Shown: positions 1 to 64,000 of the stretch, in pieces
Layout of the letters: every line of letters starts with the position of its first letter
Position numbering within the stretch: the first letter of the stretch is position 1
Assembly (NCBI GenBank): GCA_964448115.1
Contig: CAYUVA010000018.1
Coordinates: 1 to 64,000, forward strand
Direction of reading: 5' to 3'
DNA from: an uncultured bacterium
GTDB taxonomy: Bacteria > CAYUVA01
DNA: 64,000 nt
Made by a program: the position numbers and the translations under genes
The notes under the pieces: generated by a model
Seen by the model: only the letters and a program-made list of their open reading frames with translations
What the model was told of the DNA's origin: nothing
The model's database searches: none

Positions 1-340
1 ATATTTCAAATAAATTTTTATCTCAAATCGATATATCCATTTAATTACATTCAAATATAATTGCCTATTATTTGCCTACTCGGAAAGAGGAGTATGATTA
101 GATCGCAATAGATAGGCTAACGGGGTGGAATATGAACTATAACATACCACCTGCAATCGTCTTTACTTGTTATCATTTTAGCTTTTTCCTGTACTGCGAC
201 CACAAGCCACGCCACGAAAGCTGAAAAAGACAGCGATATAATCGCTAAGACCTTCAATATCCTCTGCTCGGACTGCGGGCTTTACGAGAGTACTATTACT
301 GGAGCGAGGTACTCGACTGATACGCCGATTTAATCCCGAC

Positions 341-369
341 TTGACTTTTTTTCCAAAAGCACTTAAATT
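341..369 (+). promoter_or_regulatory. Putative sigma70 promoter for the pentapeptide-repeat gene
   Basis: TTGACT-N17-TAAATT about 95 bp upstream of the ATG at 463; GAGGT RBS before the ATG. Confidence 0.45.
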
Positions 370-462
370 ACCATAAGAACAGGACAGGCACAGGTTAGGA
401 AATCGGTGTAGGGGAGATATATCCCTCGCCAGAGTTGTAAATTGGTATCGCTTGAGGTATAG

Positions 463-2580
463 ATGGTCAAACTCAAAAGAAGCGATGTCATCGAGTATAT
501 CGAGGCAGGTAAGAGCCTTGCAAATGCCAACCTGGTAGGCTTGGATCTTACTGGCATCAATCTTTCCGCAGTTAACCTGAGCGGCGCCAACCTAATCGGC
601 TCCAATCTTAGTGGTTGCCTGATTCGAGGAGCCAACCTCTACCAGGCAGAGCTTATTGGAGCCAACCTGGAGAATGCTGACCTGACCGATGCTTTCTTGC
701 AGGGCGTGGATCTGCGAGAGACCGGCTTAGAGGGTGCTGTTTTTCGCAGAACCAACCTGTTTTTCTGTGATCTGAGGGGGCAAAATCTGCCAAATATTGA
801 GATGGAGGGAGCTATATTGCAGGATGCCCAGCTCGCTGGAGCTAACCTTAAGGGTGCTAATATGCAGTATTGCCTGCTGCAAAAGGCGAACCTGGCTAGC
901 ACTATTTTAGCTAACTCCAAGCTGATGGGAGCAAAGCTTTCCGGCGCCAATATCGATGGAACCGACTTCAATAATGCGCTTCTGATGGGAGCCGAGGTCA
1001 TCGAGAGCGAACTTTACAATGCTGACTTCACCGATGCAGTAATAATCGGTGTTAACTTCACGCGCAGCTTTATGAAGGATCCAGATTTCACACGCGCCAA
1101 GATGATCGATGTAAATCTTACAGAGGCTGTCATATCCGGTGGGATATTCAAGGAATCCAACCTGTATAAGGCGAGGCTGAACAAAGCAAACCTCGAAGGA
1201 GCCTTGGCTGAACATGTAAATATGGACGAGATGAAGGGTATCAGTCTGAAAATGAACAATTCCAAGCTGATCTCTGCCTCGATAAAGCGTGCACTACTAA
1301 GTAGTGCGAATTTCCAGGGATCCGACTTCACCGGCGCTAATCTAGAGTACAGCCGCCTCGAACAAGCCAATATATCCCAGTCCAAACTCATCTTCGCAAA
1401 TTTATCCCAGACCATATTGATCAGCGTTGATTTTGCTTACTCTGATCTCACTGGCGCTAAGTTGTCCAAGGCTGATCTGAGCAACGCAAACCTTAAAAGC
1501 TGCAACCTCGATAGCTGCAACATGGAGGGTGCGGTAATTAAGAATACCAATCTCATGAATTGCAATGTCGATGCTGCCATAATCGATTTCAAGACACGCC
1601 AGAAGATAGATGAGATCATCGACCAGTACGATGAGATGGCAAAACCGACCAAGGATTCCTTTATTCAGGAGAGAAAGAGCAGAACGGAAACAATAGAACA
1701 AGACCTCGATCTCACCCTTGAGGAGCGTTTTGATCAGCTCCTCGACCGAGAAAAGATAGATAAACTCAAACAAAAGGCAAGTAATAAGGAAAAGGGTGCG
1801 GAAGCCAGAAGAAATGTTCCCCAAACGGAAAAGGCAGATCAGAGAAAATCTTCATCGCAGGAGACCGATGCATTGCGCAATCCGAAGATAATCGCTGCCC
1901 ACATCAAGCGTATCGACCGAAAACTAGAGGCGCTTGGCAATATGGCTCCACAAAAACGGCAGGCTCTGCTTGAGGAGCGCAAGAAGTATGTCAAGGTTCT
2001 CAAAGCTTTGCTTAAAAAACAAAAGGGAGCCGCTGAGCAACCGCCCGCAAAAGCAAAACAGCAAAAACAAATCCCTGCTACAGCAAAAGAGACCAGAGAA
2101 ACAATAAAAGATCCCTTAAAAGATAAAGATGATGAGTTGGCAAAGAAAATACAAGAACTGGAAAAAAGGCTCGAGGAACTAACCAAGAAGAAGGAAGAAC
2201 CAGAGCGGGTAAAACCACGAGCAAAAGATCCCAACGAGGAGCTTAAGGGCGATGATATAACCAACGTGCTCAAGTATACGAGCCTGGTCTCATTCCTTCA
2301 GCAGCTCGCAATTGACGGAAAAACAGTGATGCTCAAGGTGCGCTCCAAGGAGGAATCCGACCCCGGATATATTTTTTTGAAGAATGGCTCGGTAATCCAC
2401 GCAAAAGTAGGTGAGCTGAAGGGCAACGAGGCATTCTATTACATCATTAGCCTGCAAGTATTAAGCGCTGAGGCTATGGAGCAGTACAACGAGGTGGAGG
2501 TTACCATTACCGATAAGATGGAGCGCCTGCTGCTCCATGCTCATAAATACAAGGATGACCGCAACAGAGGGCTTCAATGA
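463..2580 (+). CDS. Pentapeptide-repeat protein with charged/coiled-coil linker and C-terminal DUF4388 (PATAN-like) domain
   Basis: About 360 aa of A(N/D)LxxA pentapeptides; Lys/Glu-rich middle; C-terminal SLVSFLQQL...GYIFLKNGSVIHAKVGELKGNEAFY typical of DUF4388. Confidence 0.85.
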   Translation: MVKLKRSDVIEYIEAGKSLANANLVGLDLTGINLSAVNLSGANLIGSNLSGCLIRGANLYQAELIGANLENADLTDAFLQGVDLRETGLEGAVFRRTNLFFCDLRGQNLPNIEMEGAILQDAQLAGANLKGANMQYCLLQKANLASTILANSKLMGAKLSGANIDGTDFNNALLMGAEVIESELYNADFTDAVIIGVNFTRSFMKDPDFTRAKMIDVNLTEAVISGGIFKESNLYKARLNKANLEGALAEHVNMDEMKGISLKMNNSKLISASIKRALLSSANFQGSDFTGANLEYSRLEQANISQSKLIFANLSQTILISVDFAYSDLTGAKLSKADLSNANLKSCNLDSCNMEGAVIKNTNLMNCNVDAAIIDFKTRQKIDEIIDQYDEMAKPTKDSFIQERKSRTETIEQDLDLTLEERFDQLLDREKIDKLKQKASNKEKGAEARRNVPQTEKADQRKSSSQETDALRNPKIIAAHIKRIDRKLEALGNMAPQKRQALLEERKKYVKVLKALLKKQKGAAEQPPAKAKQQKQIPATAKETRETIKDPLKDKDDELAKKIQELEKRLEELTKKKEEPERVKPRAKDPNEELKGDDITNVLKYTSLVSFLQQLAIDGKTVMLKVRSKEESDPGYIFLKNGSVIHAKVGELKGNEAFYYIISLQVLSAEAMEQYNEVEVTITDKMERLLLHAHKYKDDRNRGLQ

Positions 2581-3482
2581 CCCCATTGACGGTATTTATA
2601 TTCTATACCGCCAGATGCAACCTGACCTGCGACTTTTGTTTTAATAGATTCTCCGGGGATGACGAGCTAGATTCGTTCCCTGAAGATAAGCTCGATATTC
2701 TCGGCATATTCCTGGAGCGCATAGCCCCAGAGATAGTCATCATCACCGGCGGCGAGCCGACCCTGGAGCCATCGCTATTTAGCCTGCTTGATATGCTTCG
2801 CTCACAGGGCATCCTCTCCATGATCCTCTCCAACGGGCATAGATTAAGCGATGCAATGCTAGTCAGGCTAGCTGGAGCTGGCTTGAATTATTTGTCAATA
2901 TCGCTGAATACGCTAGCTTTACCTGATGACAAGGCGGATCGGTACATCGAGGATACATTCGCAAAGCTCGATCAGATCGCCAGCCTCGGCATGACAGCAT
3001 CGCTGATCAGCGTGATAACTCGGCGCAATATAAGCCTGATCGAGCATATATATCAGCTTGCCAATAAACCCCCTGGAGTCGGGATCATCTATCAGCCGGT
3101 TTACATTCCTGAATCGCTCAATGCCTTGCCTGATTATGCGTTGGAGCTTATGACCCAAGCCGAGAAGCAGGGATTGTCAAGTAGCCTGGCGCCTTATTTC
3201 AGGGATTATGATTTGCAGCAATATCGCAGGCTATTCGGCTATTTATATGGCTTGGAGCCTGAGCCTGCGCATCCTGGGCGCTGTCGCATGGGAAGCGAGA
3301 GCGTGGTCATCTATCCCGATGGCAGGCTATTGCCCTGTTTTCATCGAGGTGATCTGTGTGTCGGCAATCTGTTTTCAGATGATCACCAGCAGCTATTGCA
3401 TAGGGCTGCTGAGCAATGGGGCGAGCTAGCCGATGCGCACTGTTTCGGCAAGCACTGCCTGTCGCTGTTCGTGGGGGAGTGA
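2577..3482 (+). CDS. Radical SAM protein with C-terminal SPASM/Twitch domain
   Basis: CNLTCDFC (CxxxCxxC), TGGEPTL, SNG, and C-terminal CRMG...IYPDGRLLPC...CFGKHC; ATGA overlap with upstream gene. Confidence 0.9.
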   Translation: MTPLTVFIFYTARCNLTCDFCFNRFSGDDELDSFPEDKLDILGIFLERIAPEIVIITGGEPTLEPSLFSLLDMLRSQGILSMILSNGHRLSDAMLVRLAGAGLNYLSISLNTLALPDDKADRYIEDTFAKLDQIASLGMTASLISVITRRNISLIEHIYQLANKPPGVGIIYQPVYIPESLNALPDYALELMTQAEKQGLSSSLAPYFRDYDLQQYRRLFGYLYGLEPEPAHPGRCRMGSESVVIYPDGRLLPCFHRGDLCVGNLFSDDHQQLLHRAAEQWGELADAHCFGKHCLSLFVGE

Positions 3483-3845
3483 ATTTGGGTGTTGACATTA
3501 TCACAGAATGGAGCCATTTTATAATAAATAAAGCTCGCAATGAGGGTTGGAAGAATTTGATTGATACGAATAATATGGGTATTGCAATAGTAAATAAGCC
3601 CTGGACAGGTGATCAAGGTTATTCTCCGTCAGAGCATAACCAAGAAGAAATTACCCCTTAATATGAGAGATTGAGTGATATATATAGCTATTAGGATGAC
3701 GAAATTAGAGAAAAATTCGGACGCAACTAATTAAAACTGTCCTGTGAAAGATTAAATTATCTTCGATAGAATGATTATAATAACGAAACTACCTATAATT
3801 TCAGACTATACTTGGTTTAAAGAAATCAAAAATTGGAAGTAAAAA

Positions 3846-4931
3846 ATGCAAAACAGCGACTTCTACCTCCTCGCCCACCTGTCTGACTTGCATTTGACCA
3901 GCAAGAGGATGGACTACTTCAGGGGGCTGCTTGGTAATAAGAAGCTCAACGAGTGCGACTATATCCTCATTACCGGCGATATAAGAGACACCTCCAAGGT
4001 GGAACGGCTCATCGAGATATTTGAGACCCTGGAGCCACTCAAGGAAAAGATCCTGCCCGTGCCTGGCAATCATGACATAAACCTTGATATGGTCAAGGTG
4101 GGCAGGAATATCTCGAAAATATTATTGAAAATCTGGCGATATATTAGGATAACAAATCCAGAGGTTTGGATTATTACAAAAATATTTAATGATCTTATCG
4201 ATACTATTAGCGATAATAAGCGATATAATATAAATTATAGACAACTTTTTAAGATGATTTCATTAAATGAACTTTCATTAATGCAGGTGGATCCCGGCCA
4301 AAAAATTAGCAAAATATCCAGAATAAAACGAGATCTATTTTTACTCATAAACGACAATCCTCAGGCAGCCTCGACTCCGTATCCCATGTACAAACATCTC
4401 GATGAGAACCTGACCATTGTGCTGCTCGATTCCACCTACAAGGGCATGAAGGATCTCGGCATAAACAATGCATTCGGGGTTATTGGTGATGTGCAACTCA
4501 AAAGGCTGGAGAGGTTTTTTGCTCAAAACAAGCAAAGGAAACACATAATACTTCTCCATCACCATGTGCAGATCCCGCAGGAGGTCAAGGAGAAGCTCAA
4601 AGGCTTGAACAAGATGATGTTCGATGTCTCGGAGCAATTTTTAAAGATACTCTTGGATGATCGAGATAAATTGGTCGATCTCTGCGGAAAATACAATGTA
4701 ACCGCCATCTTCAACGGGCACCGCCACTGGGACTACGAGACCGAACTTGATGGCATAAAGATAGTCTCTGCGCCATCGACAACTATGGGCAATGAGCTTG
4801 AGGGCTATGGCAAGCCATACTTTAAGCGATTTCGATTATACAAAGGTTCTGGCATGGTCGAATATCATGACACCATTGAACTTGAGCCATTGGTCAAGCC
4901 AAAGCAGGCCAAAACTGATGAGCCAGCTTGA
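3846..4931 (+). CDS. Calcineurin-like metallophosphoesterase
   Basis: Motifs SDLH, TGD, PGNHD, LHHH, GHRH in canonical order. Confidence 0.88.
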   Translation: MQNSDFYLLAHLSDLHLTSKRMDYFRGLLGNKKLNECDYILITGDIRDTSKVERLIEIFETLEPLKEKILPVPGNHDINLDMVKVGRNISKILLKIWRYIRITNPEVWIITKIFNDLIDTISDNKRYNINYRQLFKMISLNELSLMQVDPGQKISKISRIKRDLFLLINDNPQAASTPYPMYKHLDENLTIVLLDSTYKGMKDLGINNAFGVIGDVQLKRLERFFAQNKQRKHIILLHHHVQIPQEVKEKLKGLNKMMFDVSEQFLKILLDDRDKLVDLCGKYNVTAIFNGHRHWDYETELDGIKIVSAPSTTMGNELEGYGKPYFKRFRLYKGSGMVEYHDTIELEPLVKPKQAKTDEPA

Positions 4932-4987
4932 CTAATCGTCTCCTTTTGCATAGGATCGGAGCGTTCTAATAACTCAAGGAGGTCATT

Positions 4988-5755
4988 ATGAGGGATCTTA
5001 GCAAGCTGACGGTTATATTGGCATTATTATCGCTTTTTTTCCCAACGATTATCTTGGCAGAGGAGCTTTCCAGGGGCAACCTGGTCATTGAACTGGATAA
5101 TATAAAGGAACTTTACAAGAATACAGGCACGCTGAAGGATAAGATTGTGCTGCTTAAGGGCAAATTCAACGGCTTCGAGGCGGATCGGGCGTGCAATCAA
5201 TATCGCCCTTCGAGCAGATCCGACTGGGTGCTTAAAGATGGGACTGGCTGTATTTATATAAATGGTCCTTTTCCTCTGTGGTGCGATCCTATAGACAAGG
5301 GGACCCTGGGCACGAAGATTGAGCTTATCGGTATTGTCAGGGTCGAGCCTAAGAACATCTTCATCGAGCTTCTGTATCAGGTGGTATCGCTATCGGAGTA
5401 CAATAAAGCTAAATTGAAGTTCAAGCCTTCACAACCAGTGGAACTTAAGCCGGATACGCAAGGGAGGCTCACCATCGGCGATATCCTGAATTTCCCCAAG
5501 CGATACGAGAACCAGATGGTAACCATAAGCGGCATCTTCAAGGGATGGAAGGGGAACTGCAAGTATCCGCCACCGATGAGTCGCTCGGATTGGATGATCG
5601 AGGACAAGACTGGCTGCATCTATGTTCACGGTCAAACGCCAAGAGGTTACTTCTCGGCGCCGCCGGATGCGCAAGGGATGGACAAGCCGATTACGGTTAC
5701 CGGCAAGATCCTTCTCGATGATAAGGGCAATCCTTACATTAACCTGAATCAATGA
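4988..5755 (+). CDS. Secreted protein with two tandem ~100 aa Cys-containing repeats (OB-fold-like)
   Basis: Signal peptide; duplicated motif G.F.G...C..xPxSRSDW...D.TGCIY..G; AAGGAGG RBS. Confidence 0.75.
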   Translation: MRDLSKLTVILALLSLFFPTIILAEELSRGNLVIELDNIKELYKNTGTLKDKIVLLKGKFNGFEADRACNQYRPSSRSDWVLKDGTGCIYINGPFPLWCDPIDKGTLGTKIELIGIVRVEPKNIFIELLYQVVSLSEYNKAKLKFKPSQPVELKPDTQGRLTIGDILNFPKRYENQMVTISGIFKGWKGNCKYPPPMSRSDWMIEDKTGCIYVHGQTPRGYFSAPPDAQGMDKPITVTGKILLDDKGNPYINLNQ

Positions 5756-6052
5756 GTCGCTGATCTGAAGACAAGCACTTTACCTTCCGATAGGGTGAAC
5801 TTGATCAACTGGTCAAGGATACTGCGCAGGCATCCCTCGATTAGCTCCCCATCATCCGATCCGCGAGCATCCATGCAGGTGGCGCAGAGATAAACACCCC
5901 CCCTTATTCGCCAAAGCCCTTATCATGCGCCCGATATTGTAGTATCCATCTAACATCATCTGCCCTTGCTTGGCGCAGAAGACGGCATCTCCCATAAGAA
6001 ACACTCGCACAATTGAATTAGGTTCGACTCGTTGGATTGCCTAAGCCAGGCG
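5749..6052 (-). pseudogene. DsrE/YchN-family sulfur-relay protein pseudogene
   Basis: Manual translation RLA*AIQRVEPNSIVRVFLMGDAVFCAKQGQMMLDGYYNIGRMIRALANKGG / VYLCATCMDARG...ELIEG...KVLVF; in-frame TAG at 6041-6043, frameshift at the G7 run 5897-5903, no intact N-terminus. Confidence 0.8.
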
Positions 6053-6198
6053 GTGGGAGGAATGGGAAACCGTGCAAATGCCTCCCCTAAGAGAAGCCTA
6101 GCTGACACAAGGATAGATTGATTTCTATGTGTCTTTGTGTGGCGCTTATTTATTGCTTAACTAACTCTCAGCCTTCGGTTGCGACTATTGCGGTTTTA

Positions 6199-9100
6199 TC
6201 ATTCCCCCGCTCTGAGGTATGGCCATTGCTTGCTAAGGTTACGCACCCCGTCGTTTGCCACCAAGCCAAGCTCTATGGTCATAGGAGACAACCCGCTCTC
6301 CATCGGCACGCCCAAAGCAAATACATTATCGCCAGCTATGCCCCCGGGATCTGGATAGACGCCATTATCAAGCAACTTAACTCCGCTGGGAATGCCCTGA
6401 TAGTAAATCTCGACCTCTATCGGAGTCGAATAGATAGGCACCGGCAGCTCATATACATAAGCAACCATGGTCAGGTACCCGCCGGTGTGGTCTAGTTCTG
6501 TATCCCAGTACCCGCCCAGGTATATCTGTGGTGCAATAAGGTCGATGATCACCTCGACCTCGTTGCTCTTTTCGCTCTCCAAGCCGGCGTTGTTCAGCGC
6601 GGTTACCGAGTAATAATACCTCTTGTTTCCCACCACCGTGTTGTCGATATAATTTGAGGATTTCACCGGCCAGCCTTGATTGAGCACTATGTATCCGCCG
6701 GTCGGGGTCTCGCGTCGATATATATAGTACCCCTTGAGGTCAGGCTCTGTATTATCATCCCAATCGAGGTGTGCGCTCGGTCCCACCATCCATCCGCGCA
6801 GGTTCCTTGGTTTGGATGGCGCGTCGCTCCCGGTCGATGCGCTAACCGTATTGGAAGGCTCGCTCTCCAAGCCGAGATCATTCACCGCTGTAACGAAGTA
6901 ATTATAGAGCGTTGCCGGCTGCACATCCTCGTCCGAGTAATGCGACTGGCTCTCCAGATCAGCGATGCGAGTGAAGCCGGAGACATCGCTCTTTCTTCGA
7001 TAGACATTGTATCCAGCCAGGTTCGTCTCGCTGTTGTCCTCCCAGTCGAGTGCGATGCGGTCGCCCTGTCCCTCGGCAGTCAAGCCGCGTGGCGCAGAGG
7101 GAGGCGGACTGGTAGGAGTCGGCGTCTGCCCCGGCTGCGTGGGAGTCGGAGTTGGCTGACCAGCCAGGGCGATGTATAGGTTGTAGCTGCCCATGTCATC
7201 CGCATCGTAACCATCAACCACGATAAAGTAAGATTGCCCAGCAGCAAGAGCCAAATCTAATATCCGCTCCGGGGTGCCGCTGTCAGAGCCTGCGATGCAG
7301 GAAGCCATATTCTCGCAGTCGGTAAGCACATACAGCGAGGCATCGAAGGGATCAACCGCGGTAAGCGTGATATCAACATTCTGGTTGCTGGCTGGATTGT
7401 ATTGGTAAACCACATCAGCACCGATAGCCTTATACCCAGTGCAGCCGCCGTTGCCCGGGTCGTAGTCATTCGCTGCATAAGATGTATCGCCGCTGTGAGA
7501 GTACGGTACCTGGGGGATCAGCTTGCCGGGACAGCGCTCATTCTTAAGCTCCACTGTGAGCGCGTAGTTGCCATTATCACCTGAATCAAATCCATCGCTT
7601 ATGATGTAATAAGTGGTTCCTGCTTGCAGCAACATATTGCTTATTGTCTCTGCTCCGCCGCTTAATGCCTGGTCGCTACCCCTTAGGCAGGAGTCCATGT
7701 TCCCGCAGTCGGTTACCACATACAGAGAGGCATCGTAATCGCTCGGCTCAAGGATGATATTCACCTCCAGGTTGCGACTCGGCGTGAAGGAGTAAACAAT
7801 ATCCTTGCCATAGGCGTTATAGCCGGTGCACCCCCCACTGCCAGGATTGTAGTCGTTATGAATCTCTGGATCATTAGTATTGCCTTGTGTGCTGAAGGGG
7901 AGGGAGTTTACCTGTATTCCGGGACAAGTATCGCCTGATGGGGGCTGCCCTGGGGTCGGTGTGCGAGTGGGAGTCGATGTGGGATATGGCGTGAGGGTTG
8001 GCGTTGCCGTGGCAGTCGGGGTCGGAGGCGGAGTCGGAGAAACACCGCTGGATGCGATCAGTATCTGGAAGGAGCCTATATCCTCTGCGTCATAGCTGTC
8101 GCATACGATGTAGTATGTAGTTCCGCCGGTCAAGGGAACATTGGAGAGCACCTCCGGGTCGTTTACTGTATCGACTCCAGCGATGCAGGTTCCCATATCA
8201 TCGCAGTCGGTTACCACATATATCGCCGGGTCATAAGCCTCCTCCTGCCACAGATATACATCGATGCTCATATTGGAAGGCGGAGTATAGGAAAAGACGA
8301 TATCCCTACCTGGCTCCGAGTAGCCGGTGCAGCCGCTCGAACCTGGATTGTAGTTGTTCTCCGCATTGCTCATATTGCGCGAGCGGATGAAAGGAAGCGA
8401 ATCGACCACGGTGCCAGGGCAGATATCATCAGCCTCGTGCACATCGAAGGTGAATTCGCCACCCTCGTAAGGCTCGTAGGCATCGAAGAAGATATAGTAC
8501 CTGGTGCCGGACTGAACGGGCACATTATGAAGCATCTCCGTTCCACCGGTCGTATATTGATCCGAGCCAGCGATGCAAGTGGTTAGATCCTTGCAATCTG
8601 TGGCTATATAAAGCGAGGCATCGAAACCTGTCGGATCCATGATTACGCTGATCTTCTGATCGTAAGGGGGATCATAGTGATAGATTAGATCCTTGCCGGC
8701 TGCGGTATGCCCGGTGCAACCCCCGCCGCCCGGATTGTAGTCATCATCACCATAGATCGAGTCGTCCGCGCCGTGATAGGGGAGGCTAGGAACCTCTATG
8801 CCAGGACAGACATCCTGGTAAACATAGAAGTAGAGATTAAAGGTGCCGAAGCTGAGCGGCCAGGTGCCGTCGCATATAATATAATAGGTCGTGCCCTGAG
8901 CAAGGTGAAGATCCACGATGTATTCCGGCTCTCCGCTGGCGACTCTGTCTGCTCCAGCAACGCAACTATCCATATCGCTGCAGTCGGTTACCACATAGAT
9001 CGATGCGTCGAAGTCCGCTGGGTCCATGATCAGGATAACCCTCATGTCCTTAGGGGGGGTGAAGTTATACACGACATCTGGTCCGGTCGCGAATATGCCG

Positions 9101-9348
9101 GTGCAGCCACCAGTTCCTGGGTCATAGTCGTTTAAAGCTAAAATATTAGTGTCGGTCGTGTAGTAGGCTAAGGTCGGTATAGTGGTACCTGGACAGGTAT
9201 CGCCGCCCCCCTTGCCATTATACTGTTCAAGGGTAATAGTCTTCCCAATTGGAACCTCATCCCCAAAGCTGGGGATCGCCCACATTGCTAAACAAAAGAT
9301 GCCTAAGACTATAGCATCCAATCCTCGAATCATCCTCGACATAGCCAT
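6199..9348 (-). CDS. Large secreted/surface protein: 5 Cys-rich ~125 aa repeats, Pro/Thr linkers, 2 fibronectin type III domains, conserved C-terminal domain
   Basis: Signal peptide; five copies of CPG...[DN]Y[DN]PG.GGCTG...YVVTDC...C.AG; PT linkers; two FN3 units (LDW.DN.E.(N/D)L.GY..YRR...Y.Y.VTA.N); CTD PQIYLGGYWDT...WPYLRAGE. Confidence 0.88.
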   Translation of the reverse strand: MAMSRMIRGLDAIVLGIFCLAMWAIPSFGDEVPIGKTITLEQYNGKGGGDTCPGTTIPTLAYYTTDTNILALNDYDPGTGGCTGIFATGPDVVYNFTPPKDMRVILIMDPADFDASIYVVTDCSDMDSCVAGADRVASGEPEYIVDLHLAQGTTYYIICDGTWPLSFGTFNLYFYVYQDVCPGIEVPSLPYHGADDSIYGDDDYNPGGGGCTGHTAAGKDLIYHYDPPYDQKISVIMDPTGFDASLYIATDCKDLTTCIAGSDQYTTGGTEMLHNVPVQSGTRYYIFFDAYEPYEGGEFTFDVHEADDICPGTVVDSLPFIRSRNMSNAENNYNPGSSGCTGYSEPGRDIVFSYTPPSNMSIDVYLWQEEAYDPAIYVVTDCDDMGTCIAGVDTVNDPEVLSNVPLTGGTTYYIVCDSYDAEDIGSFQILIASSGVSPTPPPTPTATATPTLTPYPTSTPTRTPTPGQPPSGDTCPGIQVNSLPFSTQGNTNDPEIHNDYNPGSGGCTGYNAYGKDIVYSFTPSRNLEVNIILEPSDYDASLYVVTDCGNMDSCLRGSDQALSGGAETISNMLLQAGTTYYIISDGFDSGDNGNYALTVELKNERCPGKLIPQVPYSHSGDTSYAANDYDPGNGGCTGYKAIGADVVYQYNPASNQNVDITLTAVDPFDASLYVLTDCENMASCIAGSDSGTPERILDLALAAGQSYFIVVDGYDADDMGSYNLYIALAGQPTPTPTQPGQTPTPTSPPPSAPRGLTAEGQGDRIALDWEDNSETNLAGYNVYRRKSDVSGFTRIADLESQSHYSDEDVQPATLYNYFVTAVNDLGLESEPSNTVSASTGSDAPSKPRNLRGWMVGPSAHLDWDDNTEPDLKGYYIYRRETPTGGYIVLNQGWPVKSSNYIDNTVVGNKRYYYSVTALNNAGLESEKSNEVEVIIDLIAPQIYLGGYWDTELDHTGGYLTMVAYVYELPVPIYSTPIEVEIYYQGIPSGVKLLDNGVYPDPGGIAGDNVFALGVPMESGLSPMTIELGLVANDGVRNLSKQWPYLRAGE

Positions 9349-9387
9349 AACTCCTTTACAATCGATTCTCGTTTCTAATTTGCTTTA

Positions 9388-9415
9388 ATTATATTAACAT
9401 GTTTCCCGTTTTCAA
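9388..9415 (-). promoter_or_regulatory. Putative sigma70 promoter for the 1049 aa secreted protein
   Basis: Minus strand TTGAAA-N16-TATAAT; AAGGAG RBS before the ATG at 9348. Confidence 0.55.
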
Positions 9416-9466
9416 GTCCTGCTTTGAACAGCCCCATCTCGACTTGGGCACGATAAGTACAAAACC

Positions 9467-9928
9467 CTAGTATTCAAGGGCGCCGGTTGGGCAAGCGAGC
9501 ACGCACCAGGGCTGATCGTTTCTACCTTGGCACAGGTCGCACTTGATTAGCAGACCTTTATCCTGATCAACCCACAATCCCTGTTGCGGGCATACATCGA
9601 TACAAAGCCCGCAAAGGCTGCACGACTGCATATCAAGGATCACCTTTGAGTTGTCATCATTCCTGAATAAAGCGCCATCGGGGCAAACATCGATACATGG
9701 CGCATCTTCACACTGAGTGCAAAGCACAGGGTACTCACTGCGTGCAAAGGGATCGCGATGGATCCTGATGGCTGCTTTTTCCGGGCTGCAAAAGCCAAAA
9801 AGGCTAAGGCTGCAATAGATGCTGCACAGCAGGCATCCGTTGCATAGCTCGGGGTTTACCTTGACGCCCATAACATAGGATGATAGTCCCGCCAGCGCTT
9901 TTTTACAAACCTTAATTGCACTGACCAT
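9467..9928 (-). CDS. 4Fe-4S dicluster (HydN/CooF/DmsB-like) electron-transfer protein
   Basis: Four Cys clusters (CNGCLLC...C, CTQC...C...CP, CSLCGLC...CP, KCDLC...C...CP); true start probably the ATG near 9871. Confidence 0.85.
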   Translation of the reverse strand: MVSAIKVCKKALAGLSSYVMGVKVNPELCNGCLLCSIYCSLSLFGFCSPEKAAIRIHRDPFARSEYPVLCTQCEDAPCIDVCPDGALFRNDDNSKVILDMQSCSLCGLCIDVCPQQGLWVDQDKGLLIKCDLCQGRNDQPWCVLACPTGALEY

Positions 9929-9968
9929 GGTTGATAAGAGCTAAGAACTCGATTATCATTGCCCTTAT

Positions 9969-10643
9969 ATGAAGGATCACACAACCGAGCTTAACCACCT
10001 TCTCGATGCGCTGAATGTTCCTATTCGGGGCATCGCTCTCACCGAGAGGGCAGCGGATTATATCTACCCTGAATTCAGGGAAAGATTCATCTTGCGATAT
10101 CCCTATGCAATTGTGATGGGATATCCGATATCCAGGGGTATCGTTGATGAGTGTGTTGATGGACCGACCATCATGTACAAGCACCACTATAAGACGGTGA
10201 ACTACCTGCTCGATCAGACAGCATATAAGGTATTTTACTTTATTCAGGAGCAAGGCTTCCATTCAGTGCCGGTCAGCTCCTCGCAGATAGTGAACTGGGA
10301 GGCACAATGGGGGCATCTGTCGCACAAGGTATTCGGCTACTACGCCGGGATCGGTTGGATTGGCAGATCCACCCTGCTCATTCATCCCAAGTATCATGCT
10401 CACGCTCGCTATGTAACCGTATTGACCGACCTTCCTTTAACTGTAAACGAACCTTATGACAGTTCAGACTGCGGGGATTGCACCGACTGCATCGATGCCT
10501 GCCCGGTCAAGGCGATTAATCAAAGCGCCCATGAATACGATAAGCAGCTCTGCATCGAGATGCTCAAGAAGTACCAGGGCAGGCGTGGCATTGGAGTCAT
10601 GATCTGTGGTATCTGCATAAGAGCTTGTAAAGGTAAACGATAA
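9969..10643 (+). CDS. Epoxyqueuosine reductase (QueG)/reductive-dehalogenase-like Fe-S protein
   Basis: SHK...AGIGWIGRSTLLIHP...VLTDLPL, CGDCTDCIDACP and C...CGICIRAC. Confidence 0.75.
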   Translation: MKDHTTELNHLLDALNVPIRGIALTERAADYIYPEFRERFILRYPYAIVMGYPISRGIVDECVDGPTIMYKHHYKTVNYLLDQTAYKVFYFIQEQGFHSVPVSSSQIVNWEAQWGHLSHKVFGYYAGIGWIGRSTLLIHPKYHAHARYVTVLTDLPLTVNEPYDSSDCGDCTDCIDACPVKAINQSAHEYDKQLCIEMLKKYQGRRGIGVMICGICIRACKGKR

Positions 10644-10648
10644 TAGGT

Positions 10649-11881
10649 ATGCATCTTGGAGAGAATCTCAAGATCGGCATAAAGGAGCTATTAAGCAATA
10701 AGCTGCGCTCCTTTCTTACCATGCTCGGTGTCATATTCGGCGTTGCTGCGGTCATAGCCATAGTATCCATCGGCGAGGGTGCCAGGGAGGAAGCGCTTCA
10801 GCAGATACGGCTGATGGGCGCCAACAATCTTTGCATCCAGGCGGTCGAGCTTTCCGGTGATAGCCTGGCAAATGCCAGGCAGAAAAATCCCCAAGGTCTG
10901 AATCTAAAGGATGTTGAACTGATAACTAATAACTGTAAATATGCGCTTAATATCGCCCCGTTGGTCAAGCTGAAACACCGCTTGATTTATAAGGGAAGGT
11001 TTCCCGCCGCCCAGGTGATCGCTACAACCGATAGCTATCCCAAGATATTGAATTTCAAGCTCGCCATGGGCAGATTCTTTAACCAGGACGACATAGACAA
11101 TAACAGCCGCGTCTGCGTTCTAGGAAGTGATGTTGCAAAAGAGCTATCACCTACCGCTAGCCTTCTCGGCGAGCAGGTGAGGATTCTAGATTATGCCTTT
11201 ACGGTCATTGGCATTATGGAGGACAAGGATATCTCAGGCTCACGCATCTTCTCCATCAGGGACCTCAATAAGGATGTTTATATACCCATTACTTCGGTAA
11301 TCAAGCGCTTCCCAGTGGAACCGGATAGACAACATCAACTCGATGAGATCCTGGTGAAACTAGGCAGCCAGCAAGATATACCCCCGGCTCTTAGCCTTGT
11401 AAAACGCATCCTTAACAGGGCACATAACAACATCAAGGACTTCGAGATCGTAATACCCCTTCAGCTTCTGCGCCAACAGCAACAAACACAACGAATCTTC
11501 AACATCGTGATGGGCTTCATAGCCGGCATATCGCTTTTGGTAGGCGGTATCGGTATCATGAACATAATGCTGACAACCGTGGTACAAAGAACCAGAGAGA
11601 TCGGCATCCGAAGGGCTATTGGTGCCACTAAAATAAATATCATGCAACAATTCCTCATCGAGTGCTTGATTATGGCCATACTAGGCGGAACTCTCGGCAT
11701 ATTTCTCGGGATCGAGCTGGCATATTTGATAAATCTCTATGCCAGGTGGAGGACCATAATCTCCATAAAGGCAATCCTGGTAGCGTTTATCGTAGCCGGG
11801 CTTACCGGCATCATCTTCGGGCTTTTTCCCGCTTACAAGGCTGCCGACCTGGACCCAATAGATGCCCTTAGATATGAATGA
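10649..11881 (+). CDS. MacB/FtsX-family ABC transporter permease
   Basis: RSFLTMLGVIFGVAAVI, periplasmic core, ISLLVGGIGIMNIML...RTREIGIRRAIGA, PAYKAADLDPIDALRYE. Confidence 0.93.
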   Translation: MHLGENLKIGIKELLSNKLRSFLTMLGVIFGVAAVIAIVSIGEGAREEALQQIRLMGANNLCIQAVELSGDSLANARQKNPQGLNLKDVELITNNCKYALNIAPLVKLKHRLIYKGRFPAAQVIATTDSYPKILNFKLAMGRFFNQDDIDNNSRVCVLGSDVAKELSPTASLLGEQVRILDYAFTVIGIMEDKDISGSRIFSIRDLNKDVYIPITSVIKRFPVEPDRQHQLDEILVKLGSQQDIPPALSLVKRILNRAHNNIKDFEIVIPLQLLRQQQQTQRIFNIVMGFIAGISLLVGGIGIMNIMLTTVVQRTREIGIRRAIGATKINIMQQFLIECLIMAILGGTLGIFLGIELAYLINLYARWRTIISIKAILVAFIVAGLTGIIFGLFPAYKAADLDPIDALRYE

Positions 11882-11899
11882 TATGCTGCATTCTTGATG

Positions 11900-12997
11900 C
11901 TACTCTGCCTGCTCATCATCTCCCCTATCTTCGTAATCCAGGATGCTAAGCGGCTTGAAGCCACCCTTGGAAGTAGGGATACCAAGGTGCTTGTATGCTT
12001 TTTGGGTCGCGGTTCTGCCCCGCTGGGTTCGATTGACAAAGCCAATCTTCAATAGATAAGGCTCTACTACATCGATAAGCGTATCCTCCTCCTCTTGCAG
12101 GGTGGCTGCCAGAGCATTTATCCCCACCGGTCCCCCGCCATATTGCTTGATTATGGTGTTGAGCACCGCTATATCGAGCTTATCCAGCCCCAACTTGTCG
12201 ATGCCGAGCATCTTTAGGGCTGCATCTGCTACCTTGCTGTCTATCTTGCCATCCCCCTTCACCAGCGCGTAATCGCTCACCCGGCGCAATATGCGATTGG
12301 CTATGCGTGGAGTTCCACGAGATCGATGGGCTATCTCCTTGCAGCCGTCGAGCGTTATCGGGTGTTGGAGGATCTTGGCGCTTCGAGACACGATACTGAC
12401 CAGGTCATCGATCTGATAAAAATCCAAGTGATGGAATATGCCGAAGCGCTCACGAAGCGGTGGAGTCAACAATCCGGCGCGCGTGGTAGCACCGATCAAG
12501 GTGAAGCGCTTGAGCTGGAACTTGATCGTCCTGGCATGGGGTCCCCTGTCTATGACGAAATCGACCACGAAATCTTCCATGGCGCTGTATAGGAATTCCT
12601 CGACAATGCGTGGCAGCCTATGTATCTCATCGATGAAGAAAATATGCCCCTCGCCGAGCTTGGTCAGAATGCCCATCAGGTCAGCCGGGCGCTCCAGGGT
12701 AGGTCCGCTAGCGCAGGTGATACTTGCTCCCATCTCATTAGCGATGATGTGTGCCAGGGTGGTCTTGCCGAGTCCGGGCGGACCGTGAAAGAGAATGTGA
12801 TCCAGTGGCTTACCCCGTTTTTTAGCAGCAGCGATCGAGATCTGAAGGTTCTCAACAACCCGTTTCTGCCCTATGTATTCATCGAGTTTCTTTGGACGGA
12901 GGCTGCTAAGATAGGTAACCTCCTCGCCAGATTCGCCTTTGGAGATAATGCTATCCTCGCGGATACGCTTTATCTTGTCTTTATTTTCTCTGGTCAT
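11900..12997 (-). CDS. ruvB: Holliday junction branch migration helicase RuvB
   Basis: [50 protein letters not shown]. Confidence 0.98.
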
Positions 12998-13611
12998 TAC
13001 AGCTTATAAAGCTCCTTCAGGAATTCCTCCACGCTACCTATCGATTTGCCGCTGGCGAGGATCTGGTTTACCAGGCCATGCGCTTCCCTGTCAGTATATC
13101 CAAGCTGTGCTAAAACCTGGATTATTTCCACTCTTAGCGAAGAGGTGCCCGGCGCAGCAAATGGCTCCGCAGCCTCCACGCTCTCCAGGCAGAACTCGCC
13201 CATTTTTCCTTGCAGTCGGGCGACTATATCCCGCGCCTTCTGCTTGCCGATGCCGGGCAGGGATTTTACCATGTCGATATCTCCGCGTTCTATTGCCTGC
13301 GCGATCTCGTGCACTGGCATGATCATAGCCTTGGCTGCCACTCGGGGACCAACCCCGCCGACCTTGACGAACTGCTCGAAGAAATCCCGTTCCCGCTCGC
13401 CCTTGAAGCCGATCAGCATCGGGTTTATTCTGCTTTTCTCCGCTGACACATATAAGATGGTATGCAGTATTACCTGATTGCCCAAAGATAGCCAATCTCC
13501 CTGTTCCACATAAATAGCGGGGATCAAGACTCCCAATCCTATACCGCCGACCTCTAGGATCACATAGTTTTGCCTAAGCGCGATCACCTTTCCATGGATC
13601 GTCTCGATCAC
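12997..13611 (-). CDS. ruvA: Holliday junction DNA-binding protein RuvA
   Basis: EVGGIG, GF...ERDFF...[18 protein letters not shown] HhH motifs, LAQLGY; lies between ruvC and ruvB. Confidence 0.95.
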
Positions 13612-14105
13612 GGTGCGATGTTCTCCAGGTGCATGAGGTGTGCGATGGCGAGCGCCAGGGCATCGCTGACATCGTAGTGCTTTATTCTACCCTGAATGCC
13701 CAGCATATCCTGCACCATGCCGCGTACCTGTTCCTTGGAGGCGCTCCCCTTGCCGGTGATCATCTTTTTTACCATTGCTGGTCGGTAATTTACCACCTCG
13801 ATCTTTTTTATAAATGCCGAGGCATATATGACTCCCCTGGCATGAGCCATCAATATTGCGGTTTGAGGGTGTCGATAGTGGCTGTAAAGCTCCTCGAGTG
13901 CCATATAATCTGGCTTAAACTCTTCGAGCAGCTCCATGGTCCCCTCCATGATATTTGCCAGCCTTACTCCCAACGGTCTCTGTGGCGAATTCTTCAGTAT
14001 TCCGCCCTCGATATATCTATAGCTGCCCGGAGCAATTGCTGCCACTAGTCCATAGCCGGTACTATTCAAGCTGGGATCGATGCCGAGCACCAGGGCATTT
14101 TTCAA
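13608..14105 (-). CDS. ruvC: Crossover junction endodeoxyribonuclease RuvC
   Basis: [41 protein letters not shown]. Confidence 0.96.
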
Positions 14106-14851
14106 TTGGTCGCCTCTTCAAGCTGCTCTTCAGGGATATCGAAGTTAGAATAAACCCTGTTCACATCCTCGTGATCTTCCAGGGCTTCCATGAGCTTTAT
14201 CACCTGCTCCGCCTTCTTTCCCTCTACCCTGACCGTGTTGTTGGGGATCATGGTTATCTCCGAAGAGCTTATCAAGAATCCTGCTTTCTCTATTGATTCC
14301 TTTACATCAACGAAATCTTCGGGTGCCGTGTAGATCTCGAAGACATCGCCCTCAGTTGTCATATCCTCGGCGCCAGCTTCCAGCACCACCTCAAGCAGCG
14401 CTTCCTCATCGACTCCCTGTGCATCGACGGTGATATATCCTTTTTTCTCGAACATCCAGGCAACGCAGCCGTTCTCTCCCAGGTTGCCGCCGTTCTTGGA
14501 TAGGATATGGCGCAGCTCGGAAACGGTGCGGTTCTTGTTGTCGGTGAGAACCTCCACCATCAGGGCTGTGCCCCCGGGACCGTAACCCTCGTAGATAGCT
14601 TCCTCGTAGGAGACCCCGGGCAGCTCGCCGGTGCCTTTTTTTATTGCTCGCTCGATATTATCAGCCGGCATGTTCACCGATTTGGCCTCGGCAAGTATGG
14701 TTCGCAGCCTGGGATTACCATCGGGATCACCACCGCCTATACGGGCTGCAACCGTAATCTCTTTTATCAACTTGGAAAAGATCTTGCCCCTCTTCGCGTC
14801 CTCCTTGGCTTTTTTATGCCTTATGCTATGCCATTTAGAGTGTCCGGACAT
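14102..14851 (-). CDS. yebC: YebC/PmpR family protein
   Basis: [41 protein letters not shown]. Confidence 0.97.
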
Positions 14852-15106
14852 AGTGTTTTTCCCCCCCTTTGATGGCGAGTTATCTTAAAGTGATATCGTA
14901 AGCTAGCTTGTTAAGATATCCTTTTCCCATTATACAGATTTTATATACAACTTATGTGAAAACTTCAAGATGCATGACTTGAAGCATCGTTGAAAAAGAA
15001 TCCAACAGGGTGTAAAGTCGCTTACGATGTCAAGCTCGGTTAACTTGATAAGCAAGTTGCGTTCGTAAAAAAAAACATAATTGCCTTATTTGGTCAACGG
15101 GAGGTC

Positions 15107-16936
15107 TTGATCATGTCAAATGAAAAAGGAGTCAAGTGGAGCCTGGATAGCTATTTCCCCAGCTTTGGTGGAGCTGAGATGATCAAATTCAAGGATGATC
15201 TTGTGAAAGATATCTCTGACTTGGGCCAAAGATCAGCAACTTTAGATACGCTAAGCAGCGAGAACATTGAAGATTGGCTTGGGATCATCCTGAAAATCGA
15301 GGACCTCATCGTCCGCCTGACCCATATCGGCTCATACATCAATTGTCTTAGCGCATCCGATGCCAACAACGAGGATTATCTCAAGGAGAGCGCTGCCCTA
15401 AGGATGCTCTACGCCCAGTATGGCAAGGTTCACACTGACCTGCTACATGCACTAAAAGCAGCATCTCAGCAGGACTTTGATAAACTGTGCCAGATGGAGC
15501 CGTTAAAGGGTGCTGAGTACTTTCTGAAAAGAACCAGGAAGATCTCGCGCTTTACCATGAGCAGGGAGCTTGAGCACCTGGTCGATGACCTTGAGGTCGA
15601 TGGATTCCACTCCTGGGGAAGGCTGTATAATACCGTCTCAGGAAAGCTGAAGTTCGAGATGGTATATCCGGATGGCAAGAAGGAGATACTACCCATCTCT
15701 CAGCAGCGAGCTCTTCTTACCGATGTGGATCGCCGAATAGGCAAGGCAGCCTTCGAGGGGGGTAACAAGGCATGGCAGTCGGTAGAGCATATCTGCGCTG
15801 CTGCCTTGAATCATATCAGCGGAATGCGCCTCACCTTAAACGAGCGCAGGGGTGTGAAACACTTCTTAGATCCAGCGCTTCTTGCTGCTGCCATAGAAAA
15901 AGAGACCCTCGATGCGATGTATGAAGCCATACATGACAATATCGAGATTCCTCGCCAGATCTTTGCCACCAAGGCGAAAGCGATGAATCGCGATAGCATC
16001 GCCTGGTTCGAGCTGAATTCGCCGTTGCCTATCTCGGATAGCACCCGATTCTCTTGGGATGAAGGAGTAGAGATCGTCAAGAATGCCTTTACTGAGGCTT
16101 ATCCTGCACTGGGCGAGTTTTTCGGTGATATCTATAACAAGCGCTGGATAGAGTCCGAGGTTCGAGATGGCAAACGACCGGGCGCATTTTGCACCGGCAG
16201 CTATCTTACTAGGGAACAGCGAATATTCATGACCTTCAACGGCTCCCTGGGCGAGATCAACATCCTGGCTCACGAAAGCGGGCACGCCTGGCATAGCCAC
16301 TTGCTCGGCGAGTTGAGACCATTATCCCGCTCATACCCGATGACTTTAGCTGAGACCGCCTCCACCTTTGCTGAACTCATCCTGAGCAAGGGATTCTCCG
16401 AGTCATCTCACTTTGCTGCGGATCAAAAAGCTCTAATGCTCGATCTTAGGCTGAGCCATGCTGCGACCCTGCTGCTCGATATCACCGTTCGCTTCGAGTT
16501 CGAGAAAACACTCTACGAGGAGAGAAAACAGGGGCTGGTCAGCGTCTCTCGGCTCAAGGAGCTGATGTTACAAACGCAGCGCAAGGTCTTCGGCGATGTG
16601 CTGGAAAAGGGCGGCGAAGACCCCTATTTCTGGGCATCCAAGCTGCACTTTTACATCACTGATGTCTCATTTTACAACTTTCCATATACATTCGGCTTTC
16701 TACTCTCTCAGGGGCTTTTTGCTATCTTCCTGGATGAGGGAGCTGATTTTCTTCCCAAGTATGAGTCATTCTTGAAATATTCAGGCAGCGATACCGCGGA
16801 GAATGTCGCTCGCAAGAGGCTCGGCATCGACCTCTCCAAGCCCGATTTCTGGGAGCGCTCCATACTGAACCTCAAGCAGCCACTTAAGCAATTCCAGCAA
16901 GTGCTCAAGAACACTGAACTTCGGGAAATAGGCTAA
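15107..16936 (+). CDS. pepF: Oligoendopeptidase F (M3B metallopeptidase)
   Basis: GKRPGAFC, AHESGHAWH (HExxH), AETASTFAE, FYNFPYTFG. Confidence 0.92.
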   Translation: MIMSNEKGVKWSLDSYFPSFGGAEMIKFKDDLVKDISDLGQRSATLDTLSSENIEDWLGIILKIEDLIVRLTHIGSYINCLSASDANNEDYLKESAALRMLYAQYGKVHTDLLHALKAASQQDFDKLCQMEPLKGAEYFLKRTRKISRFTMSRELEHLVDDLEVDGFHSWGRLYNTVSGKLKFEMVYPDGKKEILPISQQRALLTDVDRRIGKAAFEGGNKAWQSVEHICAAALNHISGMRLTLNERRGVKHFLDPALLAAAIEKETLDAMYEAIHDNIEIPRQIFATKAKAMNRDSIAWFELNSPLPISDSTRFSWDEGVEIVKNAFTEAYPALGEFFGDIYNKRWIESEVRDGKRPGAFCTGSYLTREQRIFMTFNGSLGEINILAHESGHAWHSHLLGELRPLSRSYPMTLAETASTFAELILSKGFSESSHFAADQKALMLDLRLSHAATLLLDITVRFEFEKTLYEERKQGLVSVSRLKELMLQTQRKVFGDVLEKGGEDPYFWASKLHFYITDVSFYNFPYTFGFLLSQGLFAIFLDEGADFLPKYESFLKYSGSDTAENVARKRLGIDLSKPDFWERSILNLKQPLKQFQQVLKNTELREIG

Positions 16937-16938
16937 GC

Positions 16939-17193
16939 ATGCCGGTTTATTCGAGCGCGATTATGAGCGATCCCGAATCCAAGGCTGCCAGCGCCCAGGT
17001 TAGAAGGATCAATATCATCGGGCTGGCAGCCAATATAATCCTGGCATTGTTCAGGTTTGCTGGAGGCATGCTGGGAGCCAGCCAGGCAGTAGTCGCCGAT
17101 GCTGTGCACACTCTTACTGACTCACTTACAGATATTGCATTGTTAGTTACCGATGTTATTGTACCCCTGGAGCCGCAAGAGAAGAATCGTTAA
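16939..17193 (+). pseudogene. Internally deleted cation diffusion facilitator (FieF-like)
   Basis: CDF N-terminus (GGMLGASQAVVADAVHTLTDSLTD) joined directly to a CDF-like C-terminal strand (DVIVPLEP, cf. DVxVHxEP); 84 aa vs about 300 aa. Confidence 0.72.
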
Positions 17194-17221
17194 AAACAGC
17201 ATAAAAACAAGGAGCTGAATT

Positions 17222-17599
17222 ATGGCTACATTGACCGAAGATGCTATCGATATAAAAAGCGCTTATGAGCATATCAAGATGGATGGCGCAGGATCCGTGG
17301 TGGTTCACCTGGGCATCGTGAAGCCGAGCATAGGGGGCGAATCGACCCAGGGGATTCGTTTCGCAGCCATCGGCGACCTCAAGGGAGAGCTTGATGGCAT
17401 TGAAAGCGAGCTAATGGAAAAATACGGGCTGATCGATATCACCATCTATCGCCGTATAGGGGAGCTTGCGGTGGGAGATTGCATACTTGCTGTACTGGTC
17501 AGCTCTCCGGGGAGGATAGATGCCTTCAACGCCTGCATGGAGGCTGTAGAGCGGTTGAAGAAGCTGAAGAATATCGAGAAAGAGGAGCTATATACCTGA
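17222..17599 (+). CDS. MoaE-like molybdopterin synthase large subunit family protein
   Basis: AGSVVVHLGIVK, RRIGELAVGD, SSPGRIDAFNAC...LK...I.KEE. Confidence 0.75.
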   Translation: MATLTEDAIDIKSAYEHIKMDGAGSVVVHLGIVKPSIGGESTQGIRFAAIGDLKGELDGIESELMEKYGLIDITIYRRIGELAVGDCILAVLVSSPGRIDAFNACMEAVERLKKLKNIEKEELYT

Positions 17600-17737
17600 T
17601 TTTAGTAAAGATCCTCTGAAACACCCATACGATGTAACTACTGGAGCCACCTCTTTTGTAATTTGTAGTTGAAATTTTGTTCTTTGTATAATATTAATTA
17701 TATAAAGGGGTTGCGATAACAGAACCAGTTTTTTCTT

Positions 17738-19585
17738 ATGGCAAGCGAACATCTCGAATCCTTGATGGGACCGCTGGACTCAACCAGCGGATTGGAAATA
17801 ATCAGCTCGCTGTATAGATCTGGCTTCACCGGTTCCTTGTCGGTTAATACCAGCAAGATAAACGACACGATCTTCTTAAGAGCTGGCAATATCATCTATG
17901 CCACTTCAGACTCCCCCGATTATGAGATCCTTTATATACTTCTCGATAACGGCGTGATATCCGAAAGCCAGTACAAGCAGATCTACGAGCTTCAAAAGAA
18001 AGAAGGGCTACCGGCTGAGATGCTTCTGGCAGCGAAGAAAATAGTCTCCGTAAAGGATTTGCTTCCCTGGATCGAGAATAAAATTAGACGAATCTGCCTT
18101 AGTACATTTTCTGTAACCTCCGGTTTTTACTTGCTCCTGTTCAATGTTCATCCAGCCAAGGGGTCGCTCTGTTATACGATGGACACACCGACCTTGATCA
18201 TGGAGGCGGTGCACAAGTTCAAGAAAAGAGAGGATCTCAGAGCATGGTTGGGCGATGTTACCGCGGTGCCCAAGGTCACTAAAAAGTTCAGCCTAGGCTC
18301 CAGCCAGGCTTTTATGAAGCTGAGCGCTTACGATGGATTCGTCATCTCCAGGGTGGATGGTTATTCCAATCTAAGACAGATCATTTCCATGTTGGGCAGC
18401 CAAAAGACAGAGCCGTACCAGACCTTGTATGGAGCTATATTAGCCGGGATGCTGGAAGTGGATCAGGAAGCCCTTGAGTCGATGCCGCTGCATTTCGATC
18501 TTGAGACCGAGAAGCAGACTAGCCTTAAGAAGATGACCAAGGAGAACATGGAGAAAGAGAATTTCAATATCTCCTGGGATGAACTGAGCGAGGATGCGGG
18601 GGTTACCTTCGTTGTCGGCGGTGAGGAATTAACCCCGGAGGAGCTATTCAAGGGTATTTCAGACCACTATGAGGATCTCTCAAAGGGCAAAGATGAGAAG
18701 AAAAAAGACCAAGAACAGTACTTTTCAATTGAGACATTGGAGCAAAGATATGCCGAATGGCTTCGATACCAGGCGCAGAAGGAAAAGATGACTAAAATGG
18801 GCAAGACAATAACCGCCAAAGAAAGGGTACATCTTGTCCAATCGACCGAGGAAGATAAAGAAAAACAAGATCAGAAGACGATCTATACCGAACGAGCAAA
18901 ACCTGAAATAATGAAGACATACCAGCGCCTGGCAAACCAGAACTACTACGAGATGCTCGGAATTTCGATTGATGCTAGCCATGAGGAGATAAAACAGGCA
19001 TACTTCGAGAAGATAAGCATATATGACCCGGAGAACTTTTCCTTAAAAGCCCTGGGGAATCTTGTTGTCCAACTAAATGCCATAAGAGAGAAGCTCGCCG
19101 AGGCTTACCAGGTTCTCTCCGATGTCCAGCAAAAAAGGCAGTATGATGAAAAGATCCAAGAACAGCTTGACAAGGCGAGACTTGCTGCTCAGAAGAAAAA
19201 AGAGATTGCCAAGAGGAATTTCGAGGACGGCATCGCATCATACAAGGCTAAGGATATCATCCGCGCCGCCGACCTGTTTCGTACCGCCATTAGCCTTAAT
19301 CCAGAAGAATCGGAATACTACTACAACCTTGCCGCATCGCTGGCTACCAACCAGCAATGGCTGCGAGAGGCGCTGCGCAATATAAGAAAAGCGATCAAGC
19401 TCGATCCCCAGCAACCGAAGTACTATGTGGCAATGGGTGCAATAAGCGCCCGCGGAGGCATGTTCGCCTCGGCGGTGAGGGCTTATCGAAACGCAATCAA
19501 GCTCGACCCGCAGAACAAGACACTGCGCAAGCAGTTCGAAAAAATTGTGGTTCTAAGCTCATCCCAGAGCCTCACCAATGCCTGA
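17738..19585 (+). CDS. DUF4388 + DnaJ-like + TPR repeat protein
   Basis: N-terminal FTGSLSV...IFLRAGNIIYATS; NYYEMLGISIDASHEEIKQAY...EAYQVLSD...RQYD J-like domain; C-terminal TPRs (AIKLDP). Confidence 0.82.
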   Translation: MASEHLESLMGPLDSTSGLEIISSLYRSGFTGSLSVNTSKINDTIFLRAGNIIYATSDSPDYEILYILLDNGVISESQYKQIYELQKKEGLPAEMLLAAKKIVSVKDLLPWIENKIRRICLSTFSVTSGFYLLLFNVHPAKGSLCYTMDTPTLIMEAVHKFKKREDLRAWLGDVTAVPKVTKKFSLGSSQAFMKLSAYDGFVISRVDGYSNLRQIISMLGSQKTEPYQTLYGAILAGMLEVDQEALESMPLHFDLETEKQTSLKKMTKENMEKENFNISWDELSEDAGVTFVVGGEELTPEELFKGISDHYEDLSKGKDEKKKDQEQYFSIETLEQRYAEWLRYQAQKEKMTKMGKTITAKERVHLVQSTEEDKEKQDQKTIYTERAKPEIMKTYQRLANQNYYEMLGISIDASHEEIKQAYFEKISIYDPENFSLKALGNLVVQLNAIREKLAEAYQVLSDVQQKRQYDEKIQEQLDKARLAAQKKKEIAKRNFEDGIASYKAKDIIRAADLFRTAISLNPEESEYYYNLAASLATNQQWLREALRNIRKAIKLDPQQPKYYVAMGAISARGGMFASAVRAYRNAIKLDPQNKTLRKQFEKIVVLSSSQSLTNA

Positions 19586-19651
19586 TTACAAGACTTGAGA
19601 TAATAAAGAATTATCATGGCAGCCCATGGTATCGGGTGCAATGCAGAGCGG

Positions 19652-19680
19652 TTGAACCAATAAGGCACAAAGACACAAAG
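19652..19680 (+). repeat. AACCAC/CACAAAG-type dispersed repeat (family B)
   Basis: TTGAACCAATAAGGCACAAAGACACAAAG; related copies at 6125-6143(-), 23695-23710(+), 29407-29424(+), 34868-34896(-), 36275-36358(-). Confidence 0.65.
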
Positions 19681-19756
19681 AGGAAAGTGATAAAGTGATA
19701 GGGTGATAGAGGAGAGAAAAGAGCCTCACACCAGACCTTTCCGTGTACCCCCCTAG

Positions 19757-19938
19757 GTCATTCCCCAGGCAACCGACCCCCACCACAAGTCATTCCGACC
19801 GAGCTTGTCCCGATTTATTCGGAACAAGCGAGTGGAGGAATCTACCTAAAACCAATGCCTTAAATAGATCCCTCGACTCGCTCGCTCACGCTCACGGCTT
19901 GGGAGCAGAGTGTCCTTCCCGCGAAGGCGGAAATCTAG
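19757..19938. repeat. Cluster of GTCATTCC-type REP-like palindromes (family A)
   Basis: GTCATTCCCC at 19757; GTCATTCCGACCGAGC...GAGGAATCT at 19789-19843 with internal hairpin; AGATCCCTCGACTCGCTCG at 19866; GTCCTTCCCGCGAAGGCGGAAATCTAG at 19912-19938. Confidence 0.72.
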
Positions 19939-20060
19939 TATTTCTTACACAAAGTGAACAGCATTAGTCTTAAGCCTAAAGCCCAAATAATTGGACAAAT
20001 TGATCCATTCGTGAGATACTAGTCTGGTTTATTTTGTGAAGATTAACCTCAAACAGGAGA

Positions 20061-23000
20061 ATGGTTATGAGTTCAAAGGTAGTTACCATAGATGGCAACG
20101 AGGCTGCGGCATATACTGCCCACAAGATCAATGAGGTTATCGCTATATATCCCATCACACCATCCTCAAACATGGGTGAGTGGGCTGATGAATGGTCAGC
20201 TCAGGGTAAAACTAATATCTGGGGCACAGTTCCCGATGTAATAGAGATGCAAAGCGAAGGGGGCGCCTCGGCTGCGGTTCACGGCGCACTTCAAACCGGC
20301 GCGCTTTGCACCACCTTTACCGCCTCGCAGGGGCTGCTTCTTATGATCCCCAGCATGTTCAAGATAGCAGGAGAGCTTACCCCCACTGTGTTTCATGTCT
20401 CGGCAAGATCGGTGGCCACACATGCCCTATCTATCTTCGGTGATCATAGCGATATAATGGCGGTTCGCTCCACTGGCTTCGGGCTGATTTCATCATCTTC
20501 GATACAGGAAATAATGGACTTTGTTCTGATCGCCCAGGCAGCCAGCCTGGAATCGAGGATACCGTTCGTGCACTTCTTCGATGGCTTCCGGCTCTCCCAC
20601 GAGGTTCAAAAGATAAACGCGCTCAGCGATGATCAAATCAGGCAGATGATCGATATGAGGTTCGTATATGAGCATCGAGCCAGGGCAATGAACCCCGAAA
20701 AGCCCGTTATACGGGGCACATCGCAGAATCCAGATGTCTTTTTCCAGCACCGCGAAAGGATAAACCGCTATTACGAGGCTTGCCCGGGTATTGTCCAAAA
20801 GGCGATGGATCGCTTCTTTGAGATAACCGGCAGAAGATATAACCTCTTTGATTATTATGGCGATCCTGATGCGGAGCGGATCGTTGTGATCATGGGATCC
20901 GGCGCCGGTGCTGTCCAGGAGACGGTTGACCGCCTGACCTCTGAGGGCGAAAAGGTGGGAGCAATCGTGGTAAGGCTGTTTAGACCTTTTGCTTCCAAGG
21001 CATTCCTCAAGATGATACCGGCTTCTACCAGGATGGTTGCGGTACTGGATCGCACCAAGGAGCCAGGCGCACAGGGAGAACCTCTATATCAAGATGTTGT
21101 AACCGCCCTGGCTAAGGGTATGATCTCCGGCGAGACAGCCTGCTCTGAGCTGCCTAATGTCATCGGCGGGCGCTATGGACTCTCCTCCAAGGACTTCACC
21201 CCTGCTATGGTAAAAGGAGTCTTTGATGAGATGAAGAAGGACAAGCCGCTGAGCAACTTTACAGTGGGTATCAATGATGATCTCAACAAGACCAGCATTG
21301 ACTACGACCCAGCCTGGTCAACCGAGAGCAAGGAGACGGTGCGCTGTCTTTTTTATGGCTTGGGTTCCGACGGGACGGTCAGCGCCAACAAGAACTCGAT
21401 AAAGATCATCGGCGAGGAGACCGACAACTATGCACAGGGCTACTTCGTCTATGACTCCAAGAAGGCAGGTGCGGTAACCATCTCGCATCTGCGCTTCGGA
21501 CCTAAGCCAATTCGTTCCTCTTATTTGGTCAACAAGGCACAGTTTATCGCCTGCCACCAGTCGGTCTTCCTGGAGAGATACGACATGCTTCGCTATGCCC
21601 AGGACGGAGGGATCTTTCTGCTCAATACACAAGCGAGCGCAGATGAGGCTTGGGATACGCTACCGGTGGAGATCCAGCAAGACCTGATCGAGAAAAAGAT
21701 GAGGTTCTATGTCATCGATGCTTACGAGGTGGCAAAGCGAACCGGCATGGGCAGGAGAATCAACACCATCATGCAGACCTGCTTCTTCGCCATATCCGGG
21801 GTGCTCCCCAGGGAGGAAGCTATCACCCGCATCAAGGAGGCGGTGCGCAAGAGCTACATACACAAGGGCGAGGATGTGGTGCAGAAAAACTATGAAGCTA
21901 TCGACCACACGCTCGCCAACCTGCATGAGGTCAAGGTGCCAGACAAGATTACATCCACCTGGCAGCGACCAGCTCCAGTCTCAAAGGAAGCGCCGGAGTT
22001 CGTGCGCAATGTCCTGGCTAAGATTATCATCAACCAGGGCGATTCACTGCCAGTAAGCGCATTCCCCGATGACGGTACTTATCCTCTAGGTACCACCCAG
22101 TGGGAAAAAAGGAACATCGCACTGGAGATTCCAGTATGGGTGCCGGAGCTTTGCATACAGTGCGGTTTCTGCTCCCTGGTCTGTCCCCATGCAGCCATAC
22201 GCATAAAGGCTTATGATGCAAAATACCTGTCTGAAGCGCCTGAGACCTTCAAGAGCATGGACTACAAGGGCAAGGAGTTTGGCCAGAATTTCAAATACAC
22301 GGTGCAGGTCGCGCCAGAGGATTGCACCGGCTGCGGGCTGTGCGTGCACAACTGCGCCGGCTTCGACAAGAAGGATAAAGAGATCAAAGCGTTGCACATG
22401 GCTGCACAGCCCCCGCTGCGTATCCCCGAAAGGGAGAACTACAAGTTCTTCCTCGATGTGCTTCCCAATGTTGATAGAACCAAGGTCAAGGTTCACACGG
22501 TCAAGGGATCCCAGTTCCTGCAACCGCTCTTCGAGTACTCAGGGGCTTGCGAGGGCTGCGGAGAGACGCCTTACCTGATGATTCTAAGCCAACTATTCGG
22601 CGACAGAGCAATAATAGGAAATGCTACCGGATGTTCATCCATCTACGGCGGAAACCTCCCCACCACGCCCTGGAGAGCCAATGACCAGGGACGAGGACCG
22701 AGCTGGAACAACTCCCTGTTCGAGGATGCAGCCGAGTTCTCCTTCGGCTTCAGGCTCACCACCGACAAGCACCGCCAATTCGCTATTGAGCTGCTTAAGC
22801 GATTGAGCAGCGAGCTGGGTGATAACCTGGTCCATGGCTTGATCAATGCGGATCAAAGCAGCGAGGAAGGAATTCTGCAACAGCGGCAGCGGGTCGCTAC
22901 CCTCAAGGCAAAGCTGGCTAAGATGGATGCTCCAGAGGCAAAGGATCTGCTTAGCGTAGCGGATACACTGATAAAGCGCAGCCTCTGGGCGGTCGGCGGA

Positions 23001-23675
23001 GACGGCTGGGCTTATGATATTGGTTATGGAGGCTTGGATCATGTGATCGCCTCCAATCGGGACATCAACCTGCTGGTGCTTGACACCGGGGTTTACTCCA
23101 ATACCGGCGGGCAGTGCTCCAAGGCGACTCCGATGGGTGCAGTGGCAAAGTTCGCCTACGGTGGCAAGCCGACCCCGCGCAAGGATCTAGGACTGTTGGC
23201 AATGAGTTATGGTCATGTCTACGTGGCTCAGATAGCCTTTGGCGCAAAGAACGCTCAAACAGTAAAGGCGCTCTACGAGGCGGATTCCTATCCGGGTCCC
23301 TCGCTGGTCATCGCATATTGCCACTGCATTGCCCACGGCATCGACATGTCCAAGGGAACTGACAATCACCAGAAGGCGGTCGATTCAGCCTCTTGGATAC
23401 TATACCGATACGATCCCAGACGCCTGGATGCAGGGAAGAATCCACTCCAACTGGATAGCAAGGCACCAAAGTTGCCGGTTAAGGACTGGACAGACATGGA
23501 AGTGCGCTTCCGCAACCTGTTCAGGACGCAACCAGAGAGAGCGGAGTTCCTCGCCAAGCTCTCCCAGCGCTACACCGAGGCGAGATGGCTCTTCTATGAG
23601 ACATTGTCCAAGATTCCATACGAGCAGGAGGCTGACAAGTTCAAGGAGTGCAATCCCTTTACCTGCAAGCCCTGA
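20061..23675 (+). CDS. nifJ: Pyruvate:ferredoxin (flavodoxin) oxidoreductase, homodimeric type
   Basis: AIYPITPSS, EMQSEGGA, GLGSDGTV, two CxxCxxCxxxC clusters, SGACEGCGETPY, GGDGWAYDIG TPP motif. Confidence 0.97.
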   Translation: MVMSSKVVTIDGNEAAAYTAHKINEVIAIYPITPSSNMGEWADEWSAQGKTNIWGTVPDVIEMQSEGGASAAVHGALQTGALCTTFTASQGLLLMIPSMFKIAGELTPTVFHVSARSVATHALSIFGDHSDIMAVRSTGFGLISSSSIQEIMDFVLIAQAASLESRIPFVHFFDGFRLSHEVQKINALSDDQIRQMIDMRFVYEHRARAMNPEKPVIRGTSQNPDVFFQHRERINRYYEACPGIVQKAMDRFFEITGRRYNLFDYYGDPDAERIVVIMGSGAGAVQETVDRLTSEGEKVGAIVVRLFRPFASKAFLKMIPASTRMVAVLDRTKEPGAQGEPLYQDVVTALAKGMISGETACSELPNVIGGRYGLSSKDFTPAMVKGVFDEMKKDKPLSNFTVGINDDLNKTSIDYDPAWSTESKETVRCLFYGLGSDGTVSANKNSIKIIGEETDNYAQGYFVYDSKKAGAVTISHLRFGPKPIRSSYLVNKAQFIACHQSVFLERYDMLRYAQDGGIFLLNTQASADEAWDTLPVEIQQDLIEKKMRFYVIDAYEVAKRTGMGRRINTIMQTCFFAISGVLPREEAITRIKEAVRKSYIHKGEDVVQKNYEAIDHTLANLHEVKVPDKITSTWQRPAPVSKEAPEFVRNVLAKIIINQGDSLPVSAFPDDGTYPLGTTQWEKRNIALEIPVWVPELCIQCGFCSLVCPHAAIRIKAYDAKYLSEAPETFKSMDYKGKEFGQNFKYTVQVAPEDCTGCGLCVHNCAGFDKKDKEIKALHMAAQPPLRIPERENYKFFLDVLPNVDRTKVKVHTVKGSQFLQPLFEYSGACEGCGETPYLMILSQLFGDRAIIGNATGCSSIYGGNLPTTPWRANDQGRGPSWNNSLFEDAAEFSFGFRLTTDKHRQFAIELLKRLSSELGDNLVHGLINADQSSEEGILQQRQRVATLKAKLAKMDAPEAKDLLSVADTLIKRSLWAVGGDGWAYDIGYGGLDHVIASNRDINLLVLDTGVYSNTGGQCSKATPMGAVAKFAYGGKPTPRKDLGLLAMSYGHVYVAQIAFGAKNAQTVKALYEADSYPGPSLVIAYCHCIAHGIDMSKGTDNHQKAVDSASWILYRYDPRRLDAGKNPLQLDSKAPKLPVKDWTDMEVRFRNLFRTQPERAEFLAKLSQRYTEARWLFYETLSKIPYEQEADKFKECNPFTCKP

Positions 23676-23757
23676 AAAGAGGCTTTAGAGTTAATTAACC
23701 ACAAAGGCATCCCAGCTCGGTCTGGGGAAGCATGCGTTACATTCCCGCGCTCTCTTT

Positions 23758-23804
23758 GTCATTCCAGGTCCCCCTCTGTCATTCCCCCGCAGGCGGGAAT
23801 CCAG
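23758..23804. repeat. GTCATTCC-type REP-like palindrome (family A)
   Basis: GTCATTCC at 23758 and GTCATTCCCCCGCAGGCGGGAATCCAG at 23778-23804. Confidence 0.75.
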
Positions 23805-24066
23805 TTATGTAGTTGTCTGTTATAACAGAATGACTCCCTGCCACCTTGCATGGAATTAATTATATTAACTTCTTTTGTTATTGTCAATTCCATTATTCAT
23901 TATGATACCTATCCGTTTTAATCTGGATCCCCTGATCCTCAGGGGATTCATTATTGATTTAGATCTTTTTATTATTGATCTAGCTCTTTTGGAACTTGTA
24001 AAAGTTCCACCACAACCGGTATGGCTATGGCAAGAACTTTGAATAATAATTTTATTTGTAATATTA

Positions 24067-24594
24067 TCACCTCCTTTCTTTTTGATAGTTTATTTCTTTT
24101 CCTAGTAAGGCACTTATTATCATTCCGGTCATCGGAATCGCTGCTGCGCCGATAGCTCCCATCGTAACTGCACCGGTTACGCCAAGCCCTGATGACATCA
24201 GTAAGTTGCTTATTCCTTTTGCTGCCTTAGATTGGTTTTTTCTAAGGTCGCTCTGTAAAAGGAATAATATCTTCTTTAAATCGTCCTCCTTGATTAGTTT
24301 TTTAACCCGCTTGATCTCCTCACTATTTTCCAGGAGATTTAATATCGCCCTAAGATCATCTTTGCTCATAAGGATAAATGATGGGCTTATCTTTAAAGCA
24401 TCTGCTATTCTATCAATGGTTGACAACAAGGGATCTATGTCGCCAACTTCTATCTTTGCTAGGGTGGTTCGAGATATCCCAGCTCTTTCTGCTAGTTCTT
24501 CCTGTGTGAGCATTATCGCTTTCCTTGCCATGATGATGTTATTAGCAAGCAGGCTCTTTAATGATTCACTTTTCTCATTTATTTCTTTGGTCAT
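24067..24594 (-). CDS. XRE-family helix-turn-helix regulator with hydrophobic Gly/Ala-rich C-terminus
   Basis: LTQEELAERAGISRTTLAKIEVG...PLLSTIDRIADAL; AAAGGAGGT RBS. Confidence 0.88.
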   Translation of the reverse strand: MTKEINEKSESLKSLLANNIIMARKAIMLTQEELAERAGISRTTLAKIEVGDIDPLLSTIDRIADALKISPSFILMSKDDLRAILNLLENSEEIKRVKKLIKEDDLKKILFLLQSDLRKNQSKAAKGISNLLMSSGLGVTGAVTMGAIGAAAIPMTGMIISALLGKEINYQKERR

Positions 24595-24627
24595 ATTACG
24601 ACCTCCTTTCTATTTTGTTACAATACT

Positions 24628-24656
24628 GATATAAGTCCTTCTCTGCTTTTTGTCAA
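24628..24656 (-). promoter_or_regulatory. Putative sigma70 promoter for the XRE regulator
   Basis: Minus strand TTGACA-N17-TATATC. Confidence 0.45.
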
Positions 24657-24862
24657 GAGAAAAATGCAATCAAATTCATTTATCGTTTAAATAACTGTCA
24701 TTTGTTTATTTCTATTAACATAGTTCAATCAATTTGCCATAAACTCCCGAGATGTCTCCTTATATACACAGAAAAAACATTCATTCTATAATGTTAATCC
24801 TCCTGATATTGTGATATCTTAACCTCCGGCTAAAGGATATACATGTTGGCGAGGGTTACGAT

Positions 24863-27800
24863 ATGAAGCGATTCAACATAAGCATTCTACTGGTGGCGAT
24901 GGCGGCAATCCTTTGCCCTTGCGCGGTCTGGGGAGACCTGCCCGAAGGCTTCCCCAATGACCCCGAATACGACCGCTCGGAGCACGAAGATCCACCTGGC
25001 TCGCCGTTTCGTGAGCAATGGTACCTGTTCAGCTTCGAGCCACGCAAGTACCCCGGCGCCGGCGTAAGCGGTATCAGCGCCGATATCGCCTGGGAATACT
25101 GCATCGGCAGGCGGGATGTAATTATCGCGGTGCTCGACTCCGGCACCGAGTGGGGAAATCCTGACCTGGCTAACCAGTACTACCTCAACCGCGGCGAGCT
25201 TCCCGAACCGCAGAACGGCGATGGAATAAGCACACCCGGCGTCTATGACTACAACCGCGACCGCTGGTTCAACATTGAGGACTATGTCGATGACCCAAGA
25301 GTTTACGACATCAGCGAGGACGGCATCATCGACCCCCACGACCTTATCCTGCTGTTTTCCGATGGTCTCGATGACGACAGCAACGGCTTCATCGACGATA
25401 TCTGCGGTTGGGACTTCTTCGAGGGAGATAACAATGCGATGGACAACGTGAAGTCCCAGGGCTACAGCCACGGCTACACCTGCATTCGAGAGGGTGCCTC
25501 GCAGGGGAATAATGGCATCGGCAAGACCGGTCCGGCTCCGATTATAAGTGTTATGCCGCTCAGGGTAGGCGATTTCTTCATGGCAGATATCAACCGGGTG
25601 GGCATGGCTGCGCTCTATGCTGCCCAGATGCGTTCCAACGTGCTATCCTGTGCGCTGGCGACCTACAACAACTCCAGCTTCGGCGCCGAGGCGATCCGCT
25701 ATGCTTACCAGCATGGCGTTTTGACCATAGCAGGCTCTGGCGATGAGGGCGCCTTCCACCACCACTATCCAGCCATCTACGACAAGGCGGTGATGATAAG
25801 CGGCATCGTTCCCGACAACCTCCATGTAGAGGATAGCCTGCCAACTACAACCTATATAAACAACAGCAACTTCAGCAACTGGGGAGCGCACCTGCATCTC
25901 TCCGTGCCCCACACCTCGACCTCGTATTCGACAGCTCTGGCATCGGGAGCGACCGCGCTCGTCTTCGCTTACGGAAAGGACCTGGTGGATCAAGGCGAGC
26001 TTGAATATGAGCTTACCGCTGGCGAGGTCAAGCAGATACTGTGCAACAACACAGATGATATCAACGAGCCTTACGACCCGCAGCGCTATCCGAGCCATGA
26101 AGGATGGGACTTTTATCACGGCTATGGACGCCTGAACCTGGGCAAAGCGCTCGCCTCCATGGGAGCCGGCACCATACCACCCCAGGCGGATATCGAGTGG
26201 CCGGAATGGTTCTCCATCCACGACCCGGAAAAGAAGCCTATACTCGAAATAGGTGGTTTCGTGTCTGCAAGGCGCGCCGAGTACTTCGAGTATAGCCTTG
26301 AGTACGGCATAGGCAGAGATCCCCTGTACTTCAAGGAATTTTATCATTCGGGTCCGATACAGGGCGAACTCAGGGGGACACTGGCGAGCCTCGATATAAC
26401 ATCGATCATCTTCATGTATCATCTCCCCCCGGAGACTCCCTTTGATCACATGGTTACCATCAGGCTCAAGGTGATCGATAACCTGGGCAACTATGCCGAG
26501 GACAAAAGGGCGATGTTCATCAGCCACGATGCTGATCTCAAGGCGAATTGTCCGATATACATCGGCGCATCAGGCGAATCATCCCCCAAGCTGGCTGATC
26601 TGAACAACGATGGCGCGCTGGAAATCGTATTCGGAACCGCTGATGGAAAGGTGTGCGTGATAAGGGGCGATGGCTCGGCTCAGACCGGCTGGCCGGTAAG
26701 CATGACCCCCTGCGATGCCTTCAACGGTTGGCTCGACCCCTCTGGTACCGCTGATTGGATCGCCTCGTTTAGCCCTGAGCTGCCCGTAAGCGGAGCATCC
26801 ATCATCGGCGCGCCGGCGGTCGGCGACATAAACCAGGACCGGCAGTTGGAGATCGTGATCGCCAACTCCGCGGGCAAGGTCTATGTATTCGACCCGGTTG
26901 GAAATGTATTGGCTGGGTTCCCGGTCTCGATGGATCCTGAGTTTTCCGACCCTTCGCTGCGCAGCCAGGAGTACATGGTGGAGATGGCTTTTTACTCATC
27001 GCCGGCGCTTGCTGACCTGGATGGCGACGAGTACTTGGAGATAATCATTTCCGGCGGGGATCAGAGGCTGTATGTCTGGCGCTATGATGGCAGTTCACTG
27101 GCGGGCTTCCCGGTGAGGCTCTACGATGCCTCCGAGGAAAATCCACAGGGGAGGAGGATCTTTTCATCTCCCGCGGTCGGCGATATCGATGGCGATGGCG
27201 TGCCTGAGATCGTGGTCGGCAGCCAGGAGGTCTATGGCACCAGTTGTCGGCTATATGCGGTCAGAGCCGATGGTAGCTTTATGCCCGGCTGGCCGGTCAA
27301 GCCGTTTGCATTGTATGCGGACATCGTCCCTGTAATTGGCACCGGCATCTCAAGTTCGCCGCTGCTTCTGGATATAGACCAAGATGGCACGCTCAAGATA
27401 GCGGCATCGGTGGTGATTGGAACTCCGACCATCTACAACTACGATGGGAGCATCTGGCGGGACATGAACCTTGCGCCGTTCGGTGCTTATTCGGACACTG
27501 ATGACACCCCGAGCATGGTGGTTATGTCCAATCACAGCGCCGGCGACCTGGACCTGGATGGAAAGCTGGAGTTTATAAGCGGCGGCACCGGCTTGCGATA
27601 TGCTTTATCCATGGCTTTCCAGGGAATCAGGGTAACCAACATCCACAACATCTCGGCTTGGGATACGGAGACTAATCGCTTCATGCCATGTTTCCCGCGC
27701 GCGCTGGAGGACGCCCAGTTCTTCGTCTCCCCGGCGGTTGCCGATATCGACCGCGATGGTTACCCGGAGATAATCCCCGGCACTGGCGGATACATCAGCC

Positions 27801-28417
27801 ACGCCTTCAATCATCGGGGTATTGAGCCAGCCGGATGGCCTAAGCTAAACGGCGGCTGGCTCTTTGCCAGCCCGGCTATCGGCGATGTCGATGGCGACAA
27901 GCTGCTCGAGGTGGTAGTCATAACCCGCGAGGGATACCTGTTTATCTGGGACACGAGGGGGACTATGGGACCGACGCATCGCCCCTCGGTGCACTTCCAG
28001 GAGTTCAGGGGCAACAACTACAACAACGGCGTGGTGAGCGTCCTGACTCCGACACCGACCCCGCAGCGCACCCCGCCATACACCTACACCCCCACCCCAT
28101 ACCCGGGCAACATTCCACAAGTGATGGTCGCCGGCTACATGGATACCTATATCTCAAGTGCATCAGGGGGAAAGTTCACCCTGTGGGCTTACACCGGCGA
28201 GGTTCCGCTGCATCTTAATCCGACCCTACATGTATTGTATCAAGGCACGGTGATAACTAACCTGCCGCTGATCGATGCGGTCAATGGCGTATTTGCCATG
28301 GGGGAAATGTCCGTATCGCCGGGCATCCCCCTTGGGTGCATACAGCTTTTGCTAAGATACACCGATGACAGGGAGCTTTCGAGTTTTTCCTGGCCATATT
28401 TACCAGTTACCAATTAA
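24863..28417 (+). CDS. Secreted S8 (subtilisin-like) peptidase with FG-GAP/VCBS repeats, Pro/Thr linker and conserved C-terminal domain
   Basis: Signal peptide; IAVLDSG (Asp), SHG (His), STSYSTALASG (Ser); DDDSNGFIDDICGWDF; repeated SSPA(L/V)xD(I/L)DGDG..EI; CTD PQVMVAGYMDT...WPYLPVTN. Confidence 0.88.
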   Translation: MKRFNISILLVAMAAILCPCAVWGDLPEGFPNDPEYDRSEHEDPPGSPFREQWYLFSFEPRKYPGAGVSGISADIAWEYCIGRRDVIIAVLDSGTEWGNPDLANQYYLNRGELPEPQNGDGISTPGVYDYNRDRWFNIEDYVDDPRVYDISEDGIIDPHDLILLFSDGLDDDSNGFIDDICGWDFFEGDNNAMDNVKSQGYSHGYTCIREGASQGNNGIGKTGPAPIISVMPLRVGDFFMADINRVGMAALYAAQMRSNVLSCALATYNNSSFGAEAIRYAYQHGVLTIAGSGDEGAFHHHYPAIYDKAVMISGIVPDNLHVEDSLPTTTYINNSNFSNWGAHLHLSVPHTSTSYSTALASGATALVFAYGKDLVDQGELEYELTAGEVKQILCNNTDDINEPYDPQRYPSHEGWDFYHGYGRLNLGKALASMGAGTIPPQADIEWPEWFSIHDPEKKPILEIGGFVSARRAEYFEYSLEYGIGRDPLYFKEFYHSGPIQGELRGTLASLDITSIIFMYHLPPETPFDHMVTIRLKVIDNLGNYAEDKRAMFISHDADLKANCPIYIGASGESSPKLADLNNDGALEIVFGTADGKVCVIRGDGSAQTGWPVSMTPCDAFNGWLDPSGTADWIASFSPELPVSGASIIGAPAVGDINQDRQLEIVIANSAGKVYVFDPVGNVLAGFPVSMDPEFSDPSLRSQEYMVEMAFYSSPALADLDGDEYLEIIISGGDQRLYVWRYDGSSLAGFPVRLYDASEENPQGRRIFSSPAVGDIDGDGVPEIVVGSQEVYGTSCRLYAVRADGSFMPGWPVKPFALYADIVPVIGTGISSSPLLLDIDQDGTLKIAASVVIGTPTIYNYDGSIWRDMNLAPFGAYSDTDDTPSMVVMSNHSAGDLDLDGKLEFISGGTGLRYALSMAFQGIRVTNIHNISAWDTETNRFMPCFPRALEDAQFFVSPAVADIDRDGYPEIIPGTGGYISHAFNHRGIEPAGWPKLNGGWLFASPAIGDVDGDKLLEVVVITREGYLFIWDTRGTMGPTHRPSVHFQEFRGNNYNNGVVSVLTPTPTPQRTPPYTYTPTPYPGNIPQVMVAGYMDTYISSASGGKFTLWAYTGEVPLHLNPTLHVLYQGTVITNLPLIDAVNGVFAMGEMSVSPGIPLGCIQLLLRYTDDRELSSFSWPYLPVTN

Positions 28418-28457
28418 GCGATAAACTGATATCAAACCATGGGAGAAACTAGCAGCC

Positions 28458-29366
28458 ATGGAAACAGGCTTACTCTTCGAGCAGATAGAGCAGAACAAGC
28501 GCAAGACCTGGATTCTGATCATCGGTTTCAGCCTTTTTATCACTGGATTAGGTCTGCTGTTCGGGTATAACTTCGGCAGCCCGGAAGCCGGCATCATCAT
28601 CGCATTGGTCATCGCCGTGGTCTATATCCTCATCGCCTACAAAGGGGCTAATACATGGGTATTATCGATAAGCAGGGCACAGCAGGCGGATCGCAAGGAA
28701 CATCGGATGCTGTATAACCTGGTCGAGGGGCTTTGCTTGGCTGGCGGGTTATACATGCCTAAGATATATGTAATCCAAGACGATGCACCTAATGCCTTTG
28801 CTACCGGGATGGATGAGAAAAACGGCGCGGTCATAGTAACCACGGGGCTTTTAGGGAAACTGAACAAGGAGGAGCTTGAGGGCGTTCTCGCCCACGAGCT
28901 TTCCCATATCAACAACCGCGACTCCCAGCTTATGGTGATCACTATCGCCCTGGTCGGAGTTGTTGCCCTGCTGAGCGATCTTATGCTAAGGAGCATGTTC
29001 TTCGGCAGCTCAAGGAGAAGGGCACCAGTAAAAGGTGGAGGACAACTCGGTGTTATCCTGGTGGTAGTTGGGCTGCTGTTGGCTGTTCTCGGTCCCATAG
29101 CTGCACAACTGATACGGCTTGCAATCTCAAGAAACCGCGAGTTTTTAGCCGATGCCTACGCTGTGAAGCTGACCCGCAATCCGGAGGGACTGATCAGGGC
29201 GCTCAAGAAGCTGACCATGGACAAGGAGCCACTCAAGGTCGCCAACAAGGCAACCGCACACCTGTATATTATCAACCCACTGATCGAGCATCGCGGTAAG
29301 CTGAACTCGCTGTTCAACACGCATCCATCCATAGACGACCGCATAGCAGCCCTCAAGAAGATGTAG
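28458..29366 (+). CDS. htpX: Membrane zinc metalloprotease HtpX (M48)
   Basis: PNAFATG, VLAHELSHI, ISRNREFLADA, THPSIDDRI. Confidence 0.93.
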   Translation: METGLLFEQIEQNKRKTWILIIGFSLFITGLGLLFGYNFGSPEAGIIIALVIAVVYILIAYKGANTWVLSISRAQQADRKEHRMLYNLVEGLCLAGGLYMPKIYVIQDDAPNAFATGMDEKNGAVIVTTGLLGKLNKEELEGVLAHELSHINNRDSQLMVITIALVGVVALLSDLMLRSMFFGSSRRRAPVKGGGQLGVILVVVGLLLAVLGPIAAQLIRLAISRNREFLADAYAVKLTRNPEGLIRALKKLTMDKEPLKVANKATAHLYIINPLIEHRGKLNSLFNTHPSIDDRIAALKKM

Positions 29367-29535
29367 GAGGCATAAGGCTTAAGGATTGAGGTTTGAGTGC
29401 TTTTAGAAACACAAAGACACAAAGGAAAACTTGAAATAAAGCTGAGATTATTTACAATGGACTCTGCTAACCAAGATAGATGGTATTCATAGAAAACGAG
29501 ATTCTTGAACGAAAAGTCTAATAAGGAGCATCAAG

Positions 29536-30090
29536 ATGGCTGAACATAACCTGACCACTCCGCTCTCCGATGATGATGTAGCAAAGCTGAAGGCAGGCGA
29601 TTCGGTTCGTATCACCGGTATAATTTACGGTGCAAGGGATGCGGCGCACAAACGCATGGTTGAAGCGCTGGAAAGAGGAGAAGACCTGCCGATCGACCTC
29701 AAGGGCGCAGTTATATATTACGCAGGTCCTGCACCAGCGAAACCAGGTCAACCTATCGGCTCCGCGGGACCAACAACCAGCTACCGCATGGATGCCTATG
29801 CGCCAAAGCTGTTAGATCTAGGGCTTAAAGGGATGATCGGCAAGGGAAACCGCGGTAAAGAGGTAATCGAGTCATGTATTAAGAATAAGGCAGTTTACAT
29901 GGCTGCAACCGGCGGCGCCGGAGCGCTGATCGCAAAGTCGATAAAAAAGGTAACCACCGTGGATTACGAAGATTTAGGTCCCGAGGCTCTTCGTATGTAC
30001 GAGGTGGTGGATTTCCCTGCTATCGTTGTGAACGATATCTACGGAAATGACCTTTACGAGGAGGGAAGAAAGAAATACGCGGTGGATTAA
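29536..30090 (+). CDS. Fe-S hydro-lyase (class I fumarate hydratase/tartrate dehydratase) beta subunit
   Basis: ARDAAHKR, GPTTSYRMD, MIGKG, GGAGAL, DLGPEA. Confidence 0.93.
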   Translation: MAEHNLTTPLSDDDVAKLKAGDSVRITGIIYGARDAAHKRMVEALERGEDLPIDLKGAVIYYAGPAPAKPGQPIGSAGPTTSYRMDAYAPKLLDLGLKGMIGKGNRGKEVIESCIKNKAVYMAATGGAGALIAKSIKKVTTVDYEDLGPEALRMYEVVDFPAIVVNDIYGNDLYEEGRKKYAVD

Positions 30091-30101
30091 AGGGGTAATC
30101 C

Positions 30102-30758
30102 TTGCAGGCTATGATTGGTTGCAGGTTACAAGTGGCTATTGTTTTTGCAATAACCTTTGTATTGCATCAAAATCTGGCTGCATCTGCTGAGAAGGTGCTA
30201 TTAGACCGAACCATAGCAGCCTATTCTGATCGAGTCATAACCCTAAGCGAGCTATTGGAGACCCAGGAGATATTCTTCCCCCAAAAGGAGATCTGTGAAT
30301 TCAACTTGGATGATGGCAACTTCCATGAGGTGTTGGACTTGATGGTCGGTCAGCGTTTAGCTCTAAAATTCCTTGAGAAGCTGCCCCATGAGGTGATCAG
30401 TCAAGAAAAGCTGGACACAAGAATCAACAACCTTATAGTCAAACACGGCTCAAGGGATGCTTTGGAGCAAGCGCTTCTTAAATGGGGACGGGACTGGGAT
30501 TACTTGGTCAAGCGGCTGGTAGATGAATGGAGGCTGTTCAATTACCTGAGGCATCGCCTTGGCAAAGATTTGAGCATCTCTGAAGAGCAGGTGCAAAGGC
30601 GTTACCAGGAGCTACGCAGTGAACTGGGAGAAGTAGCACTTACGGCGAAGGTCTCGGAGAAGATACGGCAGGTGATCATCGAGGAACAGATAAATGAAAG
30701 GCTGGAGAGCTGGATCGAAAAGCTGAAGGAGGTCTATGAGCTGAAGATCCTGCTTTAG
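30102..30758 (+). CDS. SurA N-terminal-like periplasmic chaperone
   Basis: Signal peptide; LLDRTIAAY..RVITLSEL; ISEEQV..RY; WIEKLK...LKIL. Confidence 0.6.
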   Translation: MQAMIGCRLQVAIVFAITFVLHQNLAASAEKVLLDRTIAAYSDRVITLSELLETQEIFFPQKEICEFNLDDGNFHEVLDLMVGQRLALKFLEKLPHEVISQEKLDTRINNLIVKHGSRDALEQALLKWGRDWDYLVKRLVDEWRLFNYLRHRLGKDLSISEEQVQRRYQELRSELGEVALTAKVSEKIRQVIIEEQINERLESWIEKLKEVYELKILL

Positions 30759-31291
30759 CCAGAAGATCTAAAAAAGCTGACACGCAGGGTTAAATCCAGT
30801 TGGTCTTGATTATCGAAGCGCCTGTGGATGCGAATGCTGGAAAGGCTAATGGGTTGGTTGAGGCTCTCGATGCTGTAAAGGTACAAAAGAAGCTCATGCA
30901 TGCTTAGCCTTTGCAACCTGACCTCTACGGTTATGACGGTTGCGCCGCGCTCGCTGCGTGTATCCAAAGGTTTCAGGGATACCAGCTTGGAGCGAATGCC
31001 ATTTGCCTCAGCGTTGCGCTCCAGGAATGTTAAAAGAGAAAAGTTGCTTGATTGAGCTTGCTTGCTAGAGGAATGGACTGCATTATTTGCTCGAAGCAGT
31101 TCCAACTGGGCAGCTAATTGCTTGAGTTGTTCCATCTGCCTTTGTCGCGAGGCGATCTTGGCTTGCATCTCCCGGCTCTTTTGGGCTAGCGGATGTATCA
31201 CCAAGCTATAGTACAAGGCGAGCAGTATCACTGCTGTACCCACATAAACAAAACGCCTTTCCCTGCTTCTTAGCTTCATTAGCCTATCCAT
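30755..31291 (-). CDS. Type II secretion system protein GspM-like
   Basis: RSRERRFV + single TM + coiled coil + ferredoxin-like C-terminus (LLLYLYSIE); overlaps the GspL-like gene. Confidence 0.75.
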   Translation of the reverse strand: MDRLMKLRSRERRFVYVGTAVILLALYYSLVIHPLAQKSREMQAKIASRQRQMEQLKQLAAQLELLRANNAVHSSSKQAQSSNFSLLTFLERNAEANGIRSKLVSLKPLDTRSERGATVITVEVRLQRLSMHELLLYLYSIESLNQPISLSSIRIHRRFDNQDQLDLTLRVSFFRSSG

Positions 31292-32723
31292 TGGTTTCCA
31301 GCTTCAGTCTAAAGGTTATGTTCCCCTCTTTTGCGCTGACATCAGCCTTTTCTATGGAGACAGACTCGATATGAGCACTGGTTTGAAGAGCTTTTTTTAT
31401 TGCCTCAAGGTTTTCAAAGGAATCGATATATCCCTCGATAAAGGTATCGTTTCCCTCGATGCGTAGATCCACCACCTCTAATGGGATCTGCTCATCGATG
31501 ACAGATGATATAATATGCATGAGCTGTAATGGAGATAAGCTGCTTTCAGAGCCATAACCTATCTGGTTTCGCTTAAGCTCCCTTACTGCCTGGCGCATTT
31601 GTTCCACCTCGTTTACGACGCGAGTTGTATTGGGCATCTTTTCCTTGAACAGTAAAAGCATCTGGTTCTTCACCTGCTCATAACGCCTCTGTTGATGCCT
31701 CAAGGAGATGTAGGAATCCGCCACCGGCAAAAGCAATAAGCCGGCGAGAAAGACCGCCGCTGCTCGCATTATAAATTGCATCTGGTACCCACCGAGGGCT
31801 GAGGAGCCTGTAATAAAAAGGTCGGCAGGCATCGATTGCAGCGGAATGGAGGCTAATGACGCAACTGAAATCGCTTGATATACACTCGATAGCTTGGCAC
31901 CATTGAGCTTGACCTTTACCGCGCTATGCAGATCATCAATGCTTGAAGCGGGCAAGCCGAGCGCTTCTTTCAGCCTGTAGTTCAGGGACGAATCGCTCGG
32001 GATGTTCGTATATATCTCCTTGACCTGTTCTCTCCGATCTCTGGATAAGGATTTACAGAAAATCCTTACATGATTAAGCAAGATATCCTCGGTCGCATCG
32101 GTGTCCCCATCGGGTATCAGGAATGTCCTATATGCAAATAATTCCTTAGCAGAGGCAGCCAGCAGGCTGACCGAACCATTGTTTGTATCCACAAAGAGCC
32201 TTGCCGAATCGGGGTCGTCCCATTGTACCAGCCGATTGAACTGCTGCATAGCAATCGCCTGCGGGGTAGCGGATGCGATTACAGCCCCTTTGGCGATCGC
32301 TGCTTGAGATAGCTGATCCATAATTCCAGCCGCTGCAGCGAAGGCTAATACGCTCGATCCCTTGCTGCAAAATGCCTTATCGGTATAAGAGATGGCAAGA
32401 TCCTCCAATGTAGCTGGCAGCATAGCCTCCAGCTTGAAGGGGATCGCCTTTGCCAGGTTGCGAGCAGGTATGTCTCCCACCTCAAGGATGCGGTTATAAA
32501 GGTAAGTGCCTGGAATGATGAGCCTGTATCGCCCCTTGGCTGACAGGTTCCTAGCGATCTGGGTTATTAGCTCCTTAAGATCTCCAGGCTTCTGTTTTCC
32601 AGGAATCTCGATGGTTCTCGATGCGGTAATGCTGATAGAGCCTATCGAGCGATGAATGCGTATGAGCTTCAGTTTGCTGGTTCCCGGATGGATAACATCA
32701 AAGGTCTCAAATAAGAAGGACAA
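31284..32723 (-). CDS. Type II secretion GspL / PilM-PilN-like protein
   Basis: Actin-like cytoplasmic region (IPFKLEAMLP..LEDL), single TM near aa 320-335, VVNEVEQMR, periplasmic IEGYIDSFENLEAIKKAL. Confidence 0.7.
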   Translation of the reverse strand: MSFLFETFDVIHPGTSKLKLIRIHRSIGSISITASRTIEIPGKQKPGDLKELITQIARNLSAKGRYRLIIPGTYLYNRILEVGDIPARNLAKAIPFKLEAMLPATLEDLAISYTDKAFCSKGSSVLAFAAAAGIMDQLSQAAIAKGAVIASATPQAIAMQQFNRLVQWDDPDSARLFVDTNNGSVSLLAASAKELFAYRTFLIPDGDTDATEDILLNHVRIFCKSLSRDRREQVKEIYTNIPSDSSLNYRLKEALGLPASSIDDLHSAVKVKLNGAKLSSVYQAISVASLASIPLQSMPADLFITGSSALGGYQMQFIMRAAAVFLAGLLLLPVADSYISLRHQQRRYEQVKNQMLLLFKEKMPNTTRVVNEVEQMRQAVRELKRNQIGYGSESSLSPLQLMHIISSVIDEQIPLEVVDLRIEGNDTFIEGYIDSFENLEAIKKALQTSAHIESVSIEKADVSAKEGNITFRLKLETNG

Positions 32724-32750
32724 AGTAGGAGCCTCTTGGTCTTGATTTGA

Positions 32751-33152
32751 TCAGTTCCCCTTCAGGAAGAAATGAAAGGTATAAACATGGTCGTTTATGA
32801 TCGGCAGAGTTACCGTTCTCGTATAGGTTATCTCCGCGTTGAAGCTCTTGTCCGGGCTCCTGGTTACCTTGACCTTCTTGGGGTCGAGCGCGATTCCATA
32901 CTCCCTGGCAGCAGCCATGATATCATCGGTCATCGATTTCACTGTTGGTGGATCAGCATACCTGGAGAACTTATCCCAATTTAGTATTTCCTGACACTTG
33001 GTTTTGAACTTGGTGTTCTGCCACTTGGGCATATAGAACTTGTATCCCAGGAATCCGCCTACAACCAGCACGATGATGAATATCACCGTCGGCGCATTTG
33101 AGTTTGCCTTGCCTCTATTATTGGCAAGATAATTCGGTAAAAAACCCCTCAT
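32751..33152 (-). CDS. Small single-TM protein (DUF4845-like)
   Basis: N-terminal RG followed by one hydrophobic helix; C-terminal ITYTRTVTLP...YTFHF. Confidence 0.55.
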   Translation of the reverse strand: MRGFLPNYLANNRGKANSNAPTVIFIIVLVVGGFLGYKFYMPKWQNTKFKTKCQEILNWDKFSRYADPPTVKSMTDDIMAAAREYGIALDPKKVKVTRSPDKSFNAEITYTRTVTLPIINDHVYTFHFFLKGN

Positions 33153-33199
33153 AATATTCCCTCCTTCGTATTAAGGTAAGATGTCATCTTGATCCCGCT

Positions 33200-34594
33200 T
33201 TATTTAATCTTTTTTGATGGTTTCTCGATGCCATATTTTTCCATCCTGTATCTTAATGATCTGAAGCTGATATTAAGCAGCTCAGCAGCGTCCTTTTTTA
33301 CCCAGTTTGCCTTCTCGAAGGCTTTATATAAAAGGTCTTTCTCGAATTCAGCCACCATCTTCTCGAAATCAAGCCCCTCAACGGGGAATTCATTTGTTTT
33401 TTGCAGTGTAATCGATGGTCTTTTAGATTCCCTTATCTTGGAGGGTAGTGAATCGATCCCCAACTCTTCGCTTGCAGCAAGTGCCAGCCCGCGCTCGATG
33501 ACATTTTCCAGCTCTCTTATATTCCCCGGCCACGAATATGCCATTAGACATTCCATAGCCTCCTCGGAGACACCCTTTAATCTCTTATTCACCTTGGTTC
33601 GATACTTTTTCAGGAAGTGATCCACCAGCAAGGGGATATCCTCTTTTCTTTCTCTAAGCGGAGGGATCTTAATCTGCACTACATTTAGGCGATAGTATAG
33701 GTCCTCACGGAATCTCCCCTCTTCCACCGCCTTCTCAAGGTTCTGATTGGAGGCGGCGATAAAACGAACATCGACCTGTATATCCTTTAATCCACCGACC
33801 CGCTTAAAAGCCTGGTTCTCCAGGAAACGAAGGAACTTAACCTGTAGCGACGGATAGGTCTCGCCGACCTCATCCAAGAAGAAGGTGCCCTTGTCGGCAG
33901 CCTCAAGCAGACCTTGCTTATTGGAGATAGCACCGGTAAACGCGCCCTTAACATGTCCGAAGATCTCGCTCTCCAGTAGGTTCTCCGGGATCGCTCCGCA
34001 GTTGACTGCGACAAAGGGTGCATTTCGTCTAGGACCGTTATGGTGCAGCGCTCTGGCTACCAGCTCCTTGCCGGTTCCGCTCTCGCCGGTGATAAGCACC
34101 GTGCTATCGACCCTGGAGAGCTTCTCGATCATATTTATAACCTCGGTTATAGCCGAGCTTTTGCCGATGATATTGTCATAGCTGTAGCGACCCTTAAGCT
34201 CGCGCTTCAGCTCGACATTCTCCTTGTGGATGCGCTCGAACTCCAATGCCTTGTTGATAACCATCTTGATCTCCTCGACATTGAACGGCTTTGTTATGTA
34301 ATCATAAGCCCCCAGCTTCATCGCTTGCACCGCGGTCTCGGCAGATGCATAAGCGGTGATCATGATAAACATGGTCTGCGGCTTTTTCTCCTTGACCTCT
34401 TTTAGCACCTCGAGACCGTTTACCTGGGGCATCTGTATATCAGCAATAACCAGGTCATAGTTATTGGATAGCGCCATATTGATCGCCTCTGCACCGCTAC
34501 CGGTCGCATCTACCTCGTGCTTCTCCTTTAGCAGAAGGATAGTCAGAAACTCCCTCATGCTGCGCTCATCATCCACTACAAGTATGGAGCTCAT
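33200..34594 (-). CDS. Sigma54-dependent response regulator (NtrC/PilR-like)
   Basis: Receiver (VVDDE, DIQMP, KPF), GESGTGKE, GAFTGA, FLDEVGE, WPGNIRELEN, Fis HTH ISFRSLRYR. Confidence 0.93.
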   Translation of the reverse strand: MSSILVVDDERSMREFLTILLLKEKHEVDATGSGAEAINMALSNNYDLVIADIQMPQVNGLEVLKEVKEKKPQTMFIMITAYASAETAVQAMKLGAYDYITKPFNVEEIKMVINKALEFERIHKENVELKRELKGRYSYDNIIGKSSAITEVINMIEKLSRVDSTVLITGESGTGKELVARALHHNGPRRNAPFVAVNCGAIPENLLESEIFGHVKGAFTGAISNKQGLLEAADKGTFFLDEVGETYPSLQVKFLRFLENQAFKRVGGLKDIQVDVRFIAASNQNLEKAVEEGRFREDLYYRLNVVQIKIPPLRERKEDIPLLVDHFLKKYRTKVNKRLKGVSEEAMECLMAYSWPGNIRELENVIERGLALAASEELGIDSLPSKIRESKRPSITLQKTNEFPVEGLDFEKMVAEFEKDLLYKAFEKANWVKKDAAELLNISFRSLRYRMEKYGIEKPSKKIK

Positions 34595-34639
34595 GTATCG
34601 TCTATCCTCAAATCATATTTTCCGATTTCATTACTTCAT

Positions 34640-34668
34640 ATTTTAACCATTGAGATAATTGGTGTCAA
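34640..34668 (-). promoter_or_regulatory. Near-consensus sigma70 promoter for the PilR-like/gspL/gspM operon
   Basis: Minus strand TTGACA-N17-TAAAAT, about 45 bp upstream of the ATG at 34594. Confidence 0.65.
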
Positions 34669-34682
34669 ATATTGTCACCCAA

Positions 34683-34733
34683 CTGGAATGCCGCCGGAGT
34701 TTACCCCGCACTTGATGCAGGGCGGAAATGACA
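34683..34733. repeat. GTCATTCC-type REP-like element (family A, minus orientation)
   Basis: Reverse complement TGTCATTTCCGCCCTGCATCAAGTGCGGGG...GGCGGCATTCCAG. Confidence 0.55.
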
Positions 34734-34941
34734 TGGGGGGACCTGGTGGCGACAAAAATTATATATCAAGAGCAGCACCGATCCCGCCCTATTTGGGAGG
34801 CACGAAGATTATGACGCGCGAAAGTGTGCTATCTTGATAGGTAAGTAATCTAAAGACTAAAGATTTCCTTTGTGGCCTAGTGCCATAGTGGTTCAATAGC
34901 TATTAGCACCAGGTGCAATATTCTAGCCACCTTGCCTTTGA

Positions 34942-36252
34942 TTACGGATCGACCTTCAACATCGGCAGGTAGATTACCGGGTTGTCGCAAAGATCCCATC
35001 CAGCCAGCAAGAAAAGGGAATCGCTCCTCAGTAGCTCAGCCTCTATGCTATCTACCAGGGTGAGTACCATATCGCTTTTGGTTGCATCGCCATCTTGCCC
35101 ATAGTCGTTCAGTGTGCTCTCCAGGACTGTCATCTCGCCATCCGAGGCTATAAAAGCTATGTATAGGCGCTTGAGGTGCTTATCATCGGTAATGGCTACC
35201 ACGCTGAAGGTTGCTTTACCATTCATGGTGATATTTGTGTCCCAGAATCCAGCAGCCAATATTCGTGGGGAAGTGTAATCGACTACAATGGTATCGCTGA
35301 CCGCAACGCTGGTATTCCCTGCCCTGTCCACTGCCTGAACGCGCACTTCGAGCGTTCCCTGGGGGGCTCCCTGCCAGTATGAGTAGGGTTTGCTTGTCTT
35401 ACCCGGATTTAAACGCGGGTGGCTGGGATACTCCTTGCCATCAGCGAAATAGCTAAGCATATAATTATCGATTCCTGGCTGTTCTCTGCAATAGCCGGCA
35501 TCGAGAAAGCCGCGCCAGGTGATTAGCAGGTTCGTCGAGTTCGAGTAATAAGCCCCGCCATCGATAACAACCTCGGCATGGCTTCCGGGATAGGGTGGCA
35601 ATGTGTCGATACAAAGGGATGCTCTTGCCGTATCTGATATATTGCCAGCGCAATCCTGGGCTTTTATCTCGATGGTGTGTTCGCCATCAGCCAGCGGATA
35701 AAGCATAAGGCATGGATGGTCAGCGAATCCGCTCGCCTGCCCATCAACGGTGAAGTAATAGCCCCATACTCCAGAAGGAGAATCGCCAATGGAATCCTGG
35801 AAGCCCTCGGCACAGACCAGAGCTTTGTTCTGATTGCGATATCCATTTAATGCATCGGCGATAGTAACCGCTCCGACAAGCGGTGCATAAAGGTCTAATG
35901 CTATCGAAGCCCCCGCCTGTGCCCAGGAGCCATCGTCTCCCTTTACCTTGCAATATAACTGTCGAGCGCCCTCCTGCAATGGATCGCTGAAGGTATAGAG
36001 ATATTCGCTTCCTGTGTAAGTGTATTCCTTGTAGCTGCCCTGGGGATCCTCGCCCAGATAGAATATTGTGGCATTGCCATCGGCGATGCTCAGGTGCACA
36101 GCGACGGTGGCGCTGTTGCTGTATAGTCGTACCTGTTCAGCAGACTGGTTGGGTACTGGATCATGGTCGTAAAGACAGAACTCGTCAATAGCAATCGACC
36201 AGGCAGGGGATGCCAGAACCGCAAGCAATAATGTACAAACGAGGATTTTCAT
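34942..36252 (-). CDS. Secreted protein with Ig-like beta-sandwich repeats and conserved C-terminal domain
   Basis: Signal peptide; repeated DGEHTIEIKAQDCAGN / EVRVQAVDRAGN and D..PP junctions; CTD PRILAAGFWDT...LPMLKVDP. Confidence 0.8.
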   Translation of the reverse strand: MKILVCTLLLAVLASPAWSIAIDEFCLYDHDPVPNQSAEQVRLYSNSATVAVHLSIADGNATIFYLGEDPQGSYKEYTYTGSEYLYTFSDPLQEGARQLYCKVKGDDGSWAQAGASIALDLYAPLVGAVTIADALNGYRNQNKALVCAEGFQDSIGDSPSGVWGYYFTVDGQASGFADHPCLMLYPLADGEHTIEIKAQDCAGNISDTARASLCIDTLPPYPGSHAEVVIDGGAYYSNSTNLLITWRGFLDAGYCREQPGIDNYMLSYFADGKEYPSHPRLNPGKTSKPYSYWQGAPQGTLEVRVQAVDRAGNTSVAVSDTIVVDYTSPRILAAGFWDTNITMNGKATFSVVAITDDKHLKRLYIAFIASDGEMTVLESTLNDYGQDGDATKSDMVLTLVDSIEAELLRSDSLFLLAGWDLCDNPVIYLPMLKVDP

Positions 36253-36364
36253 CGCTTCTATTACATCACTTCCTCTTTGCGTTCTTTGTCCCGTTATATC
36301 GGTATAGATTTCTTCTTTGCGTGCCCCGGCTTCGCTGGGGGCGGGCTTTGTGGTTCAAAAGCCC

Positions 36365-37951
36365 TCAAGCCTCAAGTCTTAAGCTTTTCTTCCTTCGTTT
36401 TTCCATGAATCGTCTGATGCGGGCGAAATCACCGGTAAAAAGCGCTTTGAAGCCCCTGAACAAGGTGCTTATCACCGCGCTGGCTGCGATTAAGAATATC
36501 CATAGCCGAGAAAACATAGGGCGATTGAGTAGCTTAACCAGCGGCTTGAGCATCATCAACCTGAAGATGAAATTTGGTATCCACCGGTAGTTGCGCATGA
36601 AGATTAGGAAGTTGATATAAGTAGGCAGGGGCGCGCCAAAGGCTTTACGATAGACATCCCTGTGCTCATCGGTGATAAGCCGGTCAACTATGGCTCGGTG
36701 ATACACGCCGGTCTCCGGGTAGAGCACCAGCGATGATGGCTTTAATCCATAAGGCTTGGGTATTTCTAGGATAAGGCGCAGCGTGTCGAGCTTCTCATCT
36801 ACTGTCGCCCAGGGATTGTCCAGGATCAGGTGATAATCGGGCGGCAAGATCCGATCCTTGAACCTGCTAATTACCTGTGTCGCCTTGAGCACAGTGCTGT
36901 TAGGCATGGGACGATTGTAGATCTCTTTGTTTATCCTTTCAGCCCCGGTCTGGATGCCCATCTCTAAATACTTCATGCCGGCATCGACCAGTAGCTCTAT
37001 CTTCTTGTAGGTCGTGGTCGATGGACTGCACTGAGCCGCGAAGGGGAGTCCGATCTCCTGCTTGTATCGCTCGCAGAATTCGGCAAGGCGCTCGGTCGGC
37101 TGGGCGAGTAGGGAATCGTCGAAGAATCCTATCGCATTTATCCACGGGAAGCGCTTTATGACCGATTTCAGCTCATCCATCACATGATCATGCGAGCGCC
37201 AGCGCAGGTACTTCTGCTTTCCATAGCGATCCTTGTAGATGGAGACACAGCAATAGGCACAGCGATGCGGACAGCCACGGCTGGTCATTGTCTTGTAGTG
37301 GTAAAGCTCGCCCAGCGGAGACAGCGGTCCCTGAATCAAAACCATTTTGAGCAGCTCATCGCTCAGGGGCACCACCCTTTGTCTCTCGTGATCCAGGCAA
37401 TAATGATCTGTAGGATCAAAGTCGGGCGGCGGTATCTCATCAAGATCTTGTATCAGCGGATGCAGTGGATTGAGCCTTATATCACCATTGATCCTGAAGC
37501 CCAAGGTGCGAATGTCTGTGTAGTCCTCACCCTTTTCGGTCTTTTCTAAAAGCTCGACCAGAGCATCCTCAGCCTCACCGAGCGAGATAATGTCAGCATA
37601 CTTCAGCGACTCGTCAGGTCTTATTATCGAGTGTACCCCGCCCCAGAGTACCTTTGCATCGCTTCGTTCGTGTAAGGCTTGACTCAATTGTACAGCAAGG
37701 TCGAAGTAGTAGGTGAGCAGCGAGATGCCTACAAAGTCGCAGCCTTGGCAGATCTCGATGACATCATCGATGATTTGGGGGGGATATTGTTTCACCTCGC
37801 CGGACTCGAAGCGAATCAGCTCGGTAGGAGGTGGCAGGAATATCATTCGTGGCTCGTATCCATGCTTCTTCAGGTATGATGATAGGCAGCGCACCCCGTA
37901 AGCCCGAATATCCGGGCAGGTTATCTCGATAAGTGCAATCCTCGGCTTCAT
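36365..37951 (-). CDS. Cobalamin-binding radical SAM protein
   Basis: N-terminal B12-binding domain (WGGVH, GEAE), TSRGCPHRCAYC, GIQTG. Confidence 0.9.
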   Translation of the reverse strand: MKPRIALIEITCPDIRAYGVRCLSSYLKKHGYEPRMIFLPPPTELIRFESGEVKQYPPQIIDDVIEICQGCDFVGISLLTYYFDLAVQLSQALHERSDAKVLWGGVHSIIRPDESLKYADIISLGEAEDALVELLEKTEKGEDYTDIRTLGFRINGDIRLNPLHPLIQDLDEIPPPDFDPTDHYCLDHERQRVVPLSDELLKMVLIQGPLSPLGELYHYKTMTSRGCPHRCAYCCVSIYKDRYGKQKYLRWRSHDHVMDELKSVIKRFPWINAIGFFDDSLLAQPTERLAEFCERYKQEIGLPFAAQCSPSTTTYKKIELLVDAGMKYLEMGIQTGAERINKEIYNRPMPNSTVLKATQVISRFKDRILPPDYHLILDNPWATVDEKLDTLRLILEIPKPYGLKPSSLVLYPETGVYHRAIVDRLITDEHRDVYRKAFGAPLPTYINFLIFMRNYRWIPNFIFRLMMLKPLVKLLNRPMFSRLWIFLIAASAVISTLFRGFKALFTGDFARIRRFMEKRRKKSLRLEA

Positions 37952-38055
37952 TGTAAGTTAATATAGCCTAATGATCGATTATCGCAAGCTAGCGTTCAAC
38001 TAACCTCTAGCTACCAACCTAATTACTGTCAACTGCTCAAATAGCAACCGCATAA

Positions 38056-38106
38056 CTGGATTCACGCCCCCGTCCCGATAAATGACAAACGCGGGCGGGA
38101 ATCCGG
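38056..38106. repeat. REP-like hairpin (family A related)
   Basis: CTGGATTCACGCCC...GGGCGGGAATCCGG imperfect inverted repeat. Confidence 0.55.
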
Positions 38107-38233
38107 CTCCTATCAAAGCTGAACTTGTTATCAAAATCAATTCTTCAGAGCTGTTGTTAACTAGAGATGATAGATCTTATTTTGCACCGATGATATAATT
38201 TTTAGTTGTTAATGCTTGGATTAATTCCCCTTT

Positions 38234-41200
38234 TTGCAAGTCATGGAAGCGAATAATGTAGAGATCATAGGTGGGTGTGCAGGCAGCGGCAAGACCAGTG
38301 CATGTATAGAGAAGATCCTTGATGTATGCCAGGATAGAGCCTATAAAACAGGCAATATCCTTGCCCTCTGCGCCAACCAGGGATTGGTGAGAAAATTTCA
38401 CGAGGATCTACTGAGCGCGGGGAATCTGCCAGGAATAGCCGGCTTCAAAGCCATGACCTTCCATCAGCTCGCCATCTTCCTTCTGGGTAATCTACGCCCG
38501 ATAAACGACCTGCTAAGGTTTAAGCTCGTACAACACGCCATGAGCCTAGTAGAGCCTGAAGCCTTCAATAGTGTAATACACTACCCTGGATTCATTCGCA
38601 CCGCTGCTGCCATCATCGCTGAGATGCAACAAGGTCTCATTGATCCTAAGGTATTCCTTGATGTCTCCAATGAGTTGATCATGGAAAATATTGATAACGA
38701 GCAACAACAATCATTGATTTACAAATCAGAGATTAAGCAATTGCACGATATCTCCCTGGTATATAACAGGTATCTCGAACTGCTGGAGACTTATGGTTTG
38801 ATTGATGAAGACCAGCTCTATGTTCAGGCTGCCAAAAGACTCGATGAGGGGACATTAGCCCCTGAGCCGATCGAGCTTTTGGTGGTGGATGGCTTCAGCG
38901 ACTTCACCGACAGCCAGTTCGCTATACTAAGACACCTGGTAAATGCTTCCCATAAAGTTGTAATTACCTTGACGCTTGATAGCCAGCGCCCGGAGCTTTT
39001 CCAATTAGCTGAACGCACCAAAAGAAAACTGCATAGCCTCGGCATCATCAAAGAAACATGGCTTGGTGAACCTGTAAGATTCAATGATGAAGCACTCGGC
39101 GCCATATCGACTCGTCTGTTCGGGGAGGCTGCTTCATCAAGGAAAACCAAGCCGATACCAGGCGAGGTATATCTCTTGAGGTCGCCTAGGCAGATCATTC
39201 AATATGAGCAGGCAGCGCTCGAAATACACAAACTGGTCAAAGCGGGAAAGGCAAAGTACGAGGATATAATCGTAGCCCTGCCCCAGATTGATGAGAATAG
39301 AAGCTTCATGACCAGAGCCTTCGAGCTTTATGACATCCCCAGCTCATTGAAAGATACCGTTTCGCTTGGCAAAACTTACACCGGTAATAGATTCCTGTCG
39401 CTGCTAAAGCTTATATCCCCTGAAGACGAAGCTCAGCAGACGGTAGATTACCTGTACAACCTATCTCCAATCCTGGATAGAGGGGACGCAGAGGTCTTTT
39501 ACATACAATCCATGAGGCACGGCTTCAAGGGAAGCGATGATGCCTGGAAACTTTGCCTGGATAACCGCGAGATAACCGAAACTGGTCGAGAGGTGATGCA
39601 CAATGTTCGCCATCAGGTAAAGGATCTCAGGGAGACCACATCGCTTCGCAGATTTATGGATAAAATAAAGCATGAGCTATCAGAAATATTAAAATATGCC
39701 CCAAAGATAAGCCCAGATCCGGACCGAGAACTGGCAACCTCAAAGCAGATCCTCGATGCTATGGCGCAGATCGGTTGGTATTGGCTTCATGTCGGCATCG
39801 GCAGTGAAAAAGAGAGGATAATGCGCTTCAACGAGGACCTGATAAGAGAGCTTGACTCGAAGCTGGTCAGCCCGAGTGCTGAAGGTCAGGGCGTGGTGGT
39901 GGCAAGCCCTTATGAGCTAAGGGTATCGCAGTGTAAGTACCTATTTTTGCTGAATTTTTCCATCGATGAATTTCCCCCTCGCAGCAGGGAGCATCCAATA
40001 ATCGGCGATCGAATTCGCCGGATGCTTAGCGAGCGTTACAGGATGCCTTTTCGTCTAGCAGTGCAGCGGGTAATAGAGAATCGGCTGCTGCTTTACCAAC
40101 TGATGACCAGGGCATCCGATGGCGTCTATCTGCTTTACAGTGAGCTAGGCAGTGGCGACAGCTCCGAGCGCCAGCCATCGCTATTCTTCGAGGATATCGA
40201 ACTGGTAGCAAAGGTCAAGATGCTGACCCTAAAGGCTAACCAAATCGTATTTCCGTTCCAGGATACGGTCAACCATGCCAGGGCAAGGCTGGCAGAGACG
40301 CATCGCATCATCGAAGGTGTCCGTTCCAGGAGAAACCTGCCATCGGTTATCCAACACGTCGCCCAACTGCACCCGGGTGATGGCGATAACAACCATTACT
40401 ATCAAATCTTCAAAACCGCATATCTTTACCTGTCGCCATCAAGAAAGGAACCCAAACTCGATGATGTTGTAATAGCCAAAATCCCCAAACTGACCAAGGT
40501 GCTCTCCGAGTCGAGTTTGCGATGCTTCAGTCTTTGTCCCTACCAGCACTTCGTTCGCTATCTTATTCAGCTTCGTCCCCTTCCGGAGGCATACTCGCGT
40601 TTGGATGAAGGCTCTATCCTGCATCACTGTCTGAAAACTATCATGGAGACCTATTGTAACAGCTCTTCGTCTCCCTGGAGCGAGCCGTTGGAGGACTGCA
40701 AGCAAGCTCTTTTAGGGTATGCCAAAGCGTATTTGGATAGCCTGGCTGATGGCTCTAGCTTTCGGGGATTGGAACCCTTCGAGGTTCAGTTGGAGATCAG
40801 CCGGCTAAGGATGCTCATAGAAAGGTTTCTAGATTGGGAGATACCGGCGATCTATAGAAGTAGGCTCAAGCCGGTTATCTTCGAGTACAAGTTTGGAGGC
40901 TCCAGTACCCGGGAAGGCAACCTTGTTATCCAGGGGCAAACGGGCGAAATCGAGATCACCGGCAAGATAGACCGGGTGGACATGAATCAAGATAAGACTG
41001 CTGCCTCGGTTATTGACTATAAGCTGAACAAAATCGAATTCGCTCTCGATAAGCTCGACACCGGCAGGTATCTTCAGCTCCCCATCTACCTGCTTGCCGT
41101 AAAAGAGGTGCTTAATAAAGAGCCAGTTAGCGCTCAGCTCAGGTCGATCAAACGATTGAGCAGCACAGGAATTCACTCAACCATAATGGCAAGCTATGAT

Positions 41201-41407
41201 GAGAGTATGAATGATGAGCCATTAGAAGTAAGCCTGGTTGAGCCACATAAGATCGACGCCTACCTGGAGAAAACTAAAGAGATAACCCTTGATATAGTCT
41301 CCATGATACGATCAGGAATAATCAGCGCCAAAGCTAATGAGATCGATAAAGACAACTGCCGGTATTGTGATTATACGGATTTCTGCCCACTGGATCGACC
41401 CAAATAA
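38234..41407 (+). CDS. AddB/RexB-like PD-(D/E)XK nuclease subunit
   Basis: GCAGSGKT Walker A, VDGFSDFT, CPYQHF plus CRYCDYTDFC (iron-staple Cys), GKIDRVD...IDYK, QLPIY. Confidence 0.85.
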   Translation: MQVMEANNVEIIGGCAGSGKTSACIEKILDVCQDRAYKTGNILALCANQGLVRKFHEDLLSAGNLPGIAGFKAMTFHQLAIFLLGNLRPINDLLRFKLVQHAMSLVEPEAFNSVIHYPGFIRTAAAIIAEMQQGLIDPKVFLDVSNELIMENIDNEQQQSLIYKSEIKQLHDISLVYNRYLELLETYGLIDEDQLYVQAAKRLDEGTLAPEPIELLVVDGFSDFTDSQFAILRHLVNASHKVVITLTLDSQRPELFQLAERTKRKLHSLGIIKETWLGEPVRFNDEALGAISTRLFGEAASSRKTKPIPGEVYLLRSPRQIIQYEQAALEIHKLVKAGKAKYEDIIVALPQIDENRSFMTRAFELYDIPSSLKDTVSLGKTYTGNRFLSLLKLISPEDEAQQTVDYLYNLSPILDRGDAEVFYIQSMRHGFKGSDDAWKLCLDNREITETGREVMHNVRHQVKDLRETTSLRRFMDKIKHELSEILKYAPKISPDPDRELATSKQILDAMAQIGWYWLHVGIGSEKERIMRFNEDLIRELDSKLVSPSAEGQGVVVASPYELRVSQCKYLFLLNFSIDEFPPRSREHPIIGDRIRRMLSERYRMPFRLAVQRVIENRLLLYQLMTRASDGVYLLYSELGSGDSSERQPSLFFEDIELVAKVKMLTLKANQIVFPFQDTVNHARARLAETHRIIEGVRSRRNLPSVIQHVAQLHPGDGDNNHYYQIFKTAYLYLSPSRKEPKLDDVVIAKIPKLTKVLSESSLRCFSLCPYQHFVRYLIQLRPLPEAYSRLDEGSILHHCLKTIMETYCNSSSSPWSEPLEDCKQALLGYAKAYLDSLADGSSFRGLEPFEVQLEISRLRMLIERFLDWEIPAIYRSRLKPVIFEYKFGGSSTREGNLVIQGQTGEIEITGKIDRVDMNQDKTAASVIDYKLNKIEFALDKLDTGRYLQLPIYLLAVKEVLNKEPVSAQLRSIKRLSSTGIHSTIMASYDESMNDEPLEVSLVEPHKIDAYLEKTKEITLDIVSMIRSGIISAKANEIDKDNCRYCDYTDFCPLDRPK

Positions 41408-41484
41408 ACAAATATACGAAGATACACCTCCAGAACAATGCTCGATGCTCGCTCTCAACAGAGCTTGTATCTCTCGATTATGTA

Positions 41485-42984
41485 TCAGCCTTTGCTTCTA
41501 AATGCAGCCAGAAGCTGGCAGTCATCTGACTGGCGGATCTTTTCCAGCGCCTTTGCCTCGATCTGGCGAATTCGTTCTCTGGTGAGGTTTAAGAATTTGC
41601 CGACCTCTTCGAGGGTGTGCTCCCTTTCATCCTCCAATCCGAAGCGCATCTTCAAGACGATCCTCTCCCTTTCATCGAGCATACGAAACGCCTTGAACAG
41701 ATGCTCGCGCAGGCTGCTTAGCTCCATGCACTCGCTAGGCTGCTCCGAGCAAGGATCCTCGATCAAATCCGATAATTGGCTATCCTCGCTGTCTCCGATC
41801 GGGGCATCCAAAGAGTAGGGCATCTGCAACAGCTCGATGATCCTTTTTACTTGCTCGATGGGCTTCTCCATGGTCTCGGAGATCTCCCTCGGAGTCGGCT
41901 CTCGACCGAGCTTTTGGCTAAGCTGTCTGGCGGTTCTGGTAAAGTGGATTATGGTCTCGTTCATGTGTATGGGCACGCGGATCATGCGGCTCTGGTCGAA
42001 GATCGCCCTGGTTATGGCTTGTTTTATCCACCAGGTCGCATAAGTAGAGAACCTGAATCCCTTTCGATAGTCGAACTTATCCACCGCCCTCATCAGCCCG
42101 ATGTTGCCCTCCTGCAACAGGTCAGCCAGGGGAAGCCCCTTGTTCATGTAGCGCCTGGCGATGCTCATAACCAGACGAATATTGGCAGTAACCATCTTGG
42201 CTTTGAGTTTATGGATCTGATCGATCTTGTTCTTGAACCAAAAGGCTGATTCCTGCAGATCTTCTCCAACCAGGATGGTATATAGTTTCAGGTTCTGATT
42301 GTCCGCTATCGCCTTTTGCTGTTCCCATAGTTTGAGTGCCATTTCCTCCAGGGTCTCCTGTCGGATATCCATTTCGGTTATTGTGTCTTCGATCTTGCGG
42401 TATGACTTGTTAAGTTGCTTCTTGTCCCGCTCGGAAGCGAACTCGTTCACCGTAACCTTGTGATGTAGCTTATCGACCGTCCGTTTTTCCTTGAGCAATT
42501 GTTCTATATTTCTGTTGATTCCATCAGTAATCTTCTTCTTGTCCGCTCTGTTCAAACCTGTGGGCACCTCGAATACACACTCGGACTTGACCTCGGACTT
42601 GTAAACCTTCCTGAGCAGGCTGAAGATGAAATTGAGGGTGATTGGATTGCTGATCAGTCGATGCTTGAGCTCTTCCCAGCAAAGGAAGATGCTCTTGGCT
42701 AGCTCCACTTCATCCTCGCGATCCAGTGGGCGAGACAAAGGCTCGCATTCGAGGAATGCCTTCATTCTTCTAGGGCTCCTTTCTTTCCTTAGTTCATAAT
42801 TATCTTCATATTCTTCATCATGACTAAAATCGGTGATGAAAGATTGCTCTGATGAATAGTCATCGGATATCCCCTGCGGCGAGTAATTATCGATACTGTA
42901 TTTGAACCTTGAATAATACATCTTTGTCACCCCGTTTATCTTAGGGTCATCAGAGCCGAACATATTTTTGATAAGGATTCTCAT
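41485..42984 (-). CDS. Sigma70-family factor, RpoD-like
   Basis: [53 protein letters not shown]...[13 protein letters not shown]. Confidence 0.92.
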
Positions 42985-43205
42985 TCGCTTGTTGTTAATG
43001 AGCCGGTCTTTCGATGGTTCCCCCGGTTGTTATCGGGGGTTCGAGCCTGTATCGCCGTTTCTTGATCAGGTGCAGTTTCAACAGCCTTACGCGCTGTTCT
43101 ACCATTTATAACAACCTCAACCAAGACTTTAATCCCATGTCATTATCAAAGACCATAAATTACTTTCGTATAAATTGACGAATATTCAGACAATAATAAT
43201 AGATC

Positions 43206-45836
43206 ATGCGTGATATTTATTGCCTGGTAAGCTACAATGTGGTGGCTCGAAGAATTACGGCAACGATTGGCATCTCAATAATGACAGTATCATCTTTTAA
43301 CTGTTTATGCAAAGCAACCATGAGGCTTTTGTTTTGCTCGCTGCCACTGGGTGCATTTTTTTGGTTCAAGCACTCCATCGACCTTAGCTTCTGTTTTAGC
43401 CAGAAACAGATCTCCTATATCCTGGCATATCCCTCTTTGGAGCTAATACCTTTATTTTGGCTCATTGGTTTTGCGCTGGTAGCAATGACCGCCGTTGTTG
43501 TATCGCTGATTATCAAATATCGAGCAGGGAGGTTTCATGAATTGTCCCTCCCCAAATATGATGCTCCTCTAATCACCATCCTGGAGCGCGACAGCCGCAG
43601 CTACTATTACCTTTGGGTAGCTGCGGCTCCACTGATGGTCATGTTGCCAGCGTTTCGACAGATATCCTACCTGGCTTACTTTATTGCCGTGCAGAGAAGC
43701 TGGATATTTCTGCTCATAGCCCTTGTATTGACCGCCATCGCCAAGCTTCAGGTGCACGATATAAAGCCAGCATTGAGCAGCCTGCCAGAAAGACTAGAGG
43801 CTATCTCCCCTCGCACAATGGCAAGGTTTGTATTTGTTGCAATGCTAATGATCTATCTGGGGTACAATTGCAGCCTACCATCGCGCGGCATCACTGTTAC
43901 CGGCGATGAGCCTCACTATCTGCTGATCGCAGAGAGCCTGATCAGCGATCTCGACCTGGATCACTCGGATGAATACGAACAGCAGATCTACAAACAGTGG
44001 GACATAGATCTGCTTCCCCCGCATGTTTACTGGATAGCCGAGCGCCTGGTGCCGGTACATCATATCGGTCTGCCCCTATTGCTAAGCATCCCTTATGCTT
44101 TGCTTGGTGTGAGCGGGGCGAGGCTTCTTTTGATAGTCATATCAGCGCTTGTTGCCTGCAATATGTACCTTTTCGCCAGAAGCATAACCGGTCGCAGCGC
44201 TTCGGCACTCATCGGCACAATTATAGCCTCGACAACGCTCCCTTTGCTAACCATCTGCAACCAGATCTACCCGGATGTGGTTGCAACCCTGATCACCATC
44301 TATACGCTGCGTATAGCCTATTTGAAAAAAGCATCAAACATGCAGCTCATCATGGCCATTGCAGGCTTATGCTTTCTTCCCTGGTTGCATGTGAAGTACC
44401 TGGCGCACGCTTTGATTTTATTTATCAATATGATCTTTCTGCAACCGAGGAGGCTTATTGCAGGTGGCTTGTTTGTGCCGATGTTTGCTGCTTCTTTGGG
44501 GGCGATGCTTCTTTATTTTAAGCGGATCTACTTCAATTGGCTGCCAAGCGCTCAATACGGGACCATTCCGCTCGAAGTGAAAAATCTTGCCAGGGGCTTG
44601 TTGGGTAACTTCTTCGATCAGGAGGGAGGGCTGTTCATCCTCTCACCGATATATGTCCTTTCGGTTATCGGGATGGTTCATCTGATTAGGAAATTGCGCC
44701 TCAAGGCGATCCCGGTTCTGCTTACCATCGCCTTAGTTCTGCTAGTGATGTGTTCTTATGGGATGTGGTGGGGTGGATGGACGCCGCCCAATCGCTTCAT
44801 AATGCCCATAATTCCCCTATTTGCCGTGATGTTGTGCCTGGCGCTGGATGCGATCAAGATTCTCTCCTTCAGACTGTGGATCTTCTGGCTTAGCTTATGC
44901 TCTTATATCGTCGTACTTACCTTGCTCCGGTATCCGGCTGCGACCTGGATAAACGGCTTCGGACACGGCAATACTTACCTGCGCTGGATTAGTACCGCCG
45001 CTGATATGACCCGATACCTGCCTAGCTACACGATCTGGGAACAGACAAGGGCTACTTATGTAATTACTGCCGTAATTGCACTGGCAGTCATCGCATTCAC
45101 TCTACGATATCAACTTACCAAGCATATTGCAGGGAATAATCAACAAGCCGAACTAAGTCGCCTGGGATTAAAGCAGGTAGCTGCGGTTGCCCTATTCCTG
45201 CTGGTATATTCCGGTATCGTTGAGCGAACCGTTCCCTCCAAGCACTGCCAGACGCTCGATGGCAACAACCAGCGCATGTTATGGGCGATCAATCGCCTGT
45301 CCACGGCGACCGTGCCTGTTGGTGGTATGGTTTGGGATGGTGTTGGAACCATGGATATCTCCGGGATGAAGGTCGTTCCGCTTACCCTTGAGTACCCCTG
45401 TGCAGAGATGCACCATTACCAGGGGACGATCATCGATGATAACCTATCGATCTCGAAAAAGGTGCTTTACGGCGATCCGCTCGAGGACAAGCTCGGCTTT
45501 TTATCTTATGGACCTTATGAGACCCTGCCGGCTGGGGATTATCAGGTTACCTTTATCCTGCGAGCGGATCGGGCAGAAAATGATAATTTACCTTCGGATG
45601 AAACTGTTGCTGCCATCGAGGTTGCAGTAGATCGCACGGGCAGCTTCTTTGTGCGCAGGGAGCTTACCATGGCTGATTTTCCCCAGCCGGACAGATACTA
45701 CCGTTTTACCCAAAGATTTAGTCTGCCGCACCAGGTCAAGGAGGTTGAGCTTCGCGTGGGGTATTATGCCTTGGCGCATGTCTATGCGGATCGCATAATG
45801 CTCACTTATTATTTCAGACAGCGGTCGATTTTCTAG
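43206..45836 (+). CDS. Polytopic membrane protein, GT-C (ArnT/PMT-like) glycosyltransferase with C-terminal extracytoplasmic domain
   Basis: GDEPHY acidic loop motif, many TM helices, WWGGW.PP.RF, C-terminal YGPYETLPAGDY beta-domain; true start may lie downstream. Confidence 0.65.
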   Translation: MRDIYCLVSYNVVARRITATIGISIMTVSSFNCLCKATMRLLFCSLPLGAFFWFKHSIDLSFCFSQKQISYILAYPSLELIPLFWLIGFALVAMTAVVVSLIIKYRAGRFHELSLPKYDAPLITILERDSRSYYYLWVAAAPLMVMLPAFRQISYLAYFIAVQRSWIFLLIALVLTAIAKLQVHDIKPALSSLPERLEAISPRTMARFVFVAMLMIYLGYNCSLPSRGITVTGDEPHYLLIAESLISDLDLDHSDEYEQQIYKQWDIDLLPPHVYWIAERLVPVHHIGLPLLLSIPYALLGVSGARLLLIVISALVACNMYLFARSITGRSASALIGTIIASTTLPLLTICNQIYPDVVATLITIYTLRIAYLKKASNMQLIMAIAGLCFLPWLHVKYLAHALILFINMIFLQPRRLIAGGLFVPMFAASLGAMLLYFKRIYFNWLPSAQYGTIPLEVKNLARGLLGNFFDQEGGLFILSPIYVLSVIGMVHLIRKLRLKAIPVLLTIALVLLVMCSYGMWWGGWTPPNRFIMPIIPLFAVMLCLALDAIKILSFRLWIFWLSLCSYIVVLTLLRYPAATWINGFGHGNTYLRWISTAADMTRYLPSYTIWEQTRATYVITAVIALAVIAFTLRYQLTKHIAGNNQQAELSRLGLKQVAAVALFLLVYSGIVERTVPSKHCQTLDGNNQRMLWAINRLSTATVPVGGMVWDGVGTMDISGMKVVPLTLEYPCAEMHHYQGTIIDDNLSISKKVLYGDPLEDKLGFLSYGPYETLPAGDYQVTFILRADRAENDNLPSDETVAAIEVAVDRTGSFFVRRELTMADFPQPDRYYRFTQRFSLPHQVKEVELRVGYYALAHVYADRIMLTYYFRQRSIF

Positions 45837-45901
45837 TAAAGCCATTGGCGGCTGACTGTTTCTTTGCATTGAATGCGCCATAGAGTAAAATAAAAGGAAT
45901 A

Positions 45902-48550
45902 TTGCTGATTATGGAAGTAATTACTACTCACATCACCGCTGATTTCGATTCGCTTGCAGCAATGCTGGCGGCAAAGAAACTGTATCCAAATGCCCTTATA
46001 GTATTTCCAGGCAGCCTGGAGGACAGCCTCAAGGAGTTTCTTGAAGCTGATATGTTCCCCTATGAGATAACAAAGCTAAGGGATATTGATATAAACGATG
46101 TAGAGTTACTGATCATCGTGGATTGCAGGGACGCCAGTCGGATCGGTCCCTTCGAGCAGATCCTTTATAAACCAGATATTACCATTCACATATACGATCA
46201 TCACCCACCCCCTGATACCCCCATCCAGGCTGACAAGGAAAAGATAGAGATCTACGGCGCTGTTTCTACGCTAATGACTCGACTGCTTCTTAATGAAGGG
46301 ATCTCAATCTCGCCAGTGGAGGCTACTATACTTGCCATGGGCATCTACGAGGATACTGGGATGCTCACCTTTCGCTCCACCACCCCGGATGATCTGAAGA
46401 TCGCTGCAGAGCTGCTTTCTCTTGGAGCAGATCTTAGGCTTCTATCGTTGTATGTCAATCGGGAAATGACCTCACAGCAGGTGAATATATTAAATGACCT
46501 CATCGAATCAGCTCAGATGCATGTGATTCAGGGACATAGTGTAGTTATTGCCTCCACTACTGTACAGGATTATAAAAGCGACCTGGCAAGCATCGTGCAT
46601 AAGTTCAGGGAGATAGAACAGATGGATGTACTGGTTGCTATATTCCTGGTAGAAAATCGTATCCATATAATCCTGCGCAGCAGAACCGATAAGGTAGATG
46701 TGAGCATCATAGCAAAAAAGTTCAATGGTGGAGGACATCCCACGGCAGCCTCGGCGACTGTCAAGAAAAAAACGCTACCCGAGGTTAAGCAAAAGATACT
46801 ACAGGTACTGCACAACGAGGTCTTCAAGCCCAAGAGGGTAGTGGATATAATGAATCGCCCGGTAACCATCCTTTCCCCTGATGACTCGGTGCTCAAGGCT
46901 CAGCAGATCATGAATCGTTTCCGCATAAATTATTTATGCATTGCTGATCCTGGATCATTGCGATTTCTTGGGATCATATCGAGGCCAACAGTCGATAGAA
47001 CCATCGCTCATGGATTGAGCAATAACAGTGTCAGCATGTACATGAGCTCGGAAAGCTCTAGGGCTGATCCCCAGATGCCCCTTGAACAGCTACAGAAGAT
47101 AATGATCGAGGAGAATCAGAAGTTCATGCCTGTAGTCGAGGATAATAAACTAGTCGGCGTTGTTACCCGCATGGATCTGATGAAGAATATGTACGAGCAA
47201 TTGACCGAGAAACCGCGGCTCTTATACGAGGAGAACCAGAGCCATAGCCAGGCTTACCGCAAGAATGTTGCCAGGTTGCTAAGCGAGACGCTCCCTAAAG
47301 AGATAAAGGCGACCATAAATGACATAAGAAGGACCGCTGAGAAAAACGCATTCAGGGTTTATCTTGTCGGTGGCTTTGTACGCGACCTGTTACTATTTAA
47401 GCACAACGAGGATATAGATATAGTGGTAGAGGGAGATGGAATCGAGTTTGCCAAACTACTATCAGCCAGGATAAAGGGTCGCCTGGTTACCCACCGCAAG
47501 TTCATGACCGCAAAGGTCTTCTACCCCAATGGTTTCAGGGTCGATATCGCATCAACTCGCCTTGAATACTACGAGAAGCCGGTCGCCCTGCCCTTTGTGG
47601 AAGCTGGTTCATTGAAGCAGGATCTGTTCCGCAGGGATTTCACCTTCAATGCCATGGCAATAAAACTTGGGGGAAGCGATCATGGAAATATCATCGATTA
47701 TTTCGGCGGGCAAAAAGACCTTAAAGATCGTATAATTCGCGTCATTCACAGCCTGAGCTTCATCGAGGATCCGACTCGAATCATAAGGGCAGCACGATTC
47801 GCACAGCGATTCGACTTCAAGATAGGGAAGCAGACACAGCAATTCATGCAACATGCCATAAATATCAGAACCTTTGATAGTCTCTCTGGAGACCGATTCC
47901 GAAATGAGCTAAGATTGCTGCTTAGCGATCAGAATCCGATCAAGGGAATAAAACTCCTCGCCCAACATAATGTATTGCCTGCCATACATCCTAAGCTAAC
48001 CTATGATGAGAATGTCCATGAGGTATTAAAAGCTGTAGAGGAAGTTATACATTGGTATAGACTCTCATTCATTACTGAAAAGATCGATACATGGATACTA
48101 TACCTGGCATCACTATGTCATCGATTTAGCAGTGCTGAGGTGCAAAAGCTCGTAAAGCGACTCAAACTTAAGAAAAATGATAGGGAGTGCATAGCAGCCA
48201 TTGCTGAACAGACAAAAACCATTACTCAGCAACTTGCTAAATGCGGAGACATGTATAACAGCGAGATCTATCGCATACTTTATAAAAAACCTACGGAGTT
48301 GATCCTGTATGTAATGGCAACTACGAGCAATCCAAAGGTGCGACAGAGAATCTCTCTTTATTTGACAATACTAAAACAGATAAAGATAAACATTAACGGA
48401 AAAGACTTGATGCGGCTAGGACTTGAGCCGGGTCCGTTATATTCAAAGATATTCGATGAGGTAAAGATGGCTCGATTGGATAACAAGGTCTCCAACAGGC
48501 AGCAGGAGCTGGAGCTTGTCCATCAGCTTATCGAGGGTTGGAATAATTAG
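45902..48550 (+). CDS. DHH/DHHA1-CBS-tRNA nucleotidyltransferase (CCA- or A-adding enzyme)
   Basis: THITADFDS, DHH, GGGHPTAASA, CBS pair, VGGFVRDLL..DIDIVVEG, DLFRRDFTFNAMA, EDPTRIIRAARF. Confidence 0.93.
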   Translation: MLIMEVITTHITADFDSLAAMLAAKKLYPNALIVFPGSLEDSLKEFLEADMFPYEITKLRDIDINDVELLIIVDCRDASRIGPFEQILYKPDITIHIYDHHPPPDTPIQADKEKIEIYGAVSTLMTRLLLNEGISISPVEATILAMGIYEDTGMLTFRSTTPDDLKIAAELLSLGADLRLLSLYVNREMTSQQVNILNDLIESAQMHVIQGHSVVIASTTVQDYKSDLASIVHKFREIEQMDVLVAIFLVENRIHIILRSRTDKVDVSIIAKKFNGGGHPTAASATVKKKTLPEVKQKILQVLHNEVFKPKRVVDIMNRPVTILSPDDSVLKAQQIMNRFRINYLCIADPGSLRFLGIISRPTVDRTIAHGLSNNSVSMYMSSESSRADPQMPLEQLQKIMIEENQKFMPVVEDNKLVGVVTRMDLMKNMYEQLTEKPRLLYEENQSHSQAYRKNVARLLSETLPKEIKATINDIRRTAEKNAFRVYLVGGFVRDLLLFKHNEDIDIVVEGDGIEFAKLLSARIKGRLVTHRKFMTAKVFYPNGFRVDIASTRLEYYEKPVALPFVEAGSLKQDLFRRDFTFNAMAIKLGGSDHGNIIDYFGGQKDLKDRIIRVIHSLSFIEDPTRIIRAARFAQRFDFKIGKQTQQFMQHAINIRTFDSLSGDRFRNELRLLLSDQNPIKGIKLLAQHNVLPAIHPKLTYDENVHEVLKAVEEVIHWYRLSFITEKIDTWILYLASLCHRFSSAEVQKLVKRLKLKKNDRECIAAIAEQTKTITQQLAKCGDMYNSEIYRILYKKPTELILYVMATTSNPKVRQRISLYLTILKQIKININGKDLMRLGLEPGPLYSKIFDEVKMARLDNKVSNRQQELELVHQLIEGWNN

Positions 48551-48803
48551 TCGGCATGGGATTGGGGAGTTTGTCTCAAAATGTCCAAGAAGTTCCATAC
48601 CCCGTCATTCCGAGAAGGTAATGACAAGAAGTAGCGCTAGGTGCCTCAAGCATTTGACTTGAAGATCATGATTGATGAAGCTTTTAGGGGGTGATTTGGG
48701 GAATAACCGTTTTTAAGAAAAGGGCTTCCCCCAAGAAAAGTAAATTCAAACTGAAGATCTGGGATCTTGACGCAGAAGTGCATTACTGCGATCATAAAAC
48801 TTA

Positions 48804-50348
48804 ATGAGAACAAAATTGAGCGTTAATCTATTGACCATATTGCTGGCTTTTCTACTTTTTAGTCCATACCATCTTGAAGCAGAGGTACGCCCCAAGTACG
48901 GCGATGCACTAAAAGCGCCATACCTTAAGAAACCATACTTTCCCACCTACCTGGAGCTTACCAGGGTCGCCTGCCAGTTCTCCACCCTGTTTGAGCTTGA
49001 TGAATACGGTAATCCCAAGCCTTGTCTCGTTGAATCATACAACATAAGCGAAGATGGCTTGGAGCTTAGCATTATGCTACGCGAAAAACTCACCTTCCAT
49101 GACCATCGAGAGTTAAACGCTGAAGCGGCTGCGGCTTCCTTGCAACATCTAGCTGATATGCAATGGTGCTATGCCAGGCTGCTTGAGCCTATAAAAGGTT
49201 ACAGGCAGTATATGGATGGCGAAACGGAAGCGATCGAGGGGATCATACCCTCTTCAGAACATCATCTAAGGATCATCCTGGAGGGAAGGTGTAACAACAT
49301 GCTTACCAGGCTTGCTTTTCCAGGATTAGCAATTATGCCTGCGAGTGCAAATTCTAAAACGAGTTACCCATACTCCCCCAGGATCCCCGGCAGCGGAGCT
49401 TTTTATGTAAAGAAGATCAATGATGACGATCAGATAGTCCTCGAGCCGAATCTTGATTATTTCAAGGGGCGTCCTTACTTGAACAATTTATCATTTATCC
49501 CCTCCAACGCTCCTGGGGCAAGCGCAATAGCTATTAAAAACAAGCAGTTAGACCTCGGTTTGATATATGAGCCTACCAATATGAGCCTACTGCCCACTGA
49601 TGCAAAGAAAACCCATGTAAACATACCCTACTCTGTTTTTATACATCTGAACGCAGCCAGATCCCCGTTCGATAATAAAAAGATGCGAAAGGCATTCCTA
49701 TGGCTGATAGATCCTGAGAATACCGTGAAGATCGCCCTTGGTGGAAAAGCGCAATATGCTACCACCATATTGCCACCGAGCATCGCCCTTTACCATGACT
49801 TGATCCGAATCCCTAAGCCAAATGCCCGGGTATCTCAAGCCGCATTGGGAACTATTACAGGTAGATCGCTCACAATGATTATACCAGCCAATGATCCCAT
49901 TGCGGATCGCATCTCGCAGAGACTAAAAACCAGCATGAGGAAGCTGCGACTAAACTTGTCCATAGAGAAACTAGGCTATGCGGACCTGTACTACAGGTAC
50001 AAGACAAAAGAGTATGATCTGGCTTATGTCTCCTTTGAGCCGCATTTCTCAGACCCGCAGCTAGCCTTGGAGGAATTCCTACTTTTATACCATGATCTTA
50101 AGCCAATCGCCTTTACAAGCGACAAGTACTCTGAGATAAAATATTACCTCCTGTTGGCTCAGCGAGCAGAATCTCCAAGTGATGGAGTTCGATTTGTCAT
50201 AAAAGCTGAGCAATTGCTCGCTGAAAAAGTGCTGGATATCTATCTATTTTACAGCAATGCCCAGCTTGGAGCATCAAGTAAGCTACAGGGATTGAGATTT
50301 ATGCCCTGGGGAGTATCCCTTCAGGATGCGTGGATCAGCAGGCATTGA
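48804..50348 (+). CDS. ABC transporter substrate-binding protein (OppA/DppA family 5)
   Basis: Signal peptide; LREKLTFHD, GSGAF, YFKGRPYLN, PFDNKKMRKA. Confidence 0.8.
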   Translation: MRTKLSVNLLTILLAFLLFSPYHLEAEVRPKYGDALKAPYLKKPYFPTYLELTRVACQFSTLFELDEYGNPKPCLVESYNISEDGLELSIMLREKLTFHDHRELNAEAAAASLQHLADMQWCYARLLEPIKGYRQYMDGETEAIEGIIPSSEHHLRIILEGRCNNMLTRLAFPGLAIMPASANSKTSYPYSPRIPGSGAFYVKKINDDDQIVLEPNLDYFKGRPYLNNLSFIPSNAPGASAIAIKNKQLDLGLIYEPTNMSLLPTDAKKTHVNIPYSVFIHLNAARSPFDNKKMRKAFLWLIDPENTVKIALGGKAQYATTILPPSIALYHDLIRIPKPNARVSQAALGTITGRSLTMIIPANDPIADRISQRLKTSMRKLRLNLSIEKLGYADLYYRYKTKEYDLAYVSFEPHFSDPQLALEEFLLLYHDLKPIAFTSDKYSEIKYYLLLAQRAESPSDGVRFVIKAEQLLAEKVLDIYLFYSNAQLGASSKLQGLRFMPWGVSLQDAWISRH

Positions 50349-50378
50349 GATTGAACCTATGGATATCGCCTTTTCCCA

Positions 50379-51656
50379 TCATTCATCTACGGTCAGGGCA
50401 GGCCAGGAGCCTATCTCCTTACTAAGGATATTGAACAGGACAAAATCTAGCCGGATAGCAATCACTGGCATTCCCGATGGAAGATCAGTTCGATAGCCGT
50501 AGAATTTATCTCCCGCGCCGAAGTCCCCGTATCTGCCATTATCATACATGATAAGCCCTGTATCCATCCCCTGGTGATATATCCGTACAGTGAAGACATT
50601 GGGATCGGTTATATATGCGAGCATCTGAAGCATTCCTCCCTGCTCGCTGCTTAACCTCGTGTCCCAGTAACCACCAAGTAACACATCTGCGACCATCGGT
50701 GTTGTGGTCGGAGTTGCCGAGGGTGTTGTAGTGAAGGTTGCAGTCGGTGTTCGGGTTGGAGTCTCGGTAGGGGTCCAGGTGCTGGTTGGAGTAGTAGTAG
50801 GCGAGGCGGTTGAGGTTGCGGTTGGTGTAGTTGTAGGAGTGGTGGTCGGGAGCATAGTCGGGGTGTAAGTACCGAAGCCGATAGCGAGCCAGTTGCTGTA
50901 TTCGCTCTCGTTATCTCCCTTATCATAAGCCGAAACTACAAACAGGGTAAGGGTTTGTTGGTTGAGATCGATCCATCCTTTGCGGGCGGTTGGATCGCTG
51001 ATTTCGAGCATGTTCGGATAATAGCCCTGCTCGGGACCCCAATATAATCTGAAACCTGCCAAGTCCGACTCGAATGACTTTTCCCAGGTAAGCTCTATGT
51101 TCAGGTCCCCTATATCATCAGCAGCTAAAAGTTCAGGCGTATAAGGTGGCATTGCGAGCAGTTGATCGATCTTGTTGCGCATGGCGGTCAAGCCCTGCTG
51201 GTAGCCGCGTTGAGTCATCGCTATCACCATATCGCGACCGATAATGGTATTATGCGGAATCCCTCGCACATCGTAATCGTTTGCAGTAGCGCCGCTAGGA
51301 TCCGATAGCACCGGGTGGGTAAGACCATATTGATCCCGCCAGGCTCTAATATCCTCGATGTTCTCTTGTATTCCTATGGATGCGACCATTACTCCCTGAG
51401 CGCGATATTCTTCCCATAATTCCTGGAGTTCGGGAGCCTCCCGACGACAGTATGTACACCAGCTCTGCCAGAAGTTAAGAGCGATGATGTAGCCTGTGTA
51501 GTCGCTCAGGGTGAACAAGGTATTATTGCAATCGTATAGACTGAAGTCTGGAGCGTATTGCTCCGGCATAGCCCGGATATCGGAAAACATTGATGAAAAG
51601 AACAAGGCTACCAGGATGCTTATGGTTACATCCGAGTTGATCCTAATTTGTTTCAT
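50379..51656 (-). CDS. Secreted TlpA/ResA-like redoxin + FN3 + Thr/Pro linker + conserved C-terminal domain
   Basis: APDFSL, LNFWQSWCTYC (CxxC), RGIPH; LTWEKSFESDLAGFRLYWG; PT tract; CTD DVLLGGYWDT...WPALTVDE. Confidence 0.87.
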   Translation of the reverse strand: MKQIRINSDVTISILVALFFSSMFSDIRAMPEQYAPDFSLYDCNNTLFTLSDYTGYIIALNFWQSWCTYCRREAPELQELWEEYRAQGVMVASIGIQENIEDIRAWRDQYGLTHPVLSDPSGATANDYDVRGIPHNTIIGRDMVIAMTQRGYQQGLTAMRNKIDQLLAMPPYTPELLAADDIGDLNIELTWEKSFESDLAGFRLYWGPEQGYYPNMLEISDPTARKGWIDLNQQTLTLFVVSAYDKGDNESEYSNWLAIGFGTYTPTMLPTTTPTTTPTATSTASPTTTPTSTWTPTETPTRTPTATFTTTPSATPTTTPMVADVLLGGYWDTRLSSEQGGMLQMLAYITDPNVFTVRIYHQGMDTGLIMYDNGRYGDFGAGDKFYGYRTDLPSGMPVIAIRLDFVLFNILSKEIGSWPALTVDE

Positions 51657-51804
51657 TAGTATAAACCTCTTTTGATAGCAAGTTTGTAAAATCCTATCAT
51701 ACTACTTGATTATTCCCAAGCTGATAATAGCTATCCCATCTCCAGGTATAACATACAAAGATGTCTAAACTATTCCCTTTTTTATAATCGAATCTTTTGT
51801 ACCA

Positions 51805-51832
51805 TTGAATCCCCTCTCCAACCTGTTAAAAT
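51805..51832 (+). promoter_or_regulatory. Putative extended -10 sigma70 promoter for tsaC
   Basis: TTGAAT-N16-TAAAAT with TGn immediately before the -10. Confidence 0.5.
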
Positions 51833-51850
51833 ATTTAGATAGGTAGTCTT

Positions 51851-52492
51851 ATGCGTGTGTTATCGGGCTTTTTCAAGGATGAGTACTCAGAGCTTGTTTG
51901 CAATGCCTTAAGCTCTGGCGCTGTTGTCATTGCGCCCACTGACACAAGCTATATGCTAGGGGCTGATGCGACTAGTCAAGCTGCTGTCAGGCGGGTCTTC
52001 GAGATAAAGTATAGAGATCTCAGCAAGCCGGTCAGCATCGCGGTAGAGTCGGTTACTACAGCCCGTAAGTTCGTCAATTGGACTCAAGCAGCTCAGAGGC
52101 TCGCCGAGGCATTCCTCCCCGGAGCCTTGACCTTAATGTTAAGATGCAAAGTTGACCTGCCATTGGGCGTTATTTCATCGGCGGGACTAGTAGGAATCAG
52201 GATCCCCGGTAATCCGCTTACACTTCAGATACTAAGAGCCTGGGGGGGAGCTTTGACCGCAACCAGCGCTAACTTATCAGGGGAAGATGAACCTTATGAT
52301 ATCGCTCAAGTGCTCGCTCAATTGCAGGTTAAGCTCAGAGATGATGATATCATCTTCGATGCGGGAGAGTTACCGAAAAACAAGCCATCTACCATAGTGG
52401 ATCTATCAGGCTCTGATGCGAAGCTAATCAGGGAGGGCAATATTCCTTTTACTAAGATAATGGAAGTCCTGGACAGTAACAGGAAAAAATAA
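51851..52492 (+). CDS. tsaC: L-threonylcarbamoyladenylate synthase (TsaC/YrdC/Sua5)
   Basis: PTDTSY, IKYR..SKP, PGALTL, GIRIP, TSANLSG, PSTIVD. Confidence 0.93.
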   Translation: MRVLSGFFKDEYSELVCNALSSGAVVIAPTDTSYMLGADATSQAAVRRVFEIKYRDLSKPVSIAVESVTTARKFVNWTQAAQRLAEAFLPGALTLMLRCKVDLPLGVISSAGLVGIRIPGNPLTLQILRAWGGALTATSANLSGEDEPYDIAQVLAQLQVKLRDDDIIFDAGELPKNKPSTIVDLSGSDAKLIREGNIPFTKIMEVLDSNRKK

Positions 52493-52540
52493 TAGTATCG
52501 TATTAACTCGGTAGCACGATATCACGGTATCACGGTTATT

Positions 52541-52888
52541 ATGGCAAGGTTCATCAACGAGACCAAAGGTACTGTCATTGCTGACAAGGGCATTATCGCC
52601 TCGTCGCCGGCAGCAAGGGCGCAAGGCTTGCTGGGCAAGGATAATATAAAGCCAGGCGAGGGGCTGCTTATAACGCCTTGCAGCTCCATACATACATTTT
52701 TCATGCATTTTGCAATTGATGTCATCTATCTCGACTCTGAACATCGAGTGGTGAAGCTGGTAGAGAGCTTGAAGCCCTGGCGTATATCGGTGGGTGGCAA
52801 AGGCAGCAAAGAGGTTATCGAGGTGCCGGTCTTGACTATCAGGAATACAAAAACCGAGCTCGGCGACAGGATAAAGATTGAGGAATAA
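52541..52888 (+). CDS. DUF192 family protein
   Basis: ARAQGLLG, GLLITPCSSIHTFFMHFAIDVIYLD. Confidence 0.88.
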   Translation: MARFINETKGTVIADKGIIASSPAARAQGLLGKDNIKPGEGLLITPCSSIHTFFMHFAIDVIYLDSEHRVVKLVESLKPWRISVGGKGSKEVIEVPVLTIRNTKTELGDRIKIEE

Positions 52889-53029
52889 TATTCTTCTCAC
52901 ATACAATCACACCAGCCCACAACAGCTAAAAAAATCTTTTAGCTGCCACCTTTAGTGTGTTATTATTAGCACCTGAAAGAAATTGCTAATCAAATTTAGC
53001 CTATTGATAAAAATAAAAAGGAATGGGTA

Positions 53030-54157
53030 ATGGCAAACATCGGAATCGACATCAGAAAGCTGGATGACTACGGAATCGGGACCTACCTTTACAACCTGGT
53101 CCGGTATATCCCCGAGCTGGACAGCGACAACCGGTACTTTCTTTTCTATGATCCAAAGGATGCCCTGACCATCGGTAAGCTCAAGGGAAGAAACATCGAG
53201 GTAATTGAAGAACGATCCTGCAAGCGCGGCTTCAGCCAACACCTCGCTTTACCAGCCAAGGTAAAACGCTACAACCTGCAGGTCTTCCACAGCCCACACT
53301 ATATAACCCCCATGAGAAAGACCAAAGCCTGCAAGCGCATAGTTACCATCCACGATATGAGTTACATGGTCTGTATGGATATAATGCCCTGGAATATTCG
53401 CTACCAGTTTACCTATATGCAGATGATGCGCAGCGTATTCCTGGCTGACAAGATAATCACCGTCTCCGAGGCATCGGCTGCCGACATCGCAAAGTTGCTC
53501 CAGGTTCCCAGGGATCGCATCAAGGTCATACACAATGCGGTCGATCTCGCCTTCTTCAGGGATCATCTAAAGGATGATAACCCGCTGGCTGAGCTGCTAG
53601 GAAGGCGTCCTTATGTGCTTTATGTCGGGTCCTTTCTGCCGCACAAGAACATTCTCAATCTCCTGCTCGCCTTTGACCTTGCGGCATCTAGGGACAAGGA
53701 TATAGCCCTGGTGCTGGTCGGGGACCAGTTGGAGTCCGATATGCAGCTCAGGCAGTTGCTGGATGCGCTGCCGTGTCGGGAGCGAGTATTCTCGGTCGGC
53801 AAACTGCCCATGGAGCAGCTCGTCCCCATATATCGCGATGCGAGGCTATTAACCCTGGTGTCTCTGTACGAGGGCTTCGGGCTGCCGGCTCTGGAGGCGA
53901 TGGCTTGCTACACGCCGGTTGTTGCATCTTATGTGCCTGCACTTAAAGAGGTTTGCAAGGACGCAGCGTTCTTCGTCGATCCCTATAACCGAGAGGAGAT
54001 CGCAGATGGAATGCGCACAATCCTTACCGATTCCAGGCTAGCGAGGGAGCTTGTGGAAAAGGGGGACATGCTAGTCTCTGGATTCCCCACCTGGAAGGAC
54101 GCATCATCGAGAACCATAGATGCGTATAGAAACCTGTTGACAGTAAAGTGTCTCTAG
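53030..54157 (+). CDS. Glycosyltransferase family 4
   Basis: GIGTY, TIHD, TVSEAS, PHKN, SLYEGFGLPALEAMAC. Confidence 0.93.
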   Translation: MANIGIDIRKLDDYGIGTYLYNLVRYIPELDSDNRYFLFYDPKDALTIGKLKGRNIEVIEERSCKRGFSQHLALPAKVKRYNLQVFHSPHYITPMRKTKACKRIVTIHDMSYMVCMDIMPWNIRYQFTYMQMMRSVFLADKIITVSEASAADIAKLLQVPRDRIKVIHNAVDLAFFRDHLKDDNPLAELLGRRPYVLYVGSFLPHKNILNLLLAFDLAASRDKDIALVLVGDQLESDMQLRQLLDALPCRERVFSVGKLPMEQLVPIYRDARLLTLVSLYEGFGLPALEAMACYTPVVASYVPALKEVCKDAAFFVDPYNREEIADGMRTILTDSRLARELVEKGDMLVSGFPTWKDASSRTIDAYRNLLTVKCL

Positions 54158-54159
54158 TA

Positions 54160-54240
54160 CTGGATTTACGCCTTCGCGGGCATGACAAGGGGGGCAAAGC
54201 ATACCCTCGGTCTGTCATTCCCGCGCAGGCGGGAATCGAG
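54160..54240. repeat. Inverted pair of GTCATTCC-type REP-like palindromes (family A) between convergent genes
   Basis: CTGGATTTACGCCTTCGCGGGCATGACA (54160-54187) and TGTCATTCCCGCGCAGGCGGGAATCGAG (54213-54240). Confidence 0.8.
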
Positions 54241-54316
54241 GAACCTTACACAAGAAAAGGAAACCCTGGAGAGCACTCTTAAGAAAGCTCTCGAATTCAA
54301 CCGTAAAGAAAACATT

Positions 54317-55843
54317 TTAAATTGACCTAACTAGGTTTTTAAGTTCAACGATTGTATTACGCAGGGCTTGAAGGTTGCGCAACTTCAACAGGAATCTCAA
54401 TATATACCCTGAGCGGAAATAGAAACGGCGATATGCGCTCCTGCGGAGGCGGATCAGCTCCTCGGACGGTAGCTCGCCGGCTGAGATGGTTCTGGAAGTG
54501 CTGCTGTCCCAGCAATATGGCGCAGGGGTTGCCTCATCATCGGCAGCATCGGGGATCTGTTTGTTTGGTTGGATGATCGAGGATTTTACCCTCTCCCTAT
54601 GGGAGATGGCAGGGGGAGAGGGTCTTTCACTCTCCGTTTGGGGTAGCGCCTGGGGGCTGAAGGCGCTCCCCCAGTCTGGTGTGGCTACCGAAAACGATGC
54701 AAAATCTATCGGCAACGACCGCGCAAGATCTATGGTCTCCTCGACCTGCCGAGCGCTCTCGCCGGGGAGTCCGAGCATAAAATATCCCAACACATCGAGC
54801 CTTGCTCGCTTCAGCCCGGCGACCGCCTCCCTAATGCCATCGAGGCTAATCCCCTTCTTGTGGCGCTTGAGCATCTCCTCGCTGCCGCTCTCGATGCCGA
54901 CATTGACCAGGTGGCAGCCGGCTTGCGCCATTGCCATAGCCAGCACCTTATCGTGAAAGCGCAGGTCATAGTTGCATATCCAGGACACATCAAGCCCCGC
55001 CCGCAGGATCGCCTCGCATAGCTCAAAAAGGTGCTTCTTGCCCAGGTTCATGGTCGGGTCCTGAAAGAGTATCTCCCTTATGCCTAGTGCGCTCAGGTAT
55101 CGCAGTTCATGGATGACATCCTCCACTGGGCGCTTGCTGTAGGGGATGGCTCGGATGGCGCAAAACGAGCATCCCATCCCGCACCCCTTTGAGGTAACCA
55201 CTACGGTGAACGGATTGCGCTTGCAGGCAGCCATCCTGTAGCTGTCGAGGTTGAACAGCTCGTGCCTCGGCATCGGCACCTGGAAGCAATTCCTTGAATG
55301 ATCCCTTTCCCCCTGGGATGGGATTGGGGTGAGTGCCTCAGGTCTCACATCCGAGTAAATATCGCGGTTATTTGCCCTGTATGCGATGGAGTTGAAACTG
55401 CTCTCCTTGCCTTTAAGATACTCCAGTATCTCAGGCGAGGCATAGTCGCAGAGGCAGGCGTCCAGCCCATCGAAACGCTCCAGGTAATACCGCGCGCAGA
55501 AATAGAAGATGGCGCTGGATGCGATCAGCCTGAATCCGAGCTTTGCCTTTAACGGCAGAAGAAAACCCATATCCTGCTCCATGGTCGCCGAGCCGGTGGC
55601 GAAGATGATGATACCAGGGGATAGCTGCTCGATCTGCTTGGTGCAGTCGTTTGGCGACATTCTCGGCATCATCGCATCGAGGACGCTTATGTCGAATTCG
55701 AGGTTGAGCAGCCCGCTCAGGTAGATCAGGTCCTGTGGTGGCCAGTAGTAAGCCCCCTTTGAGGAGAAGCTGCAATAGTAGTCTCGGATATATAGCTTAT
55801 CGCCCGGTGGATTTAGCAGTAATAGCCTTCCTTCTTTTGGCAT
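54317..55843 (-). CDS. Cobalamin-dependent-type radical SAM protein carrying two in-frame palindromic insertions
   Basis: LLLNPP N-terminus, TSKGCGMGCSFC, GIESGS, YFMLGLPGES, AYRRFYFR. Confidence 0.88.
   Translation of the reverse strand: MPKEGRLLLLNPPGDKLYIRDYYCSFSSKGAYYWPPQDLIYLSGLLNLEFDISVLDAMMPRMSPNDCTKQIEQLSPGIIIFATGSATMEQDMGFLLPLKAKLGFRLIASSAIFYFCARYYLERFDGLDACLCDYASPEILEYLKGKESSFNSIAYRANNRDIYSDVRPEALTPIPSQGERDHSRNCFQVPMPRHELFNLDSYRMAACKRNPFTVVVTSKGCGMGCSFCAIRAIPYSKRPVEDVIHELRYLSALGIREILFQDPTMNLGKKHLFELCEAILRAGLDVSWICNYDLRFHDKVLAMAMAQAGCHLVNVGIESGSEEMLKRHKKGISLDGIREAVAGLKRARLDVLGYFMLGLPGESARQVEETIDLARSLPIDFASFSVATPDWGSAFSPQALPQTESERPSPPAISHRERVKSSIIQPNKQIPDAADDEATPAPYCWDSSTSRTISAGELPSEELIRLRRSAYRRFYFRSGYILRFLLKLRNLQALRNTIVELKNLVRSI
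54589..54663. repeat. CCCTCTCCC...GGGAGAGGG palindromic repeats (family C) within a CDS
   Basis: CCCTCTCCCTATGGGAGATGGCAGGGGGAGAGGG plus a degenerate tandem copy; third copy at 55303-55335. Confidence 0.7.
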
Positions 55844-55887
55844 TGCGCGGTAGCCCTCTTTTTATTCACAGCAAATGAAGACTCAGT

Positions 55888-56526
55888 TCACTTCTTTTTG
55901 CCTTTGGCTGTGATTATCGGCTTACCATCTTTTATTGTTACGGTGAACTCGACCACATCCGCACCGTGCTTCTTCTTTATATCATTCGCCCGTTTGGATA
56001 GTATCTTGGTCAGCTTCTCCTGGGAGATGGTTTTATTTGCGCCTACTAACTGTGAAGCCTTGTTATAGTTATCATGCAGAGATTTCATGGTGGCTTGTTC
56101 ATTATGAGGGTCTTTTGTCATTACACTGAACTTGAAGTCCTCTGGATGTGCCTTTAACACTCTCTCCTTTGCCTCCCTGGATTCCTTGAGCGCTTCCTTC
56201 AGGTAGGCATGCAATCCTCCCTTCCTGCCGTACATGACGACATTGTCCATCTGGCGCATTTTCTTATACCAAAGCTCCCTCATGCTGTTATAACGAGCCA
56301 CTACATTAAAATAGCGGAATCGGTCAGCGCTTTTCTTTAGTTGATCGCCAACATACTTGTGCACCAGCTTGTTGAAAGCGATCTCGGTGAAGTTGGGTGG
56401 TCGTTTGAGCGCACCTGCGAAATACTGATTGTACTCGGAGCGCAGCTTGCGGAGCAACATCTCCATCTCAGCCAGGTCCTCCTCGAACTGGAGGCGATCG
56501 AACTCTTCCTTTACCTTCTTAGCCAT
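55888..56526 (-). CDS. Conserved hypothetical protein resembling the MXAN_5187 C-terminal domain
   Basis: LRSEYNQYFAG..KRPP, RFRY......YNSMRELW, C-terminal VEFTVTIKDGKPIITAK. Confidence 0.7.
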   Translation of the reverse strand: MAKKVKEEFDRLQFEEDLAEMEMLLRKLRSEYNQYFAGALKRPPNFTEIAFNKLVHKYVGDQLKKSADRFRYFNVVARYNSMRELWYKKMRQMDNVVMYGRKGGLHAYLKEALKESREAKERVLKAHPEDFKFSVMTKDPHNEQATMKSLHDNYNKASQLVGANKTISQEKLTKILSKRANDIKKKHGADVVEFTVTIKDGKPIITAKGKKK

Positions 56527-56541
56527 CCATTGATCACCCGA

Positions 56542-56931
56542 TCAACGATTCCCTATATTCAATACTTTAAGAAGCGGAAGCCAAAGGCTTTGGGCAAACG
56601 GTCTCGGCTTGCCGTTGAAATAAAGCTCGAAGTCCTCGTTGCCCTCGACAAGTTCCAAGACTGGTCGAAGAAGGCTAAGTTCATTAATCGGTATAGTTAT
56701 GCAGTGTTCAGAATGATCCTTGCTTTCGCTTCGCGAGTATCCCTTGAATTCGGTGAGCTTGTTAATCAATTCCGGTGAGGCGTCCTTGGTTGCTTTAACC
56801 ACGATATTCACTAGCAGGCACTCGCGGGTGAGTCGGTTTTCGTGTAGGTTGAATCCGCAGCGGGGGCATACCTCGGTAACGCCTTCTAAACCGCAATATG
56901 AGCAGAAGGTCTCTATGTTTTCGGAAATCAT
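56542..56931 (-). CDS. Hypothetical protein with N-terminal zinc ribbon
   Basis: CSYC...CPRC; C-terminal NGKPRPFAQSLWLPL; co-oriented 15 bp upstream of the next gene. Confidence 0.7.
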   Translation of the reverse strand: MISENIETFCSYCGLEGVTEVCPRCGFNLHENRLTRECLLVNIVVKATKDASPELINKLTEFKGYSRSESKDHSEHCITIPINELSLLRPVLELVEGNEDFELYFNGKPRPFAQSLWLPLLKVLNIGNR

Positions 56932-57214
56932 TTTTTTATTATCTTATCTTGGTAAACAATTTGTACTTTTTTCTATCACACAACCAGATATCAGTCAATC
57001 GAGGCTGTTATGCAATCCATATTCAGGTCTATCTGGGAACTTATATCAGTTGGCTCGCCAGCATTTTCTTTAGATGAATGAAATCTAGCTTTTTAAGTGA
57101 AACTTATAAATATTAACTTGGTATGAAAATGCCATTGCAACCAGGAAAAACCAGGCTGAAAGCCAGCTAAGGAATGATGGGTGATAAGGGCTAGCAATGT
57201 CTTCAGATTCGTTG

Positions 57215-57391
57215 TTATCGAGGCACCTCGGAAAGTTGTCGTTGTCGCCACACCTTGAGAACAATGCCTATCAACGCCAATGCTGCGAAGATTCCCCCTG
57301 CAAAGAAGGTAAAGGATGCGCCGAGCCACTGAAGCGAGCAGAACAGATAAGGCAAGAGGGTAATGCCAGGGATTTTTCGCCTCGTTGCCAT
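57215..57391 (-). CDS. Possible small membrane protein (58 aa)
   Basis: Manual translation MATRRKIPGITLLPYLFCSLQWLGASFTFFAGGIFAALALIGIVLKVWRQRQLSEVPR; hydrophobic helix plus basic tail; below the ORF-track cutoff. Confidence 0.35.
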   Translation of the reverse strand: MATRRKIPGITLLPYLFCSLQWLGASFTFFAGGIFAALALIGIVLKVWRQRQLSEVPR

Positions 57392-57490
57392 GGATTGCCG
57401 GCATGTTCAATGCCCCGAACTTTCGTATTATTGCGGTTTGCAGGACGAATATACCGACAGCTTTCAGCCAGAACTTTATGTAAGAAACGA

Positions 57491-58363
57491 TTATCTCCCT
57501 CTATACCTCATCCTTTTGCTATGTTTTTGTCGAAGATGTTCTATGACCTCGCTTTCATGGTATTGCTCATCGCCCCTGAAGCGTGCAGCCAGGTAGCCAT
57601 AAAGCATGGCAGACCCCCCTAATAAATAAGGCGGGATGAACATGTTCTTGATCGCCCGTAAAGCCATAAATGGCAGCTTGTATCCCAGATACCACGCCAC
57701 TTCTCCGTGAACCGCCTTGCCTTTGATCGCTCCCAGTGTACTGCCTGTTCTGCGGTGGTGTATGAACCTTATTTCTGGGAAACTTCTCACTTTCCAGCCG
57801 AGCATCTCCGCCTTGAGTTCATCTATCGTATCCCAGCCTCTTCTGGGGATGATGCCGCCTACCTGCTTAAGCACTGTTGCTCGATAGAATTTGCACGCTC
57901 CCCGCACATGGTCTCCAGGCACCCTCTCTAGCTTCAATCCATGAACGGTTGGGGAATATGCGCCTCCGCCGGCGATACCGAGCGTTGGATCATTGTTGAA
58001 TTGCTCGATAATGCGCTCGAAGAAATCGACCTCGAAGCTGACATCGGTATCGAGAAAGACAACCAAGTCATGGATGCTGATATCGCCGGCGATGCCCAGC
58101 CCGTAGTGCAGCGCTGGCGCCCCGCCCTGCCTTTGCCGGGCAACCTTACCGGCAAAGGGATGCAGCTCGATCCAGGGATACTTCTCAGCGTAGGATTGAA
58201 CGATTTTTACCGTATCGTCCGTGGAGCCGTGATCCACTATGATCCAGCGCCCTGGCTTGATCGACTGGCTGATTACCGACTCGATGGTCTTAGCGATGAA
58301 CTCCTGTTCGTTTCTGGTCGGCGAGATTATAAGTATCTTCGGATGAACTTCCAGCTTATATAT
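57491..58363 (-). CDS. Glycosyltransferase family 2 (N-terminus extended relative to the ORF track)
   Basis: Open frame upstream of 58237 encodes KILIISPTRNEQEFIAKTIESVISQ...WIIVDHGSTD; LDTD DxD motif; GWDTIDE. Confidence 0.85.
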   Translation of the reverse strand: MYKLEVHPKILIISPTRNEQEFIAKTIESVISQSIKPGRWIIVDHGSTDDTVKIVQSYAEKYPWIELHPFAGKVARQRQGGAPALHYGLGIAGDISIHDLVVFLDTDVSFEVDFFERIIEQFNNDPTLGIAGGGAYSPTVHGLKLERVPGDHVRGACKFYRATVLKQVGGIIPRRGWDTIDELKAEMLGWKVRSFPEIRFIHHRRTGSTLGAIKGKAVHGEVAWYLGYKLPFMALRAIKNMFIPPYLLGGSAMLYGYLAARFRGDEQYHESEVIEHLRQKHSKRMRYRGR

Positions 58364-58386
58364 TCTATTGTCCTTGTTTATTCCCT

Positions 58387-59670
58387 CTATTTCTTTCCTT
58401 TAACGAAGTCCTTTATCCACTCGGTTGAGACCGACTTCGGTCTGGTGATCGGGGTGCCTAGTGCACGATTGATCACCAACTGTGCCAGCATTCCCATTGT
58501 ACGAGAGACGCTAAAGAAGACGGTGTAGAAGGGGAACTCTGTAATGCCGTAGTGATATAGTGCTGCGCCACTTCCGGCATCGACATTCGGCCACGGGTTC
58601 TTCGCCTTGCCGTGCTCCTTAAGGATATCCGGAACCGTCTGGAACATCAGATCGACCGTCTTGAAGACCTGGTCATCCGGGTAGTACTTCTTGCCGAATT
58701 CATAAAGGGCTGTAAACCTTGGATCTGTAACCCTAAGCACGGCATGTCCGTAGCCGGGGATAACCTGCCTGTTGTTCAGCAATGACCAGGCATAGTCTGT
58801 CAACTGCTGCTTGGTCGGCACGCCGCCGTATTTCTCGATCAATGAAAGCACGAATCCCAGGCACTCCTGGTTTGCCAATCCGTGCAGCGGTCCTGCCAGC
58901 CCGTTCAATCCAGCCGATACGGCATAATAAGCATCGGAAAGCGCGGAGCCGACCGTGTGGCAGGTGTTGGCGCTTACATTGCCTCCCTCGTGGTCGCAGT
59001 GCAGGGTCAGGTATAGCCTCACCAGGTCTGCAAACTCGCCATCAGGGTCATCAAGCCCTAGCATCCGTGCATAATTTCCACCCCAGTCCAGGTCAGGATT
59101 CGACTCGATGCGTGGACCCTTGCCGAAGCGAAGTCGATAGACCCCGGCAGCGATGACGGGGATCTTTGCCAATATGTTCAACGCATCCTCCAAAGTCGGC
59201 TGCCAGTACTCCTCCTTGGGCATCCCCTCCTTGTATCTCTGTGCGAACCTTGACATCGGCTGTAAGAGCAGCACCGCTGAGTCGAGCATGGTCATGGGGT
59301 GCGTGTCATTAGGCATAGCCTCCAGAACCCTCCATATATATTCTGGTACATTGGCTCTGTTAGCCAGGTCTTTTTGCAGCGAAGCCAGCTCATCATCGGT
59401 TGGTTTTCTTCCAGTGAGCAGCAAGAAGAATATCGCCTCGGGCAACTGATCCGTGAGATTGGCGATGGGAATTCCCCTTATGATCAGCCCCTTGTCAGGC
59501 TCCACCACCGAGGTATCGCAAACCATTCCCTTTACGCCGCGCATCCCGCCATAAGCCTGTGCAACAGTAACCTCGGAGATGACTACATTACCGTATTCCT
59601 TAAGGAGACCTCTTATTTCCTGCCTCATGGAATCGACTTGACTTCCAAAAACATCATGTAAACTCGGCAT
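58387..59670 (-). CDS. gltA: Citrate (Si)-synthase, eukaryote-like type
   Basis: YGGMRG, DHEGGNVSA, GLAGPLHGLANQE, PGYGHAVLRVTDPR, NPWPNVDA. Confidence 0.95.
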   Translation of the reverse strand: MPSLHDVFGSQVDSMRQEIRGLLKEYGNVVISEVTVAQAYGGMRGVKGMVCDTSVVEPDKGLIIRGIPIANLTDQLPEAIFFLLLTGRKPTDDELASLQKDLANRANVPEYIWRVLEAMPNDTHPMTMLDSAVLLLQPMSRFAQRYKEGMPKEEYWQPTLEDALNILAKIPVIAAGVYRLRFGKGPRIESNPDLDWGGNYARMLGLDDPDGEFADLVRLYLTLHCDHEGGNVSANTCHTVGSALSDAYYAVSAGLNGLAGPLHGLANQECLGFVLSLIEKYGGVPTKQQLTDYAWSLLNNRQVIPGYGHAVLRVTDPRFTALYEFGKKYYPDDQVFKTVDLMFQTVPDILKEHGKAKNPWPNVDAGSGAALYHYGITEFPFYTVFFSVSRTMGMLAQLVINRALGTPITRPKSVSTEWIKDFVKGKK

Positions 59671-59800
59671 CTTATCAACCCGTCCTTTCTACAACTATGA
59701 TTGGCTCGTTCTTTACTAACCATACAAAAGATCTTTTCTTCGGATTTCTTATGGTACATCTACTGCTAAAAAAATGCAATAGCTGGCTGCGAACGGTCTC

Positions 59801-61342
59801 CTATTCCCATTCTATGGTAGCTGGTGGTTTGCTGGAGATATCGTAAACAACTCGGTTGACCCCTTTGACCTCGTTTATTATGCGGTTTGATATCCTGCCA
59901 AGGAGATTATATGGTAGTTGTGCCCAGTCCGCGGTCATTCCATCATCGCTTCTCACAGCCCTTATTGCTATAACATTCTCGTAGCTTCGCTCATCCCCCA
60001 TGACGCCGACCGTCTTGATGGGAAGCAGCACGCCGAATGCCTGCCAAAGCTCGTAGTAAAGCCCGGCTGCCTTTATCTCGCCAACGATTATGTCATCAGC
60101 GTGTTGCAGGATTTTTATTCTCTCATCCGTAACCTCCCCAAGTATGCGCACGGCGAGCCCGGGTCCGGGGAACGGCTGCCTGAGGGCGATCGAGCGATCC
60201 AGTCCCAGCTTTAGGGCTACTTTTCGCACCTCATCCTTGAACAGGTAGCGCAGTGGTTCGATAAGCTCCAGCTTCATAACTTCGGGCAATCCGCCAACAT
60301 TATGGTGGCTCTTGATGGTCGCAGAGGGACCCTTTACGCTAACACTCTCTATGACATCGGGATACAGGGTTCCCTGCGCCAGGAAACGAATCCCCTTAAG
60401 CCTAGATGCAGCCTCCTCGAAGACGGCAATGAACTCCCTGCCGATGATCTTTCGTTTTTCTTCGGGATCGATCACATATTTTAATTTTGATAGGAATCTT
60501 TCCTTAGCATCGACAAGGGTTACTGGGAGGTGAAATTTTTCCTTGAACAGCTCGGTTACCTTTTGAGCCTCGTTCAGTCGTAGCAGTCCATTATCGATAA
60601 AGAAGCATTGTAATCGATCACCGATAGCTCGATGCACCAACATGGCAGTTACGCTGGAATCTACCCCTCCGCTGAGTGCACATATAACCTTTGCATCCTT
60701 AACTTTTTGCTTGATCAGCTCCACGGCTTCCTCGACAAATGAGCCCATGTTCCAGGAAGGGGTGCAATTGCATATCTTAAAGACAAAGTTTGCCAGGATC
60801 TTTTTTCCTCTTGTAGTATGTGCCACTTCGGGATGGAACTGCACCCCGTAGATCTTGCGATCATGGTCAGCTATGGCAGCAAGGGGGGCATTCGGTGTGC
60901 CGGCAAGGATCCTGAAGCCCCTTGGAAGCTCATCGATGCGATCCCCGTGGCTCATCCAGACATCGAGGTTGCCGCCTGGAGCCACGATCTCCTCGAACAG
61001 GTATCTGTCATCATGCACGGCAATATTTGCATAGCCATATTCCCTGGCTAGGGAGTGGCTGACCGAACCGCCAAGCAGCAGCGCTATAAGCTGCATTCCA
61101 TAACAGATGCCTAAAATTGGGCATCCCAATTCCAGGAGCGCCATTTTTATCATCGGCGCGTTATCATCATAGACGCTCATCGGTCCGCCGGAGAGTATTA
61201 TCCCCGCTGGCTGGAAGCTTTCTACTTCGGCAAGGGATATATTGTAAGGTTGGATTTCGCTATAGACATTAAGTTCCCTTATGCGCCGTGCGATGAGTTG
61301 CGTATATTGTGAGCCGAAATCGATGATCAGTATCTTATCCAT
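59801..61342 (-). CDS. guaA: GMP synthase (glutamine-hydrolysing)
   Basis: [52 protein letters not shown]. Confidence 0.98.
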
Positions 61343-61448
61343 ACTATAGGATCCTTCCAGGATTATTTATCCCGATTCTCGTTTTATGATAGCAAATTTC
61401 CTCCCAAATGGGATCGATACCTTGGCTTTTTAATGATCAAAAAGTAGG

Positions 61449-63863
61449 TTATGGAGAGGATATCTTCACCTTTGGATTGGAGATTGGAAAACGTGGCTTG
61501 AACAGGATCAGACAAGCTGGGGTCAGGAAGAGATCCCCAACCAGCGCAGATGCCATAACCACCATGGATAAAGCGCCAAATATCGACGTTGCATCGAACT
61601 CGCTGAATAAAAGCAGGATGAATCCGCCGATCAGAATAACCGAGGTGAGCATGATCGCCCTGCCGGTGGTCATCATGGTCTCCTTTATAGCTAATTCATG
61701 ATCCCCCAGGCGACCGAACTCCTCCCTGAACCTGGAGAGGAAGTGTATGGTATCATCCACCGCCAAGCCCAATGCCACACAGAAGATTACCGAAGTTGAG
61801 GGCTTCAAGGCGATGCCTGCATATCCCATAATGCCCATTGCTATGGCTATAGGGATAAGGTTTGGGATCATGCTGATAAAGCCGATCTTAGGCGATCTAA
61901 AAACGATGGTCATCAATATACAGATCAGAAAAATAGCTAAGATAAGGCTCTTGATCAGATCCTTGACCATATTTAACAAGATATGCCATGCCAGAACCGA
62001 TGAACCGGTAATTGCATAGCTTATTCCTTCAATGCCAGCCAGCTCCTGGTTTATAATGATATTCAGCCCATCTACTAGTTCATCTCCTTTGGTTGAACCG
62101 ATATCATTGATTAAAAGCGATATTCTTGCGTTTCGGAAGGACTCATCTACCAGTGTGAAGATCTCCCGTTCCCCGGACATCTCGTATAGAAGTATAAGTT
62201 GTGCTGCCAATTCTTTGCTCTGCGGTACTCGATAGTATGCCACATCATCCCCATGCAGTGCGCTGTTCATCTTCATTAGAAGATCGACCATGCTCAGGGC
62301 TCTCCCCACATCGGGTAATTGCAATGCTTTTTCCTGGATCCGTCTTAGAGCACCTAGCACCTGTGGCTCCTTGAAGGCATCCATATTCTCGGCGGTTAGC
62401 AGGATCTCGATGGGTACCACGCCGTACAGGTTTTCCTCCATGAAGACATTCCCTTTATATAGATAAGTATGTTCCTTTATATCCTCGAAAAGACGAATCT
62501 CAGCCTTGATTCTCAAGATACCGATCATTGATAATACAATGATAATCGAGCCGATCATCATTACCAGCCAGGGATGCTTAGTCGTGTAATAGCCCAGAAA
62601 TACAAGTATCTTATTGATTAGTCCTCTTTCGAACTTTCTTTTCACCTTCCCGGAGGGGATCTTACAAAGGGATAATGAGACCGGCACCCCAGTTACCGAG
62701 ATAATGAAGGCGAAGATAGCGCCAGCAGCGGCGTAGATTCCGAACTCTCTTACCATGTTTACCGAGCTTATTGCCAAAGAGCCGAAGCCTATGGCAGTGG
62801 TTAATGCGGTCAAAAAACATGCTATTCCCACCAGGGAGAGGGTCCTTACGATGATCTTTCTTCTTGACATGCCCACCTCGATGGTCTGGTAGTACTGGGT
62901 CATTATGTGGATAGCCACCGCCACTCCGATAACAAGAATGAGGGTTGGCAGGACGGTGCTGACGATATTGATCTCGCTTCCAGTCAGTGCCATCAGTCCC
63001 ACGGTCCATATCAAACCGATTACGATCATGCTGCCAGGGATCAGCACTCCCGGCAGCGTCCGATATACCAAGGCCAACAAGATCGATATGAAAAGGGCTG
63101 CCAGTGGCGGAAAGATCGTGTTATCACGCTTGCTGAAGCGGACATACTCGTTTCTGACCATCGGCACTCCACCCAGATAGATCTGAGTGTTAAGTCGCTG
63201 GTTGTATTCGGGCAGAAATGATCTGATTTTGCTAAATATCTCCTGCCGATGTTCGTTGTCATCATAAGTCTCGTCTATATCAGCGAGTATAACGGCAGCG
63301 TTTCCATCCCTGGATACAAGATAGTCCCTGACCAGAGGATTATTCATGACCTTGTTTTTTATCGCCTGCGCCCCTTTTTTAGTCTTCGGAAGCGTTTGTA
63401 TAAGCTGTTGAACCGAGAAGCCATCGTCTGTACCTTCGATATCCATGAAATCAGTAAGGCTTTGCACCTTCTCGATATAGGGCAGCTCCTTGAATGCCCT
63501 GGTCAGCTCATCCAAGTGCCTTAGATTCTGTGGCGTGAAAAGCTCATCGACCCTGAAGGCGCATAAGATAGTATTGTCGCTCTCACCGAATAGATTTACC
63601 AATCGCTCGTAGTCCGCCTTTTTGGGATCATCAGAGAGGAAAAACGACTCCAGGGTAAAATTGAATCGGATCTGGACAGCATTATATGCCCCAAACAAGG
63701 TCAATGATATGATGATAACCATATAAACAAATCGGTGTTTGAGCATGAAAGCGGTGAGCCTGGCGAAGAAGTTCGAGGATTCAGCGTTATTCCCAGGTTG
63801 CGACAATCTATTTTTCGACCCTATTTCCATTTGCAGTGCATGATAGCACAAACAATTAACCAA
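61449..63863 (-). CDS. MMPL/RND-family transporter
   Basis: Two repeats of TM + large loop + 5 TM; TALTTAIGFGSL, GLAVDDTIH, TGRAIMLTS; start may be the ATG near 63830. Confidence 0.88.
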   Translation of the reverse strand: MVNCLCYHALQMEIGSKNRLSQPGNNAESSNFFARLTAFMLKHRFVYMVIIISLTLFGAYNAVQIRFNFTLESFFLSDDPKKADYERLVNLFGESDNTILCAFRVDELFTPQNLRHLDELTRAFKELPYIEKVQSLTDFMDIEGTDDGFSVQQLIQTLPKTKKGAQAIKNKVMNNPLVRDYLVSRDGNAAVILADIDETYDDNEHRQEIFSKIRSFLPEYNQRLNTQIYLGGVPMVRNEYVRFSKRDNTIFPPLAALFISILLALVYRTLPGVLIPGSMIVIGLIWTVGLMALTGSEINIVSTVLPTLILVIGVAVAIHIMTQYYQTIEVGMSRRKIIVRTLSLVGIACFLTALTTAIGFGSLAISSVNMVREFGIYAAAGAIFAFIISVTGVPVSLSLCKIPSGKVKRKFERGLINKILVFLGYYTTKHPWLVMMIGSIIIVLSMIGILRIKAEIRLFEDIKEHTYLYKGNVFMEENLYGVVPIEILLTAENMDAFKEPQVLGALRRIQEKALQLPDVGRALSMVDLLMKMNSALHGDDVAYYRVPQSKELAAQLILLYEMSGEREIFTLVDESFRNARISLLINDIGSTKGDELVDGLNIIINQELAGIEGISYAITGSSVLAWHILLNMVKDLIKSLILAIFLICILMTIVFRSPKIGFISMIPNLIPIAIAMGIMGYAGIALKPSTSVIFCVALGLAVDDTIHFLSRFREEFGRLGDHELAIKETMMTTGRAIMLTSVILIGGFILLLFSEFDATSIFGALSMVVMASALVGDLFLTPACLILFKPRFPISNPKVKISSP

Positions 63864-63888
63864 AGGGGAGATATCGATACAAATGTCT

Positions 63889-63999
63889 TTAGTGAATATA
63901 TCCCATGGTCTTCAGCATCTCGAGGCGCTCCTTGTCCAAGATCGGCACTGCAATCGATTCTCGGGATGGTAGATCGCTTACAAGTGCATCAAGAAGCTT
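63889..63999 (-). CDS. 3' end of a gene entering from beyond the window; sulfatase/alkaline-phosphatase-superfamily-like C-terminal motif
   Basis: Manual translation ...ILDKERLEMLKTMGYIH* resembles the L..E..E.L+.LGY tail. Confidence 0.5.
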   Translation of the reverse strand, partial: KLLDALVSDLPSRESIAVPILDKERLEMLKTMGYIH

Positions 64000-64000
64000 G

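Follow-up and report, generated by a model that had tools for sequence, protein, structure and literature searches.

The nearest described counterpart of the domain reported here is choice-of-anchor X, curated in NCBIfam as NF041940, a model of 37 residues with a cutoff of 25 bits for which we found no published mention in the literature. The name suggests a class of surface proteins anchored by other means; a preprint explains the choice-of-anchor A name as denoting surface proteins whose named domain is not itself the anchor (bioRxiv 10.1101/2023.03.06.531300). Choice-of-anchor X units are also repeated 6 to 8 times inside other large surface proteins (P0087, P0105, and P0152), and such classical multi-repeat proteins cover only positions ~50 to 99 of the family profile described below.

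In the window, the whole 64-kb stretch of DNA that was analyzed, four unlinked genes encode signal-peptide proteins with unlike cargo, and their translations each close in a homologous domain of 100 to 110 residues. The central 37 residues of the family domain, about one third of its length, are the NF041940 domain, bearing out the resemblance to choice-of-anchor X that a sequence-only reading had seen in the acidic loop. What the two have in common is this Asp/Gly loop, the strand that follows it, and their presence in exported surface-type proteins. In contrast, the NF041940 model has neither the GYWDT-like first strand nor the WPYL-like last strand, tandem-pair form, or extreme C-terminal position. 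Judged by its sequence, the domain is new only in part, its core being known as NF041940, and the family is an uncurated one that has the two terminal strands as its own signatures.

Four secreted proteins sharing a homologous C-terminal domain

P0001 (1049 aa; 6199..9348, minus strand) consists of a likely Sec signal peptide (residues ~1-29; 9262..9348, minus strand), six Cys-containing repeats, two FN3-like domains, and the C-terminal module, CTD1 (residues 940-1049; 6202..6531, minus strand), which has the acidic loop and is followed by a stop codon at 6199-6201. P0002 (1184 aa; 24863..28417, plus strand) joins a likely Sec signal peptide (residues ~1-24; 24863..24934, plus strand) to an S8 subtilase, an FG-GAP/VCBS propeller region, a Pro/Thr-rich linker (residues ~1062-1084; 28046..28114, plus strand), and CTD2 (residues 1085-1184; 28115..28414, plus strand), from which the acidic loop is deleted. 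The most divergent copy, CTD3 (residues 329-436; 34945..35268, minus strand), belongs to P0003 (436 aa; 34942..36252, minus strand), where it follows a likely Sec signal peptide (residues ~1-19; 36196..36252, minus strand) and a Big_13/OmpL47-type Ig-like region. P0004 (425 aa; 50379..51656, minus strand) has a likely Sec signal peptide (residues ~1-29; 51570..51656, minus strand), an AhpC/TSA-redoxin domain (ResA/TlpA-like), an FN3-like region, a long Pro/Thr-rich linker (approximately residues 264-322; 50691..50867, minus strand), and CTD4 (residues 323-425; 50382..50690, minus strand), the best of the four against both the family and the choice-of-anchor X loop. Signal peptides were assigned by eye on the N termini, with approximate limits, and the linkers were read from the translations.

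A stop codon directly follows each of CTD1 to CTD4, and the C termini of P0001 to P0004 have no hydrophobic helix or basic tail, ending polar or acidic right after a beta-strand. The sequence-only reading had described four secreted proteins with one homologous domain on unrelated cargo, and the translations of the four open reading frames (ORFs) agree with it in detail: the start and end motifs it quoted, with their coordinates; GG..AY and [YH]QG in three copies; the acidic loop in all but the copy on the S8 protease; the xP-x-L end motif starting 8 residues ahead of the stop in all four; and Pro/Thr linkers ahead of two domains, with a transmembrane (TM) helix or basic tail in none.

Pairwise comparison among the 744 six-frame ORFs of the window connects CTD1 with CTD4 (E ~2e-12) and CTD2 with both (E 1e-4 to 2e-2), while CTD3 has no significant pairwise score and, against a leave-one-out profile, gets no further than E 0.005. 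A family profile built from 254 domain copies, all from non-window proteins, aligns significantly with all four segments, with best-domain E values of 2.1e-26 for CTD4, 9.1e-23 for CTD1, 4.4e-14 for CTD2, and 2.8e-10 for CTD3; the next-best window ORF has E 0.96. The alignments are full length, running from profile positions 1-3 to 105-107 and covering the first- and last-strand motifs. Profile searches found no fifth copy in the 64-kb window.

The window copies are single, not paired, and score 36 to 88 bits on the family profile versus 99 to 149 bits for typical members, an observation that counts against attachment. On NF041940, CTD4 scores 17.4 bits and CTD1 11.4 bits, both below the cutoff, and CTD2 and CTD3 give no match. 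Among relatives, the cutoff is passed by at least 41 of 62 with C-terminal copies and by 14 of 26 with an internal pair. Therefore, the family as a whole overlaps NF041940, and the window copies are divergent.

Architecture and predicted fold of the family

Relatives gathered at E<=1e-3 gave 581 representatives, so that the family comprises 581 protein clusters or more; the best 150 of these 581 hits were examined, and 143 relatives entered the position counts. Three members carry an organism name, all of them candidate division CSSED10-310, the only labeled lineage, which is reported to be sister to Acidobacteriota (PMC8248873). Little has been described of the module, which to date is known from a rare phylum of uncultured bacteria.

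The protein ends at most 5 residues past the last copy in 117 of the 143 relatives, 99 of these C-terminal relatives having a tandem pair, and of 112 terminal copies, 100 have the xP motif beginning 7 or 8 residues before the protein end. The pair is internal in 26 of 143, ahead of PKD, choice-of-anchor D, or other domains, a position tolerance like that of binding modules, which speaks for attachment. Hence, the strictly C-terminal placement proposed earlier holds for all four window copies and the 117 relatives and fails for these 26. The end motif is also found in internal first copies (82/93 in relaxed form, 44/93 exactly), so the free C terminus is not the conserved thing, and the WPYL-type motif itself belongs to the fold rather than to the terminus.

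The cargo of the relatives includes S8, C25, and M6 peptidases, lamin-tail domains, BNR repeats, beta-helices, propellers, and a prenyltransferase-like toroid, with Peptidase_C25 accompanied by its propeptide in 3 proteins; some small proteins comprise a signal peptide, the domain, and hardly anything more. PKD, choice-of-anchor D, FN3, and Big domains combine freely with it, the PKD domains lying outside the module. Of 128 relatives, 31 have a Pro/Thr/Ser-rich linker ahead of the first copy, as do two window proteins, and a linker of ~36 residues with a helix joins the two copies of a tandem pair. By a crude test, the N terminus is signal-like in 79 of 94 complete-looking relatives. Recognized anchor models gave no match on P0001 to P0004 in whole-protein searches, and among relatives only P0087 has a MYXO-CTERM match, at 16.8 bits below the cutoff of 20.

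Structure prediction gives an all-beta, seven-strand Ig-like beta-sandwich (pLDDT 87.6 for CTD1 as a single copy), and the tandem pair (pLDDT 90.3, pTM 0.85) is predicted to form one compact unit. Structural searches found no close solved structure, the folds returned being generic ones only (Ig, FN3, CBM, and calcium-binding adhesin BIg), with TM-scores of <=0.48 for the single domain and ~0.25 for the pair; SiiE BIg pairs are the best match of the tandem model (E 7e-6). Atlas neighbors are the bacterial Ig families Big_13, Big_7, and DUF4625, with scores of <=0.81 that serve as leads only. No Pfam family is significant on the isolated window domains.

Attachment, sorting, or passive appendage

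We tentatively favor the reading, quite possible if short of probable, that the domain is a lineage-restricted, probably calcium-stabilized, noncatalytic extracellular attachment module holding varied cargo at a common site. P0001 to P0004 would be Sec-exported multidomain proteins whose last 100 to 110 residues adopt the predicted sandwich and bind one common extracellular partner, be it a cell-surface glycan, the matrix, or some other constituent of the envelope. Cargo as dissimilar as proteases, glycoside hydrolase-like proteins, a redoxin, and Ig-like binders would be kept at one place, in the manner of SLH domains, dockerins, and carbohydrate-binding modules on flexible Pro/Thr linkers and unlike a cleaved export signal. 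The core loop is of the Asp/Gly-rich D-x-G-x-x-G-D-x-x-A-G-D type, the choice-of-anchor X motif, and from its look we infer calcium binding. CTD2 is without this loop, which counts against attachment. The module presumably has a common ligand and would retain proteins at the cell surface.

Alternatively, the domain may be a true sorting signal: by analogy, a putative dedicated system of the lineage would recognize the folded CTD, take cargo through or onto the outer membrane, and possibly cut the domain off, which we regard as somewhat unlikely. A Gram-negative envelope is predicted for the lineage (PMC8248873), and exported proteins therefore need a route past the outer membrane. The extreme C-terminal position in most relatives, the chain end 7 or 8 residues past the point where the last-strand motif begins, the small proteins nearly devoid of cargo, and unrelated cargo that includes families typical of T9SS elsewhere (C25 with propeptide, M6, S8, lamin tail) all point the same way; the tightly fixed end and the cargo set, which weigh against attachment, fit a terminus-read signal equally well. 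However, models for T9SS, PEP-CTERM, LPXTG, MYXO-CTERM, and GlyGly-CTERM have no match even at E<=10 on isolated domains, tandem duplication sets the module apart from known sorting domains, no translocon, sortase, scaffold, or T9SS genes were seen in the 64-kb window, and L001 holds no candidate machinery. The sequence-only reading had proposed an export or surface-attachment signal: attachment fits the data at least as well, and the export or sorting part has to stay conditional because the pair can be internal, internal copies have the end motif just as well, and no machinery was found. Less probable again is a bolder version in which the WPYL-ended beta-sandwich would be the recognition signal of an undiscovered outer-membrane secretion and surface-attachment system peculiar to CSSED10-310 and its relatives, a functional counterpart of the T9SS CTD descended from an Ig domain of the choice-of-anchor X type.

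It is likewise rather doubtful that the domain is a passive appendage with a structural, folding-aid, or substrate-binding function, comparable to PPC, PKD, FN3, or CBM domains, with no common targeting and a terminal position due to domain shuffling in one lineage. Such an appendage would suit the generic Ig, FN3, and CBM-like fold, the atlas neighbors, the free mixing with other domains, the internal choice-of-anchor X repeats of P0087, P0105, and P0152, and the choice-of-anchor A precedent cited above; yet one would not look for a spacer as the closing segment of 82% of proteins, in a fixed tandem pair with defined packing, or on small proteins without cargo, and the cargo (redoxin, proteases, propellers, and the prenyltransferase-like toroid) is too varied for one substrate. 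Chance resemblance of compositionally similar C termini, for which the pairwise and leave-one-out results of CTD3 might speak, is refuted to near certainty by an independent family profile with E<=2.8e-10 for all four and no other ORF below E 0.9, along with colinear alignment and common first- and last-strand motifs.

If the module tethers or sorts proteins, it marks the surface and secreted proteome, including proteases and glycan-degrading enzymes, of a phylum known only from metagenomes. One profile would then list that proteome and provide a handle for the partner, i.e., a ligand, scaffold, or secretion system; PEP-CTERM/exosortase and T9SS CTDs were first tied to their machinery by such a route. 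Should it prove no more than a structural Ig domain, the annotation is still useful, as the 37-residue choice-of-anchor X model grows to a domain of ~105 residues with a predicted fold.

Comparison with known sorting and binding systems

The type A CTD of T9SS (TIGR04183/Por_Secre_tail) is also an Ig-like beta-sandwich, of ~80 to 100 residues, at the extreme C terminus of signal-peptide proteins with unrelated cargo, and the cargo families overlap (C25, M6, S8, and lamin tail). A folded beta-sandwich in this position on signal-peptide cargo is found here as in T9SS, but it is common to many unrelated domains and insufficient alone. TIGR04183, TIGR04131, and Por_Secre_tail gave no match at E<=1 on whole proteins or E<=10 on isolated domains, no T9SS CTD is among the structural matches listed, and the module, unlike that CTD, is usually tandem and sometimes internal. 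CSSED10-310, so placed, falls outside the group known to have T9SS.

A PEP-CTERM-, LPXTG-, MYXO-CTERM-, or GlyGly-CTERM-type signal is ruled out by the absence of a TM helix and basic tail and of any model match. The claim that the domain matches none of the known sorting systems named by that reading stands for T9SS, PEP-CTERM, LPXTG, SLH, and dockerin, and has to yield for the core, already curated as NF041940.

PPC and PKD domains and bacterial Ig-like domains (Big_7, Big_13, and SiiE BIg) are likewise beta-sandwiches appended to secreted enzymes. The D..GN.S pattern ahead of the last strand of the module is typical of bacterial Ig-like domains, and relative P0017 has a weak Big_7 match inside the domain. 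PPC/PKD models (PF04151, PF18911, and PF00801) do not match the window domains, and the compact pair with its helical linker differs from beads-on-a-string Ig arrays.

SLH, Dockerin_1, and CBM Pfam families have no match on P0001 to P0004 or the isolated domains, and identity with SLH or dockerin is rejected on this ground and on the all-beta sandwich model, in contrast to their helical fold. With SLH domains, dockerins, and CBMs, the module nevertheless has in common that one module sits on many secreted cargoes, often after Pro/Thr linkers and often duplicated, mostly terminal yet position-tolerant, and with a calcium-type loop as in dockerins.

Four window proteins with a shared C-terminal domain

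The four open reading frames that a sequence-only reading had singled out as secreted proteins ending in one shared domain are real, each being the longest frame at its own place. P0001 (6199-9348, minus strand, 1049 aa) combines six Cys-containing repeats with two FN3-like domains, and P0002 (24863-28417, plus strand, 1184 aa) an S8 subtilase with FG-GAP/VCBS repeats; a Big_13/OmpL47-type Ig-like region is present in P0003 (34942-36252, minus strand, 436 aa), and a ResA/TlpA-type AhpC/TSA-redoxin in P0004 (50379-51656, minus strand, 425 aa). In each of the four, a few charged residues at the N-terminus lead into a hydrophobic run, resembling a Sec signal peptide; these assignments were made by eye, and signal peptide and linker coordinates in the window are approximate, being derived from residue numbers. 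The motifs quoted in that reading lie, as described, in the 100-110-residue ends of the four proteins (CTD1 to CTD4, respectively), with the stop codon immediately after. A Pro/Thr linker precedes the domain in two of the four (P0002 and P0004), and a terminal hydrophobic helix or basic tail is absent from all of them.

Among the 744 six-frame ORFs of the window, CTD1 and CTD4 match each other (E about 2e-12), and CTD2 matches each of these two (E 1e-4 to 2e-2); CTD3 gives no significant pairwise match, and a leave-one-out profile brings it to no better than E 0.005. A family profile was made from 254 copies of the domain outside the window. These copies were initially gathered with a window-based profile, but the family profile itself contained no window sequence (P0012, a window protein with an alternative start, was excluded). 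Its best-domain E values are 2.1e-26 for CTD4, 9.1e-23 for CTD1, 4.4e-14 for CTD2, and 2.8e-10 for CTD3, and the next-best window ORF stands at E 0.96. Since this independent profile matches all four window copies at E 2.8e-10 or better, the four ends are homologous. Profile searches of the 744 ORFs found no fifth copy.

The cargo of P0001 (6532-9261) consists of six repeats of ~135-150 residues, each with conserved Cys pairs, in two groups of three with Pro/Thr linkers between. The repeats match choice-of-anchor R (NF041539) weakly (24.1 bits, below the cutoff of 30), and the C-terminal ends of two relatives outside the window, P0017 and P0030, resemble them, with a weak PPC match in P0017.

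A search of the window for sorting machinery gave nothing specific; its sole results were a MacB-type permease, an HtpX protease, and GspL/GspM-like genes that score below threshold. The GspM-like (40.4 versus 60 bits) and GspL-like (43.1 versus 65) genes are adjacent (30755-32723, minus strand) and may be part of a type II secretion or type IV pilus-like system whose other components the 64-kb window does not contain. The HtpX-type M48 zinc protease gene (28458-29366, plus strand) lies 41 bases downstream of the P0002 stop and scores 354.8 bits against PRK04897 (cutoff 355). Elsewhere, there are two DUF4388 proteins (463-2580 and 17738-19585, both plus strand), one with long pentapeptide-repeat arrays and one with TPR repeats plus a DnaJ domain, and a 212-aa protein (55888-56526, minus strand) with an MXAN_5187 C-terminal domain (40.3 bits, above the cutoff of 30), near glycosyltransferase and radical SAM genes.

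Architecture, cargo and distribution of the family

A profile of the four window copies, searched against 1.84 billion representative proteins, finds 581 at E<=1e-3; of these, 264 reach E<=1e-10 and 34 reach E<=1e-30. Architecture was counted on the best 150 of the 581 matches, 147 of them from outside the window; four of the 147 match the central loop region only, repeatedly, and the 143 others were counted. The domain is terminal in 117 of these 143, the protein ending at most 5 residues beyond the last copy, with 99 tandem pairs, 17 single copies, and one protein with four matches. The other 26 have 18-387 extra residues past the last copy, the pair sitting before further domains such as PKD or choice-of-anchor D. 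The xP motif of the last strand begins 7 or 8 residues before the protein end in 100 of 112 terminal copies, and the gap between the two copies of a pair is 36 residues at the median (range 20-76 across 110 pairs). By a crude test, a signal-like hydrophobic stretch is present in 79 of the 94 C-terminal-type relatives that have a Met start and more than 60 residues ahead of the first copy; several of the remaining 15 look like truncated gene calls. No distinct first-copy and last-copy subtypes were found, single and window copies scoring alike on both profiles.

In pairs, the linker carries a short helix, marked by a conserved Trp, before the second copy (for example, residues 138-149 of the relative P0009), and it is also seen ahead of the single copy in the small relatives P0103, P0110, P0123, and P0148. 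The four window copies lack this helix; what directly precedes them is a Pro/Thr linker or a domain of the FN3-like or Ig-like type. In 12 internal-pair relatives (P0006, P0019, P0023, P0024, P0025, P0034, P0043, P0088, P0101, P0106, P0117, and P0139), PKD repeats come after the pair, and the chain then closes with a different domain of ~95 residues, also shared among them, which in most has a hydrophobic residue plus Pro at its end. This domain does not match the family profile and may be a second lineage-specific end module.

The cargo of the relatives is varied. It includes peptidases (M6, M10-like, S8, and C25 together with its propeptide), proteins of the BNR/sialidase-like and F510_1955 glycosylhydrolase-like types, lamin-tail domains, right-handed beta-helices, propellers (FG-GAP and PQQ-type), a prenyltransferase-like toroid, 3-keto-disaccharide hydrolase, and CarboxypepD_reg. 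No Pfam family is found at E<=1e-7 in 17 of 50 relatives scanned, and in some relatives of 185-218 residues the signal peptide is followed by little besides one copy of the domain after a short helix-like stretch.

An organism is named for only three members, all proteins from metagenome-assembled genomes (MAGs) of candidate division CSSED10-310 (MBN1550039.1, MBN1356861.1, and MBN2054397.1). A pattern search of genome contigs gave a single true locus, the contig encoding MBN1550039.1, whose two domain copies match the family profile at E 1.3e-33 and 1.8e-26. CTD1 and CTD4 also fit the pattern but were not recovered, so the contigs searched do not include the genome of the window. A 12-residue match in a Chloroflexota MAG was rejected as chance because the family profile gives E 0.12 there. 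For CSSED10-310, Gram-negative cells are predicted and the phylum is placed next to Acidobacteriota (PMC8248873); that genome announcement says nothing about the domain. On the MBN1550039.1 contig, the BNR/sialidase-like gene with the tandem pair appears split (3323-3754 and 3806-5347, plus strand), the N-terminal part with its signal peptide lying in a separate upstream ORF and the deposited 513-aa protein having none.

Predicted fold and relation to curated families

The model of CTD1 (28-row alignment; pLDDT 87.6, pTM 0.80) is an all-beta seven-strand sandwich. In a Foldseek search of the PDB it matches nothing at E<=0.001 and resembles only generic FN3, Ig, and CBM21 domains (best E 0.037, TM-scores at most 0.48); the sequence profile has no PDB match at E<=10, and no T9SS C-terminal domain is among the structural matches listed. 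Atlas look-alikes, which serve as leads only, are unnamed clusters (0.92) and bacterial Ig families (at most 0.81). For the tandem pair of P0009, the model (55-row alignment; pLDDT 90.3, pTM 0.85) has a helix in the linker, and its high pTM suggests that the two copies are packed in a fixed arrangement. For this pair, tandem Ig arrays rank highest in the PDB, the calcium-binding adhesin SiiE among them (E 7e-6), at a TM-score of only about 0.25, which means that the modelled pair is arranged differently. A homodimer prediction for a single window domain gave no support, which counts neither for nor against pairing.

The isolated window domains have no Pfam match at E<=10, and in NCBIfam only the 37-position choice-of-anchor X model (NF041940) matches them; over the acidic loop, CTD4 scores 17.4 bits and CTD1 11.4 bits, both under the 25-bit cutoff. 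That cutoff is passed by at least 41 of 62 C-terminal-type relatives (26.2-53.3 bits, counting matches with E<=1e-5) and by 14 of 26 internal-pair relatives. The four loop-only matches, which include proteins with 6-8 choice-of-anchor X units, cover profile positions ~50-99 only, and one such multi-unit protein has a sub-threshold MYXO-CTERM match. Our domain is thus a distinct, longer subfamily around the curated motif, and the GYWDT-like first strand and WPYL-like last strand are peculiar to it. We found no mention of choice-of-anchor X, NF041940, or choice_anch_X in the literature. For choice-of-anchor A, the term is explained as denoting surface proteins whose anchor is not this domain but any of various C-terminal signals (bioRxiv 10.1101/2023.03.06.531300).

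Function of the module

The sequence-only reading had proposed a new lineage-specific signal for export or surface attachment. The C-terminal module is real, homologous, and lineage-restricted, but it is less novel than proposed, being a variant on a known, barely documented motif, and a targeting function, though plausible, is less certain than in that reading.

A sorting signal would fit the tight terminal position, a cargo list that strikingly overlaps T9SS cargo of other phyla, and the outer membrane predicted for the cells. Three findings speak against a signal read at a free C-terminus. In its relaxed form, the conserved end motif is also present in 82 of 93 internal first copies (the exact form in 44 of the 93) and in 47 of 49 copies from internal pairs; the pair lies ahead of other domains in 26 of 143 proteins; and the unit is usually a duplicated compact pair. 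We consider a sorting signal less likely than an attachment module, though it keeps real weight. A passive structural or folding role is, in our estimate, about as probable as a sorting signal.

Given the end motif in internal copies, the internal pairs, and the compact duplicated unit, we prefer an attachment module, with a little less than even confidence. Such a module would be calcium-stabilised and extracellular and would attach to one common partner; the architecture and the pattern of the loop lead us to infer calcium binding and the existence of the partner. The module is a good lead for annotation and partner search. Binding modules such as SLH, dockerin, and CBM domains lie mostly at a protein terminus, are attached through flexible linkers, frequently come in duplicate, and occur with many cargoes, and the domain described here has the same habits.
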